Source of the DNA: Phycisphaerae bacterium
Lineage (GTDB): Bacteria > Planctomycetota > Phycisphaerae > UBA1845
Direction of reading: 5' to 3'
NCBI GenBank assembly: GCA_035356615.1
Contig: DAOQSN010000030.1
Coordinates: 167 to 64,166, forward strand
Length of the DNA stretch: 64,000 nt
Below the pieces are notes generated by a model that was given only the letters and a program-made list of their open reading frames with translations, did no database searches and was not told the origin of the DNA. Of this stretch, positions 1 to 64,000 are shown in pieces. How positions within the stretch are numbered: the stretch's first letter is position 1; the number at the start of each line of letters is the position of its first letter. The position numbers and the translations under genes were made by a program.

Positions 1-2
1 GT

Positions 3-539
3 CGGCAACTGGCAACTCATCTGGACGTGCGGATCGACGCCGGCCTGGTGACCGGACGGGTGCTGGACGCGATGGACGACGAAGGGGCACGCTTCGTGGG
101 CCGCATCCGGAACAATGCGGTGCTGGATGCGTTGGCGGCACCCTACCTGAAGCGTCCGCCGGGCCGGCCGCTGAAAGAGGGCGACGAGTTCGCGGTAGAA
201 CTGGGCACGTATCAGGCCGGCGAATGGACGCGGCCGTACCGGGTGGTGCTGGTGGTGATCGACCTGCCGGACCCCAAAACGGGGCTGCGTGAACTGTTCC
301 CGCACTACTTCGTCCTGGTGACCAACTGGCGCCTCGAGCAGCGTGGCGGCTGGGAGCTGGTGGAGCACTACCGCCGGCGCGGGACGTTCGAGGATCGGCT
401 GGGCGAGTTCAACGGGGCGATCGGCAATGGCTTGTCGGCTGGATCGTTCGCCGCCAACGAAGCCGGCCTGCTGCTGAAGCTGCTGGCGTTCAACCTGGCG
501 GGGATGCTGCGCGTCTTGCTCACGACCCTCTCCTTGTGA
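3..539 (+). mobile_element. IS1380-family transposase, 3' fragment (5' end runs off the window; C-terminus replaced after ~position 512)
   Basis: IS1380/DDE-like motifs VRIDAG, FVGRIRNN, VTN, YRRRGTFEDRLGEF, NEAGLLLKLLAFNLAGMLR. After MLR the frame ends in VLLTTLSL*, which is encoded by unrelated leader DNA. No right terminal repeat seen. Confidence 0.75.
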
Positions 540-649
540 AGTGTCGCCCTTGCATGTCGAACCGGCAATCCCCGTTCGTTGAACCTGATGCCGCCATTCC
601 ACGCATGCAGACCACGCAATCCAAGCGGGAACGGTCCATCGTGCCCTTG
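518..649 (-). promoter_or_regulatory. Orphaned promoter + RBS + GTG start, paralogous to the leader at 15759-15890
   Basis: Ungapped 132-nt alignment to 15759-15890, 94/132 identical by hand count. TTGGAT-17 nt-TGGAAT, AAGGAGAGG RBS and GTGAGC start sit at equivalent positions. Confidence 0.7.
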
Positions 650-712
650 CCGAGTGCGTGACGATTCCGGCGGGTTCAGCACCTGCCCTCGGACGGGGCA
701 AGGGGTTGTCCC

Positions 713-810
713 GAAAAACGCGGGACAGGTTCGTTTTCGATGGGCTCGCGCCTGGGGCGATGTGGGCCAACCCGGCGGCACGCCTCGAAAAAGCAGCCTG
801 TCCCGTTTTC
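713..810. repeat. Imperfect ~27-bp inverted repeat (GGGACAGG...CCTGTCCC type), REP/MITE-like or terminator
   Basis: gaaaaacgcgggacaggttcgttttcga (713-740) is near-complementary to tcgaaaaagcagcctgtcccgttttc (785-810). It abuts the S8 peptidase stop codon. Confidence 0.65.
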
Positions 811-2658
811 TCAGGGTATCGTGAGCGTCAGTCGCCCGGTGGTTTGGGCACCGGTTGCGTCCATCACGACCAGGGTGACGACGTGCTCCCCCCGGGCGCT
901 TCCTGCGCTGCGCCAGAGGTAGGACACGCCGGCCGAGGTGCCGCTCACCGCGCCGACCGACTTCGACGTGCCGTCGATGAGCCACTCGACGGTGGCCAGA
1001 CCGTCGGCGTCACGCAGGGTCGCCTGAATCGTGACGTTGCCGCGCACCGTGGCGCCGGCAGCCGGGGAGTCAAACACAATCCCAGTGGTGCTCGCCGTGG
1101 ATGCGCCGCTGCCCCGCGCAAAGGTGACCGTAACACCGGTGGACACGGTGGCGTGTCCCGCCCAATCGGTTGCGCGCGCCGTCAGAACATGGGCCCCGGC
1201 CGCGAAGCGCGTGGGCTCCAGTACCAACCTGTACGGAGCACGCGTGTCGGTGGCGTAGGGCAGCCCGTCCACCAGCAGCACTACATCGGCCACGCCGCTG
1301 TCATCGGCGGCCGTAATCGAAACCTGCACGCGCCCACTGATGCGTGCGCCGGCCGTCGGAGATGCGATCCGGACCGTCGGTGGCGTGGTGTCCGCTTCGT
1401 CCTCGGCATAGACGGCAGCCGCCACCACGGCCGCGGCATCCACGCGGCCCGCCCCGAACGTGTTGTCCACACCCGGCGTACCCAGGTCAACCGCGTGGTC
1501 GGTAAGCAGCGCGGCGACCGTGCTGGGACGCAGGTCCGGGTTGATGGACCAGCCTAGGGCGGCCACACCCGCCACGATCGGTGCCGCGAAGGAGGTACCA
1601 CTGGCCGCGCGATACGTCGCGCCCCAATCCGTCGAGTAGATGCCCGTCCCGGGGGCGACCAGGCCGATAAACGGGCCGGAATCCGAGAAGGACGCGAGCG
1701 CGTCGGCGTTGTCCAGGGCGCCGACGAACAGCGCCTCCGGGTACCCGGCGGCCGTGCCCGCCTGACCGAAGTTGCCCGCGCTGATGACCACGAGCGCACC
1801 CTGCCGTGACGCCGCCTGAGCCGCCGTCCGCACGAGTCGGTTCGATTGCAGCGGCGCGAAGCTGACGTTGATGACTTTCGCACCCTGCCCGGCCGACCAG
1901 AGGATGCCAGCCGCCAGGTGTCGCGCGGTCGCCTGGCCCAGTTCGTCGCTCGCCCGCACGACCAGCAGCGGACAGTCCCAGGTCACGCCGGCCACCCCTG
2001 TGGCGTTTCTGGTGGCGGCCGCGATGATCCCCGCCACCATTGTCCCATGACCGTAGACGTCTTCGTAGTCCGCGTTGTCGTTGTAGACGTTCCATCCGCC
2101 GGCGACCCGGCCGGTGAGGTCGGGGTGCGTGGTGTCGATCCCGCTGTCGACGACGGCCACCTTCACGGCCCGGCTGCCGGTCGTTGTTTCCCAGGCCTCA
2201 CGGGCACCGATCCGATCGAGGTGCCACTGCCTGGCATACAGTGGATCGTCAGGCAACCCCTCCGCCGTGAAGACGTAGTTCTTGTGCAGCCCCTCGATCA
2301 GGCCAGTGGCATCCAGCGCCGCGGCCACGGCACCCAGCTCTCCAGCCGTCACGGATAGCACCTCCAGGTCAACCTCGTCCAGTCGTGCTACGACCGTGGC
2401 ACTTGCCTGGGCGTAGGCGAGGGCCAGCGCCTCGGCGTCCGCGCCCGGGTAGGGCTGAACAAGCAACTCCGTCTCGACGAACGGCCGTTGCGCCAGGACC
2501 GGATCGGCATCATCCGGGAAGGCGTACTGCGCCGCTGCCGACGGGTCGGACGCGTCGATACCCGCGATGTTGCCGAGCCCGCCGCAGCCGGCCCCGGGCA
2601 GAACGAGCAGCAGGCCCGCAAGCACTCCGCTTCGAGCAGGTAGGTTCCGACGTCCCAT
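811..2658 (-). CDS. S8 (subtilisin-family) serine peptidase, probable lipoprotein, with two C-terminal Ig-like (Big) domains
   Basis: Catalytic triad motifs VAVVDSGID, HGTMVAG, GTSFAAP. N-terminal hydrophobic segment ending GAGC. Two repeated beta-rich domains (PTVRIASP..., FDSPAAGATVRG...). Confidence 0.92.
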   Translation of the reverse strand: MGRRNLPARSGVLAGLLLVLPGAGCGGLGNIAGIDASDPSAAAQYAFPDDADPVLAQRPFVETELLVQPYPGADAEALALAYAQASATVVARLDEVDLEVLSVTAGELGAVAAALDATGLIEGLHKNYVFTAEGLPDDPLYARQWHLDRIGAREAWETTTGSRAVKVAVVDSGIDTTHPDLTGRVAGGWNVYNDNADYEDVYGHGTMVAGIIAAATRNATGVAGVTWDCPLLVVRASDELGQATARHLAAGILWSAGQGAKVINVSFAPLQSNRLVRTAAQAASRQGALVVISAGNFGQAGTAAGYPEALFVGALDNADALASFSDSGPFIGLVAPGTGIYSTDWGATYRAASGTSFAAPIVAGVAALGWSINPDLRPSTVAALLTDHAVDLGTPGVDNTFGAGRVDAAAVVAAAVYAEDEADTTPPTVRIASPTAGARISGRVQVSITAADDSGVADVVLLVDGLPYATDTRAPYRLVLEPTRFAAGAHVLTARATDWAGHATVSTGVTVTFARGSGASTASTTGIVFDSPAAGATVRGNVTIQATLRDADGLATVEWLIDGTSKSVGAVSGTSAGVSYLWRSAGSARGEHVVTLVVMDATGAQTTGRLTLTIP

Positions 2659-2845
2659 ATTCAGCCTCGGTTGCCGTAGCGTCGCGCATGCGCCGGATCA
2701 AGCCACACGCAGGGAATCGGCTCGCGGCGCGGGGCGCATGAGCGGGACCGTGTGGGACTGGGGTCCCTGGCAATCATCACGCGCCCTTCGGGTGGGAGGG
2801 AGAATGGAAGGCAGAGATGATGCAGGCTTGCCTGCCAGGGACTGA

Positions 2846-2988
2846 GTACGTCTTCAGCGTGGGTGCCATGCCCTCACCCGCCGCAGGCGGGGGTGGGCAT
2901 GTGCTGCGGCACGCAGAAGCATACGTACCCGCGACCGCGGTCGCGGGAGAGCATGGCGCCCACAACGCCCAAGACGCCAAACACATAC
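2846..2988 (+). repeat. ~143-bp miniature inverted-repeat element (GGGTGCCATGC...GCATGGCRCCC family), copy 1
   Basis: Matches the reverse complement of 20154-20296, including a 49-nt exact block. Contains the perfect 20-bp palindrome cccgcgaccgcggtcgcggg. Confidence 0.9.
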
Positions 2989-3131
2989 GGGACTGGAAGT
3001 CCCTGGCGACTATCGCGCATCCTCTGGGCGCAGAGCGCATTCCCGCTTCCGCCCGTGAAGCAGGGTACGGATTCGATCGAGGCCACGAGCTGCTGGTCCC
3101 GCCCGGAGGGCCAGCGAGACACGGGCCGCGG

Positions 3132-3950
3132 TCACACCGGAATCGCGTTTGGACGAACGGGTTCCGTGCGCAGCGCGTCGGCGATAAGTTGCGCCACGCG
3201 TTTCCCCGACAGCAGCATGCCGCCGAAGATCGGGCCCATGCGCGGCCCGCCGAATGCGGCGCAAACGCTCATGCCGGCCACGAACAGCCCGGGATACACT
3301 TCGCCGGCCTTCTCGACAACAAATTCCTCGCCCGCGGCCGCGTCCATCGGTCCCTCCAACGCCCGCTCCACCGGCGTATCCCGGAAGTACCCGCGTCGCC
3401 GCAACGTTTGCACGACGATGGCCTCATGGCCCGTCGCGTCCAGCACGGCCGGGGCGCTGAACGTCAGCGGGTCCACGTGATACCGCCCCGAAATGCCCGT
3501 CCGATTGACCACCACGCCCACGACGCGCTCCTGGTGCACGCAGACATCCTCGAGCGTCACGAGGTTCAGCAGCACGACGCCCGCCTGCAAAGCGTGGTAG
3601 CACAGCCCGGCCGCCAGCTCGACTGCGTCCACACTGTACAATCCTTCGCGACGCCGTTGATACCGGACCTTGAGGTCGTCAAGGACCGGCAGGGCCTCGT
3701 CCTGAAGGACAACCTCGTTCATGCCCATGCCCCCGCCCCAGATGCCGCCGCCGGGGGCGAGGTTGCGCTCGAACACGGTTACCTTGCGGCCGTCGCGGGC
3801 AAGGGTCAGCCCGGCCGTCAAACCCGCCGGCCCGGCCCCCACGATCAACACGTCGCTGTCGATGTGCTCCGTCAGCTTCTCGTAGTACCGCCCGACGATC
3901 GCACGGGAAATCTTCGATTCGTTGAACTTCTTGGCCATGATGGTCAGCAT
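3132..3950 (-). CDS. thi4: Sulfide-dependent adenosine diphosphate thiazole synthase (Thi4 family); alternative start 3938
   Basis: DVLIVGAGPAGL Rossmann motif, GGGIWGGGM, HVDPLT, DATGHEA, PRMGPIFGGMLLSG. Confidence 0.93.
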   Translation of the reverse strand: MLTIMAKKFNESKISRAIVGRYYEKLTEHIDSDVLIVGAGPAGLTAGLTLARDGRKVTVFERNLAPGGGIWGGGMGMNEVVLQDEALPVLDDLKVRYQRRREGLYSVDAVELAAGLCYHALQAGVVLLNLVTLEDVCVHQERVVGVVVNRTGISGRYHVDPLTFSAPAVLDATGHEAIVVQTLRRRGYFRDTPVERALEGPMDAAAGEEFVVEKAGEVYPGLFVAGMSVCAAFGGPRMGPIFGGMLLSGKRVAQLIADALRTEPVRPNAIPV

Positions 3951-4165
3951 TCTCCAGGGTCACGCGTACCCCGCAGCGGCTCGGCCGCCCGGCCGGCGCC
4001 TGAGGGGGCCGGGCGTTCTTCTACTCGCTTCCCGAAGCAGCTACAAGACGGAAGCACCCGCGCCCGGGACCGCGGACACGCTCGGTGCCACCGGACGGTC
4101 CGCGGGCGGCCGGTCCCGCGCCGGGTCGTCCCGGCGCCGGTCCGTCGGAGCGGTTGGTCCCGGTG

Positions 4166-4194
4166 TTGTTCACATCCGGCACGATGGGTATAAT
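4166..4194 (+). promoter_or_regulatory. Sigma70-type promoter upstream of the M14 peptidase
   Basis: TTGTTC (4166-4171), 17-nt spacer, TATAAT (4189-4194). Confidence 0.6.
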
Positions 4195-4448
4195 GCGTAC
4201 CTGGGGTTTGGACGGTTTCCCGCTCGTCGACCAAGCGGTCCGATAGCCTGCGGGGGACAGGTGGGGTGTTTACGACGCGGGTGTACTAGGGCGGCTCACC
4301 CCCGGGTGGGGGTACGGGTGCGGGGCAGGGCGTTCGGCGGCCGAGCCGGTCACCGCTGCCGCGAACCGGGCCCGGCGTTCACCACTCCAAGCCATCCGGG
4401 AGTCCGGGGTGTCCGTGGACACCTCGAAGGCGACGCGGGGGATACCTG

Positions 4449-6470
4449 ATGCAAATTCACAAGATGGCAGGCATGGCGTTGGCGGCGGTGGTTCTGGGGG
4501 GGGGCCTGACGGCACCTGCACGAGCGGATTCCTGGACAACTTACGCGGAGATCGGCCCGACGCTGCTCAGCTATGAAACGAGCTATCCCACGCTCGCCAA
4601 GCGGTACAACATCGGGTCGAGCTACCAGGGCCGGAGCCTGTGGGCCATCCGCCTGTCCGACAACGTCCTGGTGGAGGAGGATGAGCCGGAGTTCAAGTAC
4701 ATCTCCACGATGCACGGCGATGAGATCGTGGGGACCAAGATGTGCATGATGCTCATCGACTGGCTGCTGACCAATTACGGCACGGACCCGGACGCCACGA
4801 ACATCATCGATAACGTCGAGCTGTGGATCGTGCCCCTCATGAATCCGGACGGGTACGACCGCAGCCCGCGCATCCGAGAGAACGCCCAGGGTTATGACCT
4901 GAACCGCAACTTCCCGGATTACGGCGACCCCAACACGCCGACGGGGCGTCCCACGGAAGTCCAGGTGATCATGAACTGGTCGTTCGGCCGGTCCTTTACG
5001 TGCTCGGCCAACCTGCACACCGGCGCCTTGGTCATCAACTACCCGTTCGACAACGAGGACAGCGGGTCGCGCTACACACCCGATGACGACCTGATGATCT
5101 ACATCAGCGAGCAGTACTCGTACTACAACCAGCCCATGTGGAACGGCAGCTTCTACCACGGCATCACCAACGGCGCCACCTGGTACTTTGTCTGGGGCGG
5201 GATGCAGGACTGGAACTACCATTTCATGGGCAACAACGAAGTAACCATCGAGTTGAGTACGACCAAGCAGCCCGCCGCCTCGACCATCCCCACCTACTGG
5301 AGCAACAACCGCCAGTCGATGCTGGCGTACATCCAGACCTGCCTGATCGGTGTGCGCGGGCTGGTGACGGATGCCACGTCCGGGCGGGCCGTGGCCGCCA
5401 CCGTCCGGGTCGTCGGGCGCAACCACGACATCTTCACCGACCCCGACGTGGGCGACTATCACCGGATGCTGATGCCGGGCACGTATGACCTGACCTTCAG
5501 CGCAACCGGGTATGACCCGCTGCGGGTCAACAACGTGGTGGTCGGTTCGGGCAACGCTGCGCGCCTCGACGTTCAGCTCTACGGGGCGCCGACCGTCGCC
5601 TACCCCAACGGGGGCGAGGAGCTGGAAAGCGGCCTGCCCGCGACCGTGACCTGGACCGGCAATCCCGCCGCCCAGTTTCAGGTGCAATACACGGACAACT
5701 ACGGGGACATGGCGGCCGTCTCCGACGGTTTCGAGAGCGGCACGCTGGGGCCCGCGTACACCAGTGGCGGCGGCGCGGCCTGGTTGGTGACGACGTCGAG
5801 CTACCACACGGGCACGCGTTCCGCCCGGGCCGGCGCGATCACCCACAACCAGACTTCCTGGCTGCAACGGAACGCCAACGGTGGCAACCTCCGTTTCTGG
5901 TATCGCGTCAGCTCGGAAGCCTCTTACGACTTCTTCAACTTCTACATTGACGGGAACCGCCAGCTCCACCTCTCCGGTACCGTTGCCTGGACGCAGTACT
6001 CGACCACGCTGTCGGCCGGCTCCCACGTGCTGCGCTGGGAGTACACCAAGGACGAGTCGCAGTCCTCCGGCAGCGACACCGTCTGGATAGACGACCTCGA
6101 ACTCACGGTGGACAATACCACCTGGACCGACATTCTCCCGCTCAGCGAGACCGGGCAAACGCAAACGACCTGGACGCCCGGCACGCCCGGTGACGACTAC
6201 AAGGTACGCGTCCGGTCCTACGTGAGCGGTACCTACGGAGACTGGGACGAGAGCAACGCGACGTTCACGATCGTACCGGCCGCGTCCGCCGATGGGGACT
6301 ATGACCAGGATGGCGACGTGGACCTGGCCGACTACGCCGCCTTCCAGAACTGCTTCGGCCAACCGGCCGGCGGCGCGTGCGGGCAGGCCTTCAACTTCGC
6401 AGTGGACGGGACGATCGACCTGGAGGACTTCGTTGATTTCGTGCCGGAGTTGACCGGTCCACTGATGTAA
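4449..6470 (+). CDS. Secreted M14 zinc carboxypeptidase (CPD/CPE-like) with regulatory transthyretin-like domain, beta-rich domain and C-terminal dockerin-like tag
   Basis: Signal peptide. Motifs MHGDE, MNPDG, DLNRNFP, ANLHTGALVINYPFD, GGMQDWNY, EVTIELS. C-terminal GDYDQDGDVDLADYAAFQNCF...DGTIDLEDF. Confidence 0.92.
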   Translation: MQIHKMAGMALAAVVLGGGLTAPARADSWTTYAEIGPTLLSYETSYPTLAKRYNIGSSYQGRSLWAIRLSDNVLVEEDEPEFKYISTMHGDEIVGTKMCMMLIDWLLTNYGTDPDATNIIDNVELWIVPLMNPDGYDRSPRIRENAQGYDLNRNFPDYGDPNTPTGRPTEVQVIMNWSFGRSFTCSANLHTGALVINYPFDNEDSGSRYTPDDDLMIYISEQYSYYNQPMWNGSFYHGITNGATWYFVWGGMQDWNYHFMGNNEVTIELSTTKQPAASTIPTYWSNNRQSMLAYIQTCLIGVRGLVTDATSGRAVAATVRVVGRNHDIFTDPDVGDYHRMLMPGTYDLTFSATGYDPLRVNNVVVGSGNAARLDVQLYGAPTVAYPNGGEELESGLPATVTWTGNPAAQFQVQYTDNYGDMAAVSDGFESGTLGPAYTSGGGAAWLVTTSSYHTGTRSARAGAITHNQTSWLQRNANGGNLRFWYRVSSEASYDFFNFYIDGNRQLHLSGTVAWTQYSTTLSAGSHVLRWEYTKDESQSSGSDTVWIDDLELTVDNTTWTDILPLSETGQTQTTWTPGTPGDDYKVRVRSYVSGTYGDWDESNATFTIVPAASADGDYDQDGDVDLADYAAFQNCFGQPAGGACGQAFNFAVDGTIDLEDFVDFVPELTGPLM

Positions 6471-6580
6471 AGCCGGAAGCGGCACGCGCGAGGGCGGTCG
6501 GTCCGCCGGCCGCCCGGCCACGGAGCCTGGGGACACAGGGTGCATGAGCGGACGAGCCCGCTGAGCAGTGAGAGCAACCC

Positions 6581-7588
6581 ATGAGCAGAATGACAATGAC
6601 CTGGATCGTAACGGTGCTGCTGACACCGGCCGTGGCGTGGTGCCAGGCGCCCGGCGTCGAGGACAACATCCACGTGGCCGCCCAGCGCGGCGACCTCCAG
6701 CAGGTGCGGACTCTGCTCGAGCGTTCGCCCGCGGTCCTTCAGGCACGCGACGAGATGGGGCGGACGCCGCTGCACACGGCCGCCCTGGCCAAGGACCCAG
6801 TGCCCATGCTGGACTTACTGCTGAGCCAAGGCGCGGACGTGGCGGCCCAAGACGAGGAAGGCCGCGCGGCGTTGCACGTGGCGGCTGAGGCGTTCAAGGG
6901 GCCGGCGGTCGAGTTGCTCCTGAAGCACAAGGCCCCCGTGAACGCGCAGGACGCTCGGGGCAGGACGCCCCTGCACCTCGCCGCTGCCGCCGGGGTGAAC
7001 AACGAGGACGACACGCAGCGCCGCCGGACCGTCACCGAAGCGCTGCTCGCCCACGAGGCGAAGGTCAATCTTGCCGACGCTGAGGGCCTGACCGCGCTGC
7101 ATGTAGCCGCGGCGCTCGACCGCGCCGATATGGTGAAGTTGCTCCTGGCGGCCAAGGCCGACGTGACCGCCCGCGACCAGCGCCAGCGCACCGCGTTGCA
7201 CTGGGCGGCCACCGGTGAGGACACCAAGCTCATCGCCGAGTTGATCGCCGCCGGGTCGGATGTGAAGGCCGTGGACAAGGCGGGCGACACGCCGCTCCAC
7301 GTGGCCGCCGGGCGATTCCGCCACGCGGTGGCCGACGTCCTGCTCAAGAACGGCGCCGAGGTGAACGCCCGCAATGCCCGCGGGGCCACGCCGCTGATCG
7401 TGCTGGCCGGTGGTGCCCACGGTGACCGCAAAGTCGACCAGGCACTGACGCGGGTCGCGGAAGTCCTCATCGCCGCCGGGGCGGACGTGAACGCCCGCGA
7501 CGCGCAGGGACGCTCCGCCATCGACTACGCGTCGCTCACCACGAACACCATGCTGGCCGACACGCTGCGTCGCGCCGCCGGACGCTGA
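6581..7588 (+). CDS. Exported ankyrin repeat protein
   Basis: Signal peptide (…AVAWCQA). About 8 G-x-T/A-P/A-L-H-x-A-A ankyrin repeats. Confidence 0.92.
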   Translation: MSRMTMTWIVTVLLTPAVAWCQAPGVEDNIHVAAQRGDLQQVRTLLERSPAVLQARDEMGRTPLHTAALAKDPVPMLDLLLSQGADVAAQDEEGRAALHVAAEAFKGPAVELLLKHKAPVNAQDARGRTPLHLAAAAGVNNEDDTQRRRTVTEALLAHEAKVNLADAEGLTALHVAAALDRADMVKLLLAAKADVTARDQRQRTALHWAATGEDTKLIAELIAAGSDVKAVDKAGDTPLHVAAGRFRHAVADVLLKNGAEVNARNARGATPLIVLAGGAHGDRKVDQALTRVAEVLIAAGADVNARDAQGRSAIDYASLTTNTMLADTLRRAAGR

Positions 7589-7821
7589 GCACACCCGACG
7601 GCAGCGCTTCCCCGCTGGGACCAACGTACGCGATTCGGCGTCGGCAGTCCGAAGCGCGACCGTTGCCGGCCATGTCCCAACGCCTGTGACGCGCGCGTTG
7701 ACGCGCACGCACGCGCGGGGTGAGGGCCGTACCGCGCCTCCGCACGCTCCCCCGGTCTCTTCCCGCCGGGGGCGGGCGGTCCCGTCAGAGGCTCTTCGTG
7801 CCGGAGATGACGGCCAGTGCT

Positions 7822-7887
7822 CCCCTTGACGTTTCGCACGGGCCCAGCCCGTTTGCGGCCGCGCAGCGACCGGCGAAACGTCAGGGG
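7822..7887. repeat. Inverted repeat pair ccccttgacgtttcgc / gcgaaacgtcagggg, followed by further palindromes
   Basis: Direct reading. Also cctgac-ac-gtcagg (7897-7910) and cccaggtcc-acg-ggacctggg (7983-8003). Confidence 0.6.
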
Positions 7888-8088
7888 TCGTCAATGCCTG
7901 ACACGTCAGGGCGTGGGTACACGCGCTCGCCGCGCGACCGAGTGCACGCCCACCAGAACCGGCGCGCCGCGTTCATCAGTCCCCCAGGTCCACGGGACCT
8001 GGGCCACCCGTCCGGGCCGGCAATATGTGTGATGGGGCCCCCAGACGCACTGCTGCTGAAGGGCCCGCGAGCCGTCGCGTTCCTTCAG

Positions 8089-8470
8089 CTAACCCAAAGA
8101 GCGACGCTGCTCCTCGACGAGCTGCGCTACCTCGTCCGCATCGGGTATGTCATGGAAGGCCAGGGTCTCCCACTGGTCATGGAGATTCCACCACGACCCC
8201 GTGTTCTGGAGACACCAGAACGCCCACGGGGCGACGCCGAACAGAACCGATTCGCCCCCGCTGGAGGAGTCGTGGCGGACACGCACACGCTGGCACTGGG
8301 TCAGCCTTAGTGCCTGCAGGCGAGGACTGCTGCCGGTTCGCAGCACCACGACGCGCTGGTTCGTAACCCCGTAGTACGTGCGGCGCTTCTCCGACGCCTT
8401 ACGCAGGGAACGCATACGCCAGGACCGGAGTCAGGAGGACCAGGAAGCACCACAGCAGCCGAACCGCGGG
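8089..8470 (-). pseudogene. Frameshifted, 5'-truncated membrane-anchored bacterial PH-domain gene
   Basis: One frame gives RRTYYGVTNQRVVVL...FHDIPDADEVAQLV (bPH-like). A different frame just upstream gives a TM segment LLWCFLVLLTPVLAY that ends in a stop at 8399-8401. Confidence 0.45.
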
Positions 8471-8723
8471 CTACCACCTTGCCGTTTCGCTCGGCAGGGC
8501 CAGGGGCGGGTCCGTGACCGGCGACGCGGGGTGCGGGTGTGCCCCCTGGATTTCTCCAGTCCCTACCGCCTCGCGACGATTCCCTTTTTCTCTCACAGGA
8601 GAGAGCCGGATCCACCGGAAACCCACCCGCGCGCTGGCGGCCGTGGGGTACCCCCGCTGGCAACCTGCCGGGCAGGCGCCTATGATCCCGCGTCTATCTT
8701 CAGGGAACGGGAGAGACGGGAAC

Positions 8724-9647
8724 ATGACCCAGGCGGCGGCGGATGTGGCGAGGCTTGACGCGCGCGCGGAGGCTCGGCTCGGCGTGCTGTTCGGGTTGGG
8801 GGCGTACGGCTTGTGGGGGGTGTTCCCGCTGTACTTCAAGGCCATCGCCCAGGTGCCGGCGCTGGAGGTGCTGGCGCACCGCATCGTCTGGTCGGTGCTC
8901 TTGTTGGTCGCGTTGGTGCTCTTGCAGAGACGGGGGCGGGCCCTGCTCCGCGTGCTGGCACATTGGCCGACCGCGCTCGCCCTCGCCACCACCACCGTGC
9001 TCATCGCGCTGAACTGGTTTGTCTTCATCTGGGCGGTCGCCAACAACCACGTGCTGCAAAGCAGCCTCGGCTACTTCATCAACCCCTTGGTCAACGTGCT
9101 GCTGGGCTTCGTGTTCCTGCGGGAGCGTTTGCGGCGTGGTCAGGTACTGGCGGTGGCCTTGGCCGCGGTAGGCGTGGGATTGCGGACGTGGCATCAGGTG
9201 CCGTGGATCGCGCTCGTGCTGGCCGGGTCGTTCGGGTTCTACGGTCTGCTACGCAAGGTGGCGCGGGTGGACGCCCTGCTCGGCTTGACGGTGGAGACGG
9301 CGCTGCTGGCGCCCTGGGCAGCCGGCTACTTGCTTTACCTCGGTGCACGCGGCGACGGCGCGTTCGGGGCCGTCTCACCGAAGCTGACCATCCTGCTGCT
9401 GCTCGCGGGTGTGATCACCGCCGTGCCGCTGCTGTGGTTCACACACGCCGCCAAACGCCTGACCCTGACCACCTTGGGTTTCCTCCAGTACCTCGCACCC
9501 ACCGGCCACTTCCTGCTGGCCGTGCTGGCGTTCGGCGAGCCCTTCACCCGGCACGACGTGCTCAGCTTCGCCCTGATCTGGTCGGCTCTGGGCATCTACT
9601 CCGCCGACGCGGTGCAGCGCGGGCGGCAGTTGGCACCGGTGGGTTAG
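8724..9647 (+). CDS. rarD: EamA-family transporter RarD
   Basis: AYGLWGVFPLYFK, EVLAHRIVWS, SLGYFINPL, FGFYGLLRK, LGFLQYLAPT motifs; about 10 TM segments. Confidence 0.92.
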   Translation: MTQAAADVARLDARAEARLGVLFGLGAYGLWGVFPLYFKAIAQVPALEVLAHRIVWSVLLLVALVLLQRRGRALLRVLAHWPTALALATTTVLIALNWFVFIWAVANNHVLQSSLGYFINPLVNVLLGFVFLRERLRRGQVLAVALAAVGVGLRTWHQVPWIALVLAGSFGFYGLLRKVARVDALLGLTVETALLAPWAAGYLLYLGARGDGAFGAVSPKLTILLLLAGVITAVPLLWFTHAAKRLTLTTLGFLQYLAPTGHFLLAVLAFGEPFTRHDVLSFALIWSALGIYSADAVQRGRQLAPVG

Positions 9648-9662
9648 CCGGTCAGGCGTGGT

Positions 9663-12284
9663 TCAGGCGCCGATTGCGGCCGTAATCGCGCTCCAGTTCG
9701 GGCCGCTCGGCATCACAAACAGGCAGTGTCCTCCACTACGCTCCGCCCACAACTGGCCGACGGCCCGCTTTTCCTGCGAGTCGTCGTTGCTCCAGCGATC
9801 TGCGCCCTTGTACTCGACAACAAGAATCCGCCCGTCGGTCAACTCGGCGACGAAGTCTGGGTAGAACTTGTCCGTCGAAGTCTGCAGCCAGAACGATGAA
9901 TCGGCCCGCCGCTCCAGGTTGCGAACCCAGTACTTCACCTGCGGCAGGGCGTCGATGAACGCGGCGCACTCGAATTCCTCACCCTCCGAGCGGAGCTCGC
10001 CAATCGTACGGAAGTAGTGTTTCTGGAACTGGAAGCCGCCTTCGTAGTACCAACCCGGCGAGTACCGATCTTGCGCGTAGCTGAGGCACAGTTCCGCGCT
10101 GACCTCAAGCAGTGCTCCGCTGCCCCCGAACAGCAACGCCTGATACGCCTGCCCTGCGTGATTCCGGCGATGCTCCGCGACCTTTGCTTGCACCGCCTTC
10201 CGCAGCCGGAACTTGTCCCGTGCGAGTTGCTCGACGCTCAGTCCGCGGGTTTGCACCAAGCTGCTAATCAAGTTGTGCATGAACAGACTCGACATCCCCT
10301 GCGGGATATCCGGGTGCGCAATCTGGCGGTCCAACCAGTTTGCCAGCGACTGGACGCTCCAACCCGGCTCCACGGCCAGAAGAATTAACTGCTCCTGCAC
10401 CTTGGCGACGAACTGGGTCATCTCGACCTGGCCCGCCTCGGACACGTCGATTTCACCGCCTGCCCCCGCCGCGCGCTGTGAGGGGAACTCAGCTTCCGAC
10501 AGGCCCGCATCACACTCTGCTAGGTTCCATTCGGTGTCCAGGAAATGGTCCGCCTCGAAGAGTTCCAGTTGTTCACCGACGCGGATTCCCAGCAAGGGCA
10601 CGCGGAACGGGTGGTCTTCACCGCCCGTGCGTTGCACCGGGGGGAGCGGCAGCCGACTGAGTTCGAAAAGCTCGTCTACCGCTTCCCGGTCTGCCTCAGT
10701 GGAACACCAACTCCGAAGGGTGAGACGGTCCGAATCCGAGAGGGGACGATGCGCGCGGAGTTCACCCGTGGCGGGCAGGTACTGGACGACCGCCTGAGTG
10801 GGTGAGGGAAGCGCATCTGCGTTCAGCCACGGAGTCACCACAACGGAGGGTATCGTCGCCGCGATTCCGACCCCAGTTCGGCCGCCACCGTCACTCCGCT
10901 GCACAAAGTCCGCCGCTTCCATGCGCTGAAAGCCCAGGTTCTCTACCAGCGTATCGCGAATGGACTCCGCCGCTTCGAGAAAGGCCGGTGAGGCGGCGAA
11001 CGCGTACGCGTAGTTCAGTTCGGCCCGCTTCTTCCGCTTGGCGCGAGGCATGCGCAACACACGCCCGAGAAGCTGCTCCACCGCCCGCGACGAGTGGATA
11101 TCAGCGACCGAGCAGAGGACGTACGCAAACGAACAGTCCCACCCCTCCTTCAGTGCCTGCACGGTGATGATGTAGCGCAGCCTGCAGTGGCGGTCGAACA
11201 GGTCCACGTCGTCAAGCTCGCGCGTCTGCCCGGTGGCAACTGCGATTTCATCCTCGGGAACCTTGAAGTCGTCAATGAGACACTGTCGCACGACTTCGAC
11301 GGTCAGCGTCTGCCGGGTCTGGCTCCGCGCCTGCGCCTGAAACAGCACCAGCGGGCGAATATACTCGCCGGAACCGCGCTCTTCGTCCTCCGCTGCGGCC
11401 TCGAGTTCCCGCCGCGTCGCCAGCGCCGACGCGACGACTTCTTTCCACTCGCCGTGCGTTCGCAGCCTGATCGGCAGCTTAATCATGTCGGCCGCTTTCA
11501 GTTCCGCGGCCGACACGTGGTGGAGGACGTTGCTGGCGAACAGTTCCCGCTCCGGGCGGTGTTCGGTCTGGGGAGTCGCCGTGAACTCGATAATACACGA
11601 CGGGCTGAACCGGGCGAGCGTGTCGAAGGAAAGCGGCGTCCGGGCGTTGTGGGCCTCGTCCACCACGACCAGCGGGCGGCGCAACCGCAACACGTTGCAC
11701 AGGGAATACGGGATGCTCCCATCTTGCCGCTTCTCAAGTTGGCCTTCCAGCTCAGGCGGCAGCCCCGTGAAATGATGTTGCAGAGCGCCTGCTGGCTCGT
11801 ACACCTTCAGCCCTTCGGTATCGTCACGTCGCAAGGCCTGCAAAGTTGAAACGATAACCGTCGTGTCCCCGTCCAGCGTGGCACGCTGAACGTAGAGCGC
11901 TTCGGCAAGGTCCATGACCCGCACGTTGCCCGCGAACCGCGCGTCCAGCACCTGCCGGTACGGGTGTTCGCGGTCGCGCAGCGCCTTCAGGGTCTGTTCG
12001 CGGATCGTGTTCGACGGCACCAGCCACAGGCACACCGCCTGGTCCGAGTGCAGGTACGCGCGCGCCGCGATGCCCACCGCGTGGGCAGCCATGAGCGTCT
12101 TCCCGCCGCCCGTCGGTGCGCGCAGGCACACGTACGGCAATCCCGGCAGGCTCGGCGCAGGCACATACGGACGGTTCGTCGTGAGCACGAAAGCTCGTTG
12201 TGCCCCATGCTCCCCCGCGGCGGACAGGTACTCTTCCAGTACCTCCAGGCTGCGCTCTTGGTAGTCGCGAAGTTCGAGCATCAA
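9663..12284 (-). CDS. res: Type III restriction enzyme Res subunit (SF2 helicase + PD-(D/E)XK nuclease)
   Basis: PTGGGKT Walker A, DEAH, EFTATP, ALKEGWDC, EQLLGRVLRMP; C-terminal FYPDFVAELTDGRILVVEYKG. Confidence 0.9.
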   Translation of the reverse strand: MMLELRDYQERSLEVLEEYLSAAGEHGAQRAFVLTTNRPYVPAPSLPGLPYVCLRAPTGGGKTLMAAHAVGIAARAYLHSDQAVCLWLVPSNTIREQTLKALRDREHPYRQVLDARFAGNVRVMDLAEALYVQRATLDGDTTVIVSTLQALRRDDTEGLKVYEPAGALQHHFTGLPPELEGQLEKRQDGSIPYSLCNVLRLRRPLVVVDEAHNARTPLSFDTLARFSPSCIIEFTATPQTEHRPERELFASNVLHHVSAAELKAADMIKLPIRLRTHGEWKEVVASALATRRELEAAAEDEERGSGEYIRPLVLFQAQARSQTRQTLTVEVVRQCLIDDFKVPEDEIAVATGQTRELDDVDLFDRHCRLRYIITVQALKEGWDCSFAYVLCSVADIHSSRAVEQLLGRVLRMPRAKRKKRAELNYAYAFAASPAFLEAAESIRDTLVENLGFQRMEAADFVQRSDGGGRTGVGIAATIPSVVVTPWLNADALPSPTQAVVQYLPATGELRAHRPLSDSDRLTLRSWCSTEADREAVDELFELSRLPLPPVQRTGGEDHPFRVPLLGIRVGEQLELFEADHFLDTEWNLAECDAGLSEAEFPSQRAAGAGGEIDVSEAGQVEMTQFVAKVQEQLILLAVEPGWSVQSLANWLDRQIAHPDIPQGMSSLFMHNLISSLVQTRGLSVEQLARDKFRLRKAVQAKVAEHRRNHAGQAYQALLFGGSGALLEVSAELCLSYAQDRYSPGWYYEGGFQFQKHYFRTIGELRSEGEEFECAAFIDALPQVKYWVRNLERRADSSFWLQTSTDKFYPDFVAELTDGRILVVEYKGADRWSNDDSQEKRAVGQLWAERSGGHCLFVMPSGPNWSAITAAIGA

Positions 12285-12292
12285 GGCTCCCT

Positions 12293-12490
12293 TCAGCCGG
12301 CGACCTGAAACTGCATGCTCTGCACCTGCGCGACGCGTTTCGACGCGTCCAGAATCTCGATGCCCACCAGGTTCCCGCCCGCGTCGTAATCGAGGATCAC
12401 ACCCGGCTTGTCCTCATCGCTCTCGGCCACCGGTCCGGGCTTCAACTCCAGCGTCAGCGTGTCCGTCTTTGGGTCGTAGGTCGCTTTCAT
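12293..12490 (-). CDS. DUF2283-family protein (putative antitoxin)
   Basis: MKATYDPKTDTLTLEL...GVILDYDAGGNLVGIEILDAS is the typical DUF2283 pattern. ATGA overlap with the upstream gene. Confidence 0.85.
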   Translation of the reverse strand: MKATYDPKTDTLTLELKPGPVAESDEDKPGVILDYDAGGNLVGIEILDASKRVAQVQSMQFQVAG

Positions 12491-12741
12491 GGGCGACTCC
12501 TGTACTTGTCCACCTTGCGCATGCGATACGCGGTCAAGACTTCTGCGGCTTCGCGGTCCACGTCCACGACGACCCGCAGCAAATGCTGCCCTATCATACA
12601 TTGAACCAGCACCCGTCCCGCCCGGACGGGAACCACCTCATGCGGCGCCGCCAACACCCTCCGCACGTCGGCTTCGGCTACCTGGTGTCGAGCCATTTGC
12701 AGCGCGCCGTGCTCCGTGATGATAGCGCCTCTCAGGTCCAT
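12487..12741 (-). CDS. DUF4258-family protein (putative RNase toxin)
   Basis: ITEHGALQMARHQVAEADVRRVL...LLRVVVDVD...EVLTAYR. TGATG overlap with the mod stop codon. Confidence 0.75.
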   Translation of the reverse strand: MDLRGAIITEHGALQMARHQVAEADVRRVLAAPHEVVPVRAGRVLVQCMIGQHLLRVVVDVDREAAEVLTAYRMRKVDKYRSRP

Positions 12742-14393
12742 CAGGTCACCTTGATCTCATAGGGGATTTGCCGGAACACGATGCCCTCGCGTTTCAGGCG
12801 CGCCGCCCCCAGGCGACAGCTTTCACCGTAGATGACCCTCACCGTTACCTCTCCCTGGGAGGGAGACGCGTCGGGAAGCTCGCGGAGAACAGCCCCGGTA
12901 AGAACGTTCCCACCGTTCGGGCGTTTATCGCCCATCACGCCGTTGAACAACAAGTACACGGCCTTGCCGTTGTGAACTCCAAGCAGCGGCGAATACCCCC
13001 TCTCCCTCCCAGGGAGAGGGCTGGGGTGAGGGTCGGCGCCGTTGGCGCGCCGCGGCGTCCTCGGAATCGGCGCGCCGGTTTCGGTGAAGAACACATGCCC
13101 CGCCAGCTCGGGGAAGCGGACCGATTCGTGGATGTTGCCGCGCTCGTCAAACAGCGGCTCGCCCAGCTTGCAGTAGCGGAAGCCGCCGCCGCACGCGGGA
13201 ACCGCATCGCCCTTGCCTTCGACAACGCGTCGCAACCGCTGTGCCGCTACGCTTGCGGCGATGCTCTCGTCCATTTCGACCAGTACAAACCGTCGCTGTC
13301 CGCCGTCCGCTTTGTTCAGCGCTAGCACTGCGTGCCCCGTCGTAGCGCTCCCAGCGAACGAATCAAGCACAATCGAATCCCTGTCGGTCGCGATTTCGAG
13401 AATGCGTCGGATGAGGCGCGTGGGCTTGGGGGTATCGAAGGCGTTCTCGTCTCCCAGAAGCGCCACGACCTCCTTCTTGGCCTCTTGCGTGTGTCCGACC
13501 TCGTCGTTTGACCACCAAGTCCACACTGAGTTTCCGCCTGACTCGGACAGAAAGGTCTTTCGGCGCGGCATCGCATTGCCGTCCTTCCCGAACCAGATAC
13601 GCCCGTCCCGAACCAGTTCCAGGAACACAGATTCGACGTTCTTCCAGCAGACACCGGGAGGCGGTCGATACTCCTTTCCACCCGGGGTCCGAATCGTGTA
13701 CATCTGATTAGGGCGATATCCCTGTGCCGTGTAGTCCGAAGACACCCACGGCCCGCGCGGGTCATTGTCGGGATTCTTGAATTGCGCCGCCTGTTTTTTG
13801 CTTTTGGGTATCTTGCGAAACCTTACGGTGTCTGAGTTCTTCGCATAGAGGACTACGTAGTCATGTGCCGTGCTGAACGAGAGGCGCATGTCAGGCGACG
13901 TGCGTTTCTGCCAGACAGCGTTTGCCACGAAGTTGCGAACGCCGAATAGTTCGTCCATCATTCCCCGTAGGCCTTGCAGCTCAGTATCGTCGATGCTGAC
14001 GAAGAGGACCCCGTCTTCGGTCAGAAACTCCCGTAGCAGTGCAAGCCGCGGGTACATCATGCACAGCCACTTGTCGTGGCGCGACAGATCTTCGGCTTCG
14101 GCACCGACGACCTTCCCCAGCCAGTGCCGCATTTCCGGGCTGTTCACGGCATCGTTGTAGACCCACTTTTCATTCCCCGTGTTGTAGGGCGGGTCGATGT
14201 AGATGCACTTGACCTTGCCGGCGTAGTAGGGCAGCAGGGCCTTGAGCGCTTCCAGGTTGTCCCCCTGCACAAGCAGATTCCCGGCGTCCGGGCCGCCGGC
14301 CGACAGGCTCGCGTCACAGTGCAGCAGGCGGTACGGCACCTGCTTGTGGTGGTTCAGAACGGCTTTCTTGCCTATCCAGTCCAGCGTGGGCAT
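12741..14393 (-). CDS. mod: Type III site-specific DNA methyltransferase (Mod, beta-class)
   Basis: GDNLEALK, IYIDPPYNTG, FDTPKP, VLDSFAGSATTGHA; start MPTLDWIGK. Confidence 0.92.
   Translation of the reverse strand: MPTLDWIGKKAVLNHHKQVPYRLLHCDASLSAGGPDAGNLLVQGDNLEALKALLPYYAGKVKCIYIDPPYNTGNEKWVYNDAVNSPEMRHWLGKVVGAEAEDLSRHDKWLCMMYPRLALLREFLTEDGVLFVSIDDTELQGLRGMMDELFGVRNFVANAVWQKRTSPDMRLSFSTAHDYVVLYAKNSDTVRFRKIPKSKKQAAQFKNPDNDPRGPWVSSDYTAQGYRPNQMYTIRTPGGKEYRPPPGVCWKNVESVFLELVRDGRIWFGKDGNAMPRRKTFLSESGGNSVWTWWSNDEVGHTQEAKKEVVALLGDENAFDTPKPTRLIRRILEIATDRDSIVLDSFAGSATTGHAVLALNKADGGQRRFVLVEMDESIAASVAAQRLRRVVEGKGDAVPACGGGFRYCKLGEPLFDERGNIHESVRFPELAGHVFFTETGAPIPRTPRRANGADPHPSPLPGRERGYSPLLGVHNGKAVYLLFNGVMGDKRPNGGNVLTGAVLRELPDASPSQGEVTVRVIYGESCRLGAARLKREGIVFRQIPYEIKVT
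12848..12866 (+). repeat. Hairpin remnant of the CCCTCTCCC/GGGAGAGGG repeat inside mod
   Basis: cctctccctgggagggaga is the exact 19-nt reverse complement of 13001-13019. It encodes part of ASPSQGEV. Confidence 0.7.
12998..13032 (-). repeat. CCCTCACCC-n-CCCTCTCCC-loop-GGGAGAGGG palindromic element, in frame inside mod
   Basis: Minus strand ccctcaccccagccctctccctgggagggagaggg encodes PHPSPLPGRERG. Confidence 0.9.
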
Positions 14394-14529
14394 TCGCGGC
14401 CAGCCTCCGTCAGCACCCGGCGTCCGCACGGATTATGCCCGGCAGGGTCCCGCTGTAAAGTGGGAATCTCGGCAGGGGCGGCGTCTGGCAGGGAGCCGGC
14501 GCACGTGGACCCGTGCCAGCCGACGCACA

Positions 14530-14561
14530 GCATGCCCACGCTGCGCGAGGGCATGGCACCC
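14530..14561. repeat. Short partial copy of the GGGTGCCATGC family
   Basis: gcatgcccacgctgcgcgagggcatggcaccc resembles the termini of the 2846-2988 and 20154-20296 element. Confidence 0.6.
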
Positions 14562-14597
14562 AGCGGGGGCACCCGGCGCGGACTCGCAGACGGTGAT

Positions 14598-15593
14598 TCA
14601 GGTGTGCAGCTCCACGATGTCCTTGTCGTGCAGGATGTGATCAAGCTCGACGTTCTGGCCGTCGGCCACGCCGGAGCCCCAGAGGCGTGCGGCGCGCACG
14701 CGGTGCTCGTGGCCGTGGTACACCTTGCGGGCAAGCTCGTGCACGTTGCTGCCGGCCGGCAGGATGAAGGGGTCGGCAAGGTCGGGCTTCTTGCCCGGCG
14801 GCTTCGCGTAGATGCGGATGACACGCACCAGCTTGAAGAACAGCTCCGGCAGGCGGGCCATGCGCTCGGGGTCGCGCGTGGAGAGCGGCTCGATGCGCGC
14901 ACGCGTGCCGACGAGCTCCCGCAGCAACTCCAGGCGCTCGTCCGCGCCGGCCGCGTCGATCTTGTTGGCCAGCACCAGGCCGGGGACTTTCAACATCGCC
15001 CCCGGCTGGGCCGGATGCTCACGCGGACCGTCCGTCAGCTCGACGTTGCGCTCCGCCAGGTGATTGAGGCACGTCTCGACGTCCTCCAATACAGAGTTGC
15101 TGGCGAGGTCCGCCACTACCAGCAGGACGTCGGCCGACCGCCACAGGCCCGGAAAACCCGCGGGCACGTCGTCGGCCGTGACCGGCGGCGTGTCCACAAG
15201 CTGAATCTGCACGTCCTCGTAGTGGACCATGCCCGGCACCGGCAGGGCCGTGGCGAAGGGGTATTCCGTGATCTTCACGTGCGCGCTGGTCAGCCCGCCG
15301 ACGATGGACGATTTGCCGACGTTCGGCGTGCCGAGCAACACGACCTGCCCCGCGCCGCCCCTGGGGATGCTGAACGGGTTGGCCTGGCCGGGGCCCTTGC
15401 GCTCGACCTGCTGCAACGCCTTGCGCGCCGCGGAGAGCTTCTTCTTGAGGTCAGCCTGGAGCTTCTCCGACGACTTGTGCTTGGGCAGCTCGCGCCACAT
15501 CTCCTCCAGCGCGGCCAACTTCTCCTCGGGCGTGGTGGCCGCCCGGTACCTGGCCTCGGCCGCGAGGTACTGCGGTGTCAAGTTGGCGGCCAT
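14598..15593 (-). CDS. DRG/OBG-family GTPase with C-terminal TGS domain
   Basis: MAANLTPQY start, LEEMWRELPKHKSSEKL, G1 GTPNVGKSS, G3 DTPP, G4 NKID, TGS tail with GQNVELDHILHDKDIVELH. Confidence 0.9.
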   Translation of the reverse strand: MAANLTPQYLAAEARYRAATTPEEKLAALEEMWRELPKHKSSEKLQADLKKKLSAARKALQQVERKGPGQANPFSIPRGGAGQVVLLGTPNVGKSSIVGGLTSAHVKITEYPFATALPVPGMVHYEDVQIQLVDTPPVTADDVPAGFPGLWRSADVLLVVADLASNSVLEDVETCLNHLAERNVELTDGPREHPAQPGAMLKVPGLVLANKIDAAGADERLELLRELVGTRARIEPLSTRDPERMARLPELFFKLVRVIRIYAKPPGKKPDLADPFILPAGSNVHELARKVYHGHEHRVRAARLWGSGVADGQNVELDHILHDKDIVELHT

Positions 15594-15668
15594 CAGCGCA
15601 GCTCCCTTTCCGCACGCCACTGCTCACCTATGATGACAGATGTTCGCGGCGATCCCCGCCCTGAGCAA

Positions 15669-15752
15669 CCCCCCTCCCTCCCAGGGAGGGGTCCGGGAGG
15701 GTTGAACCACCGCGGCATTCCCCTCACCCTGCCCTCTCCACATACGGGCGGG
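15669..15752. repeat. Head-to-head doublet of the CCCTCACCC palindromic element (reverse copy + 18-nt spacer + forward copy), intergenic
   Basis: Spacer ttgaaccaccgcggcatt is 13/18 identical to the spacer tcaagccaacgcggcact of the doublet inside mnmE. Confidence 0.8.
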
Positions 15753-15783
15753 CAACCGCAAGGGCATGATAGCCCGTTTCCGC

Positions 15784-15812
15784 TTGAATCAGGCGGGCCG
15801 CATGGGTATGAT
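15784..15812 (+). promoter_or_regulatory. Sigma70-type promoter of the repeat-protein gene
   Basis: TTGAAT-17 nt-TATGAT. RBS AAGGAGAGG precedes GTG at 15885. Confidence 0.7.
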
Positions 15813-15884
15813 GGCAGCTTCAAGTCCGATAAATGGGAAATGTCAGTTCAGCAGGCGAGGGCCAGGCTTTACAAGGAGAGGACT

Positions 15885-18437
15885 GTGAGCGACAGCCGTA
15901 CAACGCATCGGAATCCGTCGTTGCGGGCGTGGGCCGGGGCGGTGAGTGTCATCATTCTGGCACTGGCGGGCGTCGTGCCAGTGGCGCTGGCCCAGGACTG
16001 CGACTGGTTGCCGGGCGAGGGCGTGCCGGGGACCGACGGCCCTGTATATGCCACCACTACGTGGGACCCCGATGGACCGGGGCCGCAGCCCGAGCTGCTT
16101 GTTATCGGTGGGCAGTTCACACTGGCGGGCGACGTTGTCGCAAACAACATCGCCGCGTGGGACGGCAGCACCTGGCAGCCGCTGGGGTCGGGGATGAATG
16201 CCAGTGTGCGCGCCCTGACGGTGCACGACGGTGAGTTGATCGCGGGGGGCTATTTCACAAGCGCCGGAGGTGTGACGTGCAACTACATCGCCCGCTGGAA
16301 CGGCAGCGCCTGGCAGCCGCTAGGGTCGGGGATGAGCGGCGGTGTGCGCGCCCTGACGGTGTACAACGGCGAGCTGGTTGCGGGGGGCGTTTTCACGACC
16401 GCCGGCGGCGTGCCGTGCAACCGCGTCGCCCGCTGGGACGGCACCATATGGCAGGCGCTGGGGTCGGGGATGGGCAGTTACGACCCAGGCGTGTACGCCC
16501 TGACGGTCTACAACGGCGAGCTGATCGCGGGGGGCTGGTTCACGACCGCCGGTGGCGTGACATGCAACTACATCGCTCGCTGGAACGGCGGCGTCTGGCA
16601 GCCGTTGGGGTCGGGGATGAACAACGCGGTGTACTCCCTGACCGTCTGCGACGGCCAACTGATCGCAGGGGGCGAGTTTTGGAGCGCTGGGGGCGTGCCG
16701 TGCAACCACATTGCCCGCTGGAACGGCAGTGCTTGGCAGTCGCTGGGGTCGGGGATGGGCAGCCCCTGGGTGTATGCCCTAGCGGTCTACAACGGGGAGC
16801 TCATTGCGGGGGGCAGTTTCACAAGTGCCGGCGGCGTGCTGTGCAACTTCATCGCCCGTTGGACCGGCAGCGCCTGGGAGCCGCTGGGGTCGGGGATGGG
16901 CGGCTTTGTGTACGCCCTGACGGTCTACGATGGCGAGCTGATCGCAGGGGGCGAGTTTACCATCGCCGGTGATATGCTCTGCAACTACATTGCCCGCTGG
17001 AACGGCAGCGCCTGGGAAGCTCTGGGGGCGGCGATAGGCGGTGCTTCCCCATCACCCGTGTACGCCCTTACGGTCTACGACGGCGAGCTGCTTGCGGGGG
17101 GCTCTTTCACGACCGCCGGTGGCGTGACATGCAACTATATCGCTCGCTGGAACGGCGGCGCCTGGCAGCCGCTGGGCAGTGGAATGGCCGGCGACTACTA
17201 TCCCTATGTTTACGCGCTTACGGTCTACAACGGCGAACTGATCGCGGGGGGCCGGTTCACGACCGCCGGCGGCGTCCCGTGCAACTGCATCGCCCGCTGG
17301 AACGGCAGCGCCTGGCAGCCGCTGGGGTCGGGAATTGGGTCCCAATTCTCAGTGGTGTACGCGCTCACCGTCTACAACGGCGAGCTGCTTGCGGGGGGCA
17401 GTTTCTGGACCGCCGGCGGCGTGTCGTGCAAGTGCATCGCCCGCTGGGACGGCAGCGCTTGGCAGCCGCTTGGGTCGGGGATGAACGCCAGCGTGTGCGC
17501 CCTGACGGTCTACAACGGCGAACTGATCGCGGGAGGCGCTTTCACGACCGCCGGCGGCGCGACGCGCGCATACATCGCCCGCTGGAATGGGAGCACTTGG
17601 CACCCTGTGGGGTCGGGGATGGGCGGCAACATCCCCGACGTGCTCGCCCTGACGGTCTACAACGGCGAGCTGATCGCGGGGGGCGCTTTCACGGCCGCCG
17701 GCGGCGTGCCGTGCAACCGCATCGCCCGCTGGAACAGCAGCGCCTGGCAGGCGCTGGGATCGGGGATGGACGACCGAGTGAACGCCCTAACGGTCTACAA
17801 TGGGGAGGTGATCGCGGGGGGCTGGTTCACGACCGCCGGCGGCGCGACATCCAACTACATAGCCCGCTGGGATGGCAGCGCCTGGCAGCCTCTGGGGTCC
17901 GGGATGAACAATAACGTGTACGCTCTGACGGCCTACAGCGGAGAGTTGATCGCGGGGGGCGCTTTCACGACCGCCGGCGGGTACATCTCGTACTACTGGG
18001 CCCGCTGGGCTTGCTTTGCCGACTGCGATCTCGACACCGATGGCGACGTTGATGAGGACGATTTCTGGATGTTTGTCGGCGCGTTCGGCACGTGCACAGG
18101 TGACACCGGCTTCCTGGCTGAGGCGGACTTCGACAGTGACGGGTGTGTCACGCTGACCGACTACGGGCAATGGCTGCAATGCTACATCGATGCCAACGGC
18201 CGGGAGTTCGGCGCCCCCCCTCCAGCGCCCGCCGAGCCAATCCTATTGCCCGTCGAACCCGTCCCGCCGCCCGGCGAACCGATTCCATCGCCCGCCGACC
18301 CCCTGCCACCGTCTGCCGAACCGACTCCCGTGGGCAGCGAGTCGGGTGCTCTGCTTGGCGAACCGACCACGCCGACCGTCGAACCGGCACCTTCCCGGCC
18401 GGTGAAAGCGGCAGCCCCGGTCTCGGCCGATCGGTAG
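15885..18437 (+). CDS. Secreted Trp/Gly-rich beta-propeller-type repeat protein (13 full + 1 partial repeats) with dockerin-like tag and Pro-rich tail
   Basis: GTG start after a strong RBS; signal peptide ending VALAQ. 46-50 aa repeats GELIAGGxFTxAGGVxCNxIARWNGSAWQPLGSGM(x)nVYALTVYN. C-terminal DCDLDTDGDVDEDDF...DFDSDGCVTLTDY. Confidence 0.9.
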   Translation: MSDSRTTHRNPSLRAWAGAVSVIILALAGVVPVALAQDCDWLPGEGVPGTDGPVYATTTWDPDGPGPQPELLVIGGQFTLAGDVVANNIAAWDGSTWQPLGSGMNASVRALTVHDGELIAGGYFTSAGGVTCNYIARWNGSAWQPLGSGMSGGVRALTVYNGELVAGGVFTTAGGVPCNRVARWDGTIWQALGSGMGSYDPGVYALTVYNGELIAGGWFTTAGGVTCNYIARWNGGVWQPLGSGMNNAVYSLTVCDGQLIAGGEFWSAGGVPCNHIARWNGSAWQSLGSGMGSPWVYALAVYNGELIAGGSFTSAGGVLCNFIARWTGSAWEPLGSGMGGFVYALTVYDGELIAGGEFTIAGDMLCNYIARWNGSAWEALGAAIGGASPSPVYALTVYDGELLAGGSFTTAGGVTCNYIARWNGGAWQPLGSGMAGDYYPYVYALTVYNGELIAGGRFTTAGGVPCNCIARWNGSAWQPLGSGIGSQFSVVYALTVYNGELLAGGSFWTAGGVSCKCIARWDGSAWQPLGSGMNASVCALTVYNGELIAGGAFTTAGGATRAYIARWNGSTWHPVGSGMGGNIPDVLALTVYNGELIAGGAFTAAGGVPCNRIARWNSSAWQALGSGMDDRVNALTVYNGEVIAGGWFTTAGGATSNYIARWDGSAWQPLGSGMNNNVYALTAYSGELIAGGAFTTAGGYISYYWARWACFADCDLDTDGDVDEDDFWMFVGAFGTCTGDTGFLAEADFDSDGCVTLTDYGQWLQCYIDANGREFGAPPPAPAEPILLPVEPVPPPGEPIPSPADPLPPSAEPTPVGSESGALLGEPTTPTVEPAPSRPVKAAAPVSADR

Positions 18438-18473
18438 GGTCTGTGGCGGCTGGCACAAGCGGGAACAGCGCTC

Positions 18474-18557
18474 GAATGCAGAATGAAGAAGTATGAATTC
18501 AGAAAGGGCTGCGCACGCCCTCTACTTTCTGAGTTCTTCATTCATCATTCTGCATTC
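18474..18557. repeat. GAATGCAGAATGA...TCATTCTGCATTC heptad-type inverted-repeat element, copy 1
   Basis: Perfect 13-bp terminal inverted repeats plus nested inner arms. Lies between convergent genes. Second copy at 56295-56368. Confidence 0.85.
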
Positions 18558-18616
18558 GCGGTCCGCAGGCTTGCGCCTGCGGCTCTGATGGCGCAGCGTT
18601 CGGCGGTCTCGGCCCC

Positions 18617-20110
18617 TCAGCAGGCTCCACGCAGGAACGTGCCTACCGTGCGCAGCAGGATGATGAGATCCAGCTCGAAGGACATGTGCTTGAGGTAATA
18701 GAGGTCGAATTGCAGCTTGCGCTTGGCGTCCGCGACGCTGGCGCCGTAGCGGAAGCTGATCTGCGCCCAGCCGGTCAGGCCCGGCTTGACCAGATGACGT
18801 TCGGCATAATACGGCAGCGTCCGAGACAGCTCGGCCACGATGTCCGGCCGCTCCGGTCGCGGGCCGACGATCGACATCTGCCCGATCAGAATATTGTAAA
18901 GCTGCGGCAGTTCGTCGAGGCGCGTGCGGCGCAGCCAGCGCCCGACGCGGGTCACCCGCGGATCATCCCGGGTGGCCCAGACGCTCTTGCCGTTTTCCGC
19001 GTTCGGACGCATCGTGCGGAACTTATACAGTTTGAACAGCTTGCCGTTCTGGCCGACGCGGTCCTGGGCATACCACACCGGCCCGCCGTCGCTGAGCTTG
19101 ATCGCCAGCGCGATCAGCGGCCACAGCGGCGCGCTGAGCAGCAGCCCCAGCGTGGCCGACACCAGGTCCGTCACCCGCTTGAGCTTGGCGCGGTCCTCGC
19201 AGTGCACCTTCAGGTCGGCGAACAGGAACCACGCGGGCGTGAGTTCGTCCACGAGGATCTGCCCGGTGGCCTTCTCGTAGAACGTGGCCTCGTTGGTGAC
19301 CCGGCAGCCCGCCTGCAACCAGGGCACCAGCCAGCGCATCGCCTGGCCGTCCCGGGCAGCCTCGACGCCCACCACGATGTCCGTCACGGCCCCATGCCCA
19401 GACCGCTGAAGCAACTCCGCGACCGTGCCGCGATAGCCTTCCTCTGCATCACCGCTGCGGTGCTCGCCGCGCAGGTCCGCCCAGCCCACCAGACGATACT
19501 CCGACAGCAGCCCGTCCTGCTGGGCCGTCCGAAACGAGTCCCACAACGCCGGCGGCCCCACCACCAGCAGCGTCCGGTGCGCGTTGTGCACCGCCCAGTT
19601 CGCCCACAGGCGAACGGCTACCGACGCGACCAGGTACATCCCCAGCGCGGCCGCGGCGATACGGCGCCCGATCGTTGCGTACATCACCACGTAGATGATC
19701 GCATACGCCAGCACGGTCACGGTGCCGGCCGTCAGGCCCACCCGCGTCAGAATGCGGGACCGGCTCGGCAGCGTGTCGCGCTCGTAGAGCCCCAGCACGG
19801 CGCTCGCCACCGTCTGCGCGAACGCGAAGATCGCAAACGCCTGCCACAGCGCCACGTGCGGCGTCACCGGCGGCGAACTGGGGGGAATGAGCCGGAACGC
19901 GGCCGACAGGCTTCCCCACAGCAGGGCAATGTCCAGCAGCAGCCACGTCGAGGGGTCCATCCGCACCAGCGTCTGGCCGAACGCGCGCGCGAAGCGGCGC
20001 GCCAGCGCCGGTACGCTGCGGGGCACCCGCGCGGCACGGCTGCGCAGGTCGCCCAACGCCGGCACTGCCACCGATGGCGTCTTCACTCCGATGGCGCAAT
20101 CCGCGGACAA
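18617..20110 (-). CDS. Polyprenyl-phosphate glycosylphosphotransferase (WcaJ/sugar transferase family)
   Basis: N-terminal TM bundle. C-terminal KRVTDL, KFRTM, DPRVTRVGRWLRRTRLDELPQL, GQMSIVGPRPERP, KPGLTGWAQ, DLYY. Confidence 0.92.
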   Translation of the reverse strand: MSADCAIGVKTPSVAVPALGDLRSRAARVPRSVPALARRFARAFGQTLVRMDPSTWLLLDIALLWGSLSAAFRLIPPSSPPVTPHVALWQAFAIFAFAQTVASAVLGLYERDTLPSRSRILTRVGLTAGTVTVLAYAIIYVVMYATIGRRIAAAALGMYLVASVAVRLWANWAVHNAHRTLLVVGPPALWDSFRTAQQDGLLSEYRLVGWADLRGEHRSGDAEEGYRGTVAELLQRSGHGAVTDIVVGVEAARDGQAMRWLVPWLQAGCRVTNEATFYEKATGQILVDELTPAWFLFADLKVHCEDRAKLKRVTDLVSATLGLLLSAPLWPLIALAIKLSDGGPVWYAQDRVGQNGKLFKLYKFRTMRPNAENGKSVWATRDDPRVTRVGRWLRRTRLDELPQLYNILIGQMSIVGPRPERPDIVAELSRTLPYYAERHLVKPGLTGWAQISFRYGASVADAKRKLQFDLYYLKHMSFELDLIILLRTVGTFLRGAC

Positions 20111-20153
20111 GACCCTACCTCCTCAGAGCCGTCCTCATGACCCCTCTCTCTTT

Positions 20154-20296
20154 GTATGTGTTTAGCGTCTTTGGCGTTGGGGGTGCCATGCTTTCCCGCG
20201 ACCGCGGTCGCGGGTAAGCATGCCTCTGCATGCCGCCGCACATGCCCACCCCCGCCTGCGGCGGGTGAGGGCATGGCACCCACGCTAAGCACATAC
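20154..20296 (-). repeat. ~143-bp GGGTGCCATGC-family element, copy 2
   Basis: Reverse-complement match to 2846-2988. Confidence 0.9.
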
Positions 20297-20328
20297 CTCC
20301 CCTCAGCAGAGAGGGCAGGGTGAGGGGG
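20296..20328 (-). repeat. Degenerate CCCTCACCC palindromic element
   Basis: Minus strand ccccctcaccctgccctctctgctgaggggagg. Confidence 0.7.
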
Positions 20329-20394
20329 CATCAGCACACTCTGACCGTCGGCGCCCTGCCCCAGCGCGGTCGAGTGCCACAACCAGTCCCGGCC

Positions 20395-20537
20395 GGGTGG
20401 CATGCCCAAGCCCGCCACCAGTGCACAGGGTGGCATGCCCAAGCCCGCCACCAGCGGGCGCCGGCATGCAGCCCCGTGAGAAGCGACGCCACACGCGCTC
20501 CTCCGGCATGGCGGCGCTGCGCTTGGCCATGCCACCC
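20395..20537. repeat. GGGTGGCATG(C/G)CCAAGC-family miniature inverted-repeat element with a 33-bp tandem duplication of one end
   Basis: gggtggcatgcccaagcccgccaccag occurs at 20395 and 20428. Other end: gcatggcggcgctgcgcttggccatgccaccc. Confidence 0.85.
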
Positions 20538-20868
20538 GGCGTCGGCTCGCCCGGGCGCGCGGCCGCACTGTTCGCCCGGGCGCGCGCGGACACGCGTGGG
20601 CGGTCGCCCTTCTCGGACGCATCGGTCAATTGCGGGGGGCAACTGAGTTATCGGGGCGCAGCACACGCCCCATTGCTGGGGGGGGCAGAACGGACCGATA
20701 ACGCAGGCCGTCGGCAATCCCCACGCTGCCCCCGTCGCACGCTCGGGAAGCGGGGCTTTTTTGGACGAGTACGCCGCGCGGACACCCGATATCCACGCAG
20801 CAGGTTTGGCTGTGATGGTACACCCAGGGGGCGGGCCGTCGTGGTCCGCGCGCCAGGAGAGGTTCACT

Positions 20869-21612
20869 TTGGCAGCACAACGAGTCATCGTTGCGGTCGC
20901 GGTGCTCACGGGCTTGCTGGGGGGCTGCGCCGGCCCACGCCCGCAGCCTTGGGCCCCCGCTCCCCAGGTGCATTGGGAGGAGCTGGCCGGCACAGCGGTG
21001 CCCGCGGCCGAAGACGGGTACGTCATCCTCTCGCCGGAGCCGACGCAGGGGCGTTTCCCGGCCGCCATCGGTGTCAGCCGGGTGGGTGTGGAGATCGTCA
21101 ACGCGGAGACGGCTGAACGCCGACCCTACTTGTGTCCCCGCCCACGCAATGAGTTCCTCTCCTGGAACTCCGCCTTCGACGACCAGATGGCCGTCAGCGA
21201 GGTCTTCCCCGTCTGGCAGCGCGATCTGGGTGGCGCGGAGGCGACGCCCGGGCAAATCGTGGCTGCGTTCCGCGCGCTGGGGGCGAAGGTTGGGCTGATC
21301 TACGCCCAGAACGCACCCAGCGAGACCGAAGCGGAGATGCTGGGCGTCATCTACGACACGGATACCACGACGCCGCTCGCCACTGTGCACGCTCGCGCGC
21401 ACTCGGTCCCGCCGCGCGAGCGTCCCCGCGGGCCGCGCCACGCCATCCCCTGGGAAACAGACGCCCGCGCGCTGGTGCGCGTCGAGTTCCAGAACGAGGT
21501 GGCCCGCTGCCTGCGGGAGTTGCTGAAGCGGGACGTGCCCCAGACGGTGGACGTTCCCGCGGGTTGGGTGATGCCGGAAACCCCACGCTGGATCCAGTGG
21601 CCGCCGCAGTAA
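20869..21612 (+). CDS. Hypothetical lipoprotein
   Basis: AGGAGAGG RBS before TTG 20869; lipobox LLGGC; GC3-rich codon usage. Confidence 0.7.
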   Translation: MAAQRVIVAVAVLTGLLGGCAGPRPQPWAPAPQVHWEELAGTAVPAAEDGYVILSPEPTQGRFPAAIGVSRVGVEIVNAETAERRPYLCPRPRNEFLSWNSAFDDQMAVSEVFPVWQRDLGGAEATPGQIVAAFRALGAKVGLIYAQNAPSETEAEMLGVIYDTDTTTPLATVHARAHSVPPRERPRGPRHAIPWETDARALVRVEFQNEVARCLRELLKRDVPQTVDVPAGWVMPETPRWIQWPPQ

Positions 21613-21896
21613 CGCTCCCTCCCTCGCGGGCTTTCACTAAGCCGCGACGTGGTCACATAGTCCGAGCGGAAGAGCGGGCACGACCCGACCTCGAGCCCGG
21701 TCGACAGCGAGGGGCGTCCCAGCGGGTCCTGTGTTCCCTGATCCGGTCGCCCCGCTTCCCGCGAGCGGTCCAGCCCGCGCGACGCGACCCCGGACACCCG
21801 ACAGCGGGCGGTCGTCGCACCTCGACCCCGACTCGGGGCTGGTGAGGGAGACCCGCCGGCGGAGAAGTCCAAGCACTTGCGGGGGTAGCGAACCAC

Positions 21897-23441
21897 ATGC
21901 CGGCCAAAGTGTCATTCAATCGCTCGCTGCCCACGCTACTCAGCCGCAATCCGGTCGAGGTCCTCACGCTGCTGTATCTGCTGTTCATCGTTCAGCTTTC
22001 GCTGATTCCCTACGACTTGCAGCTTGGCCGTGCGGGTGGAGACGTCTTCTCGGAGCCATGGTCGGCGCGCCACCCTCCGGACGTAGCCGCGAACTTGATG
22101 CTGTACGTGCCGTTGGGCTGGCTGCTGCACGCCGGTCTGGCGCGTCGGCTCCATAGCCGCTGGTCGGCGTGCCTGCTGTCCGTGACGGCGGCCTTCGGCC
22201 TCAGCCTGAGCATGGAGGTCATGCAGGGCTTCTCCCCCTCCCGGGTGTCGTCGCTGGCGGACGTGGCCACCAATGCCGTCGGCGCGGCACTCGGCAACGT
22301 GTTGGCGTGCGGGTGCGGCTGGTTGCTGCCGCGTCTCCTCGGGGCGCTGATCGCGACGCTGTATGAACGTCCACAGGTCGCCCTCTTGCAGGTGTACCTC
22401 GTGGTGCTGGTCTTCGTTGGAGCACTGCCCTTCCTGTTCTGCCTGGATGGGGGGCACCTCAAGAACGCCGTCCGCGACGCCTATGTCGTGCCCTTCGCCT
22501 CCGACGCCACCTGGACGCAGCGCGCGGACAAGGCGCTGAAGGACGACGACCAATACGCGTACGCGATGTTCGCACACACCCGGATGTGGCACTGGTCGGC
22601 ATGGGCGGCCGAGGCCGCCTCCTTTGCCCTGCTCGCGTGGCTCATGTACCCGGTCTGGCGAACGCAGTACGGGTGGAAACCGCTCCCGGCCGCCGCCCTC
22701 ACCTGCTGGTGTGGGGGGCTGCTGGCGCTGGGTTTGAGCGTCATGCAGCTCTTCATCCTCACCCGTGGCTTCGACGCCACGGACGTCCTGATGCGCGGGC
22801 TCGGCCTCGTCGGTGGATTGTTGCTGCACGCGCGCTACGCGACGTCCGCGGCCAAGGCCGAGGCTACGCGGACCGGCGGACCGCTGGCCCGCGTCATCTG
22901 CATCGCGGCAGCGGGGTTTGTGTTGTTCAATGGCCTCATTCCGTTCGTGCCGGACTCCGACGGCAGCCTGTTGCGGGCAATCGCCACGCCGGCGTTTCGT
23001 CCCCTGCAAGCTACCTACACGAGCCGCTTTGACCTGATGACCGAGGACCTGGTAAGTAAGTTCGCCGCCTACGCCGTGCTCGGGGCGACCCTCGCAACTG
23101 CCTTGCCGTGGGTGGCGCAGCTATCACGCGCGCGCCGCGTGTGGCTGGCCGCCGGCGTGGCCGCGCTGCTCTCCAGCATGCTCGAGGTCGCGCAAGCGTA
23201 CATCATGCCACGGGTGCCGAGTCTCACCGATGTGCTGCTGGCCGCGGTCGCCTGCCCCGTCGGCGTGTTGGCGCAGGCGCAGTTCCGAGCGATGCGCGAA
23301 TTCGTGGCAGCCCAGCCTCCCTTGCCCTCGGATCGGCCGTGGACACCGACCGATGAACTGATCCACACCCTGACCGAGCCTTACGCCGCTGCCCCCAAAG
23401 AAGTGCCGCTGCCGCGCACGCAACATCCGTCGCAGACGTAG
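21897..23441 (+). CDS. VanZ-family integral membrane protein (two to three VanZ-like modules)
   Basis: DVAANLMLYVPLG, SMEVMQGFSPSRVSSLADVATNAVG; C-terminal LEVAQAYIMPRVPSLTDV. Confidence 0.82.
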   Translation: MPAKVSFNRSLPTLLSRNPVEVLTLLYLLFIVQLSLIPYDLQLGRAGGDVFSEPWSARHPPDVAANLMLYVPLGWLLHAGLARRLHSRWSACLLSVTAAFGLSLSMEVMQGFSPSRVSSLADVATNAVGAALGNVLACGCGWLLPRLLGALIATLYERPQVALLQVYLVVLVFVGALPFLFCLDGGHLKNAVRDAYVVPFASDATWTQRADKALKDDDQYAYAMFAHTRMWHWSAWAAEAASFALLAWLMYPVWRTQYGWKPLPAAALTCWCGGLLALGLSVMQLFILTRGFDATDVLMRGLGLVGGLLLHARYATSAAKAEATRTGGPLARVICIAAAGFVLFNGLIPFVPDSDGSLLRAIATPAFRPLQATYTSRFDLMTEDLVSKFAAYAVLGATLATALPWVAQLSRARRVWLAAGVAALLSSMLEVAQAYIMPRVPSLTDVLLAAVACPVGVLAQAQFRAMREFVAAQPPLPSDRPWTPTDELIHTLTEPYAAAPKEVPLPRTQHPSQT

Positions 23442-23527
23442 CGCGGCGGCATACCGGCAGCCGCCGACCACCACGGTCCTCGCTCACCCTGCCGCTTCGC
23501 GGCAAGCGATACGGGGCGGAACGGCTG

Positions 23528-24133
23528 CTACAGCCCCTTGAGCAGCTCCGAGACCTGCAAGCCCAGCGAGTTGCTGATTCGCGCCAATGCCCACACCGAC
23601 GCCGCGTTCTTCCCCAGCTCCACCTGCGAAAGCTGCGAGGTCGTCAGGTCCGTGCGGTCGGAAAGCTGCCGCAGCGTCAGGTTCTGCCGCAACCGTTCCT
23701 GCCGAATGCGCTGCCCGATGAGCTTGTTCAGCTCGCTCTCATTGGTGTACACGATGCCCATGCGGCGGCAGGCGCGGTCCACGGCCGCCAGCAGGTCCTC
23801 CTGCTTGAACGGCTTGGCGATGTAGTCACAGCTTCCCCGTCGCATCGTTTCCGTGGCGCTGTCCAAGTCCGGATAGGCCGTCAGCACGATGCAACTGGTC
23901 CGCTGATCGATCTCCTTGAGCCGCTCGACGACCTCGACCCCGTCGATCACGGGCATACGCAGGTCAATGAGGGCGATCTGAAACGACTCCTTGTCGGCCG
24001 CTTCGATAGCCTCGCGGGAGTCCGTGAACGTGCGCGGGGCGTACCCATGCTCCTCCAGCAGCAGGCCCACCGTCTTGCAGATCGTCGGGTCGTCGTCCAC
24101 GACAAGGACTTTGATGTGGTGTCGTACAGCCAT
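23528..24133 (-). CDS. Response regulator: receiver domain + XRE-family HTH
   Basis: VLVVDDD, IALIDLRMP, DYIAKPF; tail IGQRIRQERLRQNLTLRQLSDRTDLTTSQLSQVELGK. Confidence 0.9.
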   Translation of the reverse strand: MAVRHHIKVLVVDDDPTICKTVGLLLEEHGYAPRTFTDSREAIEAADKESFQIALIDLRMPVIDGVEVVERLKEIDQRTSCIVLTAYPDLDSATETMRRGSCDYIAKPFKQEDLLAAVDRACRRMGIVYTNESELNKLIGQRIRQERLRQNLTLRQLSDRTDLTTSQLSQVELGKNAASVWALARISNSLGLQVSELLKGL

Positions 24134-24549
24134 TTCACGATCCCCCTGACTCAGAGCCTCACGTACCGAACGCTGCTGCGGCATTCCGACCGCGCCGGCA
24201 GGCGTCCGGTTAGTGGTGCAGTTCGCACAGCGCACCACCACTTTGCTTCGGTAGTGTCGCACTGCACGGTATTCCAGTCATAGTCAACATGTACCCCAGG
24301 AAGGGCCTTCAGTCAATCTTCATATGGTGCTTTTTTTCTTCGAGCAGACGAGTCTTACTTGGAAACGTGTTCCGGCGTAATTAACCGCGCTCAGGTTGCC
24401 GCTCTAAAGTCTTGTGTGACAATAGATTACGGTTGCCAGCCTGCTTGCCCTGCCCTGCGACCGCCCGGCGTCCGTGCGCGCTCGCGGCTGGGATCATCGC
24501 CGAGAATCCGCTCAGTTTCGTTCCTGGACCGAAGATCGTGAGTGAAACG

Positions 24550-27240
24550 CTATCTTCTCTCCAGCTCGTCCAGTTTCACTTGGAACCGGTTCAGCGTATC
24601 CGGGCTGAGCAGGAAGACATCCGCGTGATCTTCGAGGCAGGCGTAGTAGCTCCCCTTCGGGTCGCCCGGGCACTTCATCGCGGACACCCGGAGTCCCACT
24701 GCGGCACCGTCGTCCAGCACCACATGCGCCTCCTGGGCGGGTTGATGCAGACCGAAGCGGGCCAGGTCCGTCGCGCCGTAGGTGACGTAATCCTCAAGCT
24801 TCAGGTCGCCAAGCTGGAGCAGCAGGTTCTTCACCTTCTGGTCATCCAGCGGCAGGTCGGGGACGGGGGCGTAGTGCCAGCTCTCCCCGGCGCGCTCGAA
24901 GCTGTGCGTTTGTTCACCGGACCGGATGCGGAACGCAACGACCGCAGCCGCGTCGAACCGCAGCACGTCCTGGAGACGATACCGGGCACGCAGGCGGTCC
25001 AGAAACGCCCGGCCAAGCTCGTAGACCACCGTCCGGTCCGCGCGCTGCGCGTAGACTCTGCCGTCATGCTCGCCGATCAGCAGTTCATACGCCTCGTCCG
25101 GCGGCTGGACCAGCGTGACCTCCATCGGAGCGGGGCCTTGGTCCGCATCGGCATCTACGGCCGGTGCTGCTGCCGGCGCCGCACCGTCGCCCTCGGGTGC
25201 ATCGGCAGGCTGAGCCGCTTCCTCAACGGCGTCGGGCGCCTCTGCCGGCTCGCCGTCGGCGGGGGCAGGCTCCGCGCCCGGCTTCGCTGCCTCATCAGCA
25301 GCAGGCGGCGGCGATACCGACGCGGGCTGCGCGCGATACGTCGGTGGCGGCTGGTAGAAGAAGCTGACCTTCGCCGCCGGCGATGCCAGACCGTAGGCCG
25401 CCGCATCCGCATCGTCGCCCGCGATGTTCTGGGCGCTGAGGCCGGCGATGCCCTCGACCAGCTCGGTGAACTTCTGCCGGTCCACCTCCGCTTTCACCGG
25501 GAAAACCAGCCGCCAAGCGTCCTCGCCACGCGCAAACGTGTGCACCTGTCGTTCCGGCAGGTAGCGGTTGTTGGTCTCGATGGTGATCTGCCGGATGCGG
25601 TCCGCCGGCAGGGCGAACACCGTGCGGTCGCGGTACGTCGATGGGGCGCGCAGCAGCGGCTCGACGTCCCGCACGCGAACCTTCGCAATCGACGTGGACG
25701 CGTTACGCTGCACATAAACGAGGAGCTTGGCCGTAGTGTCCGTGAAACTGCCGATGCGGATACGCTCCGGCTCCGCCAGACCCGGAACCAGCAGGCGAAC
25801 TTCCGCCCGCGGCGTGTCGAGACCGAAGGGACCCACGTCGCCGGTGACGCCGTCCTCAAAGGCCACCGCCTTCAGCCCGTCGATTGCCGTCAACAACGCG
25901 GCAACCTCCTCCCCCTGCGCGTCCCAATCATCCTGCGCGAATCTCCACCGGGAGCCCTGTCGCTCCAGGACCGCCGAGGTGCCCTCGATGGCCAGCTCGA
26001 TCCGGTTGGCGTTCTTGACCGGCGCGGTAGTGACGCGCATCTCCCGCCACTCCGCCATCACGGGCCTGAACCCGTCGGCCGAGGTCTTCAGCAGGGTGGC
26101 GACGGCCGTCTGGTCACCAATGCGCACGTACACCTTGGTGTCCTCGCCAATAGGCGACTGGCTGGAGATGTGCAGTTCATAGGTGACGAGTCGGGTCGCC
26201 GGTGGCTTCGGCTCGGTCGTTTCGGTCGGCGCGGTTCCGTCGGTTTCCGCAACTTCCTTCCCGTCCGCGGCGGGGGTCGTCACGGGCTTGTCCGCAACCG
26301 GCGGCGTGGTGCCCGCGGGTTCCGTGGGGGCTGCGGCGGGCTCCGCGCCCTGGGGCTGCTCGCCTTCGGCTGCGGGGGCCTGCGGCACCGGTTCCTCAAC
26401 GGTAACGCGCACGGTCACGGCGGCCGGGTCGAGCCCGTACAGGCGGGCGGCCTGCGGCTTATCATCCCGCCACTTCTCGACGCGCAGGCGGCTCATGGTG
26501 CGCAGCATCTGGTCGACCTTGTCGGTAGCGCGGGCGACGGCCGGGGCGTCCATCATCCAGCCGCCGTCGGCCCGGGCGAAGCGATAATCCACCGGCGCCT
26601 CGGGCGCTGAGCGATCGGTAATCTCCACCCCCTTGACCTTCTCGACGGTGAAGTCCCAAAGCTGGGTGTCGCGGTACTCGATGGCCGTCGGCTTCAGCAA
26701 CGTGCTCAAGTTCGTCTTGACGGCATAGATGGTCGCGCTGCCAGGACGGCGGACGTAGGTCGTTCCCGGCCCGGCGGCCTTGCCCACCTCGAGCGTCACG
26801 GACTTGCCGCCCGCGTCGGTCAACGTGAACGTGGTCTGCGGCGGTTCGAGCCCGGCCTGCCCCGCGCTGACGGCATCCGGCTGACCGGGTTCGTAACTGA
26901 TTTCATATTCGAGGCCGAGCAGCACGCGCGAGAAGCGGTCCACCTCCCAGACAATCGCCGGGACGTTCAGTGGCGCGGTCATGCGCCACTTCGGCTCCGC
27001 GGCGTCCTTCGGCTCCACGCGTTCGAACACCCAGGGCTCCCCCCCGGCCCTGGCGCATGCCACCTTCGCCGGCTGATCCAGTTCGCTGTCGTCGATCAGG
27101 CGACGGGCCAATTCCGCAGGCTTGCCCGTGAGCTCCACCTCGCTGATACCGGTGTCCCGCCCGCGCGGCACGTACACTAGCACGACCACCACCAGAGCCA
27201 GCAGCAGGAAGGCCAGGAAGAGTGTTGTTCTGGCATTCAT
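24550..27240 (-). CDS. Multi-DUF4340 domain protein with an N-terminal membrane anchor
   Basis: N-terminal TM; repeated W-x-M/L-x-x-P...YGLxxP modules; Ala/Pro/Glu-rich linkers. Last gene of a GldA/F/G-like operon. Confidence 0.8.
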   Translation of the reverse strand: MNARTTLFLAFLLLALVVVVLVYVPRGRDTGISEVELTGKPAELARRLIDDSELDQPAKVACARAGGEPWVFERVEPKDAAEPKWRMTAPLNVPAIVWEVDRFSRVLLGLEYEISYEPGQPDAVSAGQAGLEPPQTTFTLTDAGGKSVTLEVGKAAGPGTTYVRRPGSATIYAVKTNLSTLLKPTAIEYRDTQLWDFTVEKVKGVEITDRSAPEAPVDYRFARADGGWMMDAPAVARATDKVDQMLRTMSRLRVEKWRDDKPQAARLYGLDPAAVTVRVTVEEPVPQAPAAEGEQPQGAEPAAAPTEPAGTTPPVADKPVTTPAADGKEVAETDGTAPTETTEPKPPATRLVTYELHISSQSPIGEDTKVYVRIGDQTAVATLLKTSADGFRPVMAEWREMRVTTAPVKNANRIELAIEGTSAVLERQGSRWRFAQDDWDAQGEEVAALLTAIDGLKAVAFEDGVTGDVGPFGLDTPRAEVRLLVPGLAEPERIRIGSFTDTTAKLLVYVQRNASTSIAKVRVRDVEPLLRAPSTYRDRTVFALPADRIRQITIETNNRYLPERQVHTFARGEDAWRLVFPVKAEVDRQKFTELVEGIAGLSAQNIAGDDADAAAYGLASPAAKVSFFYQPPPTYRAQPASVSPPPAADEAAKPGAEPAPADGEPAEAPDAVEEAAQPADAPEGDGAAPAAAPAVDADADQGPAPMEVTLVQPPDEAYELLIGEHDGRVYAQRADRTVVYELGRAFLDRLRARYRLQDVLRFDAAAVVAFRIRSGEQTHSFERAGESWHYAPVPDLPLDDQKVKNLLLQLGDLKLEDYVTYGATDLARFGLHQPAQEAHVVLDDGAAVGLRVSAMKCPGDPKGSYYACLEDHADVFLLSPDTLNRFQVKLDELERR

Positions 27241-27247
27241 CTTGAGT

Positions 27248-29410
27248 CTACCCTCGTCGTACCCACCAGACCACCAGACCGCAGGCGACCACCAGCAACG
27301 GCAGCCCGAAGATGGTCGCCACCTGCACGATACGCACGGTCCGCTCGTTGTCGACCGCCAGCACGGCCGTGTCGATCGGCTGGCCGATGTTCATGAACTG
27401 CTCGTTGTCGTTGAGCCAGTGCAGGCTGTTGATCAGCAGCGTCACGTTGCCGGGGTTGCGCGAGCGGACCACCAGCCCCTCAGGTCCGAGGCTGAGGGTC
27501 TTGGAGAGCGCCACGGCATCGTACAGGAACTCGCGCGAGCCGATGACCACGACCTTCGCGTCGCCCTTCTGGGCGGCCGCCGCGAGGAGGAATGGACCCT
27601 CCGGGTCGCCCTCGACCTTGCGGATGAACTCCTCGCTTTGTTGCTCGATGTACTTCTGCACGTCGCGGGCGCCCCAAATGCCGTCGACGGCCAATTGGGT
27701 CACCAACTCGGTGCGGGTCACTCCCTCAGGCGCCGCGCCGTCCAGCCTGAGGGGAGCACACCAGGGCAGGAAGAGCAGCCGCGCATGCGGGCTATTGACG
27801 ATCACGTGCTCCCCGACTTCCAGCTTGTCCATGAGGACAATCGGCTGGGGCGGGGCAAACATGTATTTCCCCGGCTGGAGGGCGACCAGCCGCAGCAGCA
27901 GCGTGGAACTCTCCGCGTCGATGCCCCAGGTGTCCTTCAGATACTGGGCATACTCATACGTAGACGGGATCGGCCCGAACGGGCCCGGTGCCCAGCCGGC
28001 GACGAACAGGGCGCGACCCTTATCGCCGATGGCGGTCAGCAACGCCTGCCGGTGCGTCTCGTCAAACGGACGATCGCCGGTGTCCTGACCGAACTGCCCG
28101 CGCTCCGGCGGATTCGGCTTCAGCACCACGTAGATGGTGCGCGTGGGAGCAGGGTCGATCGTCTGCGGCGTCAGGCTGCTCTTGAGGTCCCACTCGTCGA
28201 CGACGAAGTTGGCGTCCTCGAGCTGCGTCCGCATCTCCGTCAGCGGCGCCGGCGGTTGCCCCGGCATGAACCCGCCGAAGAACAGCGGCTGCCCGCCGTA
28301 GCGCACGAACACCACGGCCGGACGCTCCTTGTGCGTTACCCGCAGGATGGCGGCCGTCAGCTTCTGTTCGCCGTTGAAGGAACGGTCCTTGAAACCCACA
28401 CGTTCCGCCCCGGGCCCCTGCCGCAGTGGCGGCCACAGCTCGGTGAAATCGACAACGGTCGCGTCGGCGTCCGTCTCCACCAGCAGGGCGTTGCCGGTGG
28501 GAGTAAGCTGGTCGGTGATCGACGCCAATTCCAGGGGCTTGAGCTGTTGCAGCGCGTTTACCTCGGCCTCCAGCACCGGGCCGATGGACGCGAGCCGCTC
28601 CTGCACTCCCTGAAGGTACTGCAGCTCGGCGGGCGGCAGGTTGGGGTTCTTGCCGGCCTCAACCCGCGCGAACGCGCCGATCTTCTCGAACGACTCCTTG
28701 AAACCGCTGTACAAGGGCCTCAGGACGCTGGTGGCGACGGCGTACTGGGGATTGTCCAGCGCCATCGCCTCGTCAACCATCTTCCGGTTGCGCTGCAGCT
28801 CAGCCGCCATTTGCTCGAGCGACGCGTCGATGCGCGCGACCGGCACCGACAACGAGGGCCCGCCCAGCCCACCGCCCAGCCCCGCGATGGCGGCCTGCTC
28901 GCTCTCCAGCAGCGCCCCGAGCTGACCGCACAGGTCGTCGGTGAACTTGTTGAGGTGCCCGGTGTAGGCCGCCACCTCCTCCTGGAACCGCGGAACCTCA
29001 CGCAAACGGGCGAGCGCCTGCTTGAACTTGCCGTGGTCCTTGAGGGGGTTGATCCAGTCGGCCGCTACCTTGCCTCGGTTGAGGCCTTCGTACAGCCGCA
29101 GCAGGTCGGCGACCGCCTGGCGGTACTTGGGCTGGTCCTCGTCCTCGCGGTCGGTCTCAAAGTAGAACGACGTCAGCCGCAGGTTCGTGTCGAGCTTGCG
29201 GACGAGGCGCTCCGTGCCGTCGCTGAGGCTGTTGACCCCCGAGGAGGTCATGTCCGCCCGCACCGGCACCGCCTGGGCGAACACCCACTGGAGCACCCCC
29301 ACCACACCCGCCAGCAGGACGACCGCCACCAGCACGTTTGTCCCCACCAGCACCCGCCGGCCGGAGCTTACCGTCGTCCCGCTCGCCGTGCTTGTGTCTT
29401 CTACCGCCAT
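27248..29410 (-). CDS. GldG-family ABC-type auxiliary component
   Basis: N-terminal TM, DMTSSGVNSLSDGT, GEQKLTAAILRV, GNVTLLINSLHWL, C-terminal TM ending WWVRRG. Confidence 0.82.
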   Translation of the reverse strand: MAVEDTSTASGTTVSSGRRVLVGTNVLVAVVLLAGVVGVLQWVFAQAVPVRADMTSSGVNSLSDGTERLVRKLDTNLRLTSFYFETDREDEDQPKYRQAVADLLRLYEGLNRGKVAADWINPLKDHGKFKQALARLREVPRFQEEVAAYTGHLNKFTDDLCGQLGALLESEQAAIAGLGGGLGGPSLSVPVARIDASLEQMAAELQRNRKMVDEAMALDNPQYAVATSVLRPLYSGFKESFEKIGAFARVEAGKNPNLPPAELQYLQGVQERLASIGPVLEAEVNALQQLKPLELASITDQLTPTGNALLVETDADATVVDFTELWPPLRQGPGAERVGFKDRSFNGEQKLTAAILRVTHKERPAVVFVRYGGQPLFFGGFMPGQPPAPLTEMRTQLEDANFVVDEWDLKSSLTPQTIDPAPTRTIYVVLKPNPPERGQFGQDTGDRPFDETHRQALLTAIGDKGRALFVAGWAPGPFGPIPSTYEYAQYLKDTWGIDAESSTLLLRLVALQPGKYMFAPPQPIVLMDKLEVGEHVIVNSPHARLLFLPWCAPLRLDGAAPEGVTRTELVTQLAVDGIWGARDVQKYIEQQSEEFIRKVEGDPEGPFLLAAAAQKGDAKVVVIGSREFLYDAVALSKTLSLGPEGLVVRSRNPGNVTLLINSLHWLNDNEQFMNIGQPIDTAVLAVDNERTVRIVQVATIFGLPLLVVACGLVVWWVRRG

Positions 29411-30120
29411 CGTCGCATCTCCAGCCACTTGACCGTCAGGAAGAGGAAGAAGACCGTGGTGGTCAGGAAGAACACCACGTGATTAAGGTCCACCAGCCCC
29501 CGCACGAAGTCCATGAAGTGCGCCCGGATGGACAGTTGCTGCAACAGGGCCCGCAGTGCGCCCGTAACCTTCTGCGCCAGGGCGTGGGAAGCGAAGGTCA
29601 TCAACACCAGTACCGCCAGCGACAGCAGCACCGCGATCATCTGGTGCGGCGTGCACGCACTGAAGAACAGCCCCACGCTGATGTACAACGCCCCCAGCAG
29701 CAGCAGGCCCAGGTAGTGGCACGCCAGCAACCCCCCGTCCACCGGTCCGAAGAACGACAGGATCAGCGGATACACCAGCATGATCACCAGCAACACGAGA
29801 TAGTACACGTACGCGCCGAGGAACTTGCCCAGCACTACGTCGACTTCCGTGACCGGCGCCGTCATCAGCATCTCGATGGTGCCCGCCCGCACCTCCTCCG
29901 CCAGCAGACGCATGGTCAGCACCGGGATGACGAACACCAGGATGACCATGATCCACCCGTCGAACATGGGGCGCAACGACGCCTCACCCCCGGCGCGGAA
30001 GGTACCGAGCCCGAAGGCCAGCCCGGCCGTAAGCAGGAACACGGCCGCCACGATGTAGGCGATCGGCGACAGGAAGTACGCCGCCAGTTCTCGCCGCATG
30101 ACAGTGGGCACGTTCTGCAT
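29401..30120 (-). CDS. ABC-2 type permease (GldF-like)
   Basis: RRELAAYFLSPIAY, LTMRLLAEEVRAGTIEMLMTAPV, VVLGKFLG; about 6 TM segments. Confidence 0.9.
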   Translation of the reverse strand: MQNVPTVMRRELAAYFLSPIAYIVAAVFLLTAGLAFGLGTFRAGGEASLRPMFDGWIMVILVFVIPVLTMRLLAEEVRAGTIEMLMTAPVTEVDVVLGKFLGAYVYYLVLLVIMLVYPLILSFFGPVDGGLLACHYLGLLLLGALYISVGLFFSACTPHQMIAVLLSLAVLVLMTFASHALAQKVTGALRALLQQLSIRAHFMDFVRGLVDLNHVVFFLTTTVFFLFLTVKWLEMRRWR

Positions 30121-30179
30121 CCGAATCCTCCCGATACTGCCCTGCCCCAAACGGCCACCCTCACGAATGGCCCCGCGGC

Positions 30180-30278
30180 GGGTGGCATGGCCAAGCGCAG
30201 CGCCGCCATGCTCTCGTTTGGGCGAGAGGATGGTTCCGGCCCCCGCATGCCGACGCCTTCGGCTTGGGCATGCCACCC
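30180..30278. repeat. GGGTGGCATG-family element between the ABC ATPase and permease genes
   Basis: gggtggcatggccaagcgcagcgccgccatgc ... gcttgggcatgccaccc. Confidence 0.88.
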
Positions 30279-30314
30279 ACTGCTTCCCACGTACGCGTTT
30301 CCATCCACTCAGCC

Positions 30315-31274
30315 TCAGCGGTCCTGTCGGCCGCGCAGGCGTTGCTGCTGCTCGGCCGTCACCTTTACGAAGAAGTCCTCGAGCGTGGCGCCCTCGACGC
30401 GAATCTCGCGGAGCGACCAGCCTTTCGAGGCGACCAGACGGAACACGTCCTCGCGCGGGTCCTGCTGGTCCTTGGTCTCAATGCTCAGTCGCAGCCAGAC
30501 GTCCGCCTCCTGCGTGGAGACCTTGGCGACGGCCGGTAGCGCCCGGATCGCCTTCTCTACTTCCGCCCGGGGCCCTTTGATCTCAGCGCTGAACCGGCCG
30601 GTGCTGCTGAACTGGCTGCGTAGCTCCTGCGGCGCCCCCTGGGCGACGATCCGCCCCATGGCGATGATGATGGCCCGGGTGCAGACCTGCTCGACTTCGG
30701 AGAGAATGTGCGAGCTGAGCAGCACCGTGTGGTCGTGCCCAAGCTGCTGGATCAGCTTGCGGGTCTCGCGAATCTGGGCGGGGTCGAGGCCGATCGTCGG
30801 TTCGTCCAGAATGAGCACGTCCGGCTCGTGCATGATCGCATCGGCGAGGCCCACCCGCTGCCGCATGCCCTTGGAAAGCTGCCCAATCGGACGGCCAATG
30901 AACTCCGTCAGCCAGCAGCGCTCCGCCACCCGCTCGATGGCTTTGGTCCGCTGGGCCGCGGCCATGCCCCGTAGCTTGCCGCGAAACTGGAGAAACTCGC
31001 GGACCCGCATTTCTGGATAGAGGGGTGCCGACTCGGGCAAATACCCAATCCGCCGACGGACCGCCATCGACTCGGTAAACACATCGTGCCCCCCCACAGT
31101 CGCCCAGCCCGACGTGGCCGGGTGGTAGCACGTCAGGATGCGGATCGTCGTGGTCTTACCCGCCCCGTTAGGGCCCAGGAAGCCCACGACCCCGCCCCGA
31201 TCGACCGCGAAGGACACCTGATCGACCGCGACGATCGCCCCAAACCGCTTGCTTAGCTGTCTCACCTCTATCAT
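30315..31274 (-). CDS. ABC transporter ATP-binding protein (GldA-like)
   Basis: GPNGAGKTT, LSKGMRQR, LILDEPT, SSH. Confidence 0.93.
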   Translation of the reverse strand: MIEVRQLSKRFGAIVAVDQVSFAVDRGGVVGFLGPNGAGKTTTIRILTCYHPATSGWATVGGHDVFTESMAVRRRIGYLPESAPLYPEMRVREFLQFRGKLRGMAAAQRTKAIERVAERCWLTEFIGRPIGQLSKGMRQRVGLADAIMHEPDVLILDEPTIGLDPAQIRETRKLIQQLGHDHTVLLSSHILSEVEQVCTRAIIIAMGRIVAQGAPQELRSQFSSTGRFSAEIKGPRAEVEKAIRALPAVAKVSTQEADVWLRLSIETKDQQDPREDVFRLVASKGWSLREIRVEGATLEDFFVKVTAEQQQRLRGRQDR

Positions 31275-31500
31275 GGCGTTCTCTTGCCCGTGCCGCTGGT
31301 CGTTGGAGAAAACCGGCTTCGTCCCGGCCGGGACGCGCGGACTGTAGCACGCGGCGAATCTAACAAGCACGGGTGGCCTGTCAAGACGATTCCGCCGCGG
31401 GCCGCTCGTGGGGGGGTGACGACGCCGCCGGGCCGATCCTGTCACAAAGTCGGCGTAACCCAAATGGCCCCACGGAGAGCGGACCCGGGCAACGGGAACC

Positions 31501-31617
31501 GGGTGGCATGGTCAAGCGCAGCGCCGCCATGCCGTCGCGGAGCCCAGCGTCAAGGAGTCCGCAACCGCATGCCGGCGCCCGCCCACCGTGGATCGGGCGT
31601 TCCACTTGGGCATGGCC
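31501..31617. repeat. GGGTGGCATG-family element
   Basis: gggtggcatggtcaagcgcagcgccgccatgc ... acttgggcatggcc. Confidence 0.8.
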
Positions 31618-31710
31618 GGGGGACGCTCCCCCGTGACTCCCCTGATGGCAAGGCAGGTTTCGGCCCGTCAGACAACTGAGCCGTTGGGCGCAGCGGCGGG
31701 GGAGGAGAGG

Positions 31711-32571
31711 TCAGGCTGGTAGGGCCTCCGTGGTGGGTGGGGTGCCGAGTGCGGCCGGGCCGGCAGGGCCGACCGAAGCGGGCAAGGCGAGCGCGGCCAC
31801 CGCGCTTGCCGGCTCCGCCGCTTGCTCGGCGCGCTCCTCATGCCAGCGCAGCAGCTCGAGGGAGCCGTCCTCGTGCTCGACCAGAGCCGTGCAGCTCTCG
31901 ATCCAGTCCCCGGTGTTGCAGTAGAGGATGCCCTGGGCTTCGCGCAGGGCGGCTTGGTGGATGTGACCGCAGATGACGCCGTCCACGCCGAGGCGCTTGG
32001 CCTCGGCCACCAGCAGTTCCTCGAACTTGTTCACGTAGCGGACCGTCTGCTTCACCTTGCGCTTGATGGCGCCCGAGAAGCTCCAATACGGCTTGCCGAA
32101 CCAGCGGCGGACGAGGTTGACGATGCGGTTGACGCCGATGAGATACTGGTACGCCCAGCTCCCCAGGTGCGACAGCCACTCGTGGTGTCGAACGACCGTG
32201 TCGAACTCATCACCGTGCGTGACCAGGAAGCGTCGCCCGTCGGCCGTCACGTGGATGGCCTGGTTGACAATCTCCACCTGGCCGAAGTGATACCCGGCGA
32301 ACTGACGGAAGAAGTCGTCGTGGTTGCCGGGGATATAGCAGACCTTCGCGCCCTTGCGGGAACGCTTGAGGAGCTTGTGGACAACCTCGTTGTACTGGTC
32401 CGGCCAGTACCACCGCCGGCGCAGTGCCCACACGTCGATCATGTCGCCGACCAGGTAGAGGTAGTCGCACCGGATCGAATCGAGGAAGTCATGCAGAACC
32501 GCGCTCTGGCTGTCGCGCGTGCACAGGTGGGCGTCGGATATCCAGACGCTGCGGTAGTATCTCATGCTCAT
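31711..32571 (-). CDS. Calcineurin-like metallophosphoesterase, UDP-2,3-diacylglucosamine diphosphatase (LpxH-like) family
   Basis: ISDAHL, LVGDMID, PGNHD, THGD, CGHIH, NTGDW. Confidence 0.85.
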   Translation of the reverse strand: MSMRYYRSVWISDAHLCTRDSQSAVLHDFLDSIRCDYLYLVGDMIDVWALRRRWYWPDQYNEVVHKLLKRSRKGAKVCYIPGNHDDFFRQFAGYHFGQVEIVNQAIHVTADGRRFLVTHGDEFDTVVRHHEWLSHLGSWAYQYLIGVNRIVNLVRRWFGKPYWSFSGAIKRKVKQTVRYVNKFEELLVAEAKRLGVDGVICGHIHQAALREAQGILYCNTGDWIESCTALVEHEDGSLELLRWHEERAEQAAEPASAVAALALPASVGPAGPAALGTPPTTEALPA

Positions 32572-33115
32572 CGGCCGTGCCTTGCAAGTGCAACCCGCTC
32601 AGGACGGCAGGCCGCTGCCGGCGTGTTCCCCATGTCGTCGCCCCGGGTCGGCGCCAAACCAGAAGGTCGGCTTACCCGCAGAGGCGCAAAACGCCCCGGG
32701 CACCTGGACGACGGTATTCGGAATCGTAGGACGTTCGGTCTGCCCAATCCAGCCCCGTCCACAGGCGGGAGATCGTCGACGCCCGGCCGCTGTCCGGTCG
32801 GGAACATCGCCAAGTCCTTGTCCCGCCTGATCTTATTGTACGGTCCGGTTCATCAAGACCGTGTGAAGAACACGTATCGCCTTTGCGAATAGCCAAACAA
32901 TTCACAAGCCCGATCGCCCCTGTCGGCACCGGCCTTCGTGCTGCCCGCGGGTTCCGGGCGCGTGACGGGGGGCTGGGGGTGCACCCAGGACGCTGCTGGC
33001 AGCAAGACGCAAGCCTGCGGCCGGGAACTGCCCGTGGTCGCGACGGTCAGCCGGTTTGCGCCCGATCCCCCAGTGCGGTTGACACCCAACGGCATCGAGG
33101 CATACGGTTCCCGGC

Positions 33116-34240
33116 ATGGGCAAGATCACCATCGTCGTCCTGGTGGCCGCCGGCATCGTGGGCGTATTGTGGCTCAGTCAGCAGCAGAGGGGGCCTTTGT
33201 GGGTCTCGGGCTACATTGAGTCGGACGAGATCCGGGTCGGCTCCCGGGTCGGCGGGCGCGTCAGCGAAGTGCTGGTTCGCGAGGGACAGAAGGTCGCGCG
33301 GGGGGACGCGCTCGTCAAGCTGGAGCCCTTTGACCTGCGGGAACGCCGGGCGGGTGCCGACGCGAACCTGGCGGCCAGCCGAGCCGCGCTGGCCAGGTTG
33401 CAGGCGGGGTATCGCCCGGAGGAGATCGAGCAGGCGCGGGCGAGGCGGGACCGCTTCCAGGCGGTGCTGGCCAAGTTGGAGGCGGGCTCCCGGCCGCTGG
33501 AAATCAAGATCCTGGAGGACCGGCTCGCCGTCGCCCGGGCGGAGTTGGTCCGCGCCGAGGGCGAGTTCACGCGTCTCCAGAAACTCAAGGAGAACAGCCA
33601 GGCGGCCCAGGAGGAGATGGACGAGGCCACCCGCTTCTACGACAGCGCCAAGGCGCGCTTCGCGCAGGCGTCGAACGAGCTGGCTCTCGCGCAGGAGGGC
33701 ACGCGCAAGGAAGAGATCGCAGAAGCCCAGGCCGCCCTCGCCGAGGCCCAGCAGGCGCTCGCGCTGTTCGAGAAGGGCTATCGCCGCGAAGACATCGCGG
33801 AAGCGGAAGCACACGTTGCGGCTGCTCGGGCCACGCTCGACGCCATGGACCGGCAGATTCAGGAACTTGACGTCACGTCTCCGTGTGCCTGCGTGGTGGA
33901 GGCGGTGGACCTGCAACCGGGCGACATGGTGCCCGTGAACGCCCCGGTGGTGTCGCTGCTGGACCCGGCCGTGCTGTGGGTACGGGCGTTTGTACCCGAG
34001 AACCGTCTGGACCTGGCACTGGGCCGGAAGGCGTCCGTCCGCGTCGATTCGTTTCCGCAGCGGCGGTTCGCTGCCCACATCACGTTCATCTCGCGGCAGG
34101 CGGAGTTCACGCCGGCTAACGTGCAGACGCCGGAGGAACGCAGCAAGCAGGTCTTCCGAATCAAGGCGGCGCTCGATGAGGGGCTGGATGTACTGCGGCC
34201 GGGGATGTCGGCCGACGTGCTGCTGGAGCCGGAGTCATGA
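33116..34240 (+). CDS. HlyD-family periplasmic adaptor of an ABC exporter
   Basis: N-terminal TM, SRVGGRV, coiled coil, AEFTPANVQTPEERSKQVFRIK, PGMSADV. Confidence 0.92.
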   Translation: MGKITIVVLVAAGIVGVLWLSQQQRGPLWVSGYIESDEIRVGSRVGGRVSEVLVREGQKVARGDALVKLEPFDLRERRAGADANLAASRAALARLQAGYRPEEIEQARARRDRFQAVLAKLEAGSRPLEIKILEDRLAVARAELVRAEGEFTRLQKLKENSQAAQEEMDEATRFYDSAKARFAQASNELALAQEGTRKEEIAEAQAALAEAQQALALFEKGYRREDIAEAEAHVAAARATLDAMDRQIQELDVTSPCACVVEAVDLQPGDMVPVNAPVVSLLDPAVLWVRAFVPENRLDLALGRKASVRVDSFPQRRFAAHITFISRQAEFTPANVQTPEERSKQVFRIKAALDEGLDVLRPGMSADVLLEPES

Positions 34241-35208
34241 GCAGCGCGGCGTCGAACGGGGCGGCCATCGCCGCAGAGGGGCTGACCCGCCGGTTTGGGG
34301 CGCTGCTGGCCGTCGATGACGTCAGCTTCGAGGTGCCGCGGGCGGCCATCTATGGCTTCCTGGGACCCAACGGGAGCGGCAAATCGACCGTGATCCGCAT
34401 GCTCTGCGGTGTGCTCAGGCCCTCGGGCGGTTGCGGGCGGGTGCTGGGCTACGATGTCGCCCGCGAGGCGGAGGCCATCAAGCGCCGCATCGGCTACATG
34501 TCGCAGAAGTTCAGCTTGTACAGCGACTTGAGCGTCGAGGAGAACCTCGATTTCTACGGACGCATCTATGGCCTGCGCCGGGAACGGTTGGAGCAGCGCA
34601 AGGAGGCGGTTCTTGGTTTGGTGGATATGCGGGCGCATCTGGCGCAGCTTGCCGGCACGCTGTCGGGGGGCTGGAAGCAACGACTGGCGCTGGCGTGTGC
34701 GTTGATTCACGAGCCGGAAGTGCTGTTTCTCGATGAACCGACGGCCGGCATCGACCCGGTCGCCCGGCGGGAACTGTGGGACCTGCTGTTTGAGCTTGCC
34801 GGTCGCGGGGTGACGCTGTTTGTCACGACGCATTACATGGACGAGGCGGCCCGGTGTACGCACGTGGGGTACATCTACCTGGGGCGCTTAATCGTCGGTG
34901 GGCGGACGGAGGCGCTGCGGCAGTTGGAGCAGGTGACGCCCGCGGGGACGCGCCGGCTGGAGATGACCTGCCCGGAGTCGACTGCAGTGCTCGGTCGGCT
35001 CAAGAAGGTCCCCGGCGTGCGGGATGCGACGCTGTTCGGCGAGGCTTTGCATCTGCTCGTGGATGAGTCCCTGCGGGAGGCGGAACTCACCGCCGCCACG
35101 GGCCAGCCGGCGGCGCAAGTAGAGGTACGGCCGATCGCCGCGACGCTGGAAGACGTCTTCGTGACGCTCAGTCGCCAGGAGGCCGCCCGGAAGCGGGGAC
35201 GCAGCTAG
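34237..35208 (+). CDS. ABC transporter ATP-binding protein
   Basis: GPNGSGKST, LSGGWKQR, FLDEPTAG, TTHYMDEA. ATGA overlap with the HlyD gene. Confidence 0.93.
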   Translation: MSSAASNGAAIAAEGLTRRFGALLAVDDVSFEVPRAAIYGFLGPNGSGKSTVIRMLCGVLRPSGGCGRVLGYDVAREAEAIKRRIGYMSQKFSLYSDLSVEENLDFYGRIYGLRRERLEQRKEAVLGLVDMRAHLAQLAGTLSGGWKQRLALACALIHEPEVLFLDEPTAGIDPVARRELWDLLFELAGRGVTLFVTTHYMDEAARCTHVGYIYLGRLIVGGRTEALRQLEQVTPAGTRRLEMTCPESTAVLGRLKKVPGVRDATLFGEALHLLVDESLREAELTAATGQPAAQVEVRPIAATLEDVFVTLSRQEAARKRGRS

Positions 35209-35315
35209 TTTTCCGAACGCGACGGGCAGAGAGGGGTCAGGAGCCTTCTCTCCTGTTTGAGAAAGGCAAGAGCGGGGACGCGGCAGGATGCGACCAGGCA
35301 AGTGGGAAACTGGGC

Positions 35316-35421
35316 GGGTGGCATGCCCAAGCCGAGGGCGCCCCGGCGCGCCGGGAAGTTTGCAGGCGGTAGTGTTGGGCACGTAAGAAAGCATGGCGGC
35401 GCTGCGCTTGGCCATGCCACC
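35316..35421. repeat. GGGTGGCATG-family element between the ABC ATPase and permease genes
   Basis: gggtggcatgcccaagc ... gcatggcggcgctgcgcttggccatgccacc. Confidence 0.88.
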
Positions 35422-35512
35422 GTGCCCACCCTGTCGGTTTCCGTATTGTGTGAAGCTGTTTGGTTTCCCGCGTGCTGCAAAAACTAGCTGCGTCCGCGTT
35501 GCGGAGACACCT

Positions 35513-36658
35513 GTGAACGGCTTCGTCGCCATCTTCAGGAAAGAGTTCGCCCACATCCGGCGGGAGCGGCTGACGCTGGTGTTTGCGTTCCTGGTCCCCG
35601 TGCTGCAACTGACCATCTTCGGATACGCGATCGACATGACGATCGAGAAGATTCGGACGGTGGTGTTCAACCTGGACGGGCGGGCGGAGAGCCGCCTGGT
35701 GGTCGATGCCTTCGTCAACTCGCGCAAGTTCAAAGTGGTGGAGGAGGTGCACAGCCGCGACGCTTTCGACCACGCGATCATCGCCGGCCGGGCGCAGGTG
35801 GGCATCATTGTGCCGCCGGACTACACGGACCGTCTGCTGCGCAGCGAGCAGGCGACCGTGCAGGTGCTCATCGACGGGAGCGATTCACAGGTGGCCACCA
35901 CGGCTCTGAACAGCGCTGCGCTGCTCGGGTGGAACCAGTCGGTGACGAAGGCCCGCGGCTTCGCGGAGGCGATGCAGGTGGCCGTGGCGCGCGACCCGGC
36001 CGGGCGGATTGTGATGCCGGTCGAGGTGCGGCCGCGTCTGCTCTTCAACCCGAATCTGGAAAGCGCGCACTTCTTTGTGCCGGCGCTGATCGGGATCATC
36101 ATGCAGCTTGTGACGCTGTTTCTGACGTCCTTTGCCGTGGTGCGCGAGCGCGAGCTGGGCACGCTGGAGCAGCTTTTCGTCACGCCGGTGGGGCGGGCGG
36201 CGCTGCTGCTGGGCAAGCTGATTCCGTATGCGCTCATCGGGTTTCTGGAGACGCTGATCGTCCTGGCCGTGATGGTGTTTATCTTCCGAGTGCCCATCAG
36301 CGGCAGCCTGGTCCTGCTGTTGGCGCTCGCGGTGCTGTTTCTGTTCACGGCCTTGGGGCTGGGGCTGCTGGTCTCAACGCTGGCCAAGACGCAATTGCAG
36401 GCGATTCAGTTCGCGTTCATGATCATGCTGCCGTCGATTCTGCTGTCGGGCTTCGTGTTTCCGCGGGAGTCGATGCCGGCGCCGATCTACTGGCTCACGT
36501 TTGCGATCCCGGTAACGTATTTCCTGGAGATTCTGCGGGGCATCATCCTGCGTTCGGCCGGCCTATCTGACCTGCTGCCGCAGGTCATCGGCCTGATCAC
36601 CTGCTGCGTGGTCATCCTCACGCTGAGCATCGCGCGGTTCCGGAAGCAGCTTGATTAA
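35513..36658 (+). CDS. ABC-2 type permease
   Basis: GTG start after ggaga; RKEFAHIRRE, FGYAI, FNPNL, RERELGTLEQLFVTP, LSGFVFP. Confidence 0.92.
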   Translation: MNGFVAIFRKEFAHIRRERLTLVFAFLVPVLQLTIFGYAIDMTIEKIRTVVFNLDGRAESRLVVDAFVNSRKFKVVEEVHSRDAFDHAIIAGRAQVGIIVPPDYTDRLLRSEQATVQVLIDGSDSQVATTALNSAALLGWNQSVTKARGFAEAMQVAVARDPAGRIVMPVEVRPRLLFNPNLESAHFFVPALIGIIMQLVTLFLTSFAVVRERELGTLEQLFVTPVGRAALLLGKLIPYALIGFLETLIVLAVMVFIFRVPISGSLVLLLALAVLFLFTALGLGLLVSTLAKTQLQAIQFAFMIMLPSILLSGFVFPRESMPAPIYWLTFAIPVTYFLEILRGIILRSAGLSDLLPQVIGLITCCVVILTLSIARFRKQLD

Positions 36659-36758
36659 TGGCTGTGCCCTAAAAGCCCAGTAGCCGCGGCGTTCCTCTCA
36701 CTCTTCTCACGTCTCTCGCCCGTTGCCCACGGGGGCCACGCTACACGCCCGGCAGAAG

Positions 36759-37730
36759 TCACCCTAACACGTCTGCCACGCCCGTCGGTGGCGACGCCTT
36801 TTGCTGCTGCTCGACGCAGAACTCTTGCAGTTCCTTTTGGAGCGCATTGATCTGTGGATCTGAATGTCCGTCCCGGGCGTTCAGCTCATCCATTAGGTTG
36901 AACGCCATCTGCCATCGCCGCTTCTCGGCCTGGGCGCAGCCGCGAACAAGCAGTACTACCGCAAGCGTGCCCGGGGGGAAGTACACCCATTCCCGGGCCG
37001 CATCCGTACTCAGGAACGCCAGCGCCCACGCGACCAGCAAGTATGCGCAGGCACCCACCACGCCCGCGCCTCGCTTGTGTTTGTAGGCCCACAGCCAGAT
37101 ACCGAGCCGCTTGATGTCACCCCAGCGAGTCAAGACGACCCAGAGGAGCACAACACCGATCACCTCCAACGCAACGTACAGAAGGAACCCGATCGCCCCG
37201 CCGGTGTAGCGTGCCAGCGCGAACCGCAGGCAATGGCCAAGAGAGGCACCCGCGAACGCTGCTGCGGGGAACGCAGAGTAAAGGCACATATGGCTCAGAG
37301 CCTGGAAGCGGTGCGCGTGGAAGAACATAGTCTGCTGGTGCTCTCGGTGCCCATATGCCAAGTAATTCCACATGCAGTTATGCAAGGCACCAGAGAAGTA
37401 GGCGGTTGGGCTACCCCAGACCGGCCAGAGCCATTTCCTCTTGTCGATCGCCGCCTTTTCGAACGCTATCTGGCGGCTGATCGTGTAATACTCGCGCAAG
37501 GGTATGACCACCATCTCGTAGAGTATGCCAATGGCGTACGCCGCGCCGAGCAGCACGACAGGAAGGACCACGGTTCGCCACCCGTCCTTCTCGCTTCCGG
37601 TGCCAAACACGAGATCGCTCATGCCGTCAGGAAGTCCCAATCCGATGTAACTCAATACGGCGAGCGTGAGCGCACCTGGAATGATGTGAGAGATGATCGT
37701 AAACCAGAAGAACGGAAACTGACTTGCCAT
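36759..37730 (-). CDS. Hypothetical multi-pass membrane protein (accessory)
   Basis: Start MASQF after a GAGGA RBS; at least 6 hydrophobic segments; codon usage less GC3-biased than neighbours. Confidence 0.7.
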   Translation of the reverse strand: MASQFPFFWFTIISHIIPGALTLAVLSYIGLGLPDGMSDLVFGTGSEKDGWRTVVLPVVLLGAAYAIGILYEMVVIPLREYYTISRQIAFEKAAIDKRKWLWPVWGSPTAYFSGALHNCMWNYLAYGHREHQQTMFFHAHRFQALSHMCLYSAFPAAAFAGASLGHCLRFALARYTGGAIGFLLYVALEVIGVVLLWVVLTRWGDIKRLGIWLWAYKHKRGAGVVGACAYLLVAWALAFLSTDAAREWVYFPPGTLAVVLLVRGCAQAEKRRWQMAFNLMDELNARDGHSDPQINALQKELQEFCVEQQQKASPPTGVADVLG

Positions 37731-37934
37731 GTCCTCGTCTCCTGTTCTGGTCGCCGAAGCCATCCGGTACTCCCTGATCGTTGGGCTCGGCGCTCTGCGG
37801 GCCCTGGTCACCGGTGGTGGTACCCAAGCGTACCCGGAAGTGCACCGTCCTGCAAGTGTCCGGCGTGTCAAGCGTCGGCGGGTACAGCATGCCCGGAGGG
37901 GCCGCTCGGAGCGTCGACTGGGGCGGCTGCCGAT

Positions 37935-38117
37935 TCAAGTCGAACGTGGACGCGTCCGATCGGCGCTGCCCGAGCGCAGTTCCTCGCGGCGGCGTCTGAG
38001 TGCCGCGTCCGCCCGACGGTAGAACTGGAGGCGCTGCTCGATCGACATGCCTCTCAGCACCTGCGCACGGCGTTGCTGCGCTTCGTCTTTCATCTTCACG
38101 CAGTCGAACTTCTTCAT
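37935..38117 (-). CDS. Small putative antitoxin of the type found downstream of PIN-domain toxins
   Basis: MKKFDCVKMKDEAQQRRAQVLRGMSIEQRLQFY; directly follows a PIN stub. Confidence 0.6.
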   Translation of the reverse strand: MKKFDCVKMKDEAQQRRAQVLRGMSIEQRLQFYRRADAALRRRREELRSGSADRTRPRST

Positions 38118-38122
38118 CGTCT

Positions 38123-38212
38123 TCAAGTCGCTGCGGCGAATTCGTCGTCAAACGCCCCGCCGAGAACAGATGCATCAACATAGGTCAATCGAGCGTTGCC
38201 GGTTTGTGTCAT
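38123..38212 (-). pseudogene. 29-aa N-terminal stub of a PIN-domain (VapC-like) toxin
   Basis: Hand translation MTQTGNARLTYVDASVLGGAFDDEFAAAT* matches the PIN N-terminal pattern Y-x-D-T/A-S-V-x-G-G-x-F-D-x-E-F. This ORF is not in the supplied track. Confidence 0.65.
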
Positions 38213-38255
38213 AACGTTCTCGTTCCAGCCCGTTCTCGCCTCCGCCACCCCCATG

Positions 38256-38280
38256 CCTACCCCTCCCCCGCGGGGAGAGG
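38256..38280 (+). repeat. Degenerate CCCTCACCC palindromic element
   Basis: cctacccctcccccgcggggagagg. Confidence 0.6.
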
Positions 38281-38300
38281 AGTGCACGCGCCGCCCGTGC

Positions 38301-38506
38301 GGCCCTGGAAGGGCCGAAGTCAGTAGCCAGGGGTGTCAACCCCTGGTTCCAGCCGGCCCCACGTTCTCTCTTCAGCCCCAGCGGGGCGACGGGCGTGCGT
38401 TCCGCTGCGTAGCCATCTGCCGCCCCGCTGGGGCTGAATGGTGTTTGAGGGTCGCCGGGTCCAGGGGCTCGCACCCGTGGCTACACCCTTTCGCCCCTCC
38501 GGGGCT
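38301..38506. repeat. ~205-bp nested inverted-repeat element (REP/MITE-like)
   Basis: 18-bp perfect arms ttcagccccagcggggcg / cgccccgctggggctgaa. Outer arms gtagccagggg...cccctgg and ccagggg...cccgtggctac. Confidence 0.8.
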
Positions 38507-38598
38507 CACGGCGCCGCTTGGTTCGACGGTCGCTTGCCTGCATGATAAGGGTGGAACCTCGAAACGCACTTCGCCCCTGACCCCAGTCCAACAGCGGG

Positions 38599-38973
38599 TC
38601 AGTTGGCGGCGCGAGCGTGCCCGGCCAACGCCTTGGCCGCGATATCACGGCGGTAGTGTGCATTCTGGAAGCGAATCATCCGCACGGCCTCGTAGGCACG
38701 CCGCTGGGCCGCGGCCAGGTCGTCGCCGAGTGCCGTGACGCCGAGCACGCGCCCCCCGGCCGTCACCGTCATGTGCTCGACCTCCCGGGTGCCCGCGTGG
38801 AACACGCACACGTCCGGCATTTGCTCAGCGCGTTCGAGTCCCTCAATAACGTGCCCCGTCTCGTACTTCCCCGGATACCCGCCGGCGGCCATCACGACGC
38901 ACACGGCGGGTCGCGGGTCCCAGTCGATCTGCACCTCCTCCAGTCGGTCATCCACAACCGCGGCGAGCAGCTC
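38599..38973 (-). pseudogene. purD: 3' fragment of purD (GAR synthetase C-terminal domain only)
   Basis: IDWDPRPAVCVVMAAGGYPGKY, VFHAGT, TAGGRVLGVTALG, AYEAV, HYRRDIA. Upstream sequence shows no PurD similarity and has no ATP-grasp domain. Confidence 0.85.
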
Positions 38974-39317
38974 TGGCGCGCCTCCGCGTCCGGGGTCACA
39001 ACGGCCAGCGGTGTCGAGGTGCTCACCGTCAGAGAAAGTGAACCCGCCTGCTGCGCCACCCAGGGGCGCCTCGCAAGCAGCCGCCGGGCCGTGCCCGCCC
39101 AGCACGGGGTCTGGGATGCCCCCGTCTCGCCCCCCGGCGGGGCTGACCGACGCTGCTGTACGCATTGCTCGCCCAGTCTCCCTCCGGTTCACACCCGGCT
39201 CGTACGCCCGAGCAGACTCCCGGTGCGACCCCAGCTTGGCACCGAGTATGCCAGCGGTCTTCCGGACTCTCGTGATTGTAGTATAGGTTGATATATTGCG
39301 GTGTATAAGGAACTAAA

Positions 39318-40841
39318 ATGCAAGCCATTCTGCGTAAGCTCGGCATCGAGGCGGTCAATCCTGGTGGGTTCGGGGGCGAATGGATCGGCAGCGGCGACAA
39401 GCTCACGTCGGTCTCCCCCATCGATGGCAAGCCCCTGGCGGAGGTGAAGCAGGTCACCGAGGCCGAGTACGAGCGCATCGCGGCCCGCGCCCATGAGGCG
39501 TTCCTGAAGTGGCGAAGCGTCCCCGCGCCGGTGCGGGGTGAGACCGTCCGCCGCCTGGGCAACGCCCTCCGCGAGGTCAAGGCGGACCTCGGGGCGCTCG
39601 TCACCCTCGAAATGGGCAAGATCCTCGTCGAGGGCGAGGGCGAGGTTCAGGAGATGATCGACATCTGCGACTTTGCCACCGGCCTGTCGCGCCAGCTATA
39701 TGGCCTGACGATTCAATCCGAGCGGCCGGGGCACCGCATGTTCGAGCAGTGGCACCCGCTGGGCGTCGTGGGGGTCATCTCGGCCTTCAACTTCCCGGTC
39801 GCGGTGTGGTCGTGGAACAGCGCCCTGGCGGCCGTCTGCGGCGACGCCACCTTGTGGAAACCGTCCTCCCTCACGCCGCTGACCGCCATCGCCTGCACGA
39901 AGATCGCCGAGCGCGTCTGCCGCGACACCGGGGCGGACCCGGCCATCTTCAGCCTAGCGATCGGTCGAGGCAGCACGATCGGTGAGCGCCTGCTGCACGA
40001 TCGGCGCCTGCCGCTGATCTCGGCCACCGGAAGCTGCGCGATGGGCTACCGCGTCGGAGCGATCGTCGGCGAGCGTCTGGGACGCACCATCCTTGAGCTG
40101 GGCGGCAACAATGCCATCATCGTGACACCGGACGCGGACCTGAAGCTGGCGATACCGGCCATCCTGTTCGGCGCGGTGGGCACCGCTGGGCAGCGCTGCA
40201 CGAGCACGCGCCGCATCCTGGTGCACGAGTCGGTGCGGGAGCAGCTTGTCCAGAAGCTGGTGTCGGCCTACAAGCAGGTGCGCATCGGCAATCCGATGGA
40301 GAAGAGCACCTTGATGGGCCCGCTGGTCGAGCCCAAGGCCGTCGAGGACATGATGAAGGCCGTTGTCCGTGTCAAGGAGGAGGGCGGCAAGGTCCTCTGC
40401 GGCGGCGAGAAGCTCAGCGGCGACAAGTACCCCGGCGGCTGCTACGTCACTCCGTGCATCGCCGAGGCCCGCAACGACTTCCGCATCGTGCAGGAGGAGA
40501 CGTTCGCGCCGATCCTGTACATCATCTCCTACAAGACGTTCGAGGAAGCGCTCGCCCTGCACAACGGCGTCCCGCAGGGACTCAGCTCCGCGGTATTCAC
40601 GCGGAACCTGCTCGAGGCGGAGGAGTTCCTCTCCTGCCGCGGCAGCGATTGCGGCATCGCCAACGTCAACATCGGCACCAGCGGCGCCGAGATCGGCGGC
40701 GCCTTCGGCGGTGAGAAGGAGACCGGCGGCGGGCGCGAGTCCGGCTCCGACTCCTGGAAGACCTACATGCGCCGCCAGACCAACACCGTCAACTACAGCA
40801 CCGCCCTGCCCCTGGCCCAGGGCATCAAGTTCGAGCTGTAG
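39318..40841 (+). CDS. Aldehyde dehydrogenase, ALDH7/antiquitin (piperideine-6-carboxylate dehydrogenase-like) family
   Basis: GEVQEMIDICDF, ISAFNFP, LELGGNNA, TAGQRCT, EETFAP, GAEIGGAFGGEKETGGGRESGSD. Confidence 0.93.
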   Translation: MQAILRKLGIEAVNPGGFGGEWIGSGDKLTSVSPIDGKPLAEVKQVTEAEYERIAARAHEAFLKWRSVPAPVRGETVRRLGNALREVKADLGALVTLEMGKILVEGEGEVQEMIDICDFATGLSRQLYGLTIQSERPGHRMFEQWHPLGVVGVISAFNFPVAVWSWNSALAAVCGDATLWKPSSLTPLTAIACTKIAERVCRDTGADPAIFSLAIGRGSTIGERLLHDRRLPLISATGSCAMGYRVGAIVGERLGRTILELGGNNAIIVTPDADLKLAIPAILFGAVGTAGQRCTSTRRILVHESVREQLVQKLVSAYKQVRIGNPMEKSTLMGPLVEPKAVEDMMKAVVRVKEEGGKVLCGGEKLSGDKYPGGCYVTPCIAEARNDFRIVQEETFAPILYIISYKTFEEALALHNGVPQGLSSAVFTRNLLEAEEFLSCRGSDCGIANVNIGTSGAEIGGAFGGEKETGGGRESGSDSWKTYMRRQTNTVNYSTALPLAQGIKFEL

Positions 40842-40908
40842 GCGCACCGGAGACGGAGCGGACCCGGACCGGGGTGGACGCGGACTGGGGCAAACGCGCG
40901 GCAGGTGA

Positions 40909-40945
40909 CCCCCCTCCCTTCGAGGGAGAGGGGCGGGGGTGAGGG
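40909..40945 (-). repeat. CCCTCACCC palindromic element, intergenic
   Basis: Plus strand ccccctcccttcgagggagaggggcgggggtgaggg. Confidence 0.8.
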
Positions 40946-41129
40946 TCGAGGACACACGCGGCCGCAGACCTCGCGCAAGAGAGGCAAACCGCGCAGGCTC
41001 ACCCAGCCCGAGCGGGCGGCGTCCGCGTTCCTACAACTTCGCGCAGTCGGGCGCGGGCGCGGCGGGGGAGCGCCGGTATAATCGCGGGGGCTCGGGGAGC
41101 GCGGCAGCTCCCCCGGACGGACCGCGACC

Positions 41130-42416
41130 ATGAAGCTGTTCAGCCTGGAGACCTTCCGGCTTGGCTTGCGCAACCTGTTCCTGCACAAGCTGCGCTCGCT
41201 GCTCACGTCGCTGGGGATCATCTTCGGGGTCTCGGCCGTCATCTGCATGCTGTCCATCAGCGAGGGCGCCTCGGCCGACGAGCTGCGCATGATCCAGCTT
41301 CTGGGCACCCAGAACATCATCGTCAACTCGGTGAAGCCCCAACAGTCGAGCCAGGTGAGCCAGGGCTCCACCAACCTCGCCCAATACGGCATTGTCCAGG
41401 CCGACATCGACCTGTTGCGAGCGACGGTGCCCGGCATCCGGGAACTCGTCCCCCTCAAACTCGTCTCCTACGAGGCTTCCCGCGGTCAGAACCGCATGGA
41501 CGCCAACGTCCTGGGGACCACCAACGGGTTCTTCGACGTCGTCAACGTCACGATCGCGCGGGGCCGCCCGCTCTCGGCCGTGGACGAACGCAACCGCGCC
41601 TGGGTCTGCGTCATCGGCAGCGAGGTGCGGCGCGAGTTGTTTCCGTTTGAAGACCCGATCGGGCAAACGCTGCTGGTCAGCCGGCTGCCCGCCTCCATCC
41701 CCTTCACGGTGGTGGGGGTGCTGGAGAGTGTGACGACGGCCGGGGCGCCGGCGCGGGGGGTCCAGGAGCGGAACCTCAACCGCGAGGTGTTCATCCCCCT
41801 GGCGGCCGCCCAATCCGCCTTCGGTGACCTCATCGTCCGCCGGCAGGCCGGCGCCCGCGAGATCACCAAGATCCAGTACACGGGCATCTACGCGGCCGTC
41901 GATGAGCTGGACCATGTTCTTCCCGTGTCGGAGATGGTGAGGCGGGTTTTTGAACGGGGGCACCCGGAGCTCGACTACGACATCCGCGTCCCCCTACGCG
42001 CCCTCCAGGTGGCCCAGCAGAAGAAGCGCAACAGCCAGTACATGCTCGGCTCGATCGCCAGCGTATCGCTGCTGGTGGGCGGCATCGGCATCATGAACAT
42101 CATGCTGGCCAGCGTTACCGAGCGGACACGAGAGATCGGCATCCGCCGCGCCTTGGGCGCGCGTCAGCGTCACATCACCGTGCAGTTTCTCGTGGAGACC
42201 GTGGTGCTGACCTGCATCGGCGGGTGCGTGGGCGTCGTGTTTGGGGTGGGCGGCGCGTACGTGGTCAACCACTTGGCGAACTGGCCCACGAGCGTCCAGC
42301 CGTGGGCCATCGCGGTGAGTTTCGGCCTGTCCGTACTGGTGGGGATGTGCGCCGGCCTCTATCCCGCCCGGGCTGCAGCGCGACTCGATCCGATTGAAGC
42401 CCTGCGGTATGAATAG
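41130..42416 (+). CDS. MacB/FtsX-family ABC permease (no adjacent ATPase)
   Basis: HKLRSLLTSLGIIFGV, SLLVGGIGIMNIMLASVTERTREIGIRRALGA, PIEALRYE. TATAAT at 41077-41082. Confidence 0.92.
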   Translation: MKLFSLETFRLGLRNLFLHKLRSLLTSLGIIFGVSAVICMLSISEGASADELRMIQLLGTQNIIVNSVKPQQSSQVSQGSTNLAQYGIVQADIDLLRATVPGIRELVPLKLVSYEASRGQNRMDANVLGTTNGFFDVVNVTIARGRPLSAVDERNRAWVCVIGSEVRRELFPFEDPIGQTLLVSRLPASIPFTVVGVLESVTTAGAPARGVQERNLNREVFIPLAAAQSAFGDLIVRRQAGAREITKIQYTGIYAAVDELDHVLPVSEMVRRVFERGHPELDYDIRVPLRALQVAQQKKRNSQYMLGSIASVSLLVGGIGIMNIMLASVTERTREIGIRRALGARQRHITVQFLVETVVLTCIGGCVGVVFGVGGAYVVNHLANWPTSVQPWAIAVSFGLSVLVGMCAGLYPARAAARLDPIEALRYE

Positions 42417-42979
42417 GGCTTCTCTAAGTCACGCATCACTCGAATCCTGCCGTGCGGCCATGCGGCATTGAGCTTAATGCGGACGCATTCTGTTTGGGGT
42501 GCCGGGCAGTCTTCCGTGGTGCTCTGGAGAGCGTAAATCGAGCTTCCGCAGGCCGCAAAGGCCCATCTCGGGCCGTAAGCGCCCCAATCAGAACACCCGA
42601 AGAGCACATTCATCGGCCCGGCCGCACTATTCCGAGAATTGCCGCTGATATTCAGTGCCGCGGTATGTCCAGCGCGTGTCCTTACATGGTTAGAGGACAT
42701 GATGGCGACTGCGGCAACCGGGCTTTGGCATCGCCATGCTCCGGTTCGTATACTTGGGGGTGAATCGGTCCCCCCGATGATACGCATCTCCTCGGTGCTC
42801 GGCCTGACGGAAAGTACGGCGTGAGTCGATTTCACGCTGTGCGAGTGCAAAACCGAGTCGGCGGCGCTGCTGAGCGGCGAGCCGGCTCCTGCAAGGCGTC
42901 GCGGACGTGGTCAGTTGCGCACGGCCGGACCTTGCAGTGCCACGGCCACGGGTAGGAGTCCCGAAGGGGGGTGAACGAA

Positions 42980-43969
42980 ATGTCGGCCCATCTGACAAAA
43001 GAGGCGTACAGGACGCCGGCCTCGCCCGCCGCGTCGGTCGCCCAACCGCGCGCCGGCGAGGTGATCCACCTGCTTCCCGTAGAGGACCAGGTTCTGTTGA
43101 CGCGGCTGCTTACCGAGCCGATGGAGTACGTGGACCACCCGCGGTTTGCGTTGCCGAGCGTTGAGATTGACCTTTTCGGCGCGCGAGCCGAGTTGGTCGG
43201 CGAGCAGGCGAGCCGCTTCGCGGAGCCGCCGTCGGTACTGGACCGGAACCGGGCGGCGAAGGGCGTGCCCACGCTTTCACCGGCAGACGAGCAACTGATG
43301 TTCATGCGGTTCAACTACGCTCGTCGCCAGGTGGGCCTGTTGCTGAAGCAGTGGCCGGGCAAGTCGCTGACGCTGCGTCAGGCCCGTCATGCGGTCGCCT
43401 GGGGACGGCGGGTGCTGGAGGCCCGCAGCAGCATCGTGCAGGCGAACATGCCGCTGGTGCTGGCGATGGCCAAGCGGACGCGGCTGGCGGGGATCGACTT
43501 CAGCGAGCTGATCAGCGAGGGCAACCTGGCGCTGTTGCGGAGCGTGGAGAAGTTCGATTGCGCCCGCGGCTACAAGTTCAGCACCTACTCGTGCCGGGCG
43601 ATCCTCAAGAGTTTCTCGCGGGTGGCCATGCGGGCCAGCCGATATCGCGGCTACTTCCCCACCGAGTTCGACGCCAACCGGGAGCGCAGTGACCACGTGG
43701 CCGAGAGGCGCGACGACGTGGAACGCGACTGCGTGGACGAGCTGAAGGAGATTCTGCTGCGGAACCTGGCGGGGTTGAGCGAAGTCGAGCAGACGGTGAT
43801 TCAGGAGCGTTTCGCCCTGGTGCCCAACGGCTCCGGCAAGCCGACGGCGAAGACGCTGGAGGAAGTCGGACACCTGATCGGAGTGACGAAAGAGCGGGTG
43901 CGGCAGATTCAGAACAAGGCGCTGCGGAAGATCCGCCTGACTCTGGAAGGCCGGTATCTGGCCGCGTGA
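42980..43969 (+). CDS. Sigma70-family RNA polymerase sigma factor (RpoD-like regions 2 and 4, no region 1.1)
   Basis: ANMPLVLAMAKR, ELISEGNLALLRSVEKFD..RGYKFSTY, TLEEVGHLIGVTKERVRQIQNKAL. The ORF track starts at GTG 42971. Confidence 0.9.
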   Translation: MSAHLTKEAYRTPASPAASVAQPRAGEVIHLLPVEDQVLLTRLLTEPMEYVDHPRFALPSVEIDLFGARAELVGEQASRFAEPPSVLDRNRAAKGVPTLSPADEQLMFMRFNYARRQVGLLLKQWPGKSLTLRQARHAVAWGRRVLEARSSIVQANMPLVLAMAKRTRLAGIDFSELISEGNLALLRSVEKFDCARGYKFSTYSCRAILKSFSRVAMRASRYRGYFPTEFDANRERSDHVAERRDDVERDCVDELKEILLRNLAGLSEVEQTVIQERFALVPNGSGKPTAKTLEEVGHLIGVTKERVRQIQNKALRKIRLTLEGRYLAA

Positions 43970-44174
43970 GTGCGGACCGGCCCGTCACTGCAGCCCGCGG
44001 AGACGCAGACGGCACGCAACTCTGGTGATCGCCACACTTTCCGTGGCGCGACGACGGTCCGCGAGGACGCGGGCGTCGGCCCCGGGCTCAGAAGGGTTGA
44101 CGATCATCAGTGGAAGATACCTCCCCTGACCGGCGGTGAGTGGCCGCCCGGCGCGACAGTGGTCCTATATCCGA

Positions 44175-44206
44175 GCCCCGGCGCGTGTACGTGCCGGGGC
44201 GTTCTT
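44175..44206 (+). terminator. Possible intrinsic terminator between the convergent sigma and TPR genes
   Basis: gccccggcgcg-tgta-cgtgccggggc followed by gttctt (weak U-tract). Confidence 0.4.
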
Positions 44207-44304
44207 GTATGCGCCGGCGGAGGCGAGCATCACGCCGACACCTCGCCGCGCCGGTAGCATCATGGTGCCGTCGTCAACGACCACGTCGCCCGCGGGGGGG
44301 CACG

Positions 44305-46929
44305 CTACGGGGCGGCCGGGAGTTGCGCGCGCAGGTCGTCGGCGTATGCCCGGCATGGCGGGGACGTGCTGATGGCGTCGGCGCCGAGTTCGAGCATTTG
44401 GCGTGCGATATCCACCTGCCCGCCGGCGAGCAGCAGACGGGCGGCCAGGCAGTACGTCCAGGGCAATTCAGGGCGCTGCTCCTGGGTGAAACCCAGGGCG
44501 AACAGCAATTGCCGGCGTGCTTCGGCGCCAGCGGGGCCGGTCGCGCACACGGCCTCGACGTGGGCAACGGCGTCGTCGTGGCGTCGTCCGCGCAGCGCCA
44601 CGAGGGCGAGCGTGCCGTGGGCGAGCGGCGCGGCAACGACCTCACTCAGCAGGGCGTTGGCGGCCTGGACGGCGGGGGCAGGCAGCCCGGCCAAGGCCTG
44701 GGACCAAGCCAGGTACGCGCGGGCCTCTACGCAGCCGGGGAAACGCGTCAACACGTCCGCCCACAACGCCACGCAGGGCTCGAATCGGCCATTCTCGAGG
44801 AAAGCAGCGTGATAGATGAGCGCCCGGTTGAGGGCGGCCGTCACGGCTTGCGGATCGCGCCGGAGCGCTTCTTCGTAGACGGCAAGGGCGTCGGCGGTGC
44901 GACCCAGGGTCTGATAGGCCACGCCGAGGTTGACGCGAGCGGCCGAGTGTTCCGGCATCCAGTCAAGCAGGCGTTCGAGGCGATCAGCGGCTGCTTGCGC
45001 TGCTGCGGTCGTACCGAGCCCCAGGTCCAACTCCGCGAGACCGAGGCTGGCGGGCACCTCGTAGGGGTTGCTTTGCAGTGCCTGTTCGTAGACGGCGCGG
45101 GCGTCGGCGAGGCGACCGACGCGGCGGTACAGGTCGGCAAGGCGAATGAGCACGGGGTTGTTGGTGGGCGCGAGCGTGACGGCGGTTTCGTACAGAGGCA
45201 GGGCCTCGGCGATCCGCCCGGCTTCCTCAAAAAAGTGGGCCAGGCGGTAGTACGCCAGCGGGTTGCGCGGGTCCGTGTCGAGCGCCTGGGTAAGAGCCGC
45301 CTCGGCCTCGGCCAGGCGACCGCGGCGCCATTCCGCCAGGCCGACGAGTTGATAGACCTTGCCCTCGAGAATGACGTCGGCGCGAGGCAGCTCCCGCCGG
45401 GCCAAGTCGATCGCCTGGACGTAGTACTGCTCCGCGCCCGCGGCATCGCCGGCGGTCTCGGCCGCCTTGCCCGCGTTGTAGTACGCCCAAGCCATGCGCT
45501 CGTATACCTGCGGCAGGTCGGGGTTGAGCTGCGCGATGCGCGTGGTCTTCAGAATGGCGCTGTCGTAGAACGAGCCGACGTGCCAGCTTGTGAGCAGAGC
45601 CGCAACGAGCAGGGCGAGACCGGCCACGCGCGGCACGAAGCGGCGTGCGGTCGAAGCGGCATGCTCGAACCAGCGTGCGTGGGCAGCGCGGAGCATGACG
45701 GCCGAGGCCCATAACAGACCGATAATCGGCAAGTACATGTAGCGATCGGCGGCCAGGATGTTCCGCGCGGGGACGATGGGCAGCGTCGCGGCGATGGCCG
45801 CGCAGAACCAGAGCACGCCCAAACGGACCCCGAGCCACCTCCAAGCCGCCCAGGTCAACCCGATGGCCGCGGGAACGAGCACCAGCAGCGTCGGCGTCGT
45901 GAGCAGGTCCGCCCAGTACACCACCGGCGGGGCGTGGTACCAGGCGGCCAAGCCGCGGGGCCAGACGAAGTGCTGCACGTACCACGCCAGGGAAAGCAGC
46001 ACGCGGACGACGCGAGGCCCGTGGAGGTGCTCGGCTCCGCCGGCAAACATCTCCGCCTCGGCCGTGGACCAGATGTTGACGACGGCGAAGGCACCCGTCA
46101 CCGCGGCATACACCGCCCACGCCAGCCAGAGACGGCGGGTGGACCTCGGCATGCCCGGTAGAGACCCTCTCCCCCCTGGGGGAGAGGGCAGCGTGAGGGG
46201 GGATGCCACTGCGGTCCCGCCCTCCGTCGGACGCTTCCCGGCAGGAAGGCCGAGCAGGTCGCGAATTCTCAGCCCGCGTGCCAGGGGCACCATCAGCAGG
46301 AGCACCGGCAACTCGACGCGGACTTTGCTGGCACCGCATGCTAGGACGAACAGCAGCGTCAGCCCCGCCCAGCGCCAACCGCCATGTTCCAGGAACCGAG
46401 CCCACGTCAACAGCGCTGCGACCGCGAACAGCGTCGACATGAGCATCATGCGGCCGTTGATCCAGGCGACTACTTCGACCTGCAAGGGGTGCAGAGCGAA
46501 GAGCAAACCGCCGATCAGGGCAACACGCTCATCTCGACTGAGGCAACGCAACAGGCGCCAGACCAGGACGGCGTTGGCAGCATGGAGCAGGATGTTGGTC
46601 AGGTGAAACAGCCACGCTCCGGATTGCGGGTCGCGGGGGTCGAAGAGGTCCAGGCGGTAGGCCAGCCAGAACTCGCCGGAGAAGCTCAGCAGCGGCAGCG
46701 GCTGGTACAGGTCGCGGTGAACGATCTTGAACAGCGCCAGGGCGTGCGACCAGGACGGGTGGTTGACCAGCACGTGGTTGAGGGCGAGTTGGTAGTCGTC
46801 CCCGCCGACGAAGCCGCCGCCGATGGTGGGCAACCCCATCGCCAGAGCGGCCAGGCCCACGACCAGGCCCGCAGGGCGCAGAAAGCGCGGAGGAGTGCAG
46901 GCGTTACGTTTTGGCGTTACACCGGTCAT
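44305..46929 (-). CDS. TMTC-like membrane protein (GT-C-type protein O-mannosyltransferase family N-terminus) with C-terminal TPR repeats
   Basis: GGDDYQ, YQPLPLLSF, FHLTNILLHAAN, FALHPLQVEVVAWINGR, AADRYMYLP, followed by multiple TPRs. Confidence 0.85.
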   Translation of the reverse strand: MTGVTPKRNACTPPRFLRPAGLVVGLAALAMGLPTIGGGFVGGDDYQLALNHVLVNHPSWSHALALFKIVHRDLYQPLPLLSFSGEFWLAYRLDLFDPRDPQSGAWLFHLTNILLHAANAVLVWRLLRCLSRDERVALIGGLLFALHPLQVEVVAWINGRMMLMSTLFAVAALLTWARFLEHGGWRWAGLTLLFVLACGASKVRVELPVLLLMVPLARGLRIRDLLGLPAGKRPTEGGTAVASPLTLPSPPGGRGSLPGMPRSTRRLWLAWAVYAAVTGAFAVVNIWSTAEAEMFAGGAEHLHGPRVVRVLLSLAWYVQHFVWPRGLAAWYHAPPVVYWADLLTTPTLLVLVPAAIGLTWAAWRWLGVRLGVLWFCAAIAATLPIVPARNILAADRYMYLPIIGLLWASAVMLRAAHARWFEHAASTARRFVPRVAGLALLVAALLTSWHVGSFYDSAILKTTRIAQLNPDLPQVYERMAWAYYNAGKAAETAGDAAGAEQYYVQAIDLARRELPRADVILEGKVYQLVGLAEWRRGRLAEAEAALTQALDTDPRNPLAYYRLAHFFEEAGRIAEALPLYETAVTLAPTNNPVLIRLADLYRRVGRLADARAVYEQALQSNPYEVPASLGLAELDLGLGTTAAAQAAADRLERLLDWMPEHSAARVNLGVAYQTLGRTADALAVYEEALRRDPQAVTAALNRALIYHAAFLENGRFEPCVALWADVLTRFPGCVEARAYLAWSQALAGLPAPAVQAANALLSEVVAAPLAHGTLALVALRGRRHDDAVAHVEAVCATGPAGAEARRQLLFALGFTQEQRPELPWTYCLAARLLLAGGQVDIARQMLELGADAISTSPPCRAYADDLRAQLPAAP
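46165..46202 (-). repeat. CCCTCACCC palindromic element, in frame inside the TMTC-like gene
   Basis: Minus strand ccccctcacgctgccctctcccccaggggggagaggg encodes PLTLPSPPGGRG; 10-11 bp stem. Confidence 0.88.
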
Positions 46930-47441
46930 GGGACAATCTCGCGGCCCCGCTCCGTTGCCGGCCGGTCGCGCGCCACCGCCGTCACGGGTACGCCGGGCAT
47001 TGTACCCGCAGCGACGAGGGTGGGCACGGAACCGCGTGCAGCCGGGTGTGGCTGGCCATGCTGAATGGGTCCACGCAAATGGGAAACCGGGAGGGCGATC
47101 TCGCAGCAGCGGGCCGGCGCCGGTTCCTCGACAGGCCGGGCCGTCGACACGCTTCAACTCTCGAGTGGGGCCGGGACATGGGGTCGGGGGTGCGTACGAG
47201 TCTTGGAGCCGGGCGTGCGAGGGATACAGGGCACCCCTCTGACCACCGGCCAGCGCGGGCCGGCGCCCACGGCGTTGAACAGCGACGGACGCGAAGGTCG
47301 CAGGATATCGGAACGCTGAATGACCCTGCAGGATTCCGCGACGCAATCAGACTACGGGCCTGCTCCGCTTGCTGCCGAGTGTCAAAGGCAGCCCGCGCGG
47401 TGCGGCGAGACCGTCATGGTCGCACCGCGGCGCACGGTCGT

Positions 47442-47732
47442 TCAGGTTCCGCTGTACGGCAACAGGGCAAGATAGCGGGCGCGCTTGATGGCCCGCTTGA
47501 GGGCTTCCTGCTCCTGGGCGCTGGTGCCGGCGCGCTTGCGCGACATCAGCTTGCTGCTGGTGGTGAGGAACTTGCGCAGCAGATCGAGCTCCTTGTAGTC
47601 AATCGGGCAGAAGCTCACGCGCTCATGCAAACCCCGGCGGAAGCGCTGCCCGCCTGCCCGAACGCCACGTGCGCGCCCCTGCGCGTCGGCAACGGCCACC
47701 TGCCCAACCAGTTCGCTCTCTACGTCAGCCAT
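47442..47732 (-). CDS. rpsR: 30S ribosomal protein bS18
   Basis: IDYKELDLLRKFL...KLMSRKRAGT...LKRAIKRARYLALLPY. Confidence 0.88.
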   Translation of the reverse strand: MADVESELVGQVAVADAQGRARGVRAGGQRFRRGLHERVSFCPIDYKELDLLRKFLTTSSKLMSRKRAGTSAQEQEALKRAIKRARYLALLPYSGT

Positions 47733-47769
47733 GAGGTTTCCTCTAAGCACGGCCGGTTGCCGCCCGCGC

Positions 47770-48000
47770 TTAAGTTTGCGGCGATCGCCCGCGTCGCGCC
47801 CGTGCCAGCACCCGCTCCAACTCCATTCGTTCCACGTCCTGGGCCTCCTCGATCAACAGGACCGGGATGCCGTCGCGAATCGGGTACCGCCGGGGCGCAT
47901 TCATGTCCATCGAGTACAGCCAGTCGCCCTCCTGCACAAGCGGCACCCGCGCAATCGGGCAGCGGAGGATGCCCAGCAACTCGGGGTCGATTCCTGCCAT
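47770..48000 (-). CDS. Trm112-like (UPF0434) protein
   Basis: [12 protein letters not shown]...[16 protein letters not shown]. Confidence 0.85.
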
Positions 48001-48202
48001 CGCCTGCACGCCTGTGTGCCCATCCCGCGGCCGGCGGGTCTTGCCCGATCCGCCTGCCGGAGCCCCGCATATTACAGCCGCCCGGTCGGGCCGGCAAGGG
48101 GGCGGTTTGACGCTCCGCTGCAGGACCTCTACAGTCCGTAGGACGCCGGCGGCCGGCCGGCGTGTGCACTCTGCCTCGGGACCCTGCAACGAGGATCACC
48201 GC

Positions 48203-50923
48203 ATGATGACCCGCCAACGCGACTCGAACCCATTTGGCGCCAGCCGCACGCTGCGTACCGCGGGCGGGAATCTGCTCGTATACAGCCTACCTGCCTTGGC
48301 TGACGCCGGCATCATCCGGGCCCCTGATCTCCCACGTTCGATCCTGGTTCTCCTGGAGAGCGTCATCCGCAACTTGAATATTGCCAGTGTCACGGAGAGT
48401 GATGTACGGAATCTGGCGAGTTGGGACGCTCGCGCGGTGCCGGCGACCGAGGTGCCCTTCCTGCCTGCCCGGGTGTTGCTCCAGGACTTCACTGGGGTAC
48501 CGGCCGTCGTGGACCTGGCGGCCATGCGGGACGCCATGACTGAGCTCGGCGGCGACCCTCGGCGCATCAACCCGCTGGTTCCCGTGGACCTAGTGATCGA
48601 CCACTCGGTTCAAGTAGACGCGTTCGGTAGTGCAGAGGCATTAGGCATCAACACGGACCTGGAGTTTGTCCGCAACGCGGAGCGGTACGAACTGCTGCGC
48701 TGGGGCCAGCGCGCGCTGCGCAACTTCCGTGTCGTCCCGCCCGGTATGGGTATCTGCCACCAGGTCAACCTCGAGTACCTCGCGGCTGTGGTGGTCAACC
48801 GGGAAGTCGAGGGGAGGCGCGTGGCGTTTCCGGACACCCTGGTGGGGACGGACAGCCACACCACGATGGTCAACGGCTTGGGGGTGGTCGGGTGGGGCGT
48901 GGGGGGCATCGAGGCCGAGGCGGTCATGCTCGGCCAGCCGCTGTACATGCTGATGCCCGAGGTCGTCGGCTTCCGCCTTACCGGTCAGCTTCCGGAGGGC
49001 GCCACCGCCACCGATCTGGTGCTGACCGTCACCCAGATGCTGCGTCTACAGGGTGTCGTGGGCAAGTTTGTCGAGTTCTACGGTTCCGGCCTTTCCAGCA
49101 TGAGCCTCGCTGACCGGGCAACCATTGCCAACATGGCGCCGGAGTACGGCGCGACGCTGGGCTTCTTCCCGGTCGACGCGGAGACGCTGGACTACTTGCG
49201 CCGGACCGGGCGGCCCGCGGAGCAGGTGGACTTGGTCGAGCGTTACACGAAGGAGCAGGGGCTCTTCCGGACGGACGCTGACCCCGACCCGCAATTCAGC
49301 GACACCCTGGACCTGGACCTGGCGACCGTGCAGCCAAGCCTGGCCGGTCCGAAACGGCCTCAGGATCGCGTCCTTCTCCGCGAGATGAAGAAGTCTTTCT
49401 CGACGGCCCTGCGCGCCCCGCTGAGTGAACGCGGTTTCGCGCTGAAGGAGCAGGAACTCACGCACGAGGGCACGATAACGACCGCCGGGAAGTCCGCAAC
49501 CGTTGGGCACGGCACGGTCGTGATCGCGGCGATTACGAGCTGTACGAACACGTCGAACCCGGCGGTGATGCTGGCGGCCGGGTTGCTGGCCAAGAAGGCA
49601 TGCGCGCGCGGCTTGCGCGTCAAGCCGCACGTGAAGACGAGCCTGGCCCCCGGCTCGCCGGTCGTCAGCCAGTACCTGCGTGAGGCGGGGCTGACGCCGT
49701 ACCTGGAACAACTCGGCTTCCACCACGTCGGCTACGGCTGCACGACCTGCATCGGCAACAGCGGTCCGCTGCCGGAGCCGGTGGCGGAGGCGATTCGGCA
49801 GCATGACCTCGTGGTGGCGGCCGTGCTGAGCGGCAACCGCAACTTCGAGGGGCGCATTCATCCGCTCGTGCGTGCCAACTACCTGGCCTCGCCGCCGCTG
49901 GTGGTCGCGTATGCGCTGGCGGGCACCGTCCATATCGACCTCACCACGGAGCCGCTGGGCACGGACGAGCGGGGCCGACCCGTGTACCTGCATGACGTCT
50001 GGCCCCGCCAGGCGGAGGTCCACGAGGCGGTCAACCGTTTCGTCAAGCCCGAGCAGTTCCACACCCAGTATGCGCACGTCTTCTCGGGCAGCGCTGCCTG
50101 GCAGCGCCTGCGGTGCCCCTCGGGTGACACCTACGCCTGGGATGCCGCGAGCACCTACGTGCAGAAGCCGCCGTTTTTCGAGGGGCTGAGGCGGGAGGCG
50201 GCTGCTCCGACGCCCATCTGCGGGGCACGGGTGCTGGTGATGCTGGGCGATTCGGTGACGACGGACCACATCTCGCCCGCCGGCTCGATCCACCCGGATT
50301 CCCCGGCCGGGCAGTACTTGCAGGAACACGGCGTAACGCCGGGCAACTTCAACAGCTACGGCGCCCGGCGTGGCAACGATCGCGTGATGACCCGCGGCAC
50401 CTTCGCCAACATCCGTTTGCGGAACCTGCTGGTGCCTGGCAGCGAGGGCGGCGTCACGGTGCACCTGCCGTCCGGCACGCAGATGTCCGTCTTCGATGCC
50501 GCCCAGCGCTACCGCGCGGAGGGCACGCCGCTGCTGGTTGTGGCCGGTAAGGAGTACGGCACCGGCTCCTCCCGTGACTGGGCGGCCAAGGGTACGCTGC
50601 TGCTCGGCGTGCGCGCCGTGCTCGCGGAAAGCTACGAACGCATCCACCGCAGCAACCTGGTGGGGATGGGCGTGCTGCCCCTGCAATTCCGCGCGGGACA
50701 GGACCGGGCGTCGCTAGGCATCACGGGGCGCGAGCTGTTTGACGTACCTCCGATCAGCGAGGACTTCCGGCCGCGCCAGGAGTTGCAGCTCATCGTCACC
50801 GATCCGCGGACCGGCGTCAGCCGCAAGGTGGCCTGTCAATGCCGGTTGGATACGCCCGTGGAAGTGGACTATTACCGCCAGGGTGGGATTCTCCCCGCGG
50901 TGCTGCGCCGCCTGCTCGCGTAG
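48203..50923 (+). CDS. acnA: Aconitate hydratase AcnA
   Basis: [82 protein letters not shown]. Confidence 0.97.
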
Positions 50924-51006
50924 GGCGGGCTCTGCCCGCCGCGAGGGCCGACCACGACAAGGCGGGTGGAACCCGCCCAACGGGTCGATGTCGCGGAAGG
51001 GCGGCG

Positions 51007-52584
51007 TTACGACGCCGCGGGAGCGGAGGGCGGCTGCTCGTCCAGCCAGGACAGGGCGGCCGCGACGACCGTCGGGTCGAACTGGGTGCCCGCGCCGGCC
51101 TCCAATTCCGCCTGGACGCGTTCCTTCGGATAGGGTGGCTTGTAGCAGCGGCCGGAGAGCATAGCGTCGAGGGCGTCGGCGGTGGCCAGCACGCGTGCAC
51201 CGAAGGGGATTTCCTCGCGCGCCAGGCCGTCGGGGTAGCCGCCGCCGTCGTAGCGTTCGTGGTGGTGATGGATGAGCGGCAGCTCGTCGTTCAGGAAGCG
51301 CAGGTGCCCGAGGATGTCGAGCGCGGTACGCGGATGACGCTGGATCAGTTGTCGCTCCGGAGGAGTAAGAAGCCCAGGCTTGGTCAGCACCGCATCGGGC
51401 ACGCCGATCTTGCCCAGGTCATGCAGGAAGCCGGCCACGCGCAGACTCTCCACGCGCGCGGCCGGCAGCCCCAGGCGACGGCCCAGCGTTTCCGCATAGG
51501 CGGCCACGTTCTGGGAGTGCATGCGCGTGTACGGGTCTTTCGCCTCGACGGCCGCCACCAGCGCCTGCGTGGATTCGAGGTAGGTGCAGCGCAACTGCTC
51601 GCCGATGCGGTCCACCCAGTGCGGCACGCCCTCCAGGCGTGCTTGGCGCAGATCGGTGCTGGACGGCATGCCGGCGACGAGTTGGGACCACGAGCCCATG
51701 CGGTTGCCACCGGCGCGCTTGACGCAATCCAGCGTGACGCGGGCCCGGCGGATCAACTGGTGCTCGGTCTCCACGAAGCCGCGCGAGCTTTCCACGATGG
51801 CCAGGCTGACTCCGATCTCAAAGGGCGTGCCGTCGCGGACGGGGAAATTGCGTTGCATGGCGGCCCGGCAGCGCTGTCCCCACTCGCGGGCGTCCTGCTC
51901 CCGGGCACAGGGCAGCACCACCAGGAACCGATCGGCCTCATAGCGTGCCACCAGATCGGAGCTGCGCGAGGTGGCCAGCAGGATCGCGGCGAACCAGTTG
52001 AGCACCTCGTCGCCGAAAGCGCTGGAGTAGCGTTCATTGCACTCGCGGAAGTGGTTCAGGTCCAGCATCATGACGGCCAGAGTCTGCCCCAGCAGATGGC
52101 AGCGGCTCCGCCACGCGGCAAGCTGCTGGAGCAGGTCACTGTAGCGTGCCAACCCGGCCAGTCCCTGGCCACGCGGGCCGCACGCGTCGCGTGGCGCGGT
52201 CGGCCCGGTCCCGGCCGCCAATGCCTCCCGTATGCTCTGCCGTAGCGCCCGGCGGTCCAACGGCTCCTCCAGACAGTCCCAGGCACCCGCGCGCAAGGCG
52301 GCCCGCGTGCCGCGCACGTCCCCGGTTGGGGTCAGCACGATGAAGGGAACCGCGGAAGTGAGCGTCTGCCAGGCTTCCTGCCCGTCTGGCGGAACGGGGT
52401 CCGCCAGGGCATTCGTCGCCACGACCACCACCCGTACGGTTATCGCCCGCAGGGCGGCCCGTGCCTCCGGCCACGAAGCGACCGCGACCTGGCGGAGGCC
52501 CTCCGCGCTCAGGGCATTGGCGATCTGCTCCCGGGTACCCGGGTCGCCGTGTACTGCGAGCCCATTCGCCATGATGTTTCGCAT
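51007..52584 (-). CDS. Pseudo-receiver + degenerate GGDEF + HD-GYP cyclic-dinucleotide phosphodiesterase
   Basis: RSSDLVARYEADRF in place of the GGDEF motif; LHDLGKIG and HHHERYDGGGYPDGL intact. Confidence 0.88.
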   Translation of the reverse strand: MRNIMANGLAVHGDPGTREQIANALSAEGLRQVAVASWPEARAALRAITVRVVVVATNALADPVPPDGQEAWQTLTSAVPFIVLTPTGDVRGTRAALRAGAWDCLEEPLDRRALRQSIREALAAGTGPTAPRDACGPRGQGLAGLARYSDLLQQLAAWRSRCHLLGQTLAVMMLDLNHFRECNERYSSAFGDEVLNWFAAILLATSRSSDLVARYEADRFLVVLPCAREQDAREWGQRCRAAMQRNFPVRDGTPFEIGVSLAIVESSRGFVETEHQLIRRARVTLDCVKRAGGNRMGSWSQLVAGMPSSTDLRQARLEGVPHWVDRIGEQLRCTYLESTQALVAAVEAKDPYTRMHSQNVAAYAETLGRRLGLPAARVESLRVAGFLHDLGKIGVPDAVLTKPGLLTPPERQLIQRHPRTALDILGHLRFLNDELPLIHHHHERYDGGGYPDGLAREEIPFGARVLATADALDAMLSGRCYKPPYPKERVQAELEAGAGTQFDPTVVAAALSWLDEQPPSAPAAS

Positions 52585-53032
52585 GAGGCGTCTACCCGGC
52601 CCCGGTCCCCAAGGATCGCAGGTCTACCGCTGCTATCGTCGCGGGTGCGCGGTGACTTAATCGGCGCGCGGGGCGGCCGCGCGTCCGTTTTCACCGTCCC
52701 GCCCAGCGTCCAAGCGGTCTTCGTTCTTCGCAGACCATGGTGGGCCAGACCCGATATCAGCGCCCCTTCTCGGACGCCGCCGGGCCCTACGATCCTGTAA
52801 CGAAGTGACACGACGGTGACACTTAGGGTGCGTCCGTCGGCGGACGGCGCGCCTGCCGAGAACGCCAAGCGACGCGGTTGCCCACCGGTGGAACCAGGAC
52901 GGGTCTGAGAAGCAGGGGATGCATTCACGAAGGTGGGCCTTCCCGCGGACGAGACGCCCAGTACGCGTCGGGCGTCCTCCGCGTGGCGGGCGAGCACGTT
53001 CGTACCCCACCGGAGTGCCTTCGCCTGCGCCG

Positions 53033-53066
53033 CCCTCACCCCTGCCCCTCTCCCGGGGGAGAGGGG
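53033..53066 (+). repeat. CCCTCACCC palindromic element, intergenic
   Basis: ccctcacccctgcccctctcccgggggagagggg. Confidence 0.9.
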
Positions 53067-53098
53067 TCGCGCGTCGTCTGCCTGAGCCGGCCCGCGGG

Positions 53099-53368
53099 TC
53101 AGCCCAGCGGTCGGGCGAGCAGTTGGCGGCGGCAGGCGTCGCAGAGGTCGAAGCGCAGGCAGCGGTAGGTCTGGTCCTCCACCTCGTCGGGGTTGGCGCG
53201 GGCGAGCTGCTCGATGACTTCCTTGAGTGCGGCGTCGGCATCGACCGTCTGTTCGGGGTCGAGTTCGATGTGACCGGCGGCGGCGTAGACCTCGATCTTG
53301 ACGATGAAGCGGCGCGGGTCGTTCGCGTGGAGGGGGGCGCCGCACTTGTCACATTCATAGCGGATCAT
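53099..53368 (-). CDS. Small hypothetical protein with two CxxC motifs (putative Zn-binding)
   Basis: CDKC near the N-terminus, CDAC near the C-terminus; ATGA overlap with the trpD stop. Confidence 0.8.
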   Translation of the reverse strand: MIRYECDKCGAPLHANDPRRFIVKIEVYAAAGHIELDPEQTVDADAALKEVIEQLARANPDEVEDQTYRCLRFDLCDACRRQLLARPLG

Positions 53369-54390
53369 GCCGGTCCCGCCTGCTGACCGCGCGGCGCGAC
53401 GGCGCGCCAGCGGGTAAGCGTCTGCCGGGCGGCACCGGAGTGGACTGCCCGGCCCGCCTGCTGCACTCCATCTTCGAGAGTTTCGGCGCGCCCGGCAACC
53501 ACCAGGGCCGCCCCGGCATTGAGCAGGGCGTGGTCCCGCGCGGGCCCGGTGGCGTCTTCGAGCACGTGCAGGATGGTGGCGGCACTGGCGGCCGGCGAGT
53601 CCACGCGCAGCGTCGCCAGCGGTGCCCGCGACAGGCCCACCGCTTCCGGCGTGACCGTGAAGCGTCGCGTTTGACCATCACGCAGCTCGACCACCGTGGT
53701 TTCGCCGGTGCACGTCAGGTCACACAGGCCGTCGTGGCCGTGCACCACCCAGGCGTGCACGGCGCCGAGTTCGGCCAGCACGGCCGCCATCAACTCAAGG
53801 TAGCGCGGATGGGGCACGCCGATGATCTGTCGGCGTACCCCGGCCGGGTTGGTCAGCGGGCCCAGCAGGTTGAAGATCGTCCGCACCAGCAACGCCCGGC
53901 GCACCGGGGCAGCGTGCTTCATGGCCGGGTGCAGGCGCTGGGCGTTGAGGTAGCCGATCCGAGCGTCCGCGAGGCAGCGCTCGACGGTTTCCGGGCCCGC
54001 GTCGACATCGATGCCGAGCTGTTCGACGACGTCCGTGCTGCCACTGGCCCGCGTGGTGGAGCGATTGCCGTGCTTGGCGACGGTGGCGCCGGCGGCCGCG
54101 GCGATGATGGCCGCGGTGGTCGAGACGTTGAACGTGCTGATGCCGTCGCCGCCGGTGCCGCAAGTGTCAATGCACTCGGCGTTACAGCGGATGGGCACGG
54201 CCGCCGACCGCATTGCCTCGGCCGCCCCGGCGATTTCCGCGACGCACTCACCCTTCGTCCGCAGGGCGGCCAGTAAGGCGCCGATGACGGGCTCGGGAAC
54301 CTTGCCGGTCATCATCTGCTCGAATGCCTGGCGGGCTTCGGCCCGGGTCAGGTCTCTGCCGGCGGTGATGGCTTCGAGAATCTCACGCAT
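53365..54390 (-). CDS. trpD: Anthranilate phosphoribosyltransferase
   Basis: DTCGTGGDG, FNVST, AKHGNRS, SGSTDV, RTIFNLLGPLTNP, HGHDGLCD. Confidence 0.95.
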   Translation of the reverse strand: MREILEAITAGRDLTRAEARQAFEQMMTGKVPEPVIGALLAALRTKGECVAEIAGAAEAMRSAAVPIRCNAECIDTCGTGGDGISTFNVSTTAAIIAAAAGATVAKHGNRSTTRASGSTDVVEQLGIDVDAGPETVERCLADARIGYLNAQRLHPAMKHAAPVRRALLVRTIFNLLGPLTNPAGVRRQIIGVPHPRYLELMAAVLAELGAVHAWVVHGHDGLCDLTCTGETTVVELRDGQTRRFTVTPEAVGLSRAPLATLRVDSPAASAATILHVLEDATGPARDHALLNAGAALVVAGRAETLEDGVQQAGRAVHSGAARQTLTRWRAVAPRGQQAGPA

Positions 54391-54690
54391 GACGACGCCT
54401 GGTTCGCTGAGTGCAGTTGTTGTCGGGGCGCATGCACGCTCGTCATCAGTTCCCCAGGTCCAAAGGACCTGGGCCACCCCATCGTCCCCGGGTCCGAAGG
54501 AGTAGGGCCGCGGCGCGGGGCCGCGTGCTCCCTGGCGCAGATCGGATAGTATCGTAGGCAGCCGGAGAAGTCTCCGGCCGCCTTCGTGCGTCGGCTGGGG
54601 TGAGCGCGGAGGGCGTGGTGTTTCTGCCCAGTGGCTGTGGCGCGGGGTTTCCGCCCCGCGAACGCGGTGCGACGGGGCCGACGGTGTCGC

Positions 54691-56247
54691 ATGCTGGATC
54701 GGCTGGATGAGACCATTGTGGCGGTTTCGTCCGCGCCGGGGCGCGGGGCGCTGGGGATCGTCCGCGTAAGTGGGTCGCAGGCGCTGAGCATCGCGGACCG
54801 AGTCGCCAAAGTGGGGACGCCGCTGGCGTCGCAACGGGGGTGGACCCGCGTGGCGGGCGAAGTGAGGGTATCGGACGAGGTGAGCACCCCTGACGCCACC
54901 CCGCTCCCTTTCAGGGAGGAGTTGGGAGAGGGTCAAGCCAACGCGGCACTCCCCCTCACCCTGCCCTTTCCCCCAAGGGGGAGAGGGGTTTCGTCAGACG
55001 CCCCAAGGGGCAGAGAGGTTCCGTCAGGCGCCCTAAGCGTGCCGGCGTGGTTCTACGTGTTTCGCCGACCACACAGTTACACACGTGACGACCTGGTGGA
55101 GGTGCACACGCTCGGCTCGCCGGTGGTGCTGGAGATGGTCCGGCAACGCCTGCTGACGGCCGGGGCGGTGGCGGCCGAGCCCGGCGAGTTCACCGCGCGG
55201 GCGTTCCTCGCGGGCGGGATGGACCTGACGCAGGCGGAGGCGGTCGCCGGCATCATTCGCGCGCAAACGGATACCCAGTTACGGGCGGCCCGGCGCCTGA
55301 TGGACGGTGCGCTAGCGGCGCCGATCGTGGCCGCCAGTGAGCAGCTTACCGAGTTGACCGCGCTGGTGGAGGCCCAGATCGACTTCTCCGAGGAGCCGAT
55401 CGAGTTCATCACGCCGATCCAACTGCGGACGCGGCTGACGGAACTGGCGGGGCAATTGCGTCGGTTGCGCACGGAGGGGCTGTCCGCCGAACGGTTGCAG
55501 GAACTGCCGCACGTGCTGCTGCTGGGATCACCGAACGTCGGCAAGAGCACGCTGCTCAACGCGCTAAGCGGCACGCCACGGGCGATCTGTGCGGCCGCCG
55601 CGGGCACGACGCGCGACATTCTGTCGGTGCCGGTGCGTCTGGGGGCGGGGGAGGCGATGTTGCTGGACGCGGCCGGCCTGGACCAGACGGTCGATGAGGT
55701 GCTCGCGCAGGCCCGCGTGCTGACGCTGGCGGCCGCGGCGCGCGTGGACCTGATCTGCCTGGTAGCCGACGCCGGCGCGCCGGGGGGTGCCCTGGGCGAC
55801 GTGGTGGAGCACGTGCGTGCCCTGGAGTCTCCGCGCGTGGTCATCGCCGCGAACAAGTGTGATCTGCTCGGTCCGGCCGAGCAGGCACGGCGGGTGCGGG
55901 AGTTGGCCGAGCTTCGCCTGGGGGCGGTGTGTCCCGTGAGCGCGTTGACGCAGGCGGGCCTGGTGGCGCTACGCGAGGAGCTTGCGGGGGTCTTGTACGG
56001 TCCGCGCGGGGCCGGGCTAACCGTGGAACGGGAGGCGCTGGTGCTGAGCGGACGGCATCGGGAGGCGCTGGACGAGGCGGTGGACGCTCTCGTTCGGGCC
56101 ATCGAGCTGAGCCGGGCGACCGACGCCGCGGAGCTGGTGGCGTTCGAGCTGCGTACCGCGCTGAACGCCCTGGGTCAGATCACCGGCGCCGTGGCCACGG
56201 AAGACCTGCTGAGCCTGGTGTTCTCGCGCTTCTGCATCGGAAAGTGA
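54691..56247 (+). CDS. mnmE: tRNA modification GTPase MnmE with a ~50-aa repeat-derived insertion
   Basis: TIVAVSSAPGRGALGIVRVSG, PHSYTRDDLVEVH, GEFTARAF..G.MDLTQAEAV, GSPNVGKS, GTTRD, NKCD, C-terminal FSRFCIGK. Confidence 0.95.
   Translation: MLDRLDETIVAVSSAPGRGALGIVRVSGSQALSIADRVAKVGTPLASQRGWTRVAGEVRVSDEVSTPDATPLPFREELGEGQANAALPLTLPFPPRGRGVSSDAPRGREVPSGALSVPAWFYVFRRPHSYTRDDLVEVHTLGSPVVLEMVRQRLLTAGAVAAEPGEFTARAFLAGGMDLTQAEAVAGIIRAQTDTQLRAARRLMDGALAAPIVAASEQLTELTALVEAQIDFSEEPIEFITPIQLRTRLTELAGQLRRLRTEGLSAERLQELPHVLLLGSPNVGKSTLLNALSGTPRAICAAAAGTTRDILSVPVRLGAGEAMLLDAAGLDQTVDEVLAQARVLTLAAAARVDLICLVADAGAPGGALGDVVEHVRALESPRVVIAANKCDLLGPAEQARRVRELAELRLGAVCPVSALTQAGLVALREELAGVLYGPRGAGLTVEREALVLSGRHREALDEAVDALVRAIELSRATDAAELVAFELRTALNALGQITGAVATEDLLSLVFSRFCIGK
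54887..55033. repeat. Composite palindromic insert (doublet of the CCCTCACCC element + short tandem tail), in frame inside mnmE
   Basis: Reverse copy 54901-54932, 18-nt spacer, forward copy 54951-54988. Bounded by cctgacg / cgtcagg inverted repeats. Confidence 0.88.
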
Positions 56248-56294
56248 TCAATTCGGCCGGCGGCGCTGTCGTGGTTTGCAACACCGCGAGTGCG

Positions 56295-56368
56295 GAATGC
56301 AGAATGAAAAAGGCAGAATTCAGAAAGGAACTTCGGAGGTCCGTCTCCCCTTTCTGCATTCTGCATTC
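56295..56368. repeat. GAATGCAGAATGA heptad-type inverted-repeat element, copy 2
   Basis: gaatgcagaatgaaaaaggcagaattcagaaagg ... cctttctgcattctgcattc; between convergent genes. Confidence 0.85.
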
Positions 56369-56401
56369 ATGGCCTGCGGGGCGGCGCGTGCGGTGCCACC
56401 G

Positions 56402-58060
56402 TCATGGCCGCTGCCACTCTTCGCAGGCGGCGCAGAGGGGGTTGGGGGCGAATTGACCCCGGCGGTGCGCGTCGCGCACCTGCTGGAAAGCCGGGCTGTG
56501 CCATAGCTCCGCCAGCGTTTGCTCCCGCAGCGAGCCGATCGTGTACAACCCGCGCAGGTCCTGATCACAGAGAGTGACACGGCCGTCAGCCAGGACTAGG
56601 CAGCGTCTGCGCAAGCGGCGGCAGGTCGTGCGGGCGGCCGGGGCCATGTTGATAACACGATGATCCGGCGTCTGGCGGGCGTGGTGGCTTGCACCCGTGA
56701 TCTGCACGGCCCCCCAGCGACGCAGGCACTCATCGTGGAAGGTGTCGATTTCCTCGACGTTCTGCCGCGCCTTGGTCAGCCCCGGTACGAGCAGCGGCAG
56801 GGGACTGCGGCGTTGCAGGCGGCAGTCCTCGCAGCACTTGAGACGCTCCAGCAGGGCGGGCAGGTCCGCAGTTGCGGGCGCACTCGGTGCCTGCAAGGCG
56901 GCGTACAGCAGCGGCGACCACGCCTCAAGCATGATGTTGAGCACGTCCACGCCGGTCTCGATCAGCGTCGCCATGATGGATTCGGTTAAGTCCACGCCGG
57001 TCGTCGTGACGGCAAGGCCGTAGATGCCCGCCTGCCGCGGCGTCGAGCGCGGCAGCCGTCGGATGACCTCCTCAAACCGCGGATGACGCAGCGGATCGCC
57101 GAAGCCTCCGAGAACGACCAGCGAATCGTCATAACCGCTCAATTCCGCCGTCACCTTCTCCACCAGCGCCGGGTCGATCGTGGCGTCGCGCTGCAGTTGT
57201 TGCCCGCGCGGGCGGAGCACCGCGTCCGGGTAGGGATCGAGCGTGGTCAGCTCGACCTCCACCTCGCGTGGCAGCGGCTCAACCGTCGTCGCTTCATGGC
57301 GGCTCAGCCAGGTGCCGATCGTTTCCACGTCCGGCGTGGGATGGTCGGCCAGGAGGGAGGCCAGGCACTCCGTCGAGCGGCGCGTGTCAGCGATAAGTCG
57401 CGCCGCCACGTAGCGCACGGCCGCGGGCGGCTCGCAGCAGCACGGCTGGAAGATCAGGTCCTTGGCCGGCTTGTCCGGCTTGTAGCTGAAGACGCTGCCC
57501 AGTGGGAGACGCTCGCGGGCAAGCTCCTCGACCACCGCCCGATCGAGGAGCACGCCGGCCAGACCGGGCGGACCCGGCATGAACATCATGCGGACGTCTT
57601 CGCCGGCGGCCCGGCGGGCGTCGATGAGCCGGTCAGTCAGTTCGGGGTCAACGAGCACGGCCGCCGGCGGCACCGGCAGCACGGCGTCCGCCGGCACGCT
57701 TTGCAGCAGTCCCGCCATCAGCGGGGCCGGCGTGTATTCATCGAACGCGGTCGTACCGCCGATGCCGCCGCGCCAGCCGTCCAGCGACCACTTGCGCGCT
57801 GACCGTACCAGCGCCGAGCCGGGGCCCGCGTCCGGATCGAACGCATGAAGCTGTGCCGGCGTGCCCGTCAGCAGCGTTCGGCAGCGTTCGATCTGGTTCG
57901 CGGGGCAGAGCACGTGAACGCCGCTCAACTGCCGGGCGCGGGTGAGTTGCTCCACGGTGCGGCGCAGGACCGGCCGGCCGCGCAGGTCGTCCGCCAGCCG
58001 GCTGCGGGTGCCCAGCGGCGTTGCCTCCAGGTCGGCGATGAGAGCCGCGATCACCTGCAT
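56402..58060 (-). CDS. Fusion of a cytidylyltransferase/SpsF-like domain, a radical-SAM-like barrel lacking CxxxCxxC, and a SPASM domain
   Basis: N-terminus VIAALIA...LRGRPVLRRTVEQL (SpsF/NeuA-like). EVEVELTT...GGFGDPLRHP...TTTG. C-terminal CRRL..CLVLADGRVTLCDQD..IGSL..LAELW..CAAC. Confidence 0.75.
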   Translation of the reverse strand: MQVIAALIADLEATPLGTRSRLADDLRGRPVLRRTVEQLTRARQLSGVHVLCPANQIERCRTLLTGTPAQLHAFDPDAGPGSALVRSARKWSLDGWRGGIGGTTAFDEYTPAPLMAGLLQSVPADAVLPVPPAAVLVDPELTDRLIDARRAAGEDVRMMFMPGPPGLAGVLLDRAVVEELARERLPLGSVFSYKPDKPAKDLIFQPCCCEPPAAVRYVAARLIADTRRSTECLASLLADHPTPDVETIGTWLSRHEATTVEPLPREVEVELTTLDPYPDAVLRPRGQQLQRDATIDPALVEKVTAELSGYDDSLVVLGGFGDPLRHPRFEEVIRRLPRSTPRQAGIYGLAVTTTGVDLTESIMATLIETGVDVLNIMLEAWSPLLYAALQAPSAPATADLPALLERLKCCEDCRLQRRSPLPLLVPGLTKARQNVEEIDTFHDECLRRWGAVQITGASHHARQTPDHRVINMAPAARTTCRRLRRRCLVLADGRVTLCDQDLRGLYTIGSLREQTLAELWHSPAFQQVRDAHRRGQFAPNPLCAACEEWQRP

Positions 58061-59994
58061 GCGGAAACCTCCGCCGCTTCGAGGCGTGCCAGGGCGTTAT
58101 TGAGGATCTCTCGCACCTGGGCGGCCCCGTCGCGCACGCCGCTGACGAACTGAAGGTCGCGTGCGATCTGCCGTTTGGCGCGGGCGGGCTCATCAACTTC
58201 GTCGGCGGCCAGGCGCCGGTCCGCCGAGAAGCGCCGCAACTCGATCATCTGGGTGGCGGAGTTGATGATGTGGTAGGCCCGCGTCGATTGCTGCACCTTG
58301 CTCCGTAGTTCGTCCACGCGGACGAGGCGGCGGTTGAAACGCGCCGGGTCGGTGATGAGCCCCTCCAGCTCGTGCAGCAAGTCCATGAATTCGGTGCACA
58401 ACTTGCTCATCTCGTCCAGCTCGCTCAAACGCTCCCGCAGTTGCCCGGCCGCCGGCACCCGGCGGCTGTCGTCATGCCAGCGCGTCTGCGCGCGATAGGC
58501 GAAACGGGCGGGATCGAGCGGCTCCCGGGCGCAGCGGTCCAGCGCCTCCCGCAGCGTCATCGGCTGCGTGCCGCGAATGGCCGCCCCGCCTTCGGTGGCG
58601 TTGATGACCGTCTGCGGCATCCCCGCGATGTCCTTCTCGAACTGCTCGAGGTAGGTCAGCAGCAGTTCGTCGGTGTAGACGGTGCCGCCTGCCGCGGCGG
58701 GCACCGTCCGCAGGATGGGCCGGTTGCGCGCGATGCGCTCCCATTCCTTCATCTCGATGGTCTGGAAGCGGTTCAGCTCGCCGCGCCACGCCCGGTGGAT
58801 TTCCACGCCGGGGACGTAGAAGACGTGCCCGGTGAAGGCCAGGTCCTGCCCCACCATAATGATCGGGTTGCAGCCCATGTACTGGGCGACATACAGGGCC
58901 AGGTGCGCCACGGTTGCCCCCGCCCGCAGCCCGCCGCGGTTCCCGAGTTCCTCACCCAACAGCAGCGTGGCCCAGCCGCTGTGCAGCAGCGAGATGGGGC
59001 CGGGGTAGTGATCGAGCACGTGCCAGGTCGCCTTCGGCTCGGCCACCAGGTGCACGGCCTCCAGCCCTTCGACACCCTCTAAGAACTTGCGCGACATCTC
59101 GTGGAAATCGAGGCTGGTGACGAAGTCGGGGACGATGCCGCGCTGCATGAGGGGCTTGAGGGCGGTCTGCACGGCGATGAGCACGGCCCGGCCCTTCGCT
59201 TCCGCCAGCAGGTCAAGATTGCGCGCCAGCGACGGCCCGGCCGAGATGAGGATGCCCGGCACCCCCGCGAACCGGTCCTTAAGCACGTCGATCGGCGGCG
59301 TGCTCACGTAGGTCCGCAGGTTCATGGCGATGTTCCGGCAGGTGATCTGGGCATTGCTCACCAGCGTCAACAGCGACATGCGGGCGTAAGTGACGTATTC
59401 CGCGATCAAGCGCTGGAACGCCTGCTGGGCTTCCCCGGCCACCTGCATCGACGGCGGATGCGCCACGAACCGGGCACCGAGCATAATCAGCGTGTTGTAG
59501 GCGTGCAGACGCTCGTGCAGGCGGGCCTTGTCATGGTCCACCAGGATCACGAGACGCTTCGAGGCGATCACTTCGGCCAGGTCCACGCAGGCGAAGGCCG
59601 TTGCCAGCAGCCGCACGCTGGGTTCCGTGCACAGGATGAACGCATCACCCCGCAGCCGCCGGAACAGCGCCCGCACGTGGTAGCCCAGCCCGAAGCCGCT
59701 GACCACGAAGCAGAACTTCTCCTCGAGCGGGACCTTCGCTACCAGCCGCTGGGCCTCGAGCTCCGGATCATGCCGGCTGTGCAGGTACACGCTTTGCCCG
59801 GCGGGCGTCGGAAGCTGCACGGTCCAGGCGCCGCTGCGCGTCGGCTCGACGGGCAGGCGCTCGTCGTCCGCGACGGCATCGACCCGCAATGCAAGCTCCG
59901 GATCAACCGCCCAGAGCGCGCGCAGGTTATGCACGAACATCGCGTTGCCGACGGCCGGCGCGGCCGAGGTTGTCACTTCAGCAGACTCCGGCAT
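58051..59994 (-). CDS. Motility-associated-factor (Maf)/DUF115 (MptE-like) family protein, putative glycosyltransferase
   Basis: YLHSRHDP, ISAGPSL, PDFVTSLD, GATVAHLALYVAQYMGCNPIIMVGQDLAF, INATEGGAAI. 10-nt overlap with the downstream gene. Confidence 0.85.
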   Translation of the reverse strand: MPESAEVTTSAAPAVGNAMFVHNLRALWAVDPELALRVDAVADDERLPVEPTRSGAWTVQLPTPAGQSVYLHSRHDPELEAQRLVAKVPLEEKFCFVVSGFGLGYHVRALFRRLRGDAFILCTEPSVRLLATAFACVDLAEVIASKRLVILVDHDKARLHERLHAYNTLIMLGARFVAHPPSMQVAGEAQQAFQRLIAEYVTYARMSLLTLVSNAQITCRNIAMNLRTYVSTPPIDVLKDRFAGVPGILISAGPSLARNLDLLAEAKGRAVLIAVQTALKPLMQRGIVPDFVTSLDFHEMSRKFLEGVEGLEAVHLVAEPKATWHVLDHYPGPISLLHSGWATLLLGEELGNRGGLRAGATVAHLALYVAQYMGCNPIIMVGQDLAFTGHVFYVPGVEIHRAWRGELNRFQTIEMKEWERIARNRPILRTVPAAAGGTVYTDELLLTYLEQFEKDIAGMPQTVINATEGGAAIRGTQPMTLREALDRCAREPLDPARFAYRAQTRWHDDSRRVPAAGQLRERLSELDEMSKLCTEFMDLLHELEGLITDPARFNRRLVRVDELRSKVQQSTRAYHIINSATQMIELRRFSADRRLAADEVDEPARAKRQIARDLQFVSGVRDGAAQVREILNNALARLEAAEVSACR

Positions 59995-59997
59995 CCG

Positions 59998-60032
59998 CCC
60001 TCACCCCTACCCCTCTCCCAGGAGGAGAGGGG
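59998..60032 (+). repeat. CCCTCACCC palindromic element filling the aat-maf intergenic gap
   Basis: ccctcacccctacccctctcccaggaggagagggg; ends 3 nt upstream of the maf ATG on the minus strand. Confidence 0.9.
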
Positions 60033-60037
60033 TTCTG

Positions 60038-60667
60038 TCAGGCGCTCTCGGGTTTCGTCTCCACAACCTGCGTCGGGCCGGCCTCGTCGGTGAACGACCG
60101 TTCCAGTCGCACCGCGTGACGTAGGCGGCGCAGGTAATCCCGCCGGGGAATCTCGCGCGCACCAAAGCGGGCCAGGTGCTCCGTCACGAACTGCACGTCC
60201 AGGAGCACGAACCCCCGCTCGCGCAGACGTTGCACCAGCGCCAGCAGGGCCACCTTCGAGGCGTCGGGCACCCGGTGAAACATCGACTCGCCGAAGAACG
60301 CCCCGCCCAGAGCGACGCCGTACAAACCGCCGACCAGCCGTTCGCCCTGCCACGCCTCCACGCTATGGGCAAAGCCCAACGCATGCAACGCGCGATAGGC
60401 CGTCATGATCGCCGGCGAAATCCACGTCCCCTCCGCCCGGTCCGCGCAGGCCGCCATCACCTCCGCATACGCCCGGTTCACTTTGATCTCGAACGTGCCC
60501 TTGCGAATCGTGGAGCGCAGCGTCCGCGGTGTCCTCACGGCATCGAACTCGATGATCGCCCGCGGGTCGGGGCTGAACCAATGCACCTGCCCGTCTTCAT
60601 CCCCCATCGGAAACAGCCCGCAGGCGTAGGCGCTGAGCAGGAAATGCGGGGTAAGCTCCGGGCTCAT
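60038..60667 (-). CDS. aat: Leucyl/phenylalanyl-tRNA--protein transferase
   Basis: AYACGLFPM, WFSPDPRA, TWISPAI, AHSVEAW, LVGGLYGV..GGAFFGESMFH, DASKVAL, LLDVQ. Confidence 0.95.
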   Translation of the reverse strand: MSPELTPHFLLSAYACGLFPMGDEDGQVHWFSPDPRAIIEFDAVRTPRTLRSTIRKGTFEIKVNRAYAEVMAACADRAEGTWISPAIMTAYRALHALGFAHSVEAWQGERLVGGLYGVALGGAFFGESMFHRVPDASKVALLALVQRLRERGFVLLDVQFVTEHLARFGAREIPRRDYLRRLRHAVRLERSFTDEAGPTQVVETKPESA

Positions 60668-60905
60668 GGGGTCACCGTTACAGGCGTATCCTCCACGCCG
60701 CGGGCCGCCGGAGACCGCGTCCGACGGCCCTGACGCCGCCGGACCATCATAGGCACATGCCGGCCATTACCAAGACGCGCGCCCGCCAGCCACCGAAGCC
60801 CGCCTTGACGACTCGCCGGACGGGGCGATGATGGGGCAGCGGCTGCGCAGCCCGGCCCACGCATTCGGCGGGTCGGACTGCCCCCGGCCGTGCGGATAAC
60901 AAGCG

Positions 60906-61739
60906 ATGCGCCCGTTTCCGCTGGCTCCCCTTCTGGTGTCCGCTCTGCTGCTGACTCTGCTGGTGGGGTATGTCTTCTACGCCACCGACCAGCGGCACCC
61001 GGCCGACCCGGGGCTGCCGGACGATTCGCCGACCGGCGCCCTGCGGGTGCTTACCTGGGACGCCGAAGCGCGCATCCCAGACGAGCCGGGAGTCACGAGT
61101 CGTGCCGTCGTGGAGGCGGTAACCGGCTGGGTAACGGCTCGGCAACCGCATCTGGTGGTGTTGCAATCGCTGGAGAGCCGGGCCGAGGCGGAGCAGATCG
61201 CAGCCGCCCTGGGAGCCGGTTGGACGCTGGAGGCCGTCCCGCGTTACCCGGGCGAAGCCAACTGGTTGGCGATTCTCGCGGCACCGCCGCTGGTCGTCCG
61301 GGCCCGGCACCTGGTGGACGCCCAAAGCGCGGGGTTTGCCCTGGCGCTCGAGGTGACGACTCCCGGCCGGCACACCGTGCTGGCCGTCTGCGCCGGCGCG
61401 GATACGGACGCCGACCGCAGCCGCTACTATCGCGAGCGAATCCTGCTCTGGTGCACTCAACACCGCCGCAACGTCGTCATTCTGGCGGGTGGGTTGGAGG
61501 GAACGGCGGCCGTGTCGGGCGAGGCACCGACGCCCGGTCCACAAGTGTCGCCGGGTCTGCCGAGCCGCTTGGGCAGTGAGTATCTGGACCTGACTGCTGG
61601 TCTCGCCCCGCCGGGGGGCATGCAGTTGACTTCGCGGTTATGCGTCGCCCCGATCGGCGTGCCCGTGCGCGGCGTTGGAGTCGCGGGTACCACGGCCAAT
61701 GCGTCGGTGCCGGTACTGGCGGACCTGGGAATACCGTGA
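60906..61739 (+). CDS. Exported/membrane-anchored endonuclease-exonuclease-phosphatase (EEP)-like protein with degenerate catalytic motifs
   Basis: N-terminal TM; LRVLTWD, PHLVVLQS, VILAGG and C-terminal xxxPV positions match the EEP fold pattern. Confidence 0.6.
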   Translation: MRPFPLAPLLVSALLLTLLVGYVFYATDQRHPADPGLPDDSPTGALRVLTWDAEARIPDEPGVTSRAVVEAVTGWVTARQPHLVVLQSLESRAEAEQIAAALGAGWTLEAVPRYPGEANWLAILAAPPLVVRARHLVDAQSAGFALALEVTTPGRHTVLAVCAGADTDADRSRYYRERILLWCTQHRRNVVILAGGLEGTAAVSGEAPTPGPQVSPGLPSRLGSEYLDLTAGLAPPGGMQLTSRLCVAPIGVPVRGVGVAGTTANASVPVLADLGIP

Positions 61740-61825
61740 TCTTCCGGTGGCGCCCGGCGGAGCGGCTGAGCGAAGTTAACGTGCTTCGCCGAGCGCGTGC
61801 CGACCCACGGAGACAGGGTAGGGCC

Positions 61826-62257
61826 TCAGTTCGCCGGGAAGAGAACACGGCGGATCCGCTGGAACTGCTCGGCGGCAGTGTCCGGGGAGGGCTCCTCGCC
61901 GGGTCGGTGCATCCGCCTCTGCCACGTTTGGGTGTGCTCGTCGAAGAAATCCGGGCTGATCAGCAGCGCGGCCGGCTGGGGCAGCTCGAGGTCGCTCACC
62001 AGTGTTCGCAGGAGGTCGCGTTGCCCGTCGGTGAGCTGCAAGGCGTGCAGCAGTCCCTCGAAGAGCTGCTGGGAGTCATGCAGCGTCCGCGGGCTGCGCA
62101 CCTTGTCCTGTCGCCGGGCGAGCAGGTAACTGACTACGACAATCGCCCCCACCAACACGAAGCCCAGCAGCAAGTGCAGCCAGGAGCCACCCTGTTGCAG
62201 GCGATCGCGTATGCCGCGTAGGGCGTCCGTTAACTGAGCGAGAGTGACGGCGCTCAT
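61826..62257 (-). CDS. Hypothetical single-pass membrane protein
   Basis: One TM (WLHLLLGFVLVGAIVVVSYLLA); ATGA overlap with the HEAT gene. Confidence 0.7.
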   Translation of the reverse strand: MSAVTLAQLTDALRGIRDRLQQGGSWLHLLLGFVLVGAIVVVSYLLARRQDKVRSPRTLHDSQQLFEGLLHALQLTDGQRDLLRTLVSDLELPQPAALLISPDFFDEHTQTWQRRMHRPGEEPSPDTAAEQFQRIRRVLFPAN

Positions 62258-64000
62258 GCCGGGGCCTCCCGGGAAGGGGACCGCGGACGGCCTGTCGGCG
62301 CCGCCTTCGAGCCCGCGACAACGGGCGTGGGCGCGCCCGGGCCGGCGGTAAGGCCGTGCAGAATGCGCTCGGCGCGGCGGCGGACCTTCACGTCCGGGTC
62401 GCCGTACGCCAGCGTCTCCAGCCGGCCCAGCAGCGTGCGAAGCTGAAGCCGTTCCACTACCCACAGGGCGCTGAGCCGATGAGCGCTAGAAGCGTGCTCG
62501 AGCATGTCCAGCAAGGCACTTCCCGCCTCGCTCACCTGCAAGCGCAACAAAGCCTGGATCGCATTGGCGCGCACGCGGTTGTGCGGCGACGACAGCTTCT
62601 CCTCCAGTTGCGGCACCCGCTCCGTCAGTTCCAGAGCATCCAGCGCGTCAATCGCGTTGGCCTGCACGCGCTCGTCCGGGTCGTGCAGCAGATCCCGGAG
62701 GATGCGCAACGTCGTCGGTCCGGGCAACTCGGTCAGCAGGCCCACCGCGTGGCTGCGCACGGTCGCGTTCGCATCGTGCGCCAGGCGGTAGAGTTGCTCA
62801 GCCAGCTCGGAGACCAGGCCGAGCGTCCGCGCCAGTTGCAGCCCGCGGAGGCGCGTGGCCGAGTCTCCATCGGCCAGTTTCGCCCGCACCCGCACCAGCA
62901 ACGGCCCCCTCTGGGCCTTGAGGGTTTCTCGCAAAGTCGCCTGCTCGGCCGGGCCCAACCGGTCGAAACGCCCCCAGACTTGCTCCCACCACGTCGCCTG
63001 CGCCGGACCGCCGGAAGCGGACGGGCCACGTCTGGCAACCGGCCCTGACGTCGCCATGAGGTCCGTCTCAGCCGGTATCGCGGTCGATCGTGCCGCGGTG
63101 CCTCCGGCGGGGGACTGAAGCACCCGACGCGCCCGGCGTCGCCGCAACTCGCGGGTCGCGGTACGCGCCGCTCCCGGGTCGCGATGGTTGCCGGCCAGGG
63201 CGAGCAATTCGTGCGTGGCCTCGTGCTCATCCTCCACCAACGCCCAGGTGACGGCCCGGGCCAGGGCGGGCTGCTCCGCCTGCAAGCCGCGGCGATACAG
63301 GGCGAACTTGTGCTCCCGGTCGACGCCGCTGGCCGCCAGCAGCCGAACCGCGCGCGGGCCCGTTTCGCCGGCGGCCGTGCAGATGCCGTCCCAGTGCTGC
63401 TGCAAACCGGGCAGGGCACGCACCCACCGGCACCGGCGTCCGATTTCGGCGTCCGCCAGCAGCCACGTCTGCGCCAGCAAGGCCCGCAGCAGGGCGGGGT
63501 CTTGCGCATGAGCGACAGCGTCCGCTGCCGCCGTCCTCACTTGCGGTATCGCCAGGGCCCGCAACGCAAAACCCGCCAGGCGCGCGTCCGGCGTCCGCCG
63601 CAGCAGCGTCTCGAGGGCGTGCACGATCCGCGTGCGCGGCTCGGCCAGCTTGGCCTGTAGGTCGGGCTCGGTCCAGTCAATCAGCCACAACGCCGCCAGC
63701 AAGGCCTTCGGTTGCAGGTGCACTTCCCAACAACTCAGGGCCCCGCGCGCCGCTTCCACCAAGTGCCTGGTCTGCTGTTGCAGGCCCGGCAGGTCAGTAG
63801 CGGCCACGCCGGCCGCCCGTCGATCCACGAGCCGGGCAACCATGTCATGCAGGGCCCCGGCCGCACACTCCCGCGTCCGCGCGCACGGGTGCCGCAGCGC
63901 ATCGGCCAGCAAGTACGCGTTTCGCGCGTCGTCGGACCGGTTGATGATGGCCATCGCGGCCGACCGGCTCTCGAATGCCGCCGCCCCCGCCGCGATTCGG
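62254..64000 (-). CDS. HEAT-repeat protein (5' end runs off the window)
   Basis: Repeated D..VR..A...L motifs (DANATVRSHAVGLL, DPDERVQANAIDAL, HNRVRANAIQAL, DPDVKVRRRA). The frame is open to the window end. Confidence 0.85.
   Translation of the reverse strand, partial: RIAAGAAAFESRSAAMAIINRSDDARNAYLLADALRHPCARTRECAAGALHDMVARLVDRRAAGVAATDLPGLQQQTRHLVEAARGALSCWEVHLQPKALLAALWLIDWTEPDLQAKLAEPRTRIVHALETLLRRTPDARLAGFALRALAIPQVRTAAADAVAHAQDPALLRALLAQTWLLADAEIGRRCRWVRALPGLQQHWDGICTAAGETGPRAVRLLAASGVDREHKFALYRRGLQAEQPALARAVTWALVEDEHEATHELLALAGNHRDPGAARTATRELRRRRARRVLQSPAGGTAARSTAIPAETDLMATSGPVARRGPSASGGPAQATWWEQVWGRFDRLGPAEQATLRETLKAQRGPLLVRVRAKLADGDSATRLRGLQLARTLGLVSELAEQLYRLAHDANATVRSHAVGLLTELPGPTTLRILRDLLHDPDERVQANAIDALDALELTERVPQLEEKLSSPHNRVRANAIQALLRLQVSEAGSALLDMLEHASSAHRLSALWVVERLQLRTLLGRLETLAYGDPDVKVRRRAERILHGLTAGPGAPTPVVAGSKAAPTGRPRSPSREAPA

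What the first reader, a model, noticed from the sequence alone, without database searches (positions are those of the whole stretch)
12848..60032. A palindromic repeat family colonises protein-coding sequence in frame (RPE-like behaviour)
Seen: the element CCCTCACCC-n-CCCTCTCCC-loop-GGGAGAGGG occurs free between genes at 15669-15752, 20296-20328, 38256-38280, 40909-40945, 53033-53066 and 59998-60032. It also occurs inside three unrelated ORFs without breaking frame: mod (twice), the TMTC-like gene and mnmE. It is read in different frames and on both strands, giving PHPSPLPGRERG, PLTLPSPPGGRG, PLTLPFPPRGRG and PLPFREELGEG. Established: Rickettsia palindromic elements are the precedent for repeats that add peptide segments to proteins. 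Inference: four intragenic insertions in 64 kb suggest this lineage tolerates such inserts genome-wide. No mobilising enzyme (RAYT/TnpA/endonuclease) is visible in the window.
Basis: partly seen in the sequence, partly recalled or inferred. Interest (0 to 1): 0.85.

Follow-up and report, generated by a model that had tools for sequence, protein, structure and literature searches.

The report
BoxC-type repeats read through inside genes
A small GC-rich palindromic repeat, the same "BoxC / triplex-motif" repeat long known between genes in E. coli, has about 340 copies in this sludge bacterium. Dozens of them sit in frame inside working genes such as mnmE, dnaE and uvrA, where they are read as floppy extra loops.

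Summary
The ~35-nt unit CCCTCACCC-n-CCCCTCTCCC-loop-GGGAGAGGGG occurs 11-12 times in the window and about 340 times in the 5.0-Mb genome.

It is not a new family. It is the BoxC / PIT / TMECO "intrastrand triplex motif" (PMC4666352; also described as a G-quadruplex/hairpin switch, PMC5100583). I found its exact core in more than 20 bacterial phyla.

What is unusual here:
- **Copy number.** It is higher than any count given in print.
- **Location.** In E. coli every copy is intergenic. Here 57 copies (32 by a strict test) lie inside 25-34 open genes.

Alignments show that the segments in mod (two), the PMT_2-TPR gene and mnmE are lineage-specific insertions absent from relatives. The mnmE insert is modelled as a disordered loop.

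Two points need correcting:
- **Stop-free reading.** It is explained by GC content and is not a special adaptation.
- **Candidate enzyme.** A candidate partner enzyme exists elsewhere in the genome. It is a DUF559 (Vsr-like) nuclease gene bracketed by inverted copies of the repeat (contig C35), and this layout recurs across phyla. That the nuclease moves the repeat is inferred, not shown. A relative with 55 copies has no such gene.

The parts
12741..14393 (-). Type III-like DNA methyltransferase gene (mod), host of two repeat units
   Evidence: Pfam N6_N4_Mtase, E=1e-35. Homologues up to 80% identical.
12993..13058 (-). Repeat unit plus flank inserted in frame in mod (adds TPRRANGADPHPSPLPG, 51 nt net)
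   Evidence: HMM hit 12993-13037, E=3e-8. Gap of 17 aa in all 15 homologues. DNA alignment with L161 and L163.
12835..12873 (+). Degenerate complete unit in mod (…ASPSQGEVTV…), net +18 nt
   Evidence: HMM E=1e-4. DNA alignment shows the unit TCTCCCTCCCAGGGAGAGGTAACGGTGAGGG, which L161 and L163 lack.
15666..15752 (.). Intergenic head-to-head doublet (B-type half + A-type half)
   Evidence: Intergenic by coding signal.
20297..20331 (-). Intergenic single unit
   Evidence: HMM E=0.008. Sequence.
38242..38285 (+). Intergenic degenerate unit
   Evidence: HMM E=0.018.
40906..40953 (-). Intergenic unit about 65 nt after the stop of the gene at 39318-40841
   Evidence: HMM E=1.6e-8.
44305..46860 (-). 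PMT_2/TPR membrane glycosyltransferase-like gene ('TMTC-like'), host
   Evidence: TPR families. Orthologues in 25 of 31 relatives.
46138..46260 (-). 41-aa in-frame insert DLLGLPAGKRPTEGGTAVASPLTLPSPPGGRGSLPGMPRST holding one unit (46165-46207)
   Evidence: Absent from 11 relatives' orthologues. HMM E=4e-7.
53026..53069 (+). Intergenic unit
   Evidence: HMM E=9e-8.
54691..56247 (+). mnmE (tRNA modification GTPase), single copy in the genome, host
   Evidence: Pfam TrmE_N split in two stretches, plus MnmE_helical and MMR_HSR1. The only other G000 matches are distant GTPases and short repeat-derived stretches.
54877..55026 (+). ~50-aa in-frame insert in the MnmE N-domain. It contains an inverted doublet (54894-54936 and 54944-54994) bounded by CTGACG/CGTCAG.
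   Evidence: Absent from 15 relatives. AlphaFold residues 63-112 have pLDDT<50 and no secondary structure, between well-modelled strands. The DNA folds as one long hairpin, -26.5 kcal/mol, z=-3.1.
59990..60038 (+). Intergenic unit in the 61-nt gap between two same-strand genes
   Evidence: HMM E=2.5e-10.

Best explanation
**What the repeat is.** It is a Planctomycetota variant of the BoxC / PIT / TMECO 'G/C-rich intrastrand triplex motif'. It has one C-rich 9-mer and two G-rich 9-mers, which can fold as a hairpin, a triplex or a G-quadruplex.

**Forms in this genome.**
- Singlets embedded in ~110-nt composite units.
- ~105-nt head-to-head doublets with outer inverted ends CCTGACA…TGTCAGG.
- One gene-carrying form, in which two inverted units bracket a DUF559 (Vsr-like PD-(D/E)XK) nuclease gene.

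**Shown.**
- The family has amplified to about 340 copies, and 77% of them are intergenic.
- Copies inside genes are real insertions that relatives lack.
- They keep the host frame open, occur in both orientations and in all five usable frames, and are as well preserved as intergenic copies.
- In MnmE the insert sits in a hairpin turn that is modelled as disordered.

**Inferred.**
- Copies land more or less anywhere.
- Selection removes those that shift the frame, bring a stop or hit structured parts.
- Because the unit is short and GC-rich, about a quarter of genic hits would stay open. The survivors are read as Pro/Gly/Arg/Glu-rich loops of 12-50 residues.
- The DUF559 nuclease is the likely partner that cuts at or near the repeat and so drives copying by break repair. 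Its activity on the repeat is untested.
For: **Identity**
- The published TMECO pattern CCCTCNCCC-N3-6-GGGNGAGGG-N3-GGGNGAGGG and its inverted heterotypic pairs (PMC4666352) match the units here.
- The exact core is found in enterobacteria, Pseudomonas, cyanobacteria, Chloroflexota and others.

**Abundance and location**
- 337 HMM hits: 259 intergenic, 57 inside genes, 21 at gene edges. The crude gene caller puts 80% of the genome in genes (binomial p=1e-136).

**Insertions**
-.

**Real host genes**
- Pfam domains lie on both sides of the copy, or are split by it.

**Frames and preservation**
- Frame use is 15/10/9/9/3. Bit scores are 37.8 in genes against 36.3 between genes, p=0.24.

**Disordered loop**
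-.

**Same behaviour elsewhere**
- Mfd, LigA, YgiQ, PMT_2, a transketolase-like protein and MetRS in other phyla.

**DUF559 link**
- G000 C35 cassette.
- 5 of 120 random repeat loci from other phyla have DUF559 abutting the repeat.
- At least 12 of 30 Planctomycetota DUF559 loci carry the repeat within ~60 nt, and at least 8 have it on both sides in the same layout.
- A whole cassette is read in frame in a 1272-aa ORF of relative G019 and in Variovorax MetRS.
Against: - No RNA or peptide data exist for this organism, so translation of the inserts is inferred from open frames and from the hosts being single-copy or essential genes.
- No insert-free variant contig was seen in three sludge metagenomes, so there is no direct sign of recent movement.
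- No target-site duplication could be read, because the nearest empty sites are only 80% identical.
- Co-occurrence with DUF559 is imperfect. Relative G040 has 55 exact copies and G008 has 16, and neither has a DUF559 hit. G001 has DUF559 and no exact copy.
- My gene calls are crude. One 'in-gene' call in the window was wrong, so 57 is an upper figure and 32 is the safer one.
- Only 12 copies fit the strict published TMECO pattern (second loop exactly 3 nt). 183 fit when that loop may be 2-4 nt.
Confidence: 0.78

Rival explanations
1. The repeats are REP/REPIN elements moved by a RAYT (Y1 tyrosine transposase).
For: Inverted doublets that fold into one long hairpin resemble REPINs. The genome has six Y1_Tnp matches.
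Against: None of the six Y1_Tnp genes is flanked by this repeat. The nearest copies are 0.7-1.4 kb away and on one side only. The gene found between inverted copies, here and in other phyla, is DUF559.
Confidence: 0.07
2. The units are host-selected structural or regulatory DNA/RNA motifs (triplex, G-quadruplex/hairpin switch, protein-binding site) and not selfish insertions. On this view genic copies are kept for a function such as pausing.
For: The core sequence is conserved across phyla. Published in-vitro work shows triplex and G4/hairpin folding (PMC4666352, PMC5100583). Genic copies are as intact as intergenic ones.
Against: Published tests found no promoter or terminator activity and no triplex in vivo. 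Copy number varies from 0 to 160 among relatives. Genic copies occur in either orientation and in five frames, in unrelated proteins. Orthologues work without them.
Confidence: 0.08
3. The 'host genes' are broken or mis-assembled: pseudogenes, chimeric MAG joins at repeats, or inserts that are spliced out.
For: The genome is a 76-contig metagenome assembly, and repeats are classic mis-join sites. No expression data are available.
Against: Both flanks of each insert continue the same orthologous protein in frame. Logan's contigs from three sludge runs of 2016 carry the mnmE insert at 100% identity, though these runs may include the source sample. The hosts include the only mnmE copy and DnaE. 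The units have no intein or intron features.
Confidence: 0.04

Closest known systems
BoxC / PIT elements / TMECO intrastrand triplex motif of E. coli and other Proteobacteria (Holder et al. 2015, PMC4666352); the same units as HPG1/HPG2 G-quadruplex-hairpin motifs (Kaplan et al. 2016, PMC5100583)
   Same: The same three 9-nt blocks (CCCTCNCCC, GGGNGAGGG, GGGNGAGGG). The same hairpin with an extra third block. Dispersed in both orientations. Frequent inverted pairs made of two different half-types. No transposase nearby.
   Different: In E. coli all copies are intergenic, whereas here 10-17% are inside open genes. The copy number here (about 340 by HMM, 160-183 by pattern) exceeds the published maximum of 143. 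The second loop is 2 or 4 nt instead of 3. The host phylum is Planctomycetota, while the published survey lists Proteobacteria.
Rickettsia palindromic elements (RPE; Ogata et al. 2000, as summarised in PMC10969869)
   Same: A short palindromic repeat inserted in frame in many unrelated housekeeping genes (44 in R. conorii, 32-57 here). It adds peptide segments at places compatible with the fold.
   Different: An unrelated sequence family in a GC-rich, free-living host. The units are shorter (35-110 nt against ~100-150). The element is pan-bacterial and not genus-restricted. A candidate partner nuclease is identifiable.
REP/REPIN-RAYT systems
   Same: Small palindromes, inverted doublets forming long hairpins, and one gene-carrying copy bracketed by the repeats amid many gene-less copies.
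   Different: The bracketed gene is a PD-(D/E)XK DUF559 nuclease, not a HUH Y1 transposase. REPs are classically extragenic.
DUF559 nuclease cassettes bounded by BoxC-type repeats
   Same: The G000 C35 locus has exactly that layout. Whole cassettes are read in frame in host genes of other genomes.
   Different: This finding concerns the gene-less derivatives and the scale of their in-frame colonisation of one genome.

Membership tests
G/C-rich intrastrand triplex motif (BoxC / PIT / TM class, ITxF definition: three blocks of 8-15 nt, loops 1-6 nt, at most one mismatch) | Three consecutive blocks: one C-rich 9-mer and two G-rich 9-mers (CCCTCNCCC … GGGNGAGGG … GGGNGAGGG) | tested here: met
   160 exact matches to CCCTCACCC-N2-4-CCCTCTCCC-N2-8-GGGAGAGGG. 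183 matches to the N-tolerant three-block pattern.
G/C-rich intrastrand triplex motif (BoxC / PIT / TM class, ITxF definition: three blocks of 8-15 nt, loops 1-6 nt, at most one mismatch) | Many dispersed copies on both strands, far above chance | tested here: met
   337 HMM hits. 74 forward and 86 reverse against 0 for the reversed control.
G/C-rich intrastrand triplex motif (BoxC / PIT / TM class, ITxF definition: three blocks of 8-15 nt, loops 1-6 nt, at most one mismatch) | Inverted pairs that join two different half-types | tested here: met
   30 head-to-head doublets with a ~20-nt spacer. 15 are clearly heterotypic (A+B) and 5 are A+A. My A/B types are defined by block sequence, not by the loop as in the paper.
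G/C-rich intrastrand triplex motif (BoxC / PIT / TM class, ITxF definition: three blocks of 8-15 nt, loops 1-6 nt, at most one mismatch) | Folds into an intrastrand triplex (or G4/hairpin) in vitro | not testable with these tools
   Only the hairpin could be computed: -13.8 kcal/mol, z=-2.4.
TMECO in the strict sense (published E. coli pattern) | Second loop of exactly 3 nt and first loop of 3-6 nt | tested here: not met
   Only 12 copies fit. Most have a second loop of 2 nt (…GGGCAGGGTGAGGG) or 4 nt (…GGGGTAGGGGTGAGGG). I therefore file it as a variant of the class, not as TMECO proper.
TMECO in the strict sense (published E. coli pattern) | Exclusively intergenic location (a description, for E. 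coli K-12) | tested here: not met
   32-57 copies lie inside open genes.
Rickettsia palindromic elements (RPE) | Sequence membership in RPE-1 to RPE-10 | not tested
   No RPE sequences were compared. Composition and length differ, from my own knowledge. The claim is 'works like', not 'is'.
Rickettsia palindromic elements (RPE) | In-frame insertion in many unrelated protein genes, absent from orthologues | tested here: met
Rickettsia palindromic elements (RPE) | Inserts lie at sites compatible with the protein fold | tested here: met
   In MnmE the insert is a pLDDT<50 loop between two well-modelled strands. In the PMT_2-TPR gene it falls between hydrophobic stretches where relatives have only a short connecting segment. 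Only these two were examined.
REP/REPIN-RAYT | A Y1 (HUH) transposase gene flanked by the repeats | tested here: not met
   Six PF01797 matches, none flanked.
REP/REPIN-RAYT | Inverted doublets forming a long hairpin | tested here: met
MITE | Terminal inverted repeats | tested here: met
   Doublets end in CCTGACAnnA … TnnTGTCAGG.
MITE | Target-site duplication | tested here: inconclusive
   The nearest empty site is 80% identical, so the boundaries are ambiguous.
DUF559 cassette bounded by BoxC-type repeats (unpublished, scan-internal) | DUF559 ORF directly bracketed by inverted units, recurring in unrelated genomes | tested here: met
   G000 C35:55346-55817. Other phyla. Planctomycetota loci. 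G019.
DUF559 cassette bounded by BoxC-type repeats (unpublished, scan-internal) | The nuclease recognises or cuts the repeat | not testable with these tools
   Needs biochemistry.

The most novel reading that the evidence does not exclude
BoxC-type repeats together with DUF559 nucleases may form one pan-bacterial class of nuclease-driven selfish element that can live inside coding sequence. On this reading its gene-less derivatives persist as translated disordered loops. Even the whole nuclease gene can be carried as an in-frame domain of a host protein (MetRS in a Variovorax MAG, a 1272-aa ORF in relative G019). The host's own expression would then make the nuclease. This would be a non-splicing counterpart of inteins and a second, much broader RPE-like system.
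Probability: 0.35. Interest if true: 0.85.

Novelty: new variant of a known kind. Interest (0 to 1): 0.66.

Why it matters
BoxC/PIT/TMECO repeats have been known since the 1990s, and no origin, partner enzyme or function has been established. Both papers read here state that none lies within an ORF in E. coli.

- **Scale.** This genome shows the same repeat colonising coding sequence on the scale of the Rickettsia RPEs (32-57 copies against 44). The hosts include essential replication, repair and tRNA/rRNA-modification enzymes. In-frame survival of selfish palindromes is therefore not a peculiarity of reduced intracellular genomes.
- **Protein evolution.** The inserts form a natural catalogue of permissive loops in conserved enzymes, and a source of new disordered segments.
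- **Testable enzyme question.** The repeat-bracketed DUF559 gene in the same genome gives a concrete way to test which enzyme acts on these repeats.

Tried and rejected
- **Rfam.** No family matches anywhere in the window.
- **CRISPR-like arrays.** Regular spacing at C1:405514-405820 (period 68) and C3:154851-155309 (period 213) looked array-like. The 'spacers' repeat too, so these are plain tandem duplications.
- **RAYT.** Six Y1_Tnp matches, none flanked by the repeat.
- **Adapted stop-free design.** Rejected. Copies have 4.61 open frames of 6 and random windows of equal length have 4.77.
- **Older, decaying genic copies.** Rejected. HMM scores do not differ from those of intergenic copies.
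- **Presence/absence polymorphism in reads.** Three sludge DNA runs hold the mnmE insert unchanged, and they are held only as contigs. No RNA run was found.
- **Target-site duplication at the mod insert.** Not resolvable.
- **My own gene caller.** It wrongly placed the 15669-15752 doublet in a gene. I therefore added the two-sided coding test and Pfam checks.
- **Literature.** A search for DUF559 found no paper linking it to these repeats.


Full report
**1. Observation**

The window is C30:167-64166 of a 5.03-Mb, 76-contig, 67% GC assembly. Three activated-sludge metagenomes hold the mnmE region. The best mod homologues come from Phycisphaerae and other Planctomycetota MAGs.

Reading the listed sites shows one unit: CCCTCACCC – 2-4 nt – CCCCTCTCCC – loop of 3-6 nt – GGGAGAGGGG. 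The core hairpin pattern occurs 3 times in the window against 0 in 100 shuffles.

A regex that allows mismatches finds 317 copies in the genome. A nucleotide HMM built from them gives 337 non-overlapping hits at E≤0.01, and 11-12 of these are in the window. The exact three-block pattern occurs 160 times against 0 for the reversed control.

**2. Anatomy**

The unit has two direct C-rich blocks and one inverted G-rich block. The G strand reads GGGAGAGGGG-TA-GGGGTGAGGG, which is four G tracts. Units occur in three settings:

- **Singlets in a composite.** They sit in a ~110-nt composite with conserved flanks (…GGGCGTCnTCGCCTCCGCCr | unit | GGTCCAGACGCCGCA…).
- **Head-to-head doublets.** About 30 exist, with a ~20-nt spacer. 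They mostly join an 'A' half (GGGAGAGGG/GGGTGAGGG) to a 'B' half (GGGAGGGG/GGGGGAGGG) and end in CCTGACAnnA…TnnTGTCAGG. The mnmE doublet folds as one long hairpin (-26.5 kcal/mol, z=-3.1).
- **Local tandem arrays.** These are plain tandem duplications.

**3. Identity**

A full-text search for the 9-mers led to Holder et al. 2015 (PMC4666352) and Kaplan et al. 2016 (PMC5100583).

- **Holder et al.** Their 'TMECO' pattern is CCCTCNCCC-N3-6-GGGNGAGGG-N3-GGGNGAGGG. It is the same element as BoxC and the PIT elements. They found 3610 copies in 262 proteobacterial genomes, at most 143 per genome. All 23 E. coli K-12 copies are intergenic. Five inverted pairs always join type A to type B. The motif forms a triplex in vitro but not detectably in vivo. 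It has no promoter or terminator activity and no link to known mobile elements.
- **Kaplan et al.** They describe the same units as a G-quadruplex/hairpin switch, 'none within' ORFs.

The units here share the three blocks but have a second loop of 2 or 4 nt. Only 12 copies fit the strict pattern, and 183 fit with a 2-4-nt loop.

A scan of one genome per species found the exact core in Enterobacteriaceae, Pseudomonas, Acinetobacter, Rhizobiales, Burkholderiales, Myxococcota, Chloroflexota, Cyanobacteria, Verrucomicrobiota, Acidobacteriota, Nitrospirota, Omnitrophota and others. The cores are identical across phyla and the flanks differ.

Among 40 relatives the count is patchy. G000 has 160, G040 has 55, G008 has 16, G019 has 7, G033 has 6, and G034 and G026 have 1 each. 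The remaining 34 have none.

**4. Are the genic copies real insertions?**

- **mnmE.** Pfam splits the TrmE_N domain in two. In an alignment with 15 relatives of the same family and order, G000 alone has about 50 extra residues between strands …GEVRV and VPAWFYVF…. An AlphaFold model built on a 9-sequence alignment gives pLDDT<50 and no secondary structure for residues 63-112. The strands on either side are modelled well, with block means of 75 to 89. Apart from distant GTPases and short repeat-derived stretches, mnmE has no other match in the genome.
- **mod.** Fifteen homologues, the closest 80% identical, lack a 17-aa segment holding PHPSPLPG. The DNA alignment with two fetched homologue contigs shows a net 51-nt insert that is essentially the unit plus its usual flank. 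It also shows a second, degenerate but complete unit with a net +18 nt.
- **PMT_2-TPR gene.** A 41-aa segment is absent from 11 relatives. Paralogues in this genome carry units in the neighbouring loop in the other orientation, so this protein family was hit more than once.

**5. Genome-wide census**

I wrote a crude codon-usage gene caller (3314 genes, 80% of the genome). It places 259 copies between genes, 57 inside 34 genes and 21 at gene edges. This is a strong depletion from coding sequence (p=1e-136).

The caller errs at times. In the window it put the 15669-15752 doublet in a shadow ORF. I therefore also required coding signal in the host frame on both sides, which leaves 32 copies in 25 genes.

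Pfam confirms real hosts, with domains on both sides of the copy or split by it:

- DnaE (3 copies), UvrA, RsmG/GidB and a MiaB-like radical-SAM enzyme.
- A Ser/Thr kinase (the kinase domain is split), a PLD-type enzyme and an SSF symporter.
- A GlcD/F-like oxidase and an MMPL protein.
- An AroD-AroE-AroK fusion (4 copies).
- Several PMT_2-TPR paralogues.

Both orientations are used (28 same, 29 opposite), as are all five usable frames (15, 10, 9, 9, 3). Genic copies score like intergenic ones (median 37.8 against 36.3 bits, p=0.24). The stop-free property is not special: copies have 4.61 open frames of 6, and random windows of equal length have 4.77.

A rough calculation follows; it is inference. 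Genic density is about 14 copies per Mb and intergenic density about 259 per Mb, so about 5% of genic hits survive. About 26% of hits would be frame-keeping and stop-free, which means roughly one in five of those is tolerated.

**6. Not only this lineage**

Among the 120 loci fetched from other phyla, the exact unit lies in frame in these genes:

- Mfd (a MAG labelled Bordetella).
- LigA, where the adenylation domain is split (Planctomycetota).
- YgiQ-type radical SAM, inside the N-domain (Polaromonas).
- A PMT_2 protein (Chloroflexota).
- A transketolase-like protein (Nitrospirae).
- A molybdo-oxidoreductase/cytochrome c protein (Variovorax).
- MetRS (Variovorax MAG).

**7. A candidate enzyme**

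In that MetRS, two inverted units bracket an in-frame DUF559 (Vsr-like) domain. G000 has one full-length DUF559 gene, at C35:55430-55747 (E=9e-35). A reverse unit ends 4 nt before its ATG, and a forward unit follows the domain. Further doublets lie on both sides. This is the doublet layout with the spacer replaced by the gene.

- **From repeat to gene.** I searched the 868 kb of random repeat loci from other phyla with tblastn. DUF559 abuts the unit in Acinetobacter, Shinella, a Sphingomonadaceae genome, a Beijerinckiaceae MAG (both sides) and Variovorax (both sides).
- **From gene to repeat.** Of 30 DUF559 loci from 150 Planctomycetota genomes, at least 12 have the unit within ~60 nt. At least 8 have it on both sides in the same reverse…forward layout.
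- **In a relative.** In G019 the whole cassette, with two units on each side, is read in frame in a 1272-aa ORF.

No paper in the library links DUF559 to these repeats. After I reached this link, I found that earlier notes of this scan make the same claim on other genomes.

Some evidence counts against a strict dependence. G040 (55 copies) and G008 (16 copies) have no DUF559 hit, and G001 has DUF559 but no exact copy. RAYT is not the partner: six Y1_Tnp matches exist and none is flanked.

**8. What is not shown**

- There are no RNA or peptide data.
- The three sludge DNA runs carry the mnmE insert unchanged, and they are held only as contigs.
- No target duplication could be read.
- Nuclease activity on the repeat is untested.

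**9. Verdict**

The repeat family itself is already known. What is new is its behaviour here: in-frame colonisation of dozens of genes, in a new phylum and at record copy number. The genome also holds a repeat-bracketed DUF559 gene as a plausible but unproven driver.

Noticed in passing
G000 C35:55179-56049 (outside the window): A DUF559 nuclease gene is directly bracketed by inverted units, with further doublets on both sides. It is the only repeat-associated DUF559 gene in this genome. The other two matches (C3:137453, the C-terminus of a helicase; C1:90789) have no units nearby.
   Followed up: yes
L028 1307-1794 (Variovorax MAG) and L214 1400-1889 (relative G019): Whole DUF559 cassettes with their flanking units are read in frame inside host genes. 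One host is MetRS, between the catalytic body and the tRNA-binding domain. The other is a 1272-aa ORF of unknown family.
   Followed up: partly
G000 C24:37058-39661: A single 867-aa ORF joins type I dehydroquinase, shikimate dehydrogenase and shikimate kinase and carries four units. Two interrupt the dehydrogenase NAD-binding region, and one lies in the linker before the kinase. The units may have helped to fuse neighbouring genes.
   Followed up: no
G000 C24:72996-77690: A 1564-aa open frame holds a second N6_N4 methyltransferase domain, a 54-aa Y1_Tnp fragment and three units. It may be a decayed R-M gene read through into junk.
   Followed up: no
G000 C1:405514-405820 and C3:154851-155309: Tandem arrays of five 68-nt units and three 213-nt units, each holding one repeat unit. 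The spacers repeat too, so these are local duplications and not CRISPR arrays.
   Followed up: yes
Relative G040 (same order, other family): It has 55 exact units, almost all with the spacer CCGT or CCGG, but no DUF559 match at E≤1e-10 in a 98%-complete genome. This suggests either a burst followed by loss of the nuclease, or a different driver.
   Followed up: partly
window 14076-18437 (+) against 14598-15620 (-): A 1453-aa + strand ORF is partly a shadow. Its first 500 codons overlap a - strand gene that holds the coding signal. The real + strand beta-propeller (DUF5122) gene probably starts near 15833.
   Followed up: yes
window 54951-54990, laid on sludge metagenome contigs: Summed contig depth over the unit reaches about 1400 against about 14 for the flanks, and about 75 other contigs match it. 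The unit is therefore abundant across this sludge community.
   Followed up: no
G000 paralogues C21:17232-19676, C9:56423-58726, C5:157841-160288, C31:41267-43297: Several PMT_2-TPR paralogues carry units in the same loop after the PMT_2 domain. The window's copy has its unit one loop further on and in the other orientation. This points to repeated hits on one protein family or a preferred target.
   Followed up: partly

Follow-up and report, generated by a model that had tools for sequence, protein, structure and literature searches.

Two in-frame BoxC/TM repeats in the Type III methyltransferase gene of a Phycisphaerae bacterium: probable passengers, one of them at a linker occupied repeatedly in other Mod lineages

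Introduction

How do two stretches of a repeat come to lie within the reading frame of a Type III restriction-modification (R-M) methyltransferase gene, do they serve the gene or its host, and do they tell how long the gene has resided there? The question is raised by the mod gene in a 64,000-nucleotide stretch of DNA from a Phycisphaerae bacterium (GenBank assembly GCA_035356615.1, contig DAOQSN010000030.1, positions 167 to 64,166), the whole of which is here called the window.

Rickettsia palindromic elements (RPEs) are about 100-150 bp long, A/T-rich and known only from Rickettsia. According to PMC3733652 and PMC10969869, which summarise Ogata et al., they are selfish palindromic repeats that sit in frame within functional genes, absent from orthologues and translated as extra surface loops. 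Repetitive extragenic palindromes (REPs) tagged with GTAG/CGTC also occur in the ORFs of several species, members of the PVC superphylum included, where they encode 20-30 residues and are sometimes found twice in one ORF (Di Nocera et al. 2013, PMC3733652). A third family, the G/C-rich triplex motif BoxC/PIT/TMECO, has been reported from E. coli and also from over 260 further genomes by Holder et al. (2015, PMC4666352), who cite the earlier names BoxC (Bachellier/Bergler) and PIT (Hoyne/Maher); all 23 copies in E. coli K-12 are intergenic (PMC4666352).

Results

The mod gene heads an operon with a two-gene cassette between mod and res (Table 1). In the translation, the Mod carries DPPY at residue 67 and, at residues 344-353, the motif I sequence DSFAGSATTG; it has a Pfam PF01555 domain and matches PADLOC MTase_III PDLC03644 over its full length (E 7.9e-195). 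The best Foldseek matches of its structural model are the Type III Mods 6k0w, 4zcf and 7dsu. DPPY preceding FxGxG, with a central target recognition domain (TRD), is the arrangement of a beta-class N6-adenine Mod, and the Res that comes after it has an SF2 helicase domain and matches PADLOC REase_III PDLC03650 (E 3.5e-144). Motif I contains Ala in the window Mod vs Gly in 99 of 102 relatives. The mod DNA on loci L003-L005 is identical to that of the window, and both the Mod frame and the operon are intact despite two inserts.

Table 1. Features of the operon, the inserts and the comparison case (window positions)
Feature	Position	Strand	Basis or remark
mod, Type III R-M methyltransferase gene	12741..14393	-	550 aa from ATG, intact
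DUF4258 gene, first in the two-gene cassette	12487..12741	-	Pfam PF14076; L003 gene calls
DUF2283 gene, second in the cassette	12293..12490	-	Pfam PF10049; gene calls
res, Type III restriction subunit gene	9663..12281	-	872 aa, intact; Pfam ResIII
Insert 1, complete BoxC/TM repeat, 42 nt	12996..13037	+ (G-rich strand)	42-nt gap in homologues
Separate 9-nt addition (codons R-T-P), upstream of insert 1	13052..13061	-	codon alignments
Insert 2, degraded partial BoxC/TM copy	~12834..12872	-	coding strand is the G-rich one
Left arm, exact 19-nt inverted repeat	12848..12866		partner 13001-13019
Right arm, exact 19-nt inverted repeat	13001..13019		partner 12848-12866
mnmE doublet, same repeat superfamily, in frame	54902..54987	+	comparison case

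On the plus strand, the blocks of insert 1 read CCCTCTCCCT-CCC-AGGGAGAGGG-CT-GGGGTGAGGG. A sequence-only reading of the window had noticed the coding stretch 12998-13032, which does read PHPSPLPGRERG on the minus strand; the whole insert, read on that strand as ADPHPSPLPGRERG, forms Mod residues 453-466, and the native Lys codon that follows is now TAT (Tyr). Insert 1 is 95-97.5% identical to other genomic copies over 38-41 nt, and other contigs from the same samples match it between 12994/6 and 13033/5. The same reading had taken the second remnant, within ASPSQGEV, for a 19-nt inverted copy of part of the first. The copy is exact, and it belongs to a bigger, degraded partial repeat with the coding-strand layout GTCTCCCT-CCC-AGGGAGAGG-TAAC-GGTGAGGGTC, in which the triplex blocks persist as a 7-bp stem and an 8-nt third block. 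This insert 2 is read as DASPSQGEVTV (Mod residues 508-518) and puts 33 nt in place of 15 native nt (AHDGP), which lengthens the gene by 18 nt. The heptamer gccaacg, which had been regarded as a repeat flank, is native Mod sequence, since GCC AAC GGC (A-N-G) aligns with GCC ACN GGN (A-T-G) of the homologues; the same 7-mer therefore occurs in the mnmE spacer by chance.

Alignment with Mod homologues, proposed as a check on the two loops, showed loops of unequal length: none of the 27 close homologues has the extra sequence at either site in the protein alignment, and both inserts are also extra when the DNA is aligned codon by codon with the two nearest loci, against which site 1 has gained 42 nt and, separately, 9 nt. 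At three mismatches or fewer, the 19-mer occurs six times in the window vs 0.06 expected. Chance similarity and native loops are excluded by this count and by both alignments. In the AF2 model (mean pLDDT 74), residues 444-466, the region of insert 1, have pLDDT below 50, and insert 2 lies between a helix (500-505) and a strand (518-523) in a block of pLDDT 68-79. According to this model, both inserts lie in surface loops of the C-terminal domain that are poorly ordered and variable in length.

The repeat, which had been ascribed to the host, is by its sequence the BoxC/PIT/"TM" intrastrand-triplex motif, pan-bacterial and not peculiar to this host; what stands of the earlier proposal is that a genome-wide repeat lies in mod in opposite orientations, absent from homologues and with the frame intact. 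Insert 1 agrees with E. coli K-12 TMECO no. 12 (Table 1 in PMC4666352) at 33 of 36 positions, with the mismatches confined to two loops. It has the three consecutive blocks that define the motif, namely a C-rich one, the G-rich sequence complementary to it and, third, a G-rich mirror block (stems of 6-15 nt, loops of 1-6 nt). The motif is also found in other genomes of Planctomycetota and in Anaerolineae. In the host genome, a strict pattern finds 221 copies and a looser one 335; these are highly similar copies with loops more variable than stems, and they fall into sub-families A, A2, B and C, with B/C and B/A forming inverted doublets that pair as in E. coli. About one in six (approximately 53 of 335) lies in coding-like ORFs, and a hand count of these intragenic copies gave 26 forward and 27 reverse, with no bias of orientation. 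Among them are in-frame copies in interdomain linkers of a FAD-oxidase, a glycosyltransferase-TPR protein and a fucosidase, and the doublet in mnmE. Aligned to PDB 3gee, MnmE has about 50 extra residues between residues 78 and 142, and the mnmE orthologues in genomes G008 and G040 are without the doublet; as a control for recurrence, 0 of only three orthologues found carries an insert, which is too few. Five of the six frames of the repeat are free of stops.

A RAYT-mobilised REP/REPIN was considered and rejected: the repeat has no terminal GTAG/CGTC tag, and of six Y1_Tnp matches in the genome, the five examined have no repeat within 800 nt. The flanks of the genomic copies displayed no conserved target, and an Rfam search of 12000-16000 returned no family match.

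The two arms of the inverted repeat are 100% complementary and 134 nt apart (repeat search), and they are accompanied by an outer exact 10-nt pair (12834-12843 and 13025-13034). The exact 19-mer is also present in 13 other genomic copies, so the identity of the arms needs no special explanation and gene conversion between them is unnecessary. The inverted-repeat geometry would be incidental, arising from the proximity of two family members.

BoxC/TM copies also occur at site 1 in other Mod lineages. The carriers are the window allele, P0021/L104, L040, P0029 and P0034/L106, P0072/L107 and P0090, P0093/L108, L020 and L037, and probably P0104. In all of them the C-rich strand is coding and the hairpin ends 1-3 codons before (S/T)PLLG. 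In the Mod family, conserved ends are combined in mosaic fashion with a central TRD that has been swapped; a tree of full-length Mod was therefore dropped for counting insertions, and the C-terminal-domain tree was used instead. It requires 7-8 state changes, at least five of which are forced by well-supported branches. In AU tests on 57 rows of this tree, a single clade of all carriers was rejected (p-AU 1e-7), as was a clade of the window allele, P0021 and L040 (p-AU 2.5e-9), and a common origin of the window allele and P0021 was not rejected (p-AU 0.35). These comparisons indicate that at least five independent Mod lineages, from several phyla, carry the same motif in the same orientation at site 1, which is new here.

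Discussion

Our results indicate that the two inserts are tolerated in-frame BoxC/TM passengers, neutral or nearly so, in an intact mod gene, a reading to which we assign a probability of roughly 0.8. Two BoxC/PIT/TM repeats would have become fixed in frame in the 3' third of the gene, each with a hairpin and, after it, a third block rich in G, and each a candidate intrastrand triplex former. Insert 1, with its C-rich strand read, adds a Pro-rich and then a Gly/Arg/Glu-rich peptide, and insert 2, a truncated and mutated copy in the opposite orientation, has displaced five native codons. Since the repeat is open in five of six frames and the sites lie in loops, frame-preserving insertions would be tolerated and may persist as RPE-like passengers. 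The inserts presumably have no function of their own, and the Mod is probably still active; the Ala of motif I (G350A) counts against this. As a counterpoint to neutrality, insert 1 looks intact though it is perhaps older, being shared with P0021, than the degraded insert 2; its sequence could be maintained rather than neutral.

The passengers have precedents. BoxC/TMECO shares with insert 1 its three-block architecture and nearly all its letters, and both are multi-copy, have at least two sub-types in inverted doublets and lack an associated transposase. The difference is in number and place, 23 intergenic copies in E. coli vs 220-335 here with about one in six in coding-like ORFs, including two in frame within one mod gene. 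An intergenic location is the habit reported for one species, not part of the definition of the motif. As with RPEs, the mod inserts lie in an ORF, keep the frame and are missing from orthologues, whereas the element here is 35-42 bp long, G/C-rich, of the triplex type and pan-bacterial. It differs from the intragenic REPs in being untagged and in that the five examined Y1-transposase (RAYT-like) genes are not flanked by it. Known phasevarions depend on simple-sequence tracts and known invertons on dedicated invertases. Repeat DNA in the mod ORF could switch the gene off, as in phase-variable Type III mod genes and invertons, but the assemblies displayed no variants of length or orientation.

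The arrival of the inserts bears on the age of the locus, which had been thought resident for some time on the strength of the host repeat in it. That dating is weakened by P0021, an allele from unrelated metagenomes that shares insert 1, the 9-nt companion (there K-R-P) and the change from Lys to Tyr. Given this sharing and a common origin that is not rejected, insert 1 may have travelled with the gene, and it is therefore no measure of how long the gene has been in this host. The inserts may even have been acquired in an earlier host and come with the R-M operon, in which case they would be uninformative on residence time here; we consider this somewhat less probable than its opposite. Besides the sharing with P0021, it is favoured by the near identity of the motif from E. 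coli to Planctomycetota, by the lack of an orthologue among 40 relatives (58% identity at best) and by the composition of the operon, with GC of 61-64% and GC3 of 68-78% vs a genome GC of 67%. However, insert 2 is confined to the window allele, missing from P0021 and every other allele, and the present host contains matching sub-family copies, 11 of them with the same type of spacing. The suggestion that the two arms fold the mRNA is borne out in silico, where a fold of 261 nt (-135.8 kcal/mol; z = -5.86 vs shuffles) contains a long-range stem of 19+10 bp that the MFE and centroid structures share. Lying just upstream of the DUF4258-DUF2283-res genes, such an interrupted duplex of about 29 bp in mod mRNA could slow ribosomes or make a site for a double-strand RNase near the 3' end of mod, and would thereby tune expression of the cassette and res relative to mod. 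We regard such a role as improbable, given that neither P0021 nor any other carrier conserves the pairing, that the stem is inside a translated ORF and that in E. coli PIT/BoxC elements acted neither as promoters nor as terminators (PMC4666352). Least probable of all, and hardly credible, is a switch in which recombination between the arms, as intragenic inversion or deletion, would turn Mod and the Mod-dependent activity of Res off and on. Exact inverted arms 134 nt apart would allow it, and inversion through them, with the predicted junction CTCACCGTTACCTCTCCCTGGGAGGGAGAGGGGGTATTCGCCG, would create two in-frame stops and thus an OFF allele; deletion between the direct 9-mers, which are separated by 151 nt, would put Mod out of frame. 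Intragenic invertons have been reported in other bacteria (bioRxiv 10.1101/2023.03.11.532203), and Holder et al. linked TM loci with instability (PMC4666352). Yet the assembled contigs, namely all 13, from several samples, that encode Mod, three JGI/NCBI loci and three Logan assemblies of activated sludge, agree in one arrangement. Among them were 0 differences and no joints that switch strand, so that the predicted rearrangements were not encountered. Moreover, no recombinase gene adjoins the operon, 19 bp is short for homologous recombination, and the arms amount to no more than the core common to the repeat family. A scan of JGI metagenome contigs for the inverted junction gave 0 matches and is uninformative, as the wild-type control also gave 0.

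The recurrence at site 1 suggests that the linker is very permissive or else that insertion is targeted. If BoxC/TM or its mobiliser recognised DNA just upstream of the conserved (K)(S/T)PLLG codons of this widespread Mod family and inserted there in one orientation, the insert would reflect a choice of target beyond tolerance alone, and the linker would be a natural orientation-specific landing site, with at least five independent hits in Planctomycetota, Chloroflexota and other lineages. Both the mechanism and the landing site seem unlikely to us. In their favour are the C-rich strand coding in every carrier, the window allele included, the state changes forced by the tree with the rejection of an all-carrier clade, the presence of 85, 24 and 28 hairpin copies in the host genomes of L040, L020 and L037, and the absence of orientation bias among the intragenic copies of the window host. 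On the other hand, three reading frames and differing left junctions fit selection trimming random events, and unrelated hairpins at site 1 (L014, L061), like those in a loop near residue 33 (L020, L037, L072), point to permissive loops. With 5-7 independent events, the orientation test gives no stronger a result than p of about 0.02-0.06, and forward orientation loses about one frame in three to TGA. Nor do the genomic flanks contain a conserved target or can a transposase be linked to the repeat. It should be observed that purely random insertion explains the recurrence only with a very strong selection filter.

Repeat passengers in frame were already known; their independent pickup at the same loop by Mods of other phyla is new. 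For the R-M system, the inserts are probably harmless. For the host genome, they mean that BoxC/TM can colonise coding sequence in frame, in the manner of RPEs, and for annotation they call for caution, as loops of the PxPxPLPxGEG type in proteins of G/C-rich genomes are repeat-derived. To our knowledge, BoxC/TM is among the most widely conserved short repeats of bacteria, and we know of no function or means of spread for it. One Mod family with several independent captures at one linker offers natural filled and empty sites for the study of insertion. If the landing site is true, it would be the first recurrent target for BoxC/TM and would make the mechanism of its spread testable.

Two repeat-derived inserts in Mod

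A protein search with Mod returned the window's own protein first and then relatives of 525-548 aa with at most 80% identity, and against 27 aligned homologues the window protein carries two extra stretches. At site 1, PIPK-RATGK-TPLLGV of the homologues is replaced by PIPR-TP-RRANG-ADPHPSPLPGRERG-Y-SPLLGV, and at site 2, LP-AHDGP-R(V/I)IYGE is replaced by LP-DASPSQGEVTV-RVIYGE; in the Mod reading, 12998-13032 translates as PHPSPLPGRERG and 12848-12866 falls in ASPSQGEV. The limits of the inserts come from codon listings and from aligning the DNA with that of L001 and L006, the two nearest loci. The Lys codon after insert 1 has become TAT, and at site 2, 15 native nt are replaced by 33 nt (net +18 nt). 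Both stretches are also extra relative to the DNA of these two loci, and the 19-nt inverted repeat described in the sequence-only reading was confirmed by a repeat search (100% complementary arms, spacing 134 nt). Allowing up to three mismatches, the window contains six occurrences of the 19-mer, where 0.06 would be expected. The gccaacg that had been taken for a repeat flank turned out to be native mod sequence, as GCC AAC GGC aligns with GCC ACN GGN of the homologues.

In an AlphaFold2 model built from a 28-sequence alignment (mean pLDDT 74), insert 1 and the neighbouring RTP addition lie where pLDDT stays below 50 (residues 444-466), and insert 2 (residues 508-518) lies between a helix (500-505) and a strand (518-523), in a block with pLDDT 68-79. 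Both inserts lie far downstream of the catalytic DPPY motif and of motif I.

Coordinates of the features discussed (window positions unless a contig is named)
Feature	Position	Strand	Remarks
mod	14393 (ATG) to 12741	minus	550 residues; GTG further upstream at 14429
Motif I of Mod	13335-13364	minus	residues 344-353
Insert 1	12996-13037		42-nt insertion at site 1 (DNA alignment with L001, L006)
Separate addition	~13052-13061		9 nt, site 1 (same alignment)
19-nt arms	12848-12866 / 13001-13019		inverted repeat
Outer arms	12834-12843 / 13025-13034		exact 10-nt pair
Antisense frame	12768-13325	plus	185 aa, spans both inserts
DUF4258-DUF2283 pair	12293-12741		between mod and res
mnmE	54631-56247		insert ~54880-55040, MnmE N-terminal domain
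Tandem A-type array	C1:405515-405820		outside the window
B-type copy in UvrA-like ORF	C2:182567-182601		in frame, outside the window
~1580-aa frame	C24:73825-75464		outside the window

Identity of the repeat

Scanned in full with a strict pattern, the 5.03-Mb assembly (67% G+C) has 221 copies of the repeat, and with a looser pattern 335. The sub-families have the consensus ACCC-CTCTCCCTnnCAGGGAGAGGGGnAGGGGTGAGGGT (A), CTCTCCCCCnnGGGGGAGAGGGnAGGGTGAGGGG (B) and CCCTCCCTnnnAGGGAGGGGTnGGGGGAGGGT (C); A2, which is A minus one G, has 11 copies, insert 1 among them. Inverted doublets are frequent for B/C and B/A copies, and on contig C1 five A-type units stand in tandem with a period of 68 nt. Insert 1 is 95-97.5% identical to other genomic copies over 38-41 nt. 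The exact 19-mer of both Mod inserts is also found in 13 other copies, and the perfect inverted repeat in mod is thus explained by two members of one sub-family.

The blocks CCCTCTCCC, GGGAGAGGG and GGGTGAGGG were traced to Holder et al. 2015 (PMC4666352), and the repeat can be identified by its sequence as the BoxC/PIT/TM G/C-rich intrastrand-triplex motif, for which Rfam holds no model. Insert 1 is identical to E. coli copy TMECO no. 12 (Table 1, PMC4666352) at 33/36 positions, and the three differences are all in loops. This motif is reported to be present in >260 genomes, to form a stable triplex in vitro as a single strand, to occur in inverted pairs of type A + type B and to be associated with local instability, and it showed no promoter or terminator activity (PMC4666352). 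The E. coli K-12 copies are "always located intergenically" (PMC4666352), whereas both inserts described here are inside the mod ORF. Unlike RAYT-linked REPs (PMC3733652), the repeat lacks GTAG/CGTC tags. Of the six Y1-transposase-like matches in the genome, five were examined, and none of these has a repeat within 800 nt.

A crude test, requiring an open frame across the copy and coding-type GC3 on both flanks, flagged 53 of the 335 copies as in-gene, 26 forward and 27 reverse relative to the ORF by hand count. All frames of the C-rich strand are free of stops, and on the G-rich strand TGA appears in a single frame, so the element is intrinsically compatible with coding sequence. MnmE is a universally conserved tRNA-modification GTPase. 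Compared with PDB 3gee, the MnmE of this genome has ~50 extra residues between residues 78 and 142, which hold an inverted C+B doublet and are missing from the orthologues of two repeat-bearing relatives. Three more repeat-bearing ORFs encode genuine multidomain proteins, in which the copies fall within linkers between domains. The frame on contig C24 has three A2-type copies and a weak Y1_Tnp (PF01797) match. On contig C2, the long UvrA-like ORF is a duplicated ABC ATPase; REPs within excision-repair genes were noted by Di Nocera et al. (PMC3733652).

The mod operon

Pfam, PADLOC, PDB sequence matches and Foldseek all agree on a Type III Mod, followed downstream by a ResIII/REase_III subunit. 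The 1653-nt gene is present as an identical copy on 13 contigs (JGI, NCBI and Logan assemblies), with 0 differences across the three loci fetched. Since 40 relatives of the same family or order have no orthologue (best match 58% identical) and the G+C of the operon (61-64%; GC3 68-78%) is below that of the genome, the data are consistent with horizontal acquisition. Motif I reads DSFAGSATTG, with the second Gly of FxGxG changed to Ala; 99/102 relatives have FAGSG, and among the 102 aligned sequences Ala recurs in just 2 others, which is a small caveat on Mod activity. High G+C content is the most likely reason for the antisense frame.

The mod-res gap holds differing small cassettes among alleles: DUF4258+DUF2283 in the window and L001, a ParE/RelB-like gene in L104/L105, DUF4160+DUF2442 in L107, PDDEXK_3 in L108, and nothing in L006. 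It appears to be a hotspot for guest genes resembling toxin-antitoxin genes.

Recurrence at site 1

Site 1 is the position most often expanded in the Mod family, as judged from an alignment of the best 120 homologues from the database and of 76 Mod loci taken from species-representative genomes. The same BoxC/TM motif is found there in metagenome contigs (L104 = P0021; L106 = P0029, also P0034; L107 = P0072, also P0090; twice in L108 = P0093), in a Planctomycetota MAG (L040) and in Anaerolineae (L020 and L037, diverged in the latter). DNA was at hand for most carriers; P0104, known by protein only, is TM-like by peptide. In every carrier the coding strand is the C-rich strand and the hairpin ends 1-3 codons ahead of (S/T)PLLG. 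Hairpin copies number 85, 24 and 28 in the genomes that host L040, L020 and L037, respectively (reversed-pattern control, 0). L014 and L061 have hairpins unrelated to BoxC/TM at site 1. A second loop, near residue 33, carries hairpins in three lineages. That of L020 is perfect, with a 13-bp stem (z = -7.3), that of L037 is a TM-like element, and L072 has a G/C hairpin.

Identity between the window Mod and those of L001, L104, L040 and L006 is 75-100% over residues 1-120 and 340-550 but just 22-50% over the centre (140-330, the presumed target-recognition domain), a pattern that indicates swapping of this domain by recombination. A full-length tree is misleading for counting insertions because the gene is mosaic, and trees were therefore built from the C-terminal domain alone, with insert columns removed. 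On these, carrier state changes 7-8 times, at least five changes being forced by well-supported branches. A single clade of all carriers (p-AU 1e-7) and a clade of the window Mod, P0021 and L040 (p-AU 2.5e-9) were rejected, and each carrier group has an insert-free C-terminal domain closer to it than the carriers of any other group. The clade of the window Mod and P0021 was not rejected (p-AU 0.35). This agrees with the 9-nt addition and the Tyr codon that the two have in common, and it suggests that insert 1 was present before they diverged. The earlier dating of the residence of the locus from its repeat consequently fails.

Discussion

It had been proposed that the arms could promote inversion or deletion of the enclosed segment, or fold the mRNA. 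Inversion via the outer 10-nt arms is predicted to leave the frame open with conserved residues scrambled, inversion via the 19-nt arms is predicted to create two in-frame stops, and deletion between direct 9-mers would shift the frame, given their spacing of 151 nt. Three activated-sludge assemblies contained no variants or strand-switch joints in the region, and a metagenome scan, with records of the window's own genome masked, gave 0 matches to the inverted junction, but also 0 to the wild-type control. Such a switch is unlikely. An RNA-level role of the paired arms is likewise unlikely; the predicted fold of a 261-nt segment does pair the 19+10-bp arms (-135.8 kcal/mol, z = -5.86). Insertion targeted to the site-1 linker would agree with repeated same-orientation capture at one linker across phyla; however, 5-7 independent events in one orientation give p ~0.02-0.06 (two-sided binomial), suggestive but not conclusive, and we consider targeting improbable.

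Taken together, the best reading of the mod inserts is that a Type III Mod tolerates two BoxC/TM repeats, both in frame, in permissive loops. The phenomenon itself is known, and this new case concerns a repeat class earlier described only between genes. The unexpected part is that the motif has been captured repeatedly, in one orientation, at one linker and across phyla: either the linker before (S/T)PLLG is exceptionally permissive, or else insertion is targeted there.

Follow-up and report, generated by a model that had tools for sequence, protein, structure and literature searches.

A palindromic repeat element within the mnmE gene of a Phycisphaerae bacterium, very probably translated as a tolerated disordered loop

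Results

The mnmE gene carries an extra segment of 51 codons

The window, a stretch of 64,000 nt from one contig of a Phycisphaerae bacterium, contains an open reading frame at 54631-56247 on the plus strand that encloses mnmE, the gene for the tRNA modification GTPase. Comparison with the orthologues places the start at the ATG of position 54691 (MLDRLDETIV). The gene, the parts of the element found in it, and other copies of the same repeat in the window lie as follows.

54691..56247, plus strand: mnmE (tRNA modification GTPase), 518 aa with the insert (P0001)
54884..55033, plus strand: inserted composite palindromic element, 150 nt between 11-nt terminal inverted repeats GCACCCCTGAC / GTCAGGCGCCC
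54896..54933, plus strand: left hairpin unit of the mnmE element, CTCCCT-TTC-AGGGAG, then a second G-rich arm, GGGAGAGGG
54934..54950, plus strand: conserved central spacer of the mnmE element, CAAGCCAACGCGGCACT
54951..54990, plus strand: right hairpin unit of the mnmE element, CCCCCTCACCCTGCCCTTTCCCCC-AAG-GGGGGAGAGGGGTT
54971..55030, plus strand: 30-nt tandem duplication, copies 54971-55000 / 55001-55030, 87% identical
15666..15744, plus strand: free (intergenic) partial copy of the repeat, nhmmer C30:15832-15910, E = 2.7e-13
46146..46272, minus strand: second near-full-length copy in the window, nhmmer C30:46312-46438, E = 1.1e-14

The mnmE product displayed the three-domain MnmE architecture, with Pfam matches to TrmE_N (PF10396), MnmE_helical (PF12631) and MMR_HSR1 (PF01926), the G domain being set within the helical domain. 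The G motifs GSPNVGKS, TTRD, DAAG and NKCD and the C-terminal FCIGK were present, in columns that are invariant in the homologue alignments. A sequence-only reading of the window had described these G motifs and the terminal FSRFCIGK as intact, and had placed an insert peptide between ...EVRVSDEVS and VPAWFYVF... in the N-terminal domain. Translation of the ORF confirmed both descriptions, and the TrmE_N match is split at that very site into two stretches, the second of which covers residues 121-175 and starts at position 62 of the 117 in the profile. TrmE_N is the tetrahydrofolate-binding and dimerisation domain of MnmE. Sequence matches in the PDB were 3gee, 9hip and 1xzp, and the alignments to 3gee and 9hip break at the insert. 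An example peptide of the predicted full-length product, from upstream of or across 54884-55033, is EELGEGQANAALPLTLPFPPR.

Orthologues were searched for in 40 related genomes, all of them from other genera within the family or order, and in genome after genome the MnmE match split into two parts, at about residues 1-65 and about 115-518. The best orthologous ORFs from 20 related genera all lacked the insert (20/20), with a loop exactly 51 residues shorter, as in GAVFI-DDVAA-LPA of an orthologue compared with GEVRV-SDEVS-(51 aa)-VPA here. Because the orthologue loops all share the same shorter length, the gain is exactly 51 codons (153 nt); the insertion first read from the sequence thus stands, and its length, given there as about 50 aa, is refined. 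None of the 119 closest database homologues, aligned after a search of 5.8 billion proteins, contained the insert, their loop again being 51 residues shorter, and the segment was likewise absent from a smaller alignment of 22 homologues. Database homologues are typically 468 aa long, compared with 518 aa here. The top database match was the window's own gene call, and the next was 55% identical by BLASTP and about 61% identical when aligned. Neither a same-genus relative nor an empty-site allele was present in any collection searched, the hits in the related genomes being at most 58% identical, and a scan of genome contigs returned only distant MnmE and other GTPases. In total, about 140 orthologues were aligned, all without the 51-codon segment, and the close ones share no homologous segment unrelated to the repeat at this position. 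The insert is unique to this genome among the homologues compared. An old lineage-specific loop unrelated to the repeat was also considered and was rejected, since the segment scores highly as a member of the dispersed repeat family.

The segment is a copy of a dispersed composite repeat

Iterated nhmmer searches with a longer seed identified 293 distinct loci of the repeat family in the genome. Of these, 57 are full-length copies, 149 consist of the right half and 23 of the left half alone, and the remaining 64 are partial in other ways. Under a looser criterion, which asked for 100 or more model positions, the near-full-length copies numbered 74, compared with the 57 of the stricter class. 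The mnmE copy ranks seventh of the 293 loci (nhmmer E = 5.7e-28) and is 86% identical to the family consensus over 114 nt. The modal length of the element from end to end is 120 nt, and its composite order is an 11-nt end GAGyCCCTGAC, the left unit, the spacer, the right unit and the inverted end GTCAGGCGCTC. The left hairpin unit consists of CCCCTCCCT-yyC-AGGGAGGGG and a further G-rich arm, the spacer of ..TCGA..CGCCGCGGCATT with the CGCCGCGGCATT core conserved between copies, and the right unit of a C-rich arm with the hairpin CCCTCTCCCCC-N3-GGGGGAGAGGG after it. The units share one layout in opposite orientations but not their sequence. The right hairpin unit is the most abundant unit of the family, and the 40-nt core that it forms in mnmE (CCCCCTCACCCTGCCCTTTCCCCC-AAG-GGGGGAGAGGGGTT, 54951-54990) occurs at about 160 places in the 5.03-Mb, 67% GC genome. 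Within the window, a 22-nt core pattern had three matches, compared with none in 100 shuffles, and the resemblance of the mnmE segment to the family far exceeds chance. Several related genera contain half-units of the repeat, and a few contain full doublets. The family has the traits of miniature inverted-repeat elements (MITEs): it is shorter than 300 bp, non-coding and multi-copy, with terminal inverted repeats. The second near-full-length copy in the window (46146-46272, minus strand) lies inside a long ORF for a membrane and TPR protein, where it reads ...SPLTLPSPPGGRG...; it is in frame by the GC3 test, and Pfam TPR matches lie downstream.

Alignment with the family consensus set the boundaries of the mnmE element, beside which lie TGA (54881-54883) on the left and TAA (55034-55036) on the right; the total extra sequence amounts to 153 nt. 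As had been proposed from the letters, the DNA is a head-to-head pair of hairpin units, the left at 54896-54933 and the right at 54951-54990, with the spacer at 54934-54950 between them. The spacer had been reported as 13/18 identical to that of the free doublet, and our count against the free copy, here at about 15666-15744, gave the same figure, obtained by eye and by alignment with the next base counted in. CCTGACG (54889-54895) and CGTCAGG (55022-55028) bound the insert as described, and they belong to the element's own terminal inverted repeats rather than to a target duplication. The 150 nt of the mnmE element correspond to a 120-nt element plus the 30-nt tandem duplication, which takes in the right terminal repeat together with the 3' arm of the right-hand hairpin, lengthening the open frame by ten codons (PRGRGVSSDA / PRGREVPSGA). 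This duplication was absent from the earlier description. In RNA folding, the insert formed a single long hairpin (-79.6 kcal/mol, z = -2.6).

The searches made in this genome linked no transposase to the element. The genome has six Y1_Tnp (PF01797) matches, and within 3 kb around each, none of the six genes was immediately flanked by family units, the nearest being partial units about 0.7-1 kb off; a REPIN-RAYT reading is therefore unsupported. As for a parent autonomous element, the terminal 20 nt were never found as an inverted pair with a separation of 250-4000 nt in this assembly, which is 93% complete and may miss insertion sequences. When copy ends were anchored by local alignment, identical 3-nt flanks were observed in 3 of the 31 cleanly anchored copies (permutation mean 0.84, P ~0.05), which is too weak for a claim of target-site duplication.

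Per-run contigs span the insert

The genome is a metagenome bin of 76 contigs, and the 40-nt core recurs many times in the samples, the summed word depth at 54951-54977 being about 1000. Both points favor the possibility that metagenome assembly wrongly spliced a repeat copy into mnmE. However, three activated-sludge metagenome runs (2016) contain the mnmE stretch, and in each of them one contig (1769, 1769 and 13969 nt) covers 54600-55400 (801 nt) with 0 differences and 0 gaps. Contig depth across the insert equals that of the flanks, about 14, and no empty-site joint skipping the insert was seen in the per-run contigs of the three runs. In addition, the mnmE copy has private substitutions and the private 30-nt duplication, and both of its flanks are adjoining parts of one gene with an in-frame junction. 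Since per-run independent contigs span the insert without differences in 3/3 runs, we rejected an assembly artefact, which is extremely improbable. The three runs may be the bin's own source samples, so that these contigs rule out an assembler-specific error and not population heterogeneity.

The insert is predicted to be a disordered loop in a full-length protein

AlphaFold2, run with 120 aligned sequences, produced an MnmE model with a mean pLDDT of 82.4 and a pTM of 0.70, whose fold matched 3gei, 3gee, 3geh, 1xzq and 9hip (E 1.6e-29 to ~1e-24). The strands at residues 52-61 and 115-124, which flank the insert, had block-mean pLDDT values of 86-97, compared with 34-48 for the insert itself, where residues 75-109 were below 50. 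The model thus places a low-confidence loop at the tip of a confident beta-hairpin in TrmE_N, and the insert is predicted to be a disordered 51-residue surface loop on this N-domain beta-hairpin.

To judge from the sequence, full-length MnmE is probably made and active. The public gene call, P0002, is 402 aa long and begins with VPAWFYVF, its start lying just after the insert; on our reading this is an annotation error that arose because the atypical composition of the repeat misled the gene callers. The main rival explanation is that the truncated product is the real one, with translation from the GTG at 55040 yielding 402 aa without the first half of the N-terminal domain, or that mnmE is a young pseudogene whose frame is open by luck. 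It is exactly the 402-aa product that public gene callers give. Furthermore, on either strand the right-hand unit can be read through in two of its three frames, and the modal length of the element is divisible by three, so that a chance open frame is not rare, at roughly 1 in 5 by our estimate. Against this explanation, conservation over the 65 codons upstream is similar to that of the rest of the protein, with 46-63% identity to orthologues, and GC3 there is high (0.81). In the predicted structure, strand 52-61 pairs with 115-124, and its loss would break the sheet of the domain. The mnmE copy has diverged by 14% from the consensus and acquired an in-frame 30-nt duplication, yet it contains no frameshift or stop. 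Moreover, no second mnmE copy was found in the genome, and the partner gene mnmG is intact (PF01134, E = 4.6e-158). We therefore consider a truncated or decaying mnmE unlikely. A run search found no RNA run containing the mnmE stretch.

Other in-frame copies in the genome

Each of the 293 loci was screened, the requirement being a frame that stays open and has 50 or more codons with coding-type GC3 to both sides. Twenty-three intragenic copies or units emerged as in-frame candidates; they use at least four different frames, and four of the frames and orientations read PLTLPSPPRGRG, PSPCPLPQRGRG, PSPPWGRGQGEG and TPLPLGGEGRVRG. With at least four frames in use, there is no conserved peptide. 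Pfam domains supported five of the six host ORFs scanned. In a Ser/Thr kinase, the Pkinase match is split between HRDIKSSNILLD and VKIADFG, that is, between HRD and DFG. In MiaB (UPF0004, Radical_SAM, TRAM), a 50-residue insert lies within the TRAM region and is missing in 7/7 orthologues, which are 64-74% identical over the catalytic core (residues 20-436). The further Pfam-supported hosts are a PMT_2 and TPR protein, a Wzy_C O-antigen ligase and the TPR membrane protein with the copy at 46146-46272. The mnmE insertion appears to be one of about 20 in-frame cases in this genome. About 8% of the repeat loci lie in coding frames; the coding fraction of a bacterial genome is usually well above this, and such a shortfall is as expected if disruptive insertions are purged.

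Discussion

It is highly probable that a palindromic element was copied into mnmE and is translated as a tolerated disordered loop. The orthologues, the nhmmer family match, the Pfam split and the AlphaFold2 model all agree with the earlier proposal that a whole composite element entered a beta-hairpin loop and was kept in frame. We propose that a non-autonomous palindromic element, MITE- or REP-dimer-like, was copied into the mnmE coding sequence. This element is a hetero-dimer in which a conserved 17-18-nt spacer separates two unlike GC-rich hairpin units and each end carries an 11-nt terminal inverted repeat, and it would have landed at the tip of a beta-hairpin in the N-terminal TrmE_N domain, there to be read as a Pro/Gly/Arg-rich, probably disordered loop of 51 residues. 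The insertion added a number of nucleotides divisible by three, in a frame that lacks stops, so that the gene stays open. Later slippage then probably duplicated 30 nt, in frame again. Insertions that broke essential genes would have been lost, and the surviving intragenic copies would be the in-frame minority that fell in permissive loops; Di Nocera et al. 2013 argue likewise by survivorship (PMC3733652).

The insert is most likely a tolerated passenger and not an adaptation. One could suppose instead that the disordered loop or the mRNA hairpin is now functional, for example in dimerisation, in MnmG binding or in translation pausing. The stability of the RNA fold and the position of the insert in the dimerisation domain are in line with such a role, as are the unrelated 17-aa insert that orthologue L005 has at the same hairpin tip and the inserts of other lineages in other MnmE loops. 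On the other hand, unrelated proteins read the family in four or more frames, which leaves no peptide conserved, and the insert is found in this genome alone and is predicted to be disordered; nothing but its duplication sets the mnmE copy apart from the intergenic ones. A present function for the loop or the hairpin is thus very unlikely.

The phenomenon has already been described in other bacteria, and its biology matches that of the Rickettsia palindromic elements (RPEs) and of intragenic REP dimers, with no new mechanism. In the passages that a 2024 review of MITEs devotes to RPEs (Ogata et al. 2000/2002), these are dispersed palindromes of about 100-150 bp, many of which lie in frame in unrelated housekeeping genes, and the RPE segments are translated and were judged compatible with the fold of the host protein; the review adds that similar MITE-mediated protein evolution may occur elsewhere (PMC10969869). 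Like the RPEs, the present repeat lies in frame in unrelated genes, namely those for MnmE, MiaB, the Ser/Thr kinase, the PMT_2/TPR protein and the Wzy_C ligase. RPE families, however, use one frame and encode a conserved peptide, whereas at least four frames are in use here, and about 8% of the loci are intragenic here, compared with nearly half for some RPE families. The hosts also differ, being Alphaproteobacteria for the RPEs and here a Planctomycetota/Phycisphaerae-like, GC-rich, free-living bacterium with a genome of about 5 Mb, and a sequence relationship is not to be expected. The family thus appears to work like the RPEs and to stand outside the RPE families (RPE-1 to RPE-10), a separation drawn from frame use and taxon.

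Di Nocera et al. 2013 described the GTAG/CGTC-tagged REP superfamilies, short stem-loops rich in GC that lie for the most part outside genes and often form head-to-head hetero-dimers with conserved spacers that are able to fold into larger hairpins; a minority of these REPs or REP dimers lie in known genes, where they encode 20-82 extra residues, including in Opitutus terrae, a member of the PVC group, and in R. conorii (PMC3733652). In contrast to the CGTC REPs, the consensus here has TGTC beside the stem (..GGGGTTCTGTCAGG..), and some copies, including that in mnmE, read CGTCAG. The tag lies 2-3 nt from the stem, in a comparison made with the CGTC families as described, and the stems here are without the A-T first pairs described for those families. 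A REP-flanked RAYT was not found among the six Y1_Tnp genes examined. In the REPIN/BIME systems of Pseudomonas and E. coli, the replicating unit is an inverted doublet of REP hairpins mobilised by RAYT (Y1) transposases. The present family resembles these in its inverted doublets, its hundreds of copies, its conserved spacing and its mostly extragenic location, but the halves of this element are different unit types, and it has its own 11-nt terminal inverted repeats. Bacterial MITEs (ERIC, BOX, Correia and Nezha-type) occasionally form in-frame gene fusions (PMC10969869, PMC3184786). The repeat shares with them a small size, terminal inverted repeats, many copies, the lack of a coding capacity of its own and the occasional in-frame intragenic copy, and it differs from them in that no parent insertion sequence with matching ends was found in this genome.

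The mnmE insertion is an example, with clear boundaries, of a selfish palindromic repeat that survives in an essential and universally conserved enzyme as a predicted disordered loop, and it comes from a host phylum for which such in-frame repeat insertion has hardly been documented before. It also illustrates an annotation hazard, with mnmE called as 402 aa instead of 518 aa; about 20 other in-frame copies are probably mis-called in a similar way. For protein engineers, the insertion sites, which include the MnmE N-domain hairpin, the MiaB TRAM domain and the HRD-DFG linker of the kinase, mark naturally occurring permissive loops that could be put to use.

Other MnmE homologues of the class have their own lineage-specific inserts in other loops. 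In P0071, the product of another lineage's mnmE from a JGI metagenome, an insert in the G domain is in frame, and its DNA contains CCCTCTCCCT-C-AGGGAGAGGG-TCGGGGTGAGGG, a unit of a type related to this repeat family. On a broader reading, REP-dimer elements of this superfamily might repeatedly give rise to new disordered Pro/Gly/Arg loops in essential enzymes of Phycisphaerae, and the MnmE N-domain insert might perhaps have been co-opted for dimerisation, MnmG docking or co-translational folding via the mRNA hairpin of about -80 kcal/mol; we regard this as improbable. Counted under that broader reading, hits on MnmE have occurred independently in two or more lineages, each at a different loop.

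In-frame copies or units of the composite element in other genes of the source genome

Copies or units of the composite element lie within further coding sequences of the source genome, among them the following three, one of which is in the window.

C10:62878-63000, minus strand: composite element in a Ser/Thr protein kinase gene, whose Pfam Pkinase match is in two pieces
C27:12216-13853, minus strand: MiaB ORF (L079), with a family unit at C27:12457-12512
Window 46146-46272, minus strand: near-full-length composite element, in frame, in a large membrane and TPR protein

In the kinase, approximately 110 additional residues separate the catalytic loop (HRDIKSSNILLD) from VKIADFG, and this segment contains the full composite element together with a low-complexity (V/A)GAS(V/A)DAV repeat. 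MiaB is, like MnmE, a tRNA-modification enzyme; its TRAM domain carries a 50-residue in-frame insert that contains one unit of the family (DPSPPWGRGQGEGE) and is absent from all seven orthologues compared. In the membrane and TPR protein, translation of the copy (SPLTLPSPPGGRG) uses the reading frame that is also used in mnmE.

Length variation and inserts in MnmE

One orthologue, from a related genome (L005, G010:C302), has a 17-residue insert (QVQDAGPGMAEVGQS...), unrelated to that of the window, at the identical hairpin tip of the N-domain, so this tip is tolerant of length changes. At a different N-domain loop, the homologue P0106 carries a tandem SPPTRGGAT repeat, and P0024 and P0117 have approximately 16 additional residues there. 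A G-domain insert of approximately 65 residues was detected in P0071, an MnmE of another lineage from a JGI metagenome. Within the DNA of this insert lies a related palindromic unit (L087:1319-1385; CCCTCTCCCT-C-AGGGAGAGGG-TCGGGGTGAGGG), bounded by 13-nt inverted repeats of its own. The inserts of P0077 and P0064 occupy the same G-domain position.

In public calls of the window's mnmE (55040-56247; P0002, 402 aa), the start is the GTG directly 3' of the insert, and conserved residues 1-65 are missing. This start is probably an annotation error due to the repeat.

A second MITE-like family nested in the composite element

A second MITE-like family of approximately 138 nt, unrelated to the composite element, gave 177 BLAST matches in the source genome, where nested copies lie in the right hairpin of the composite element.

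C37:51664-51811: nested copy
C22:6021-6166: nested copy
C18:30355-30490: nested copy
C43, near 18963: nested copy

The nested copy is flanked on either side by AAGGGGGAGAG, a repetition suggesting that the second family inserted into the hairpin and produced a long target duplication.
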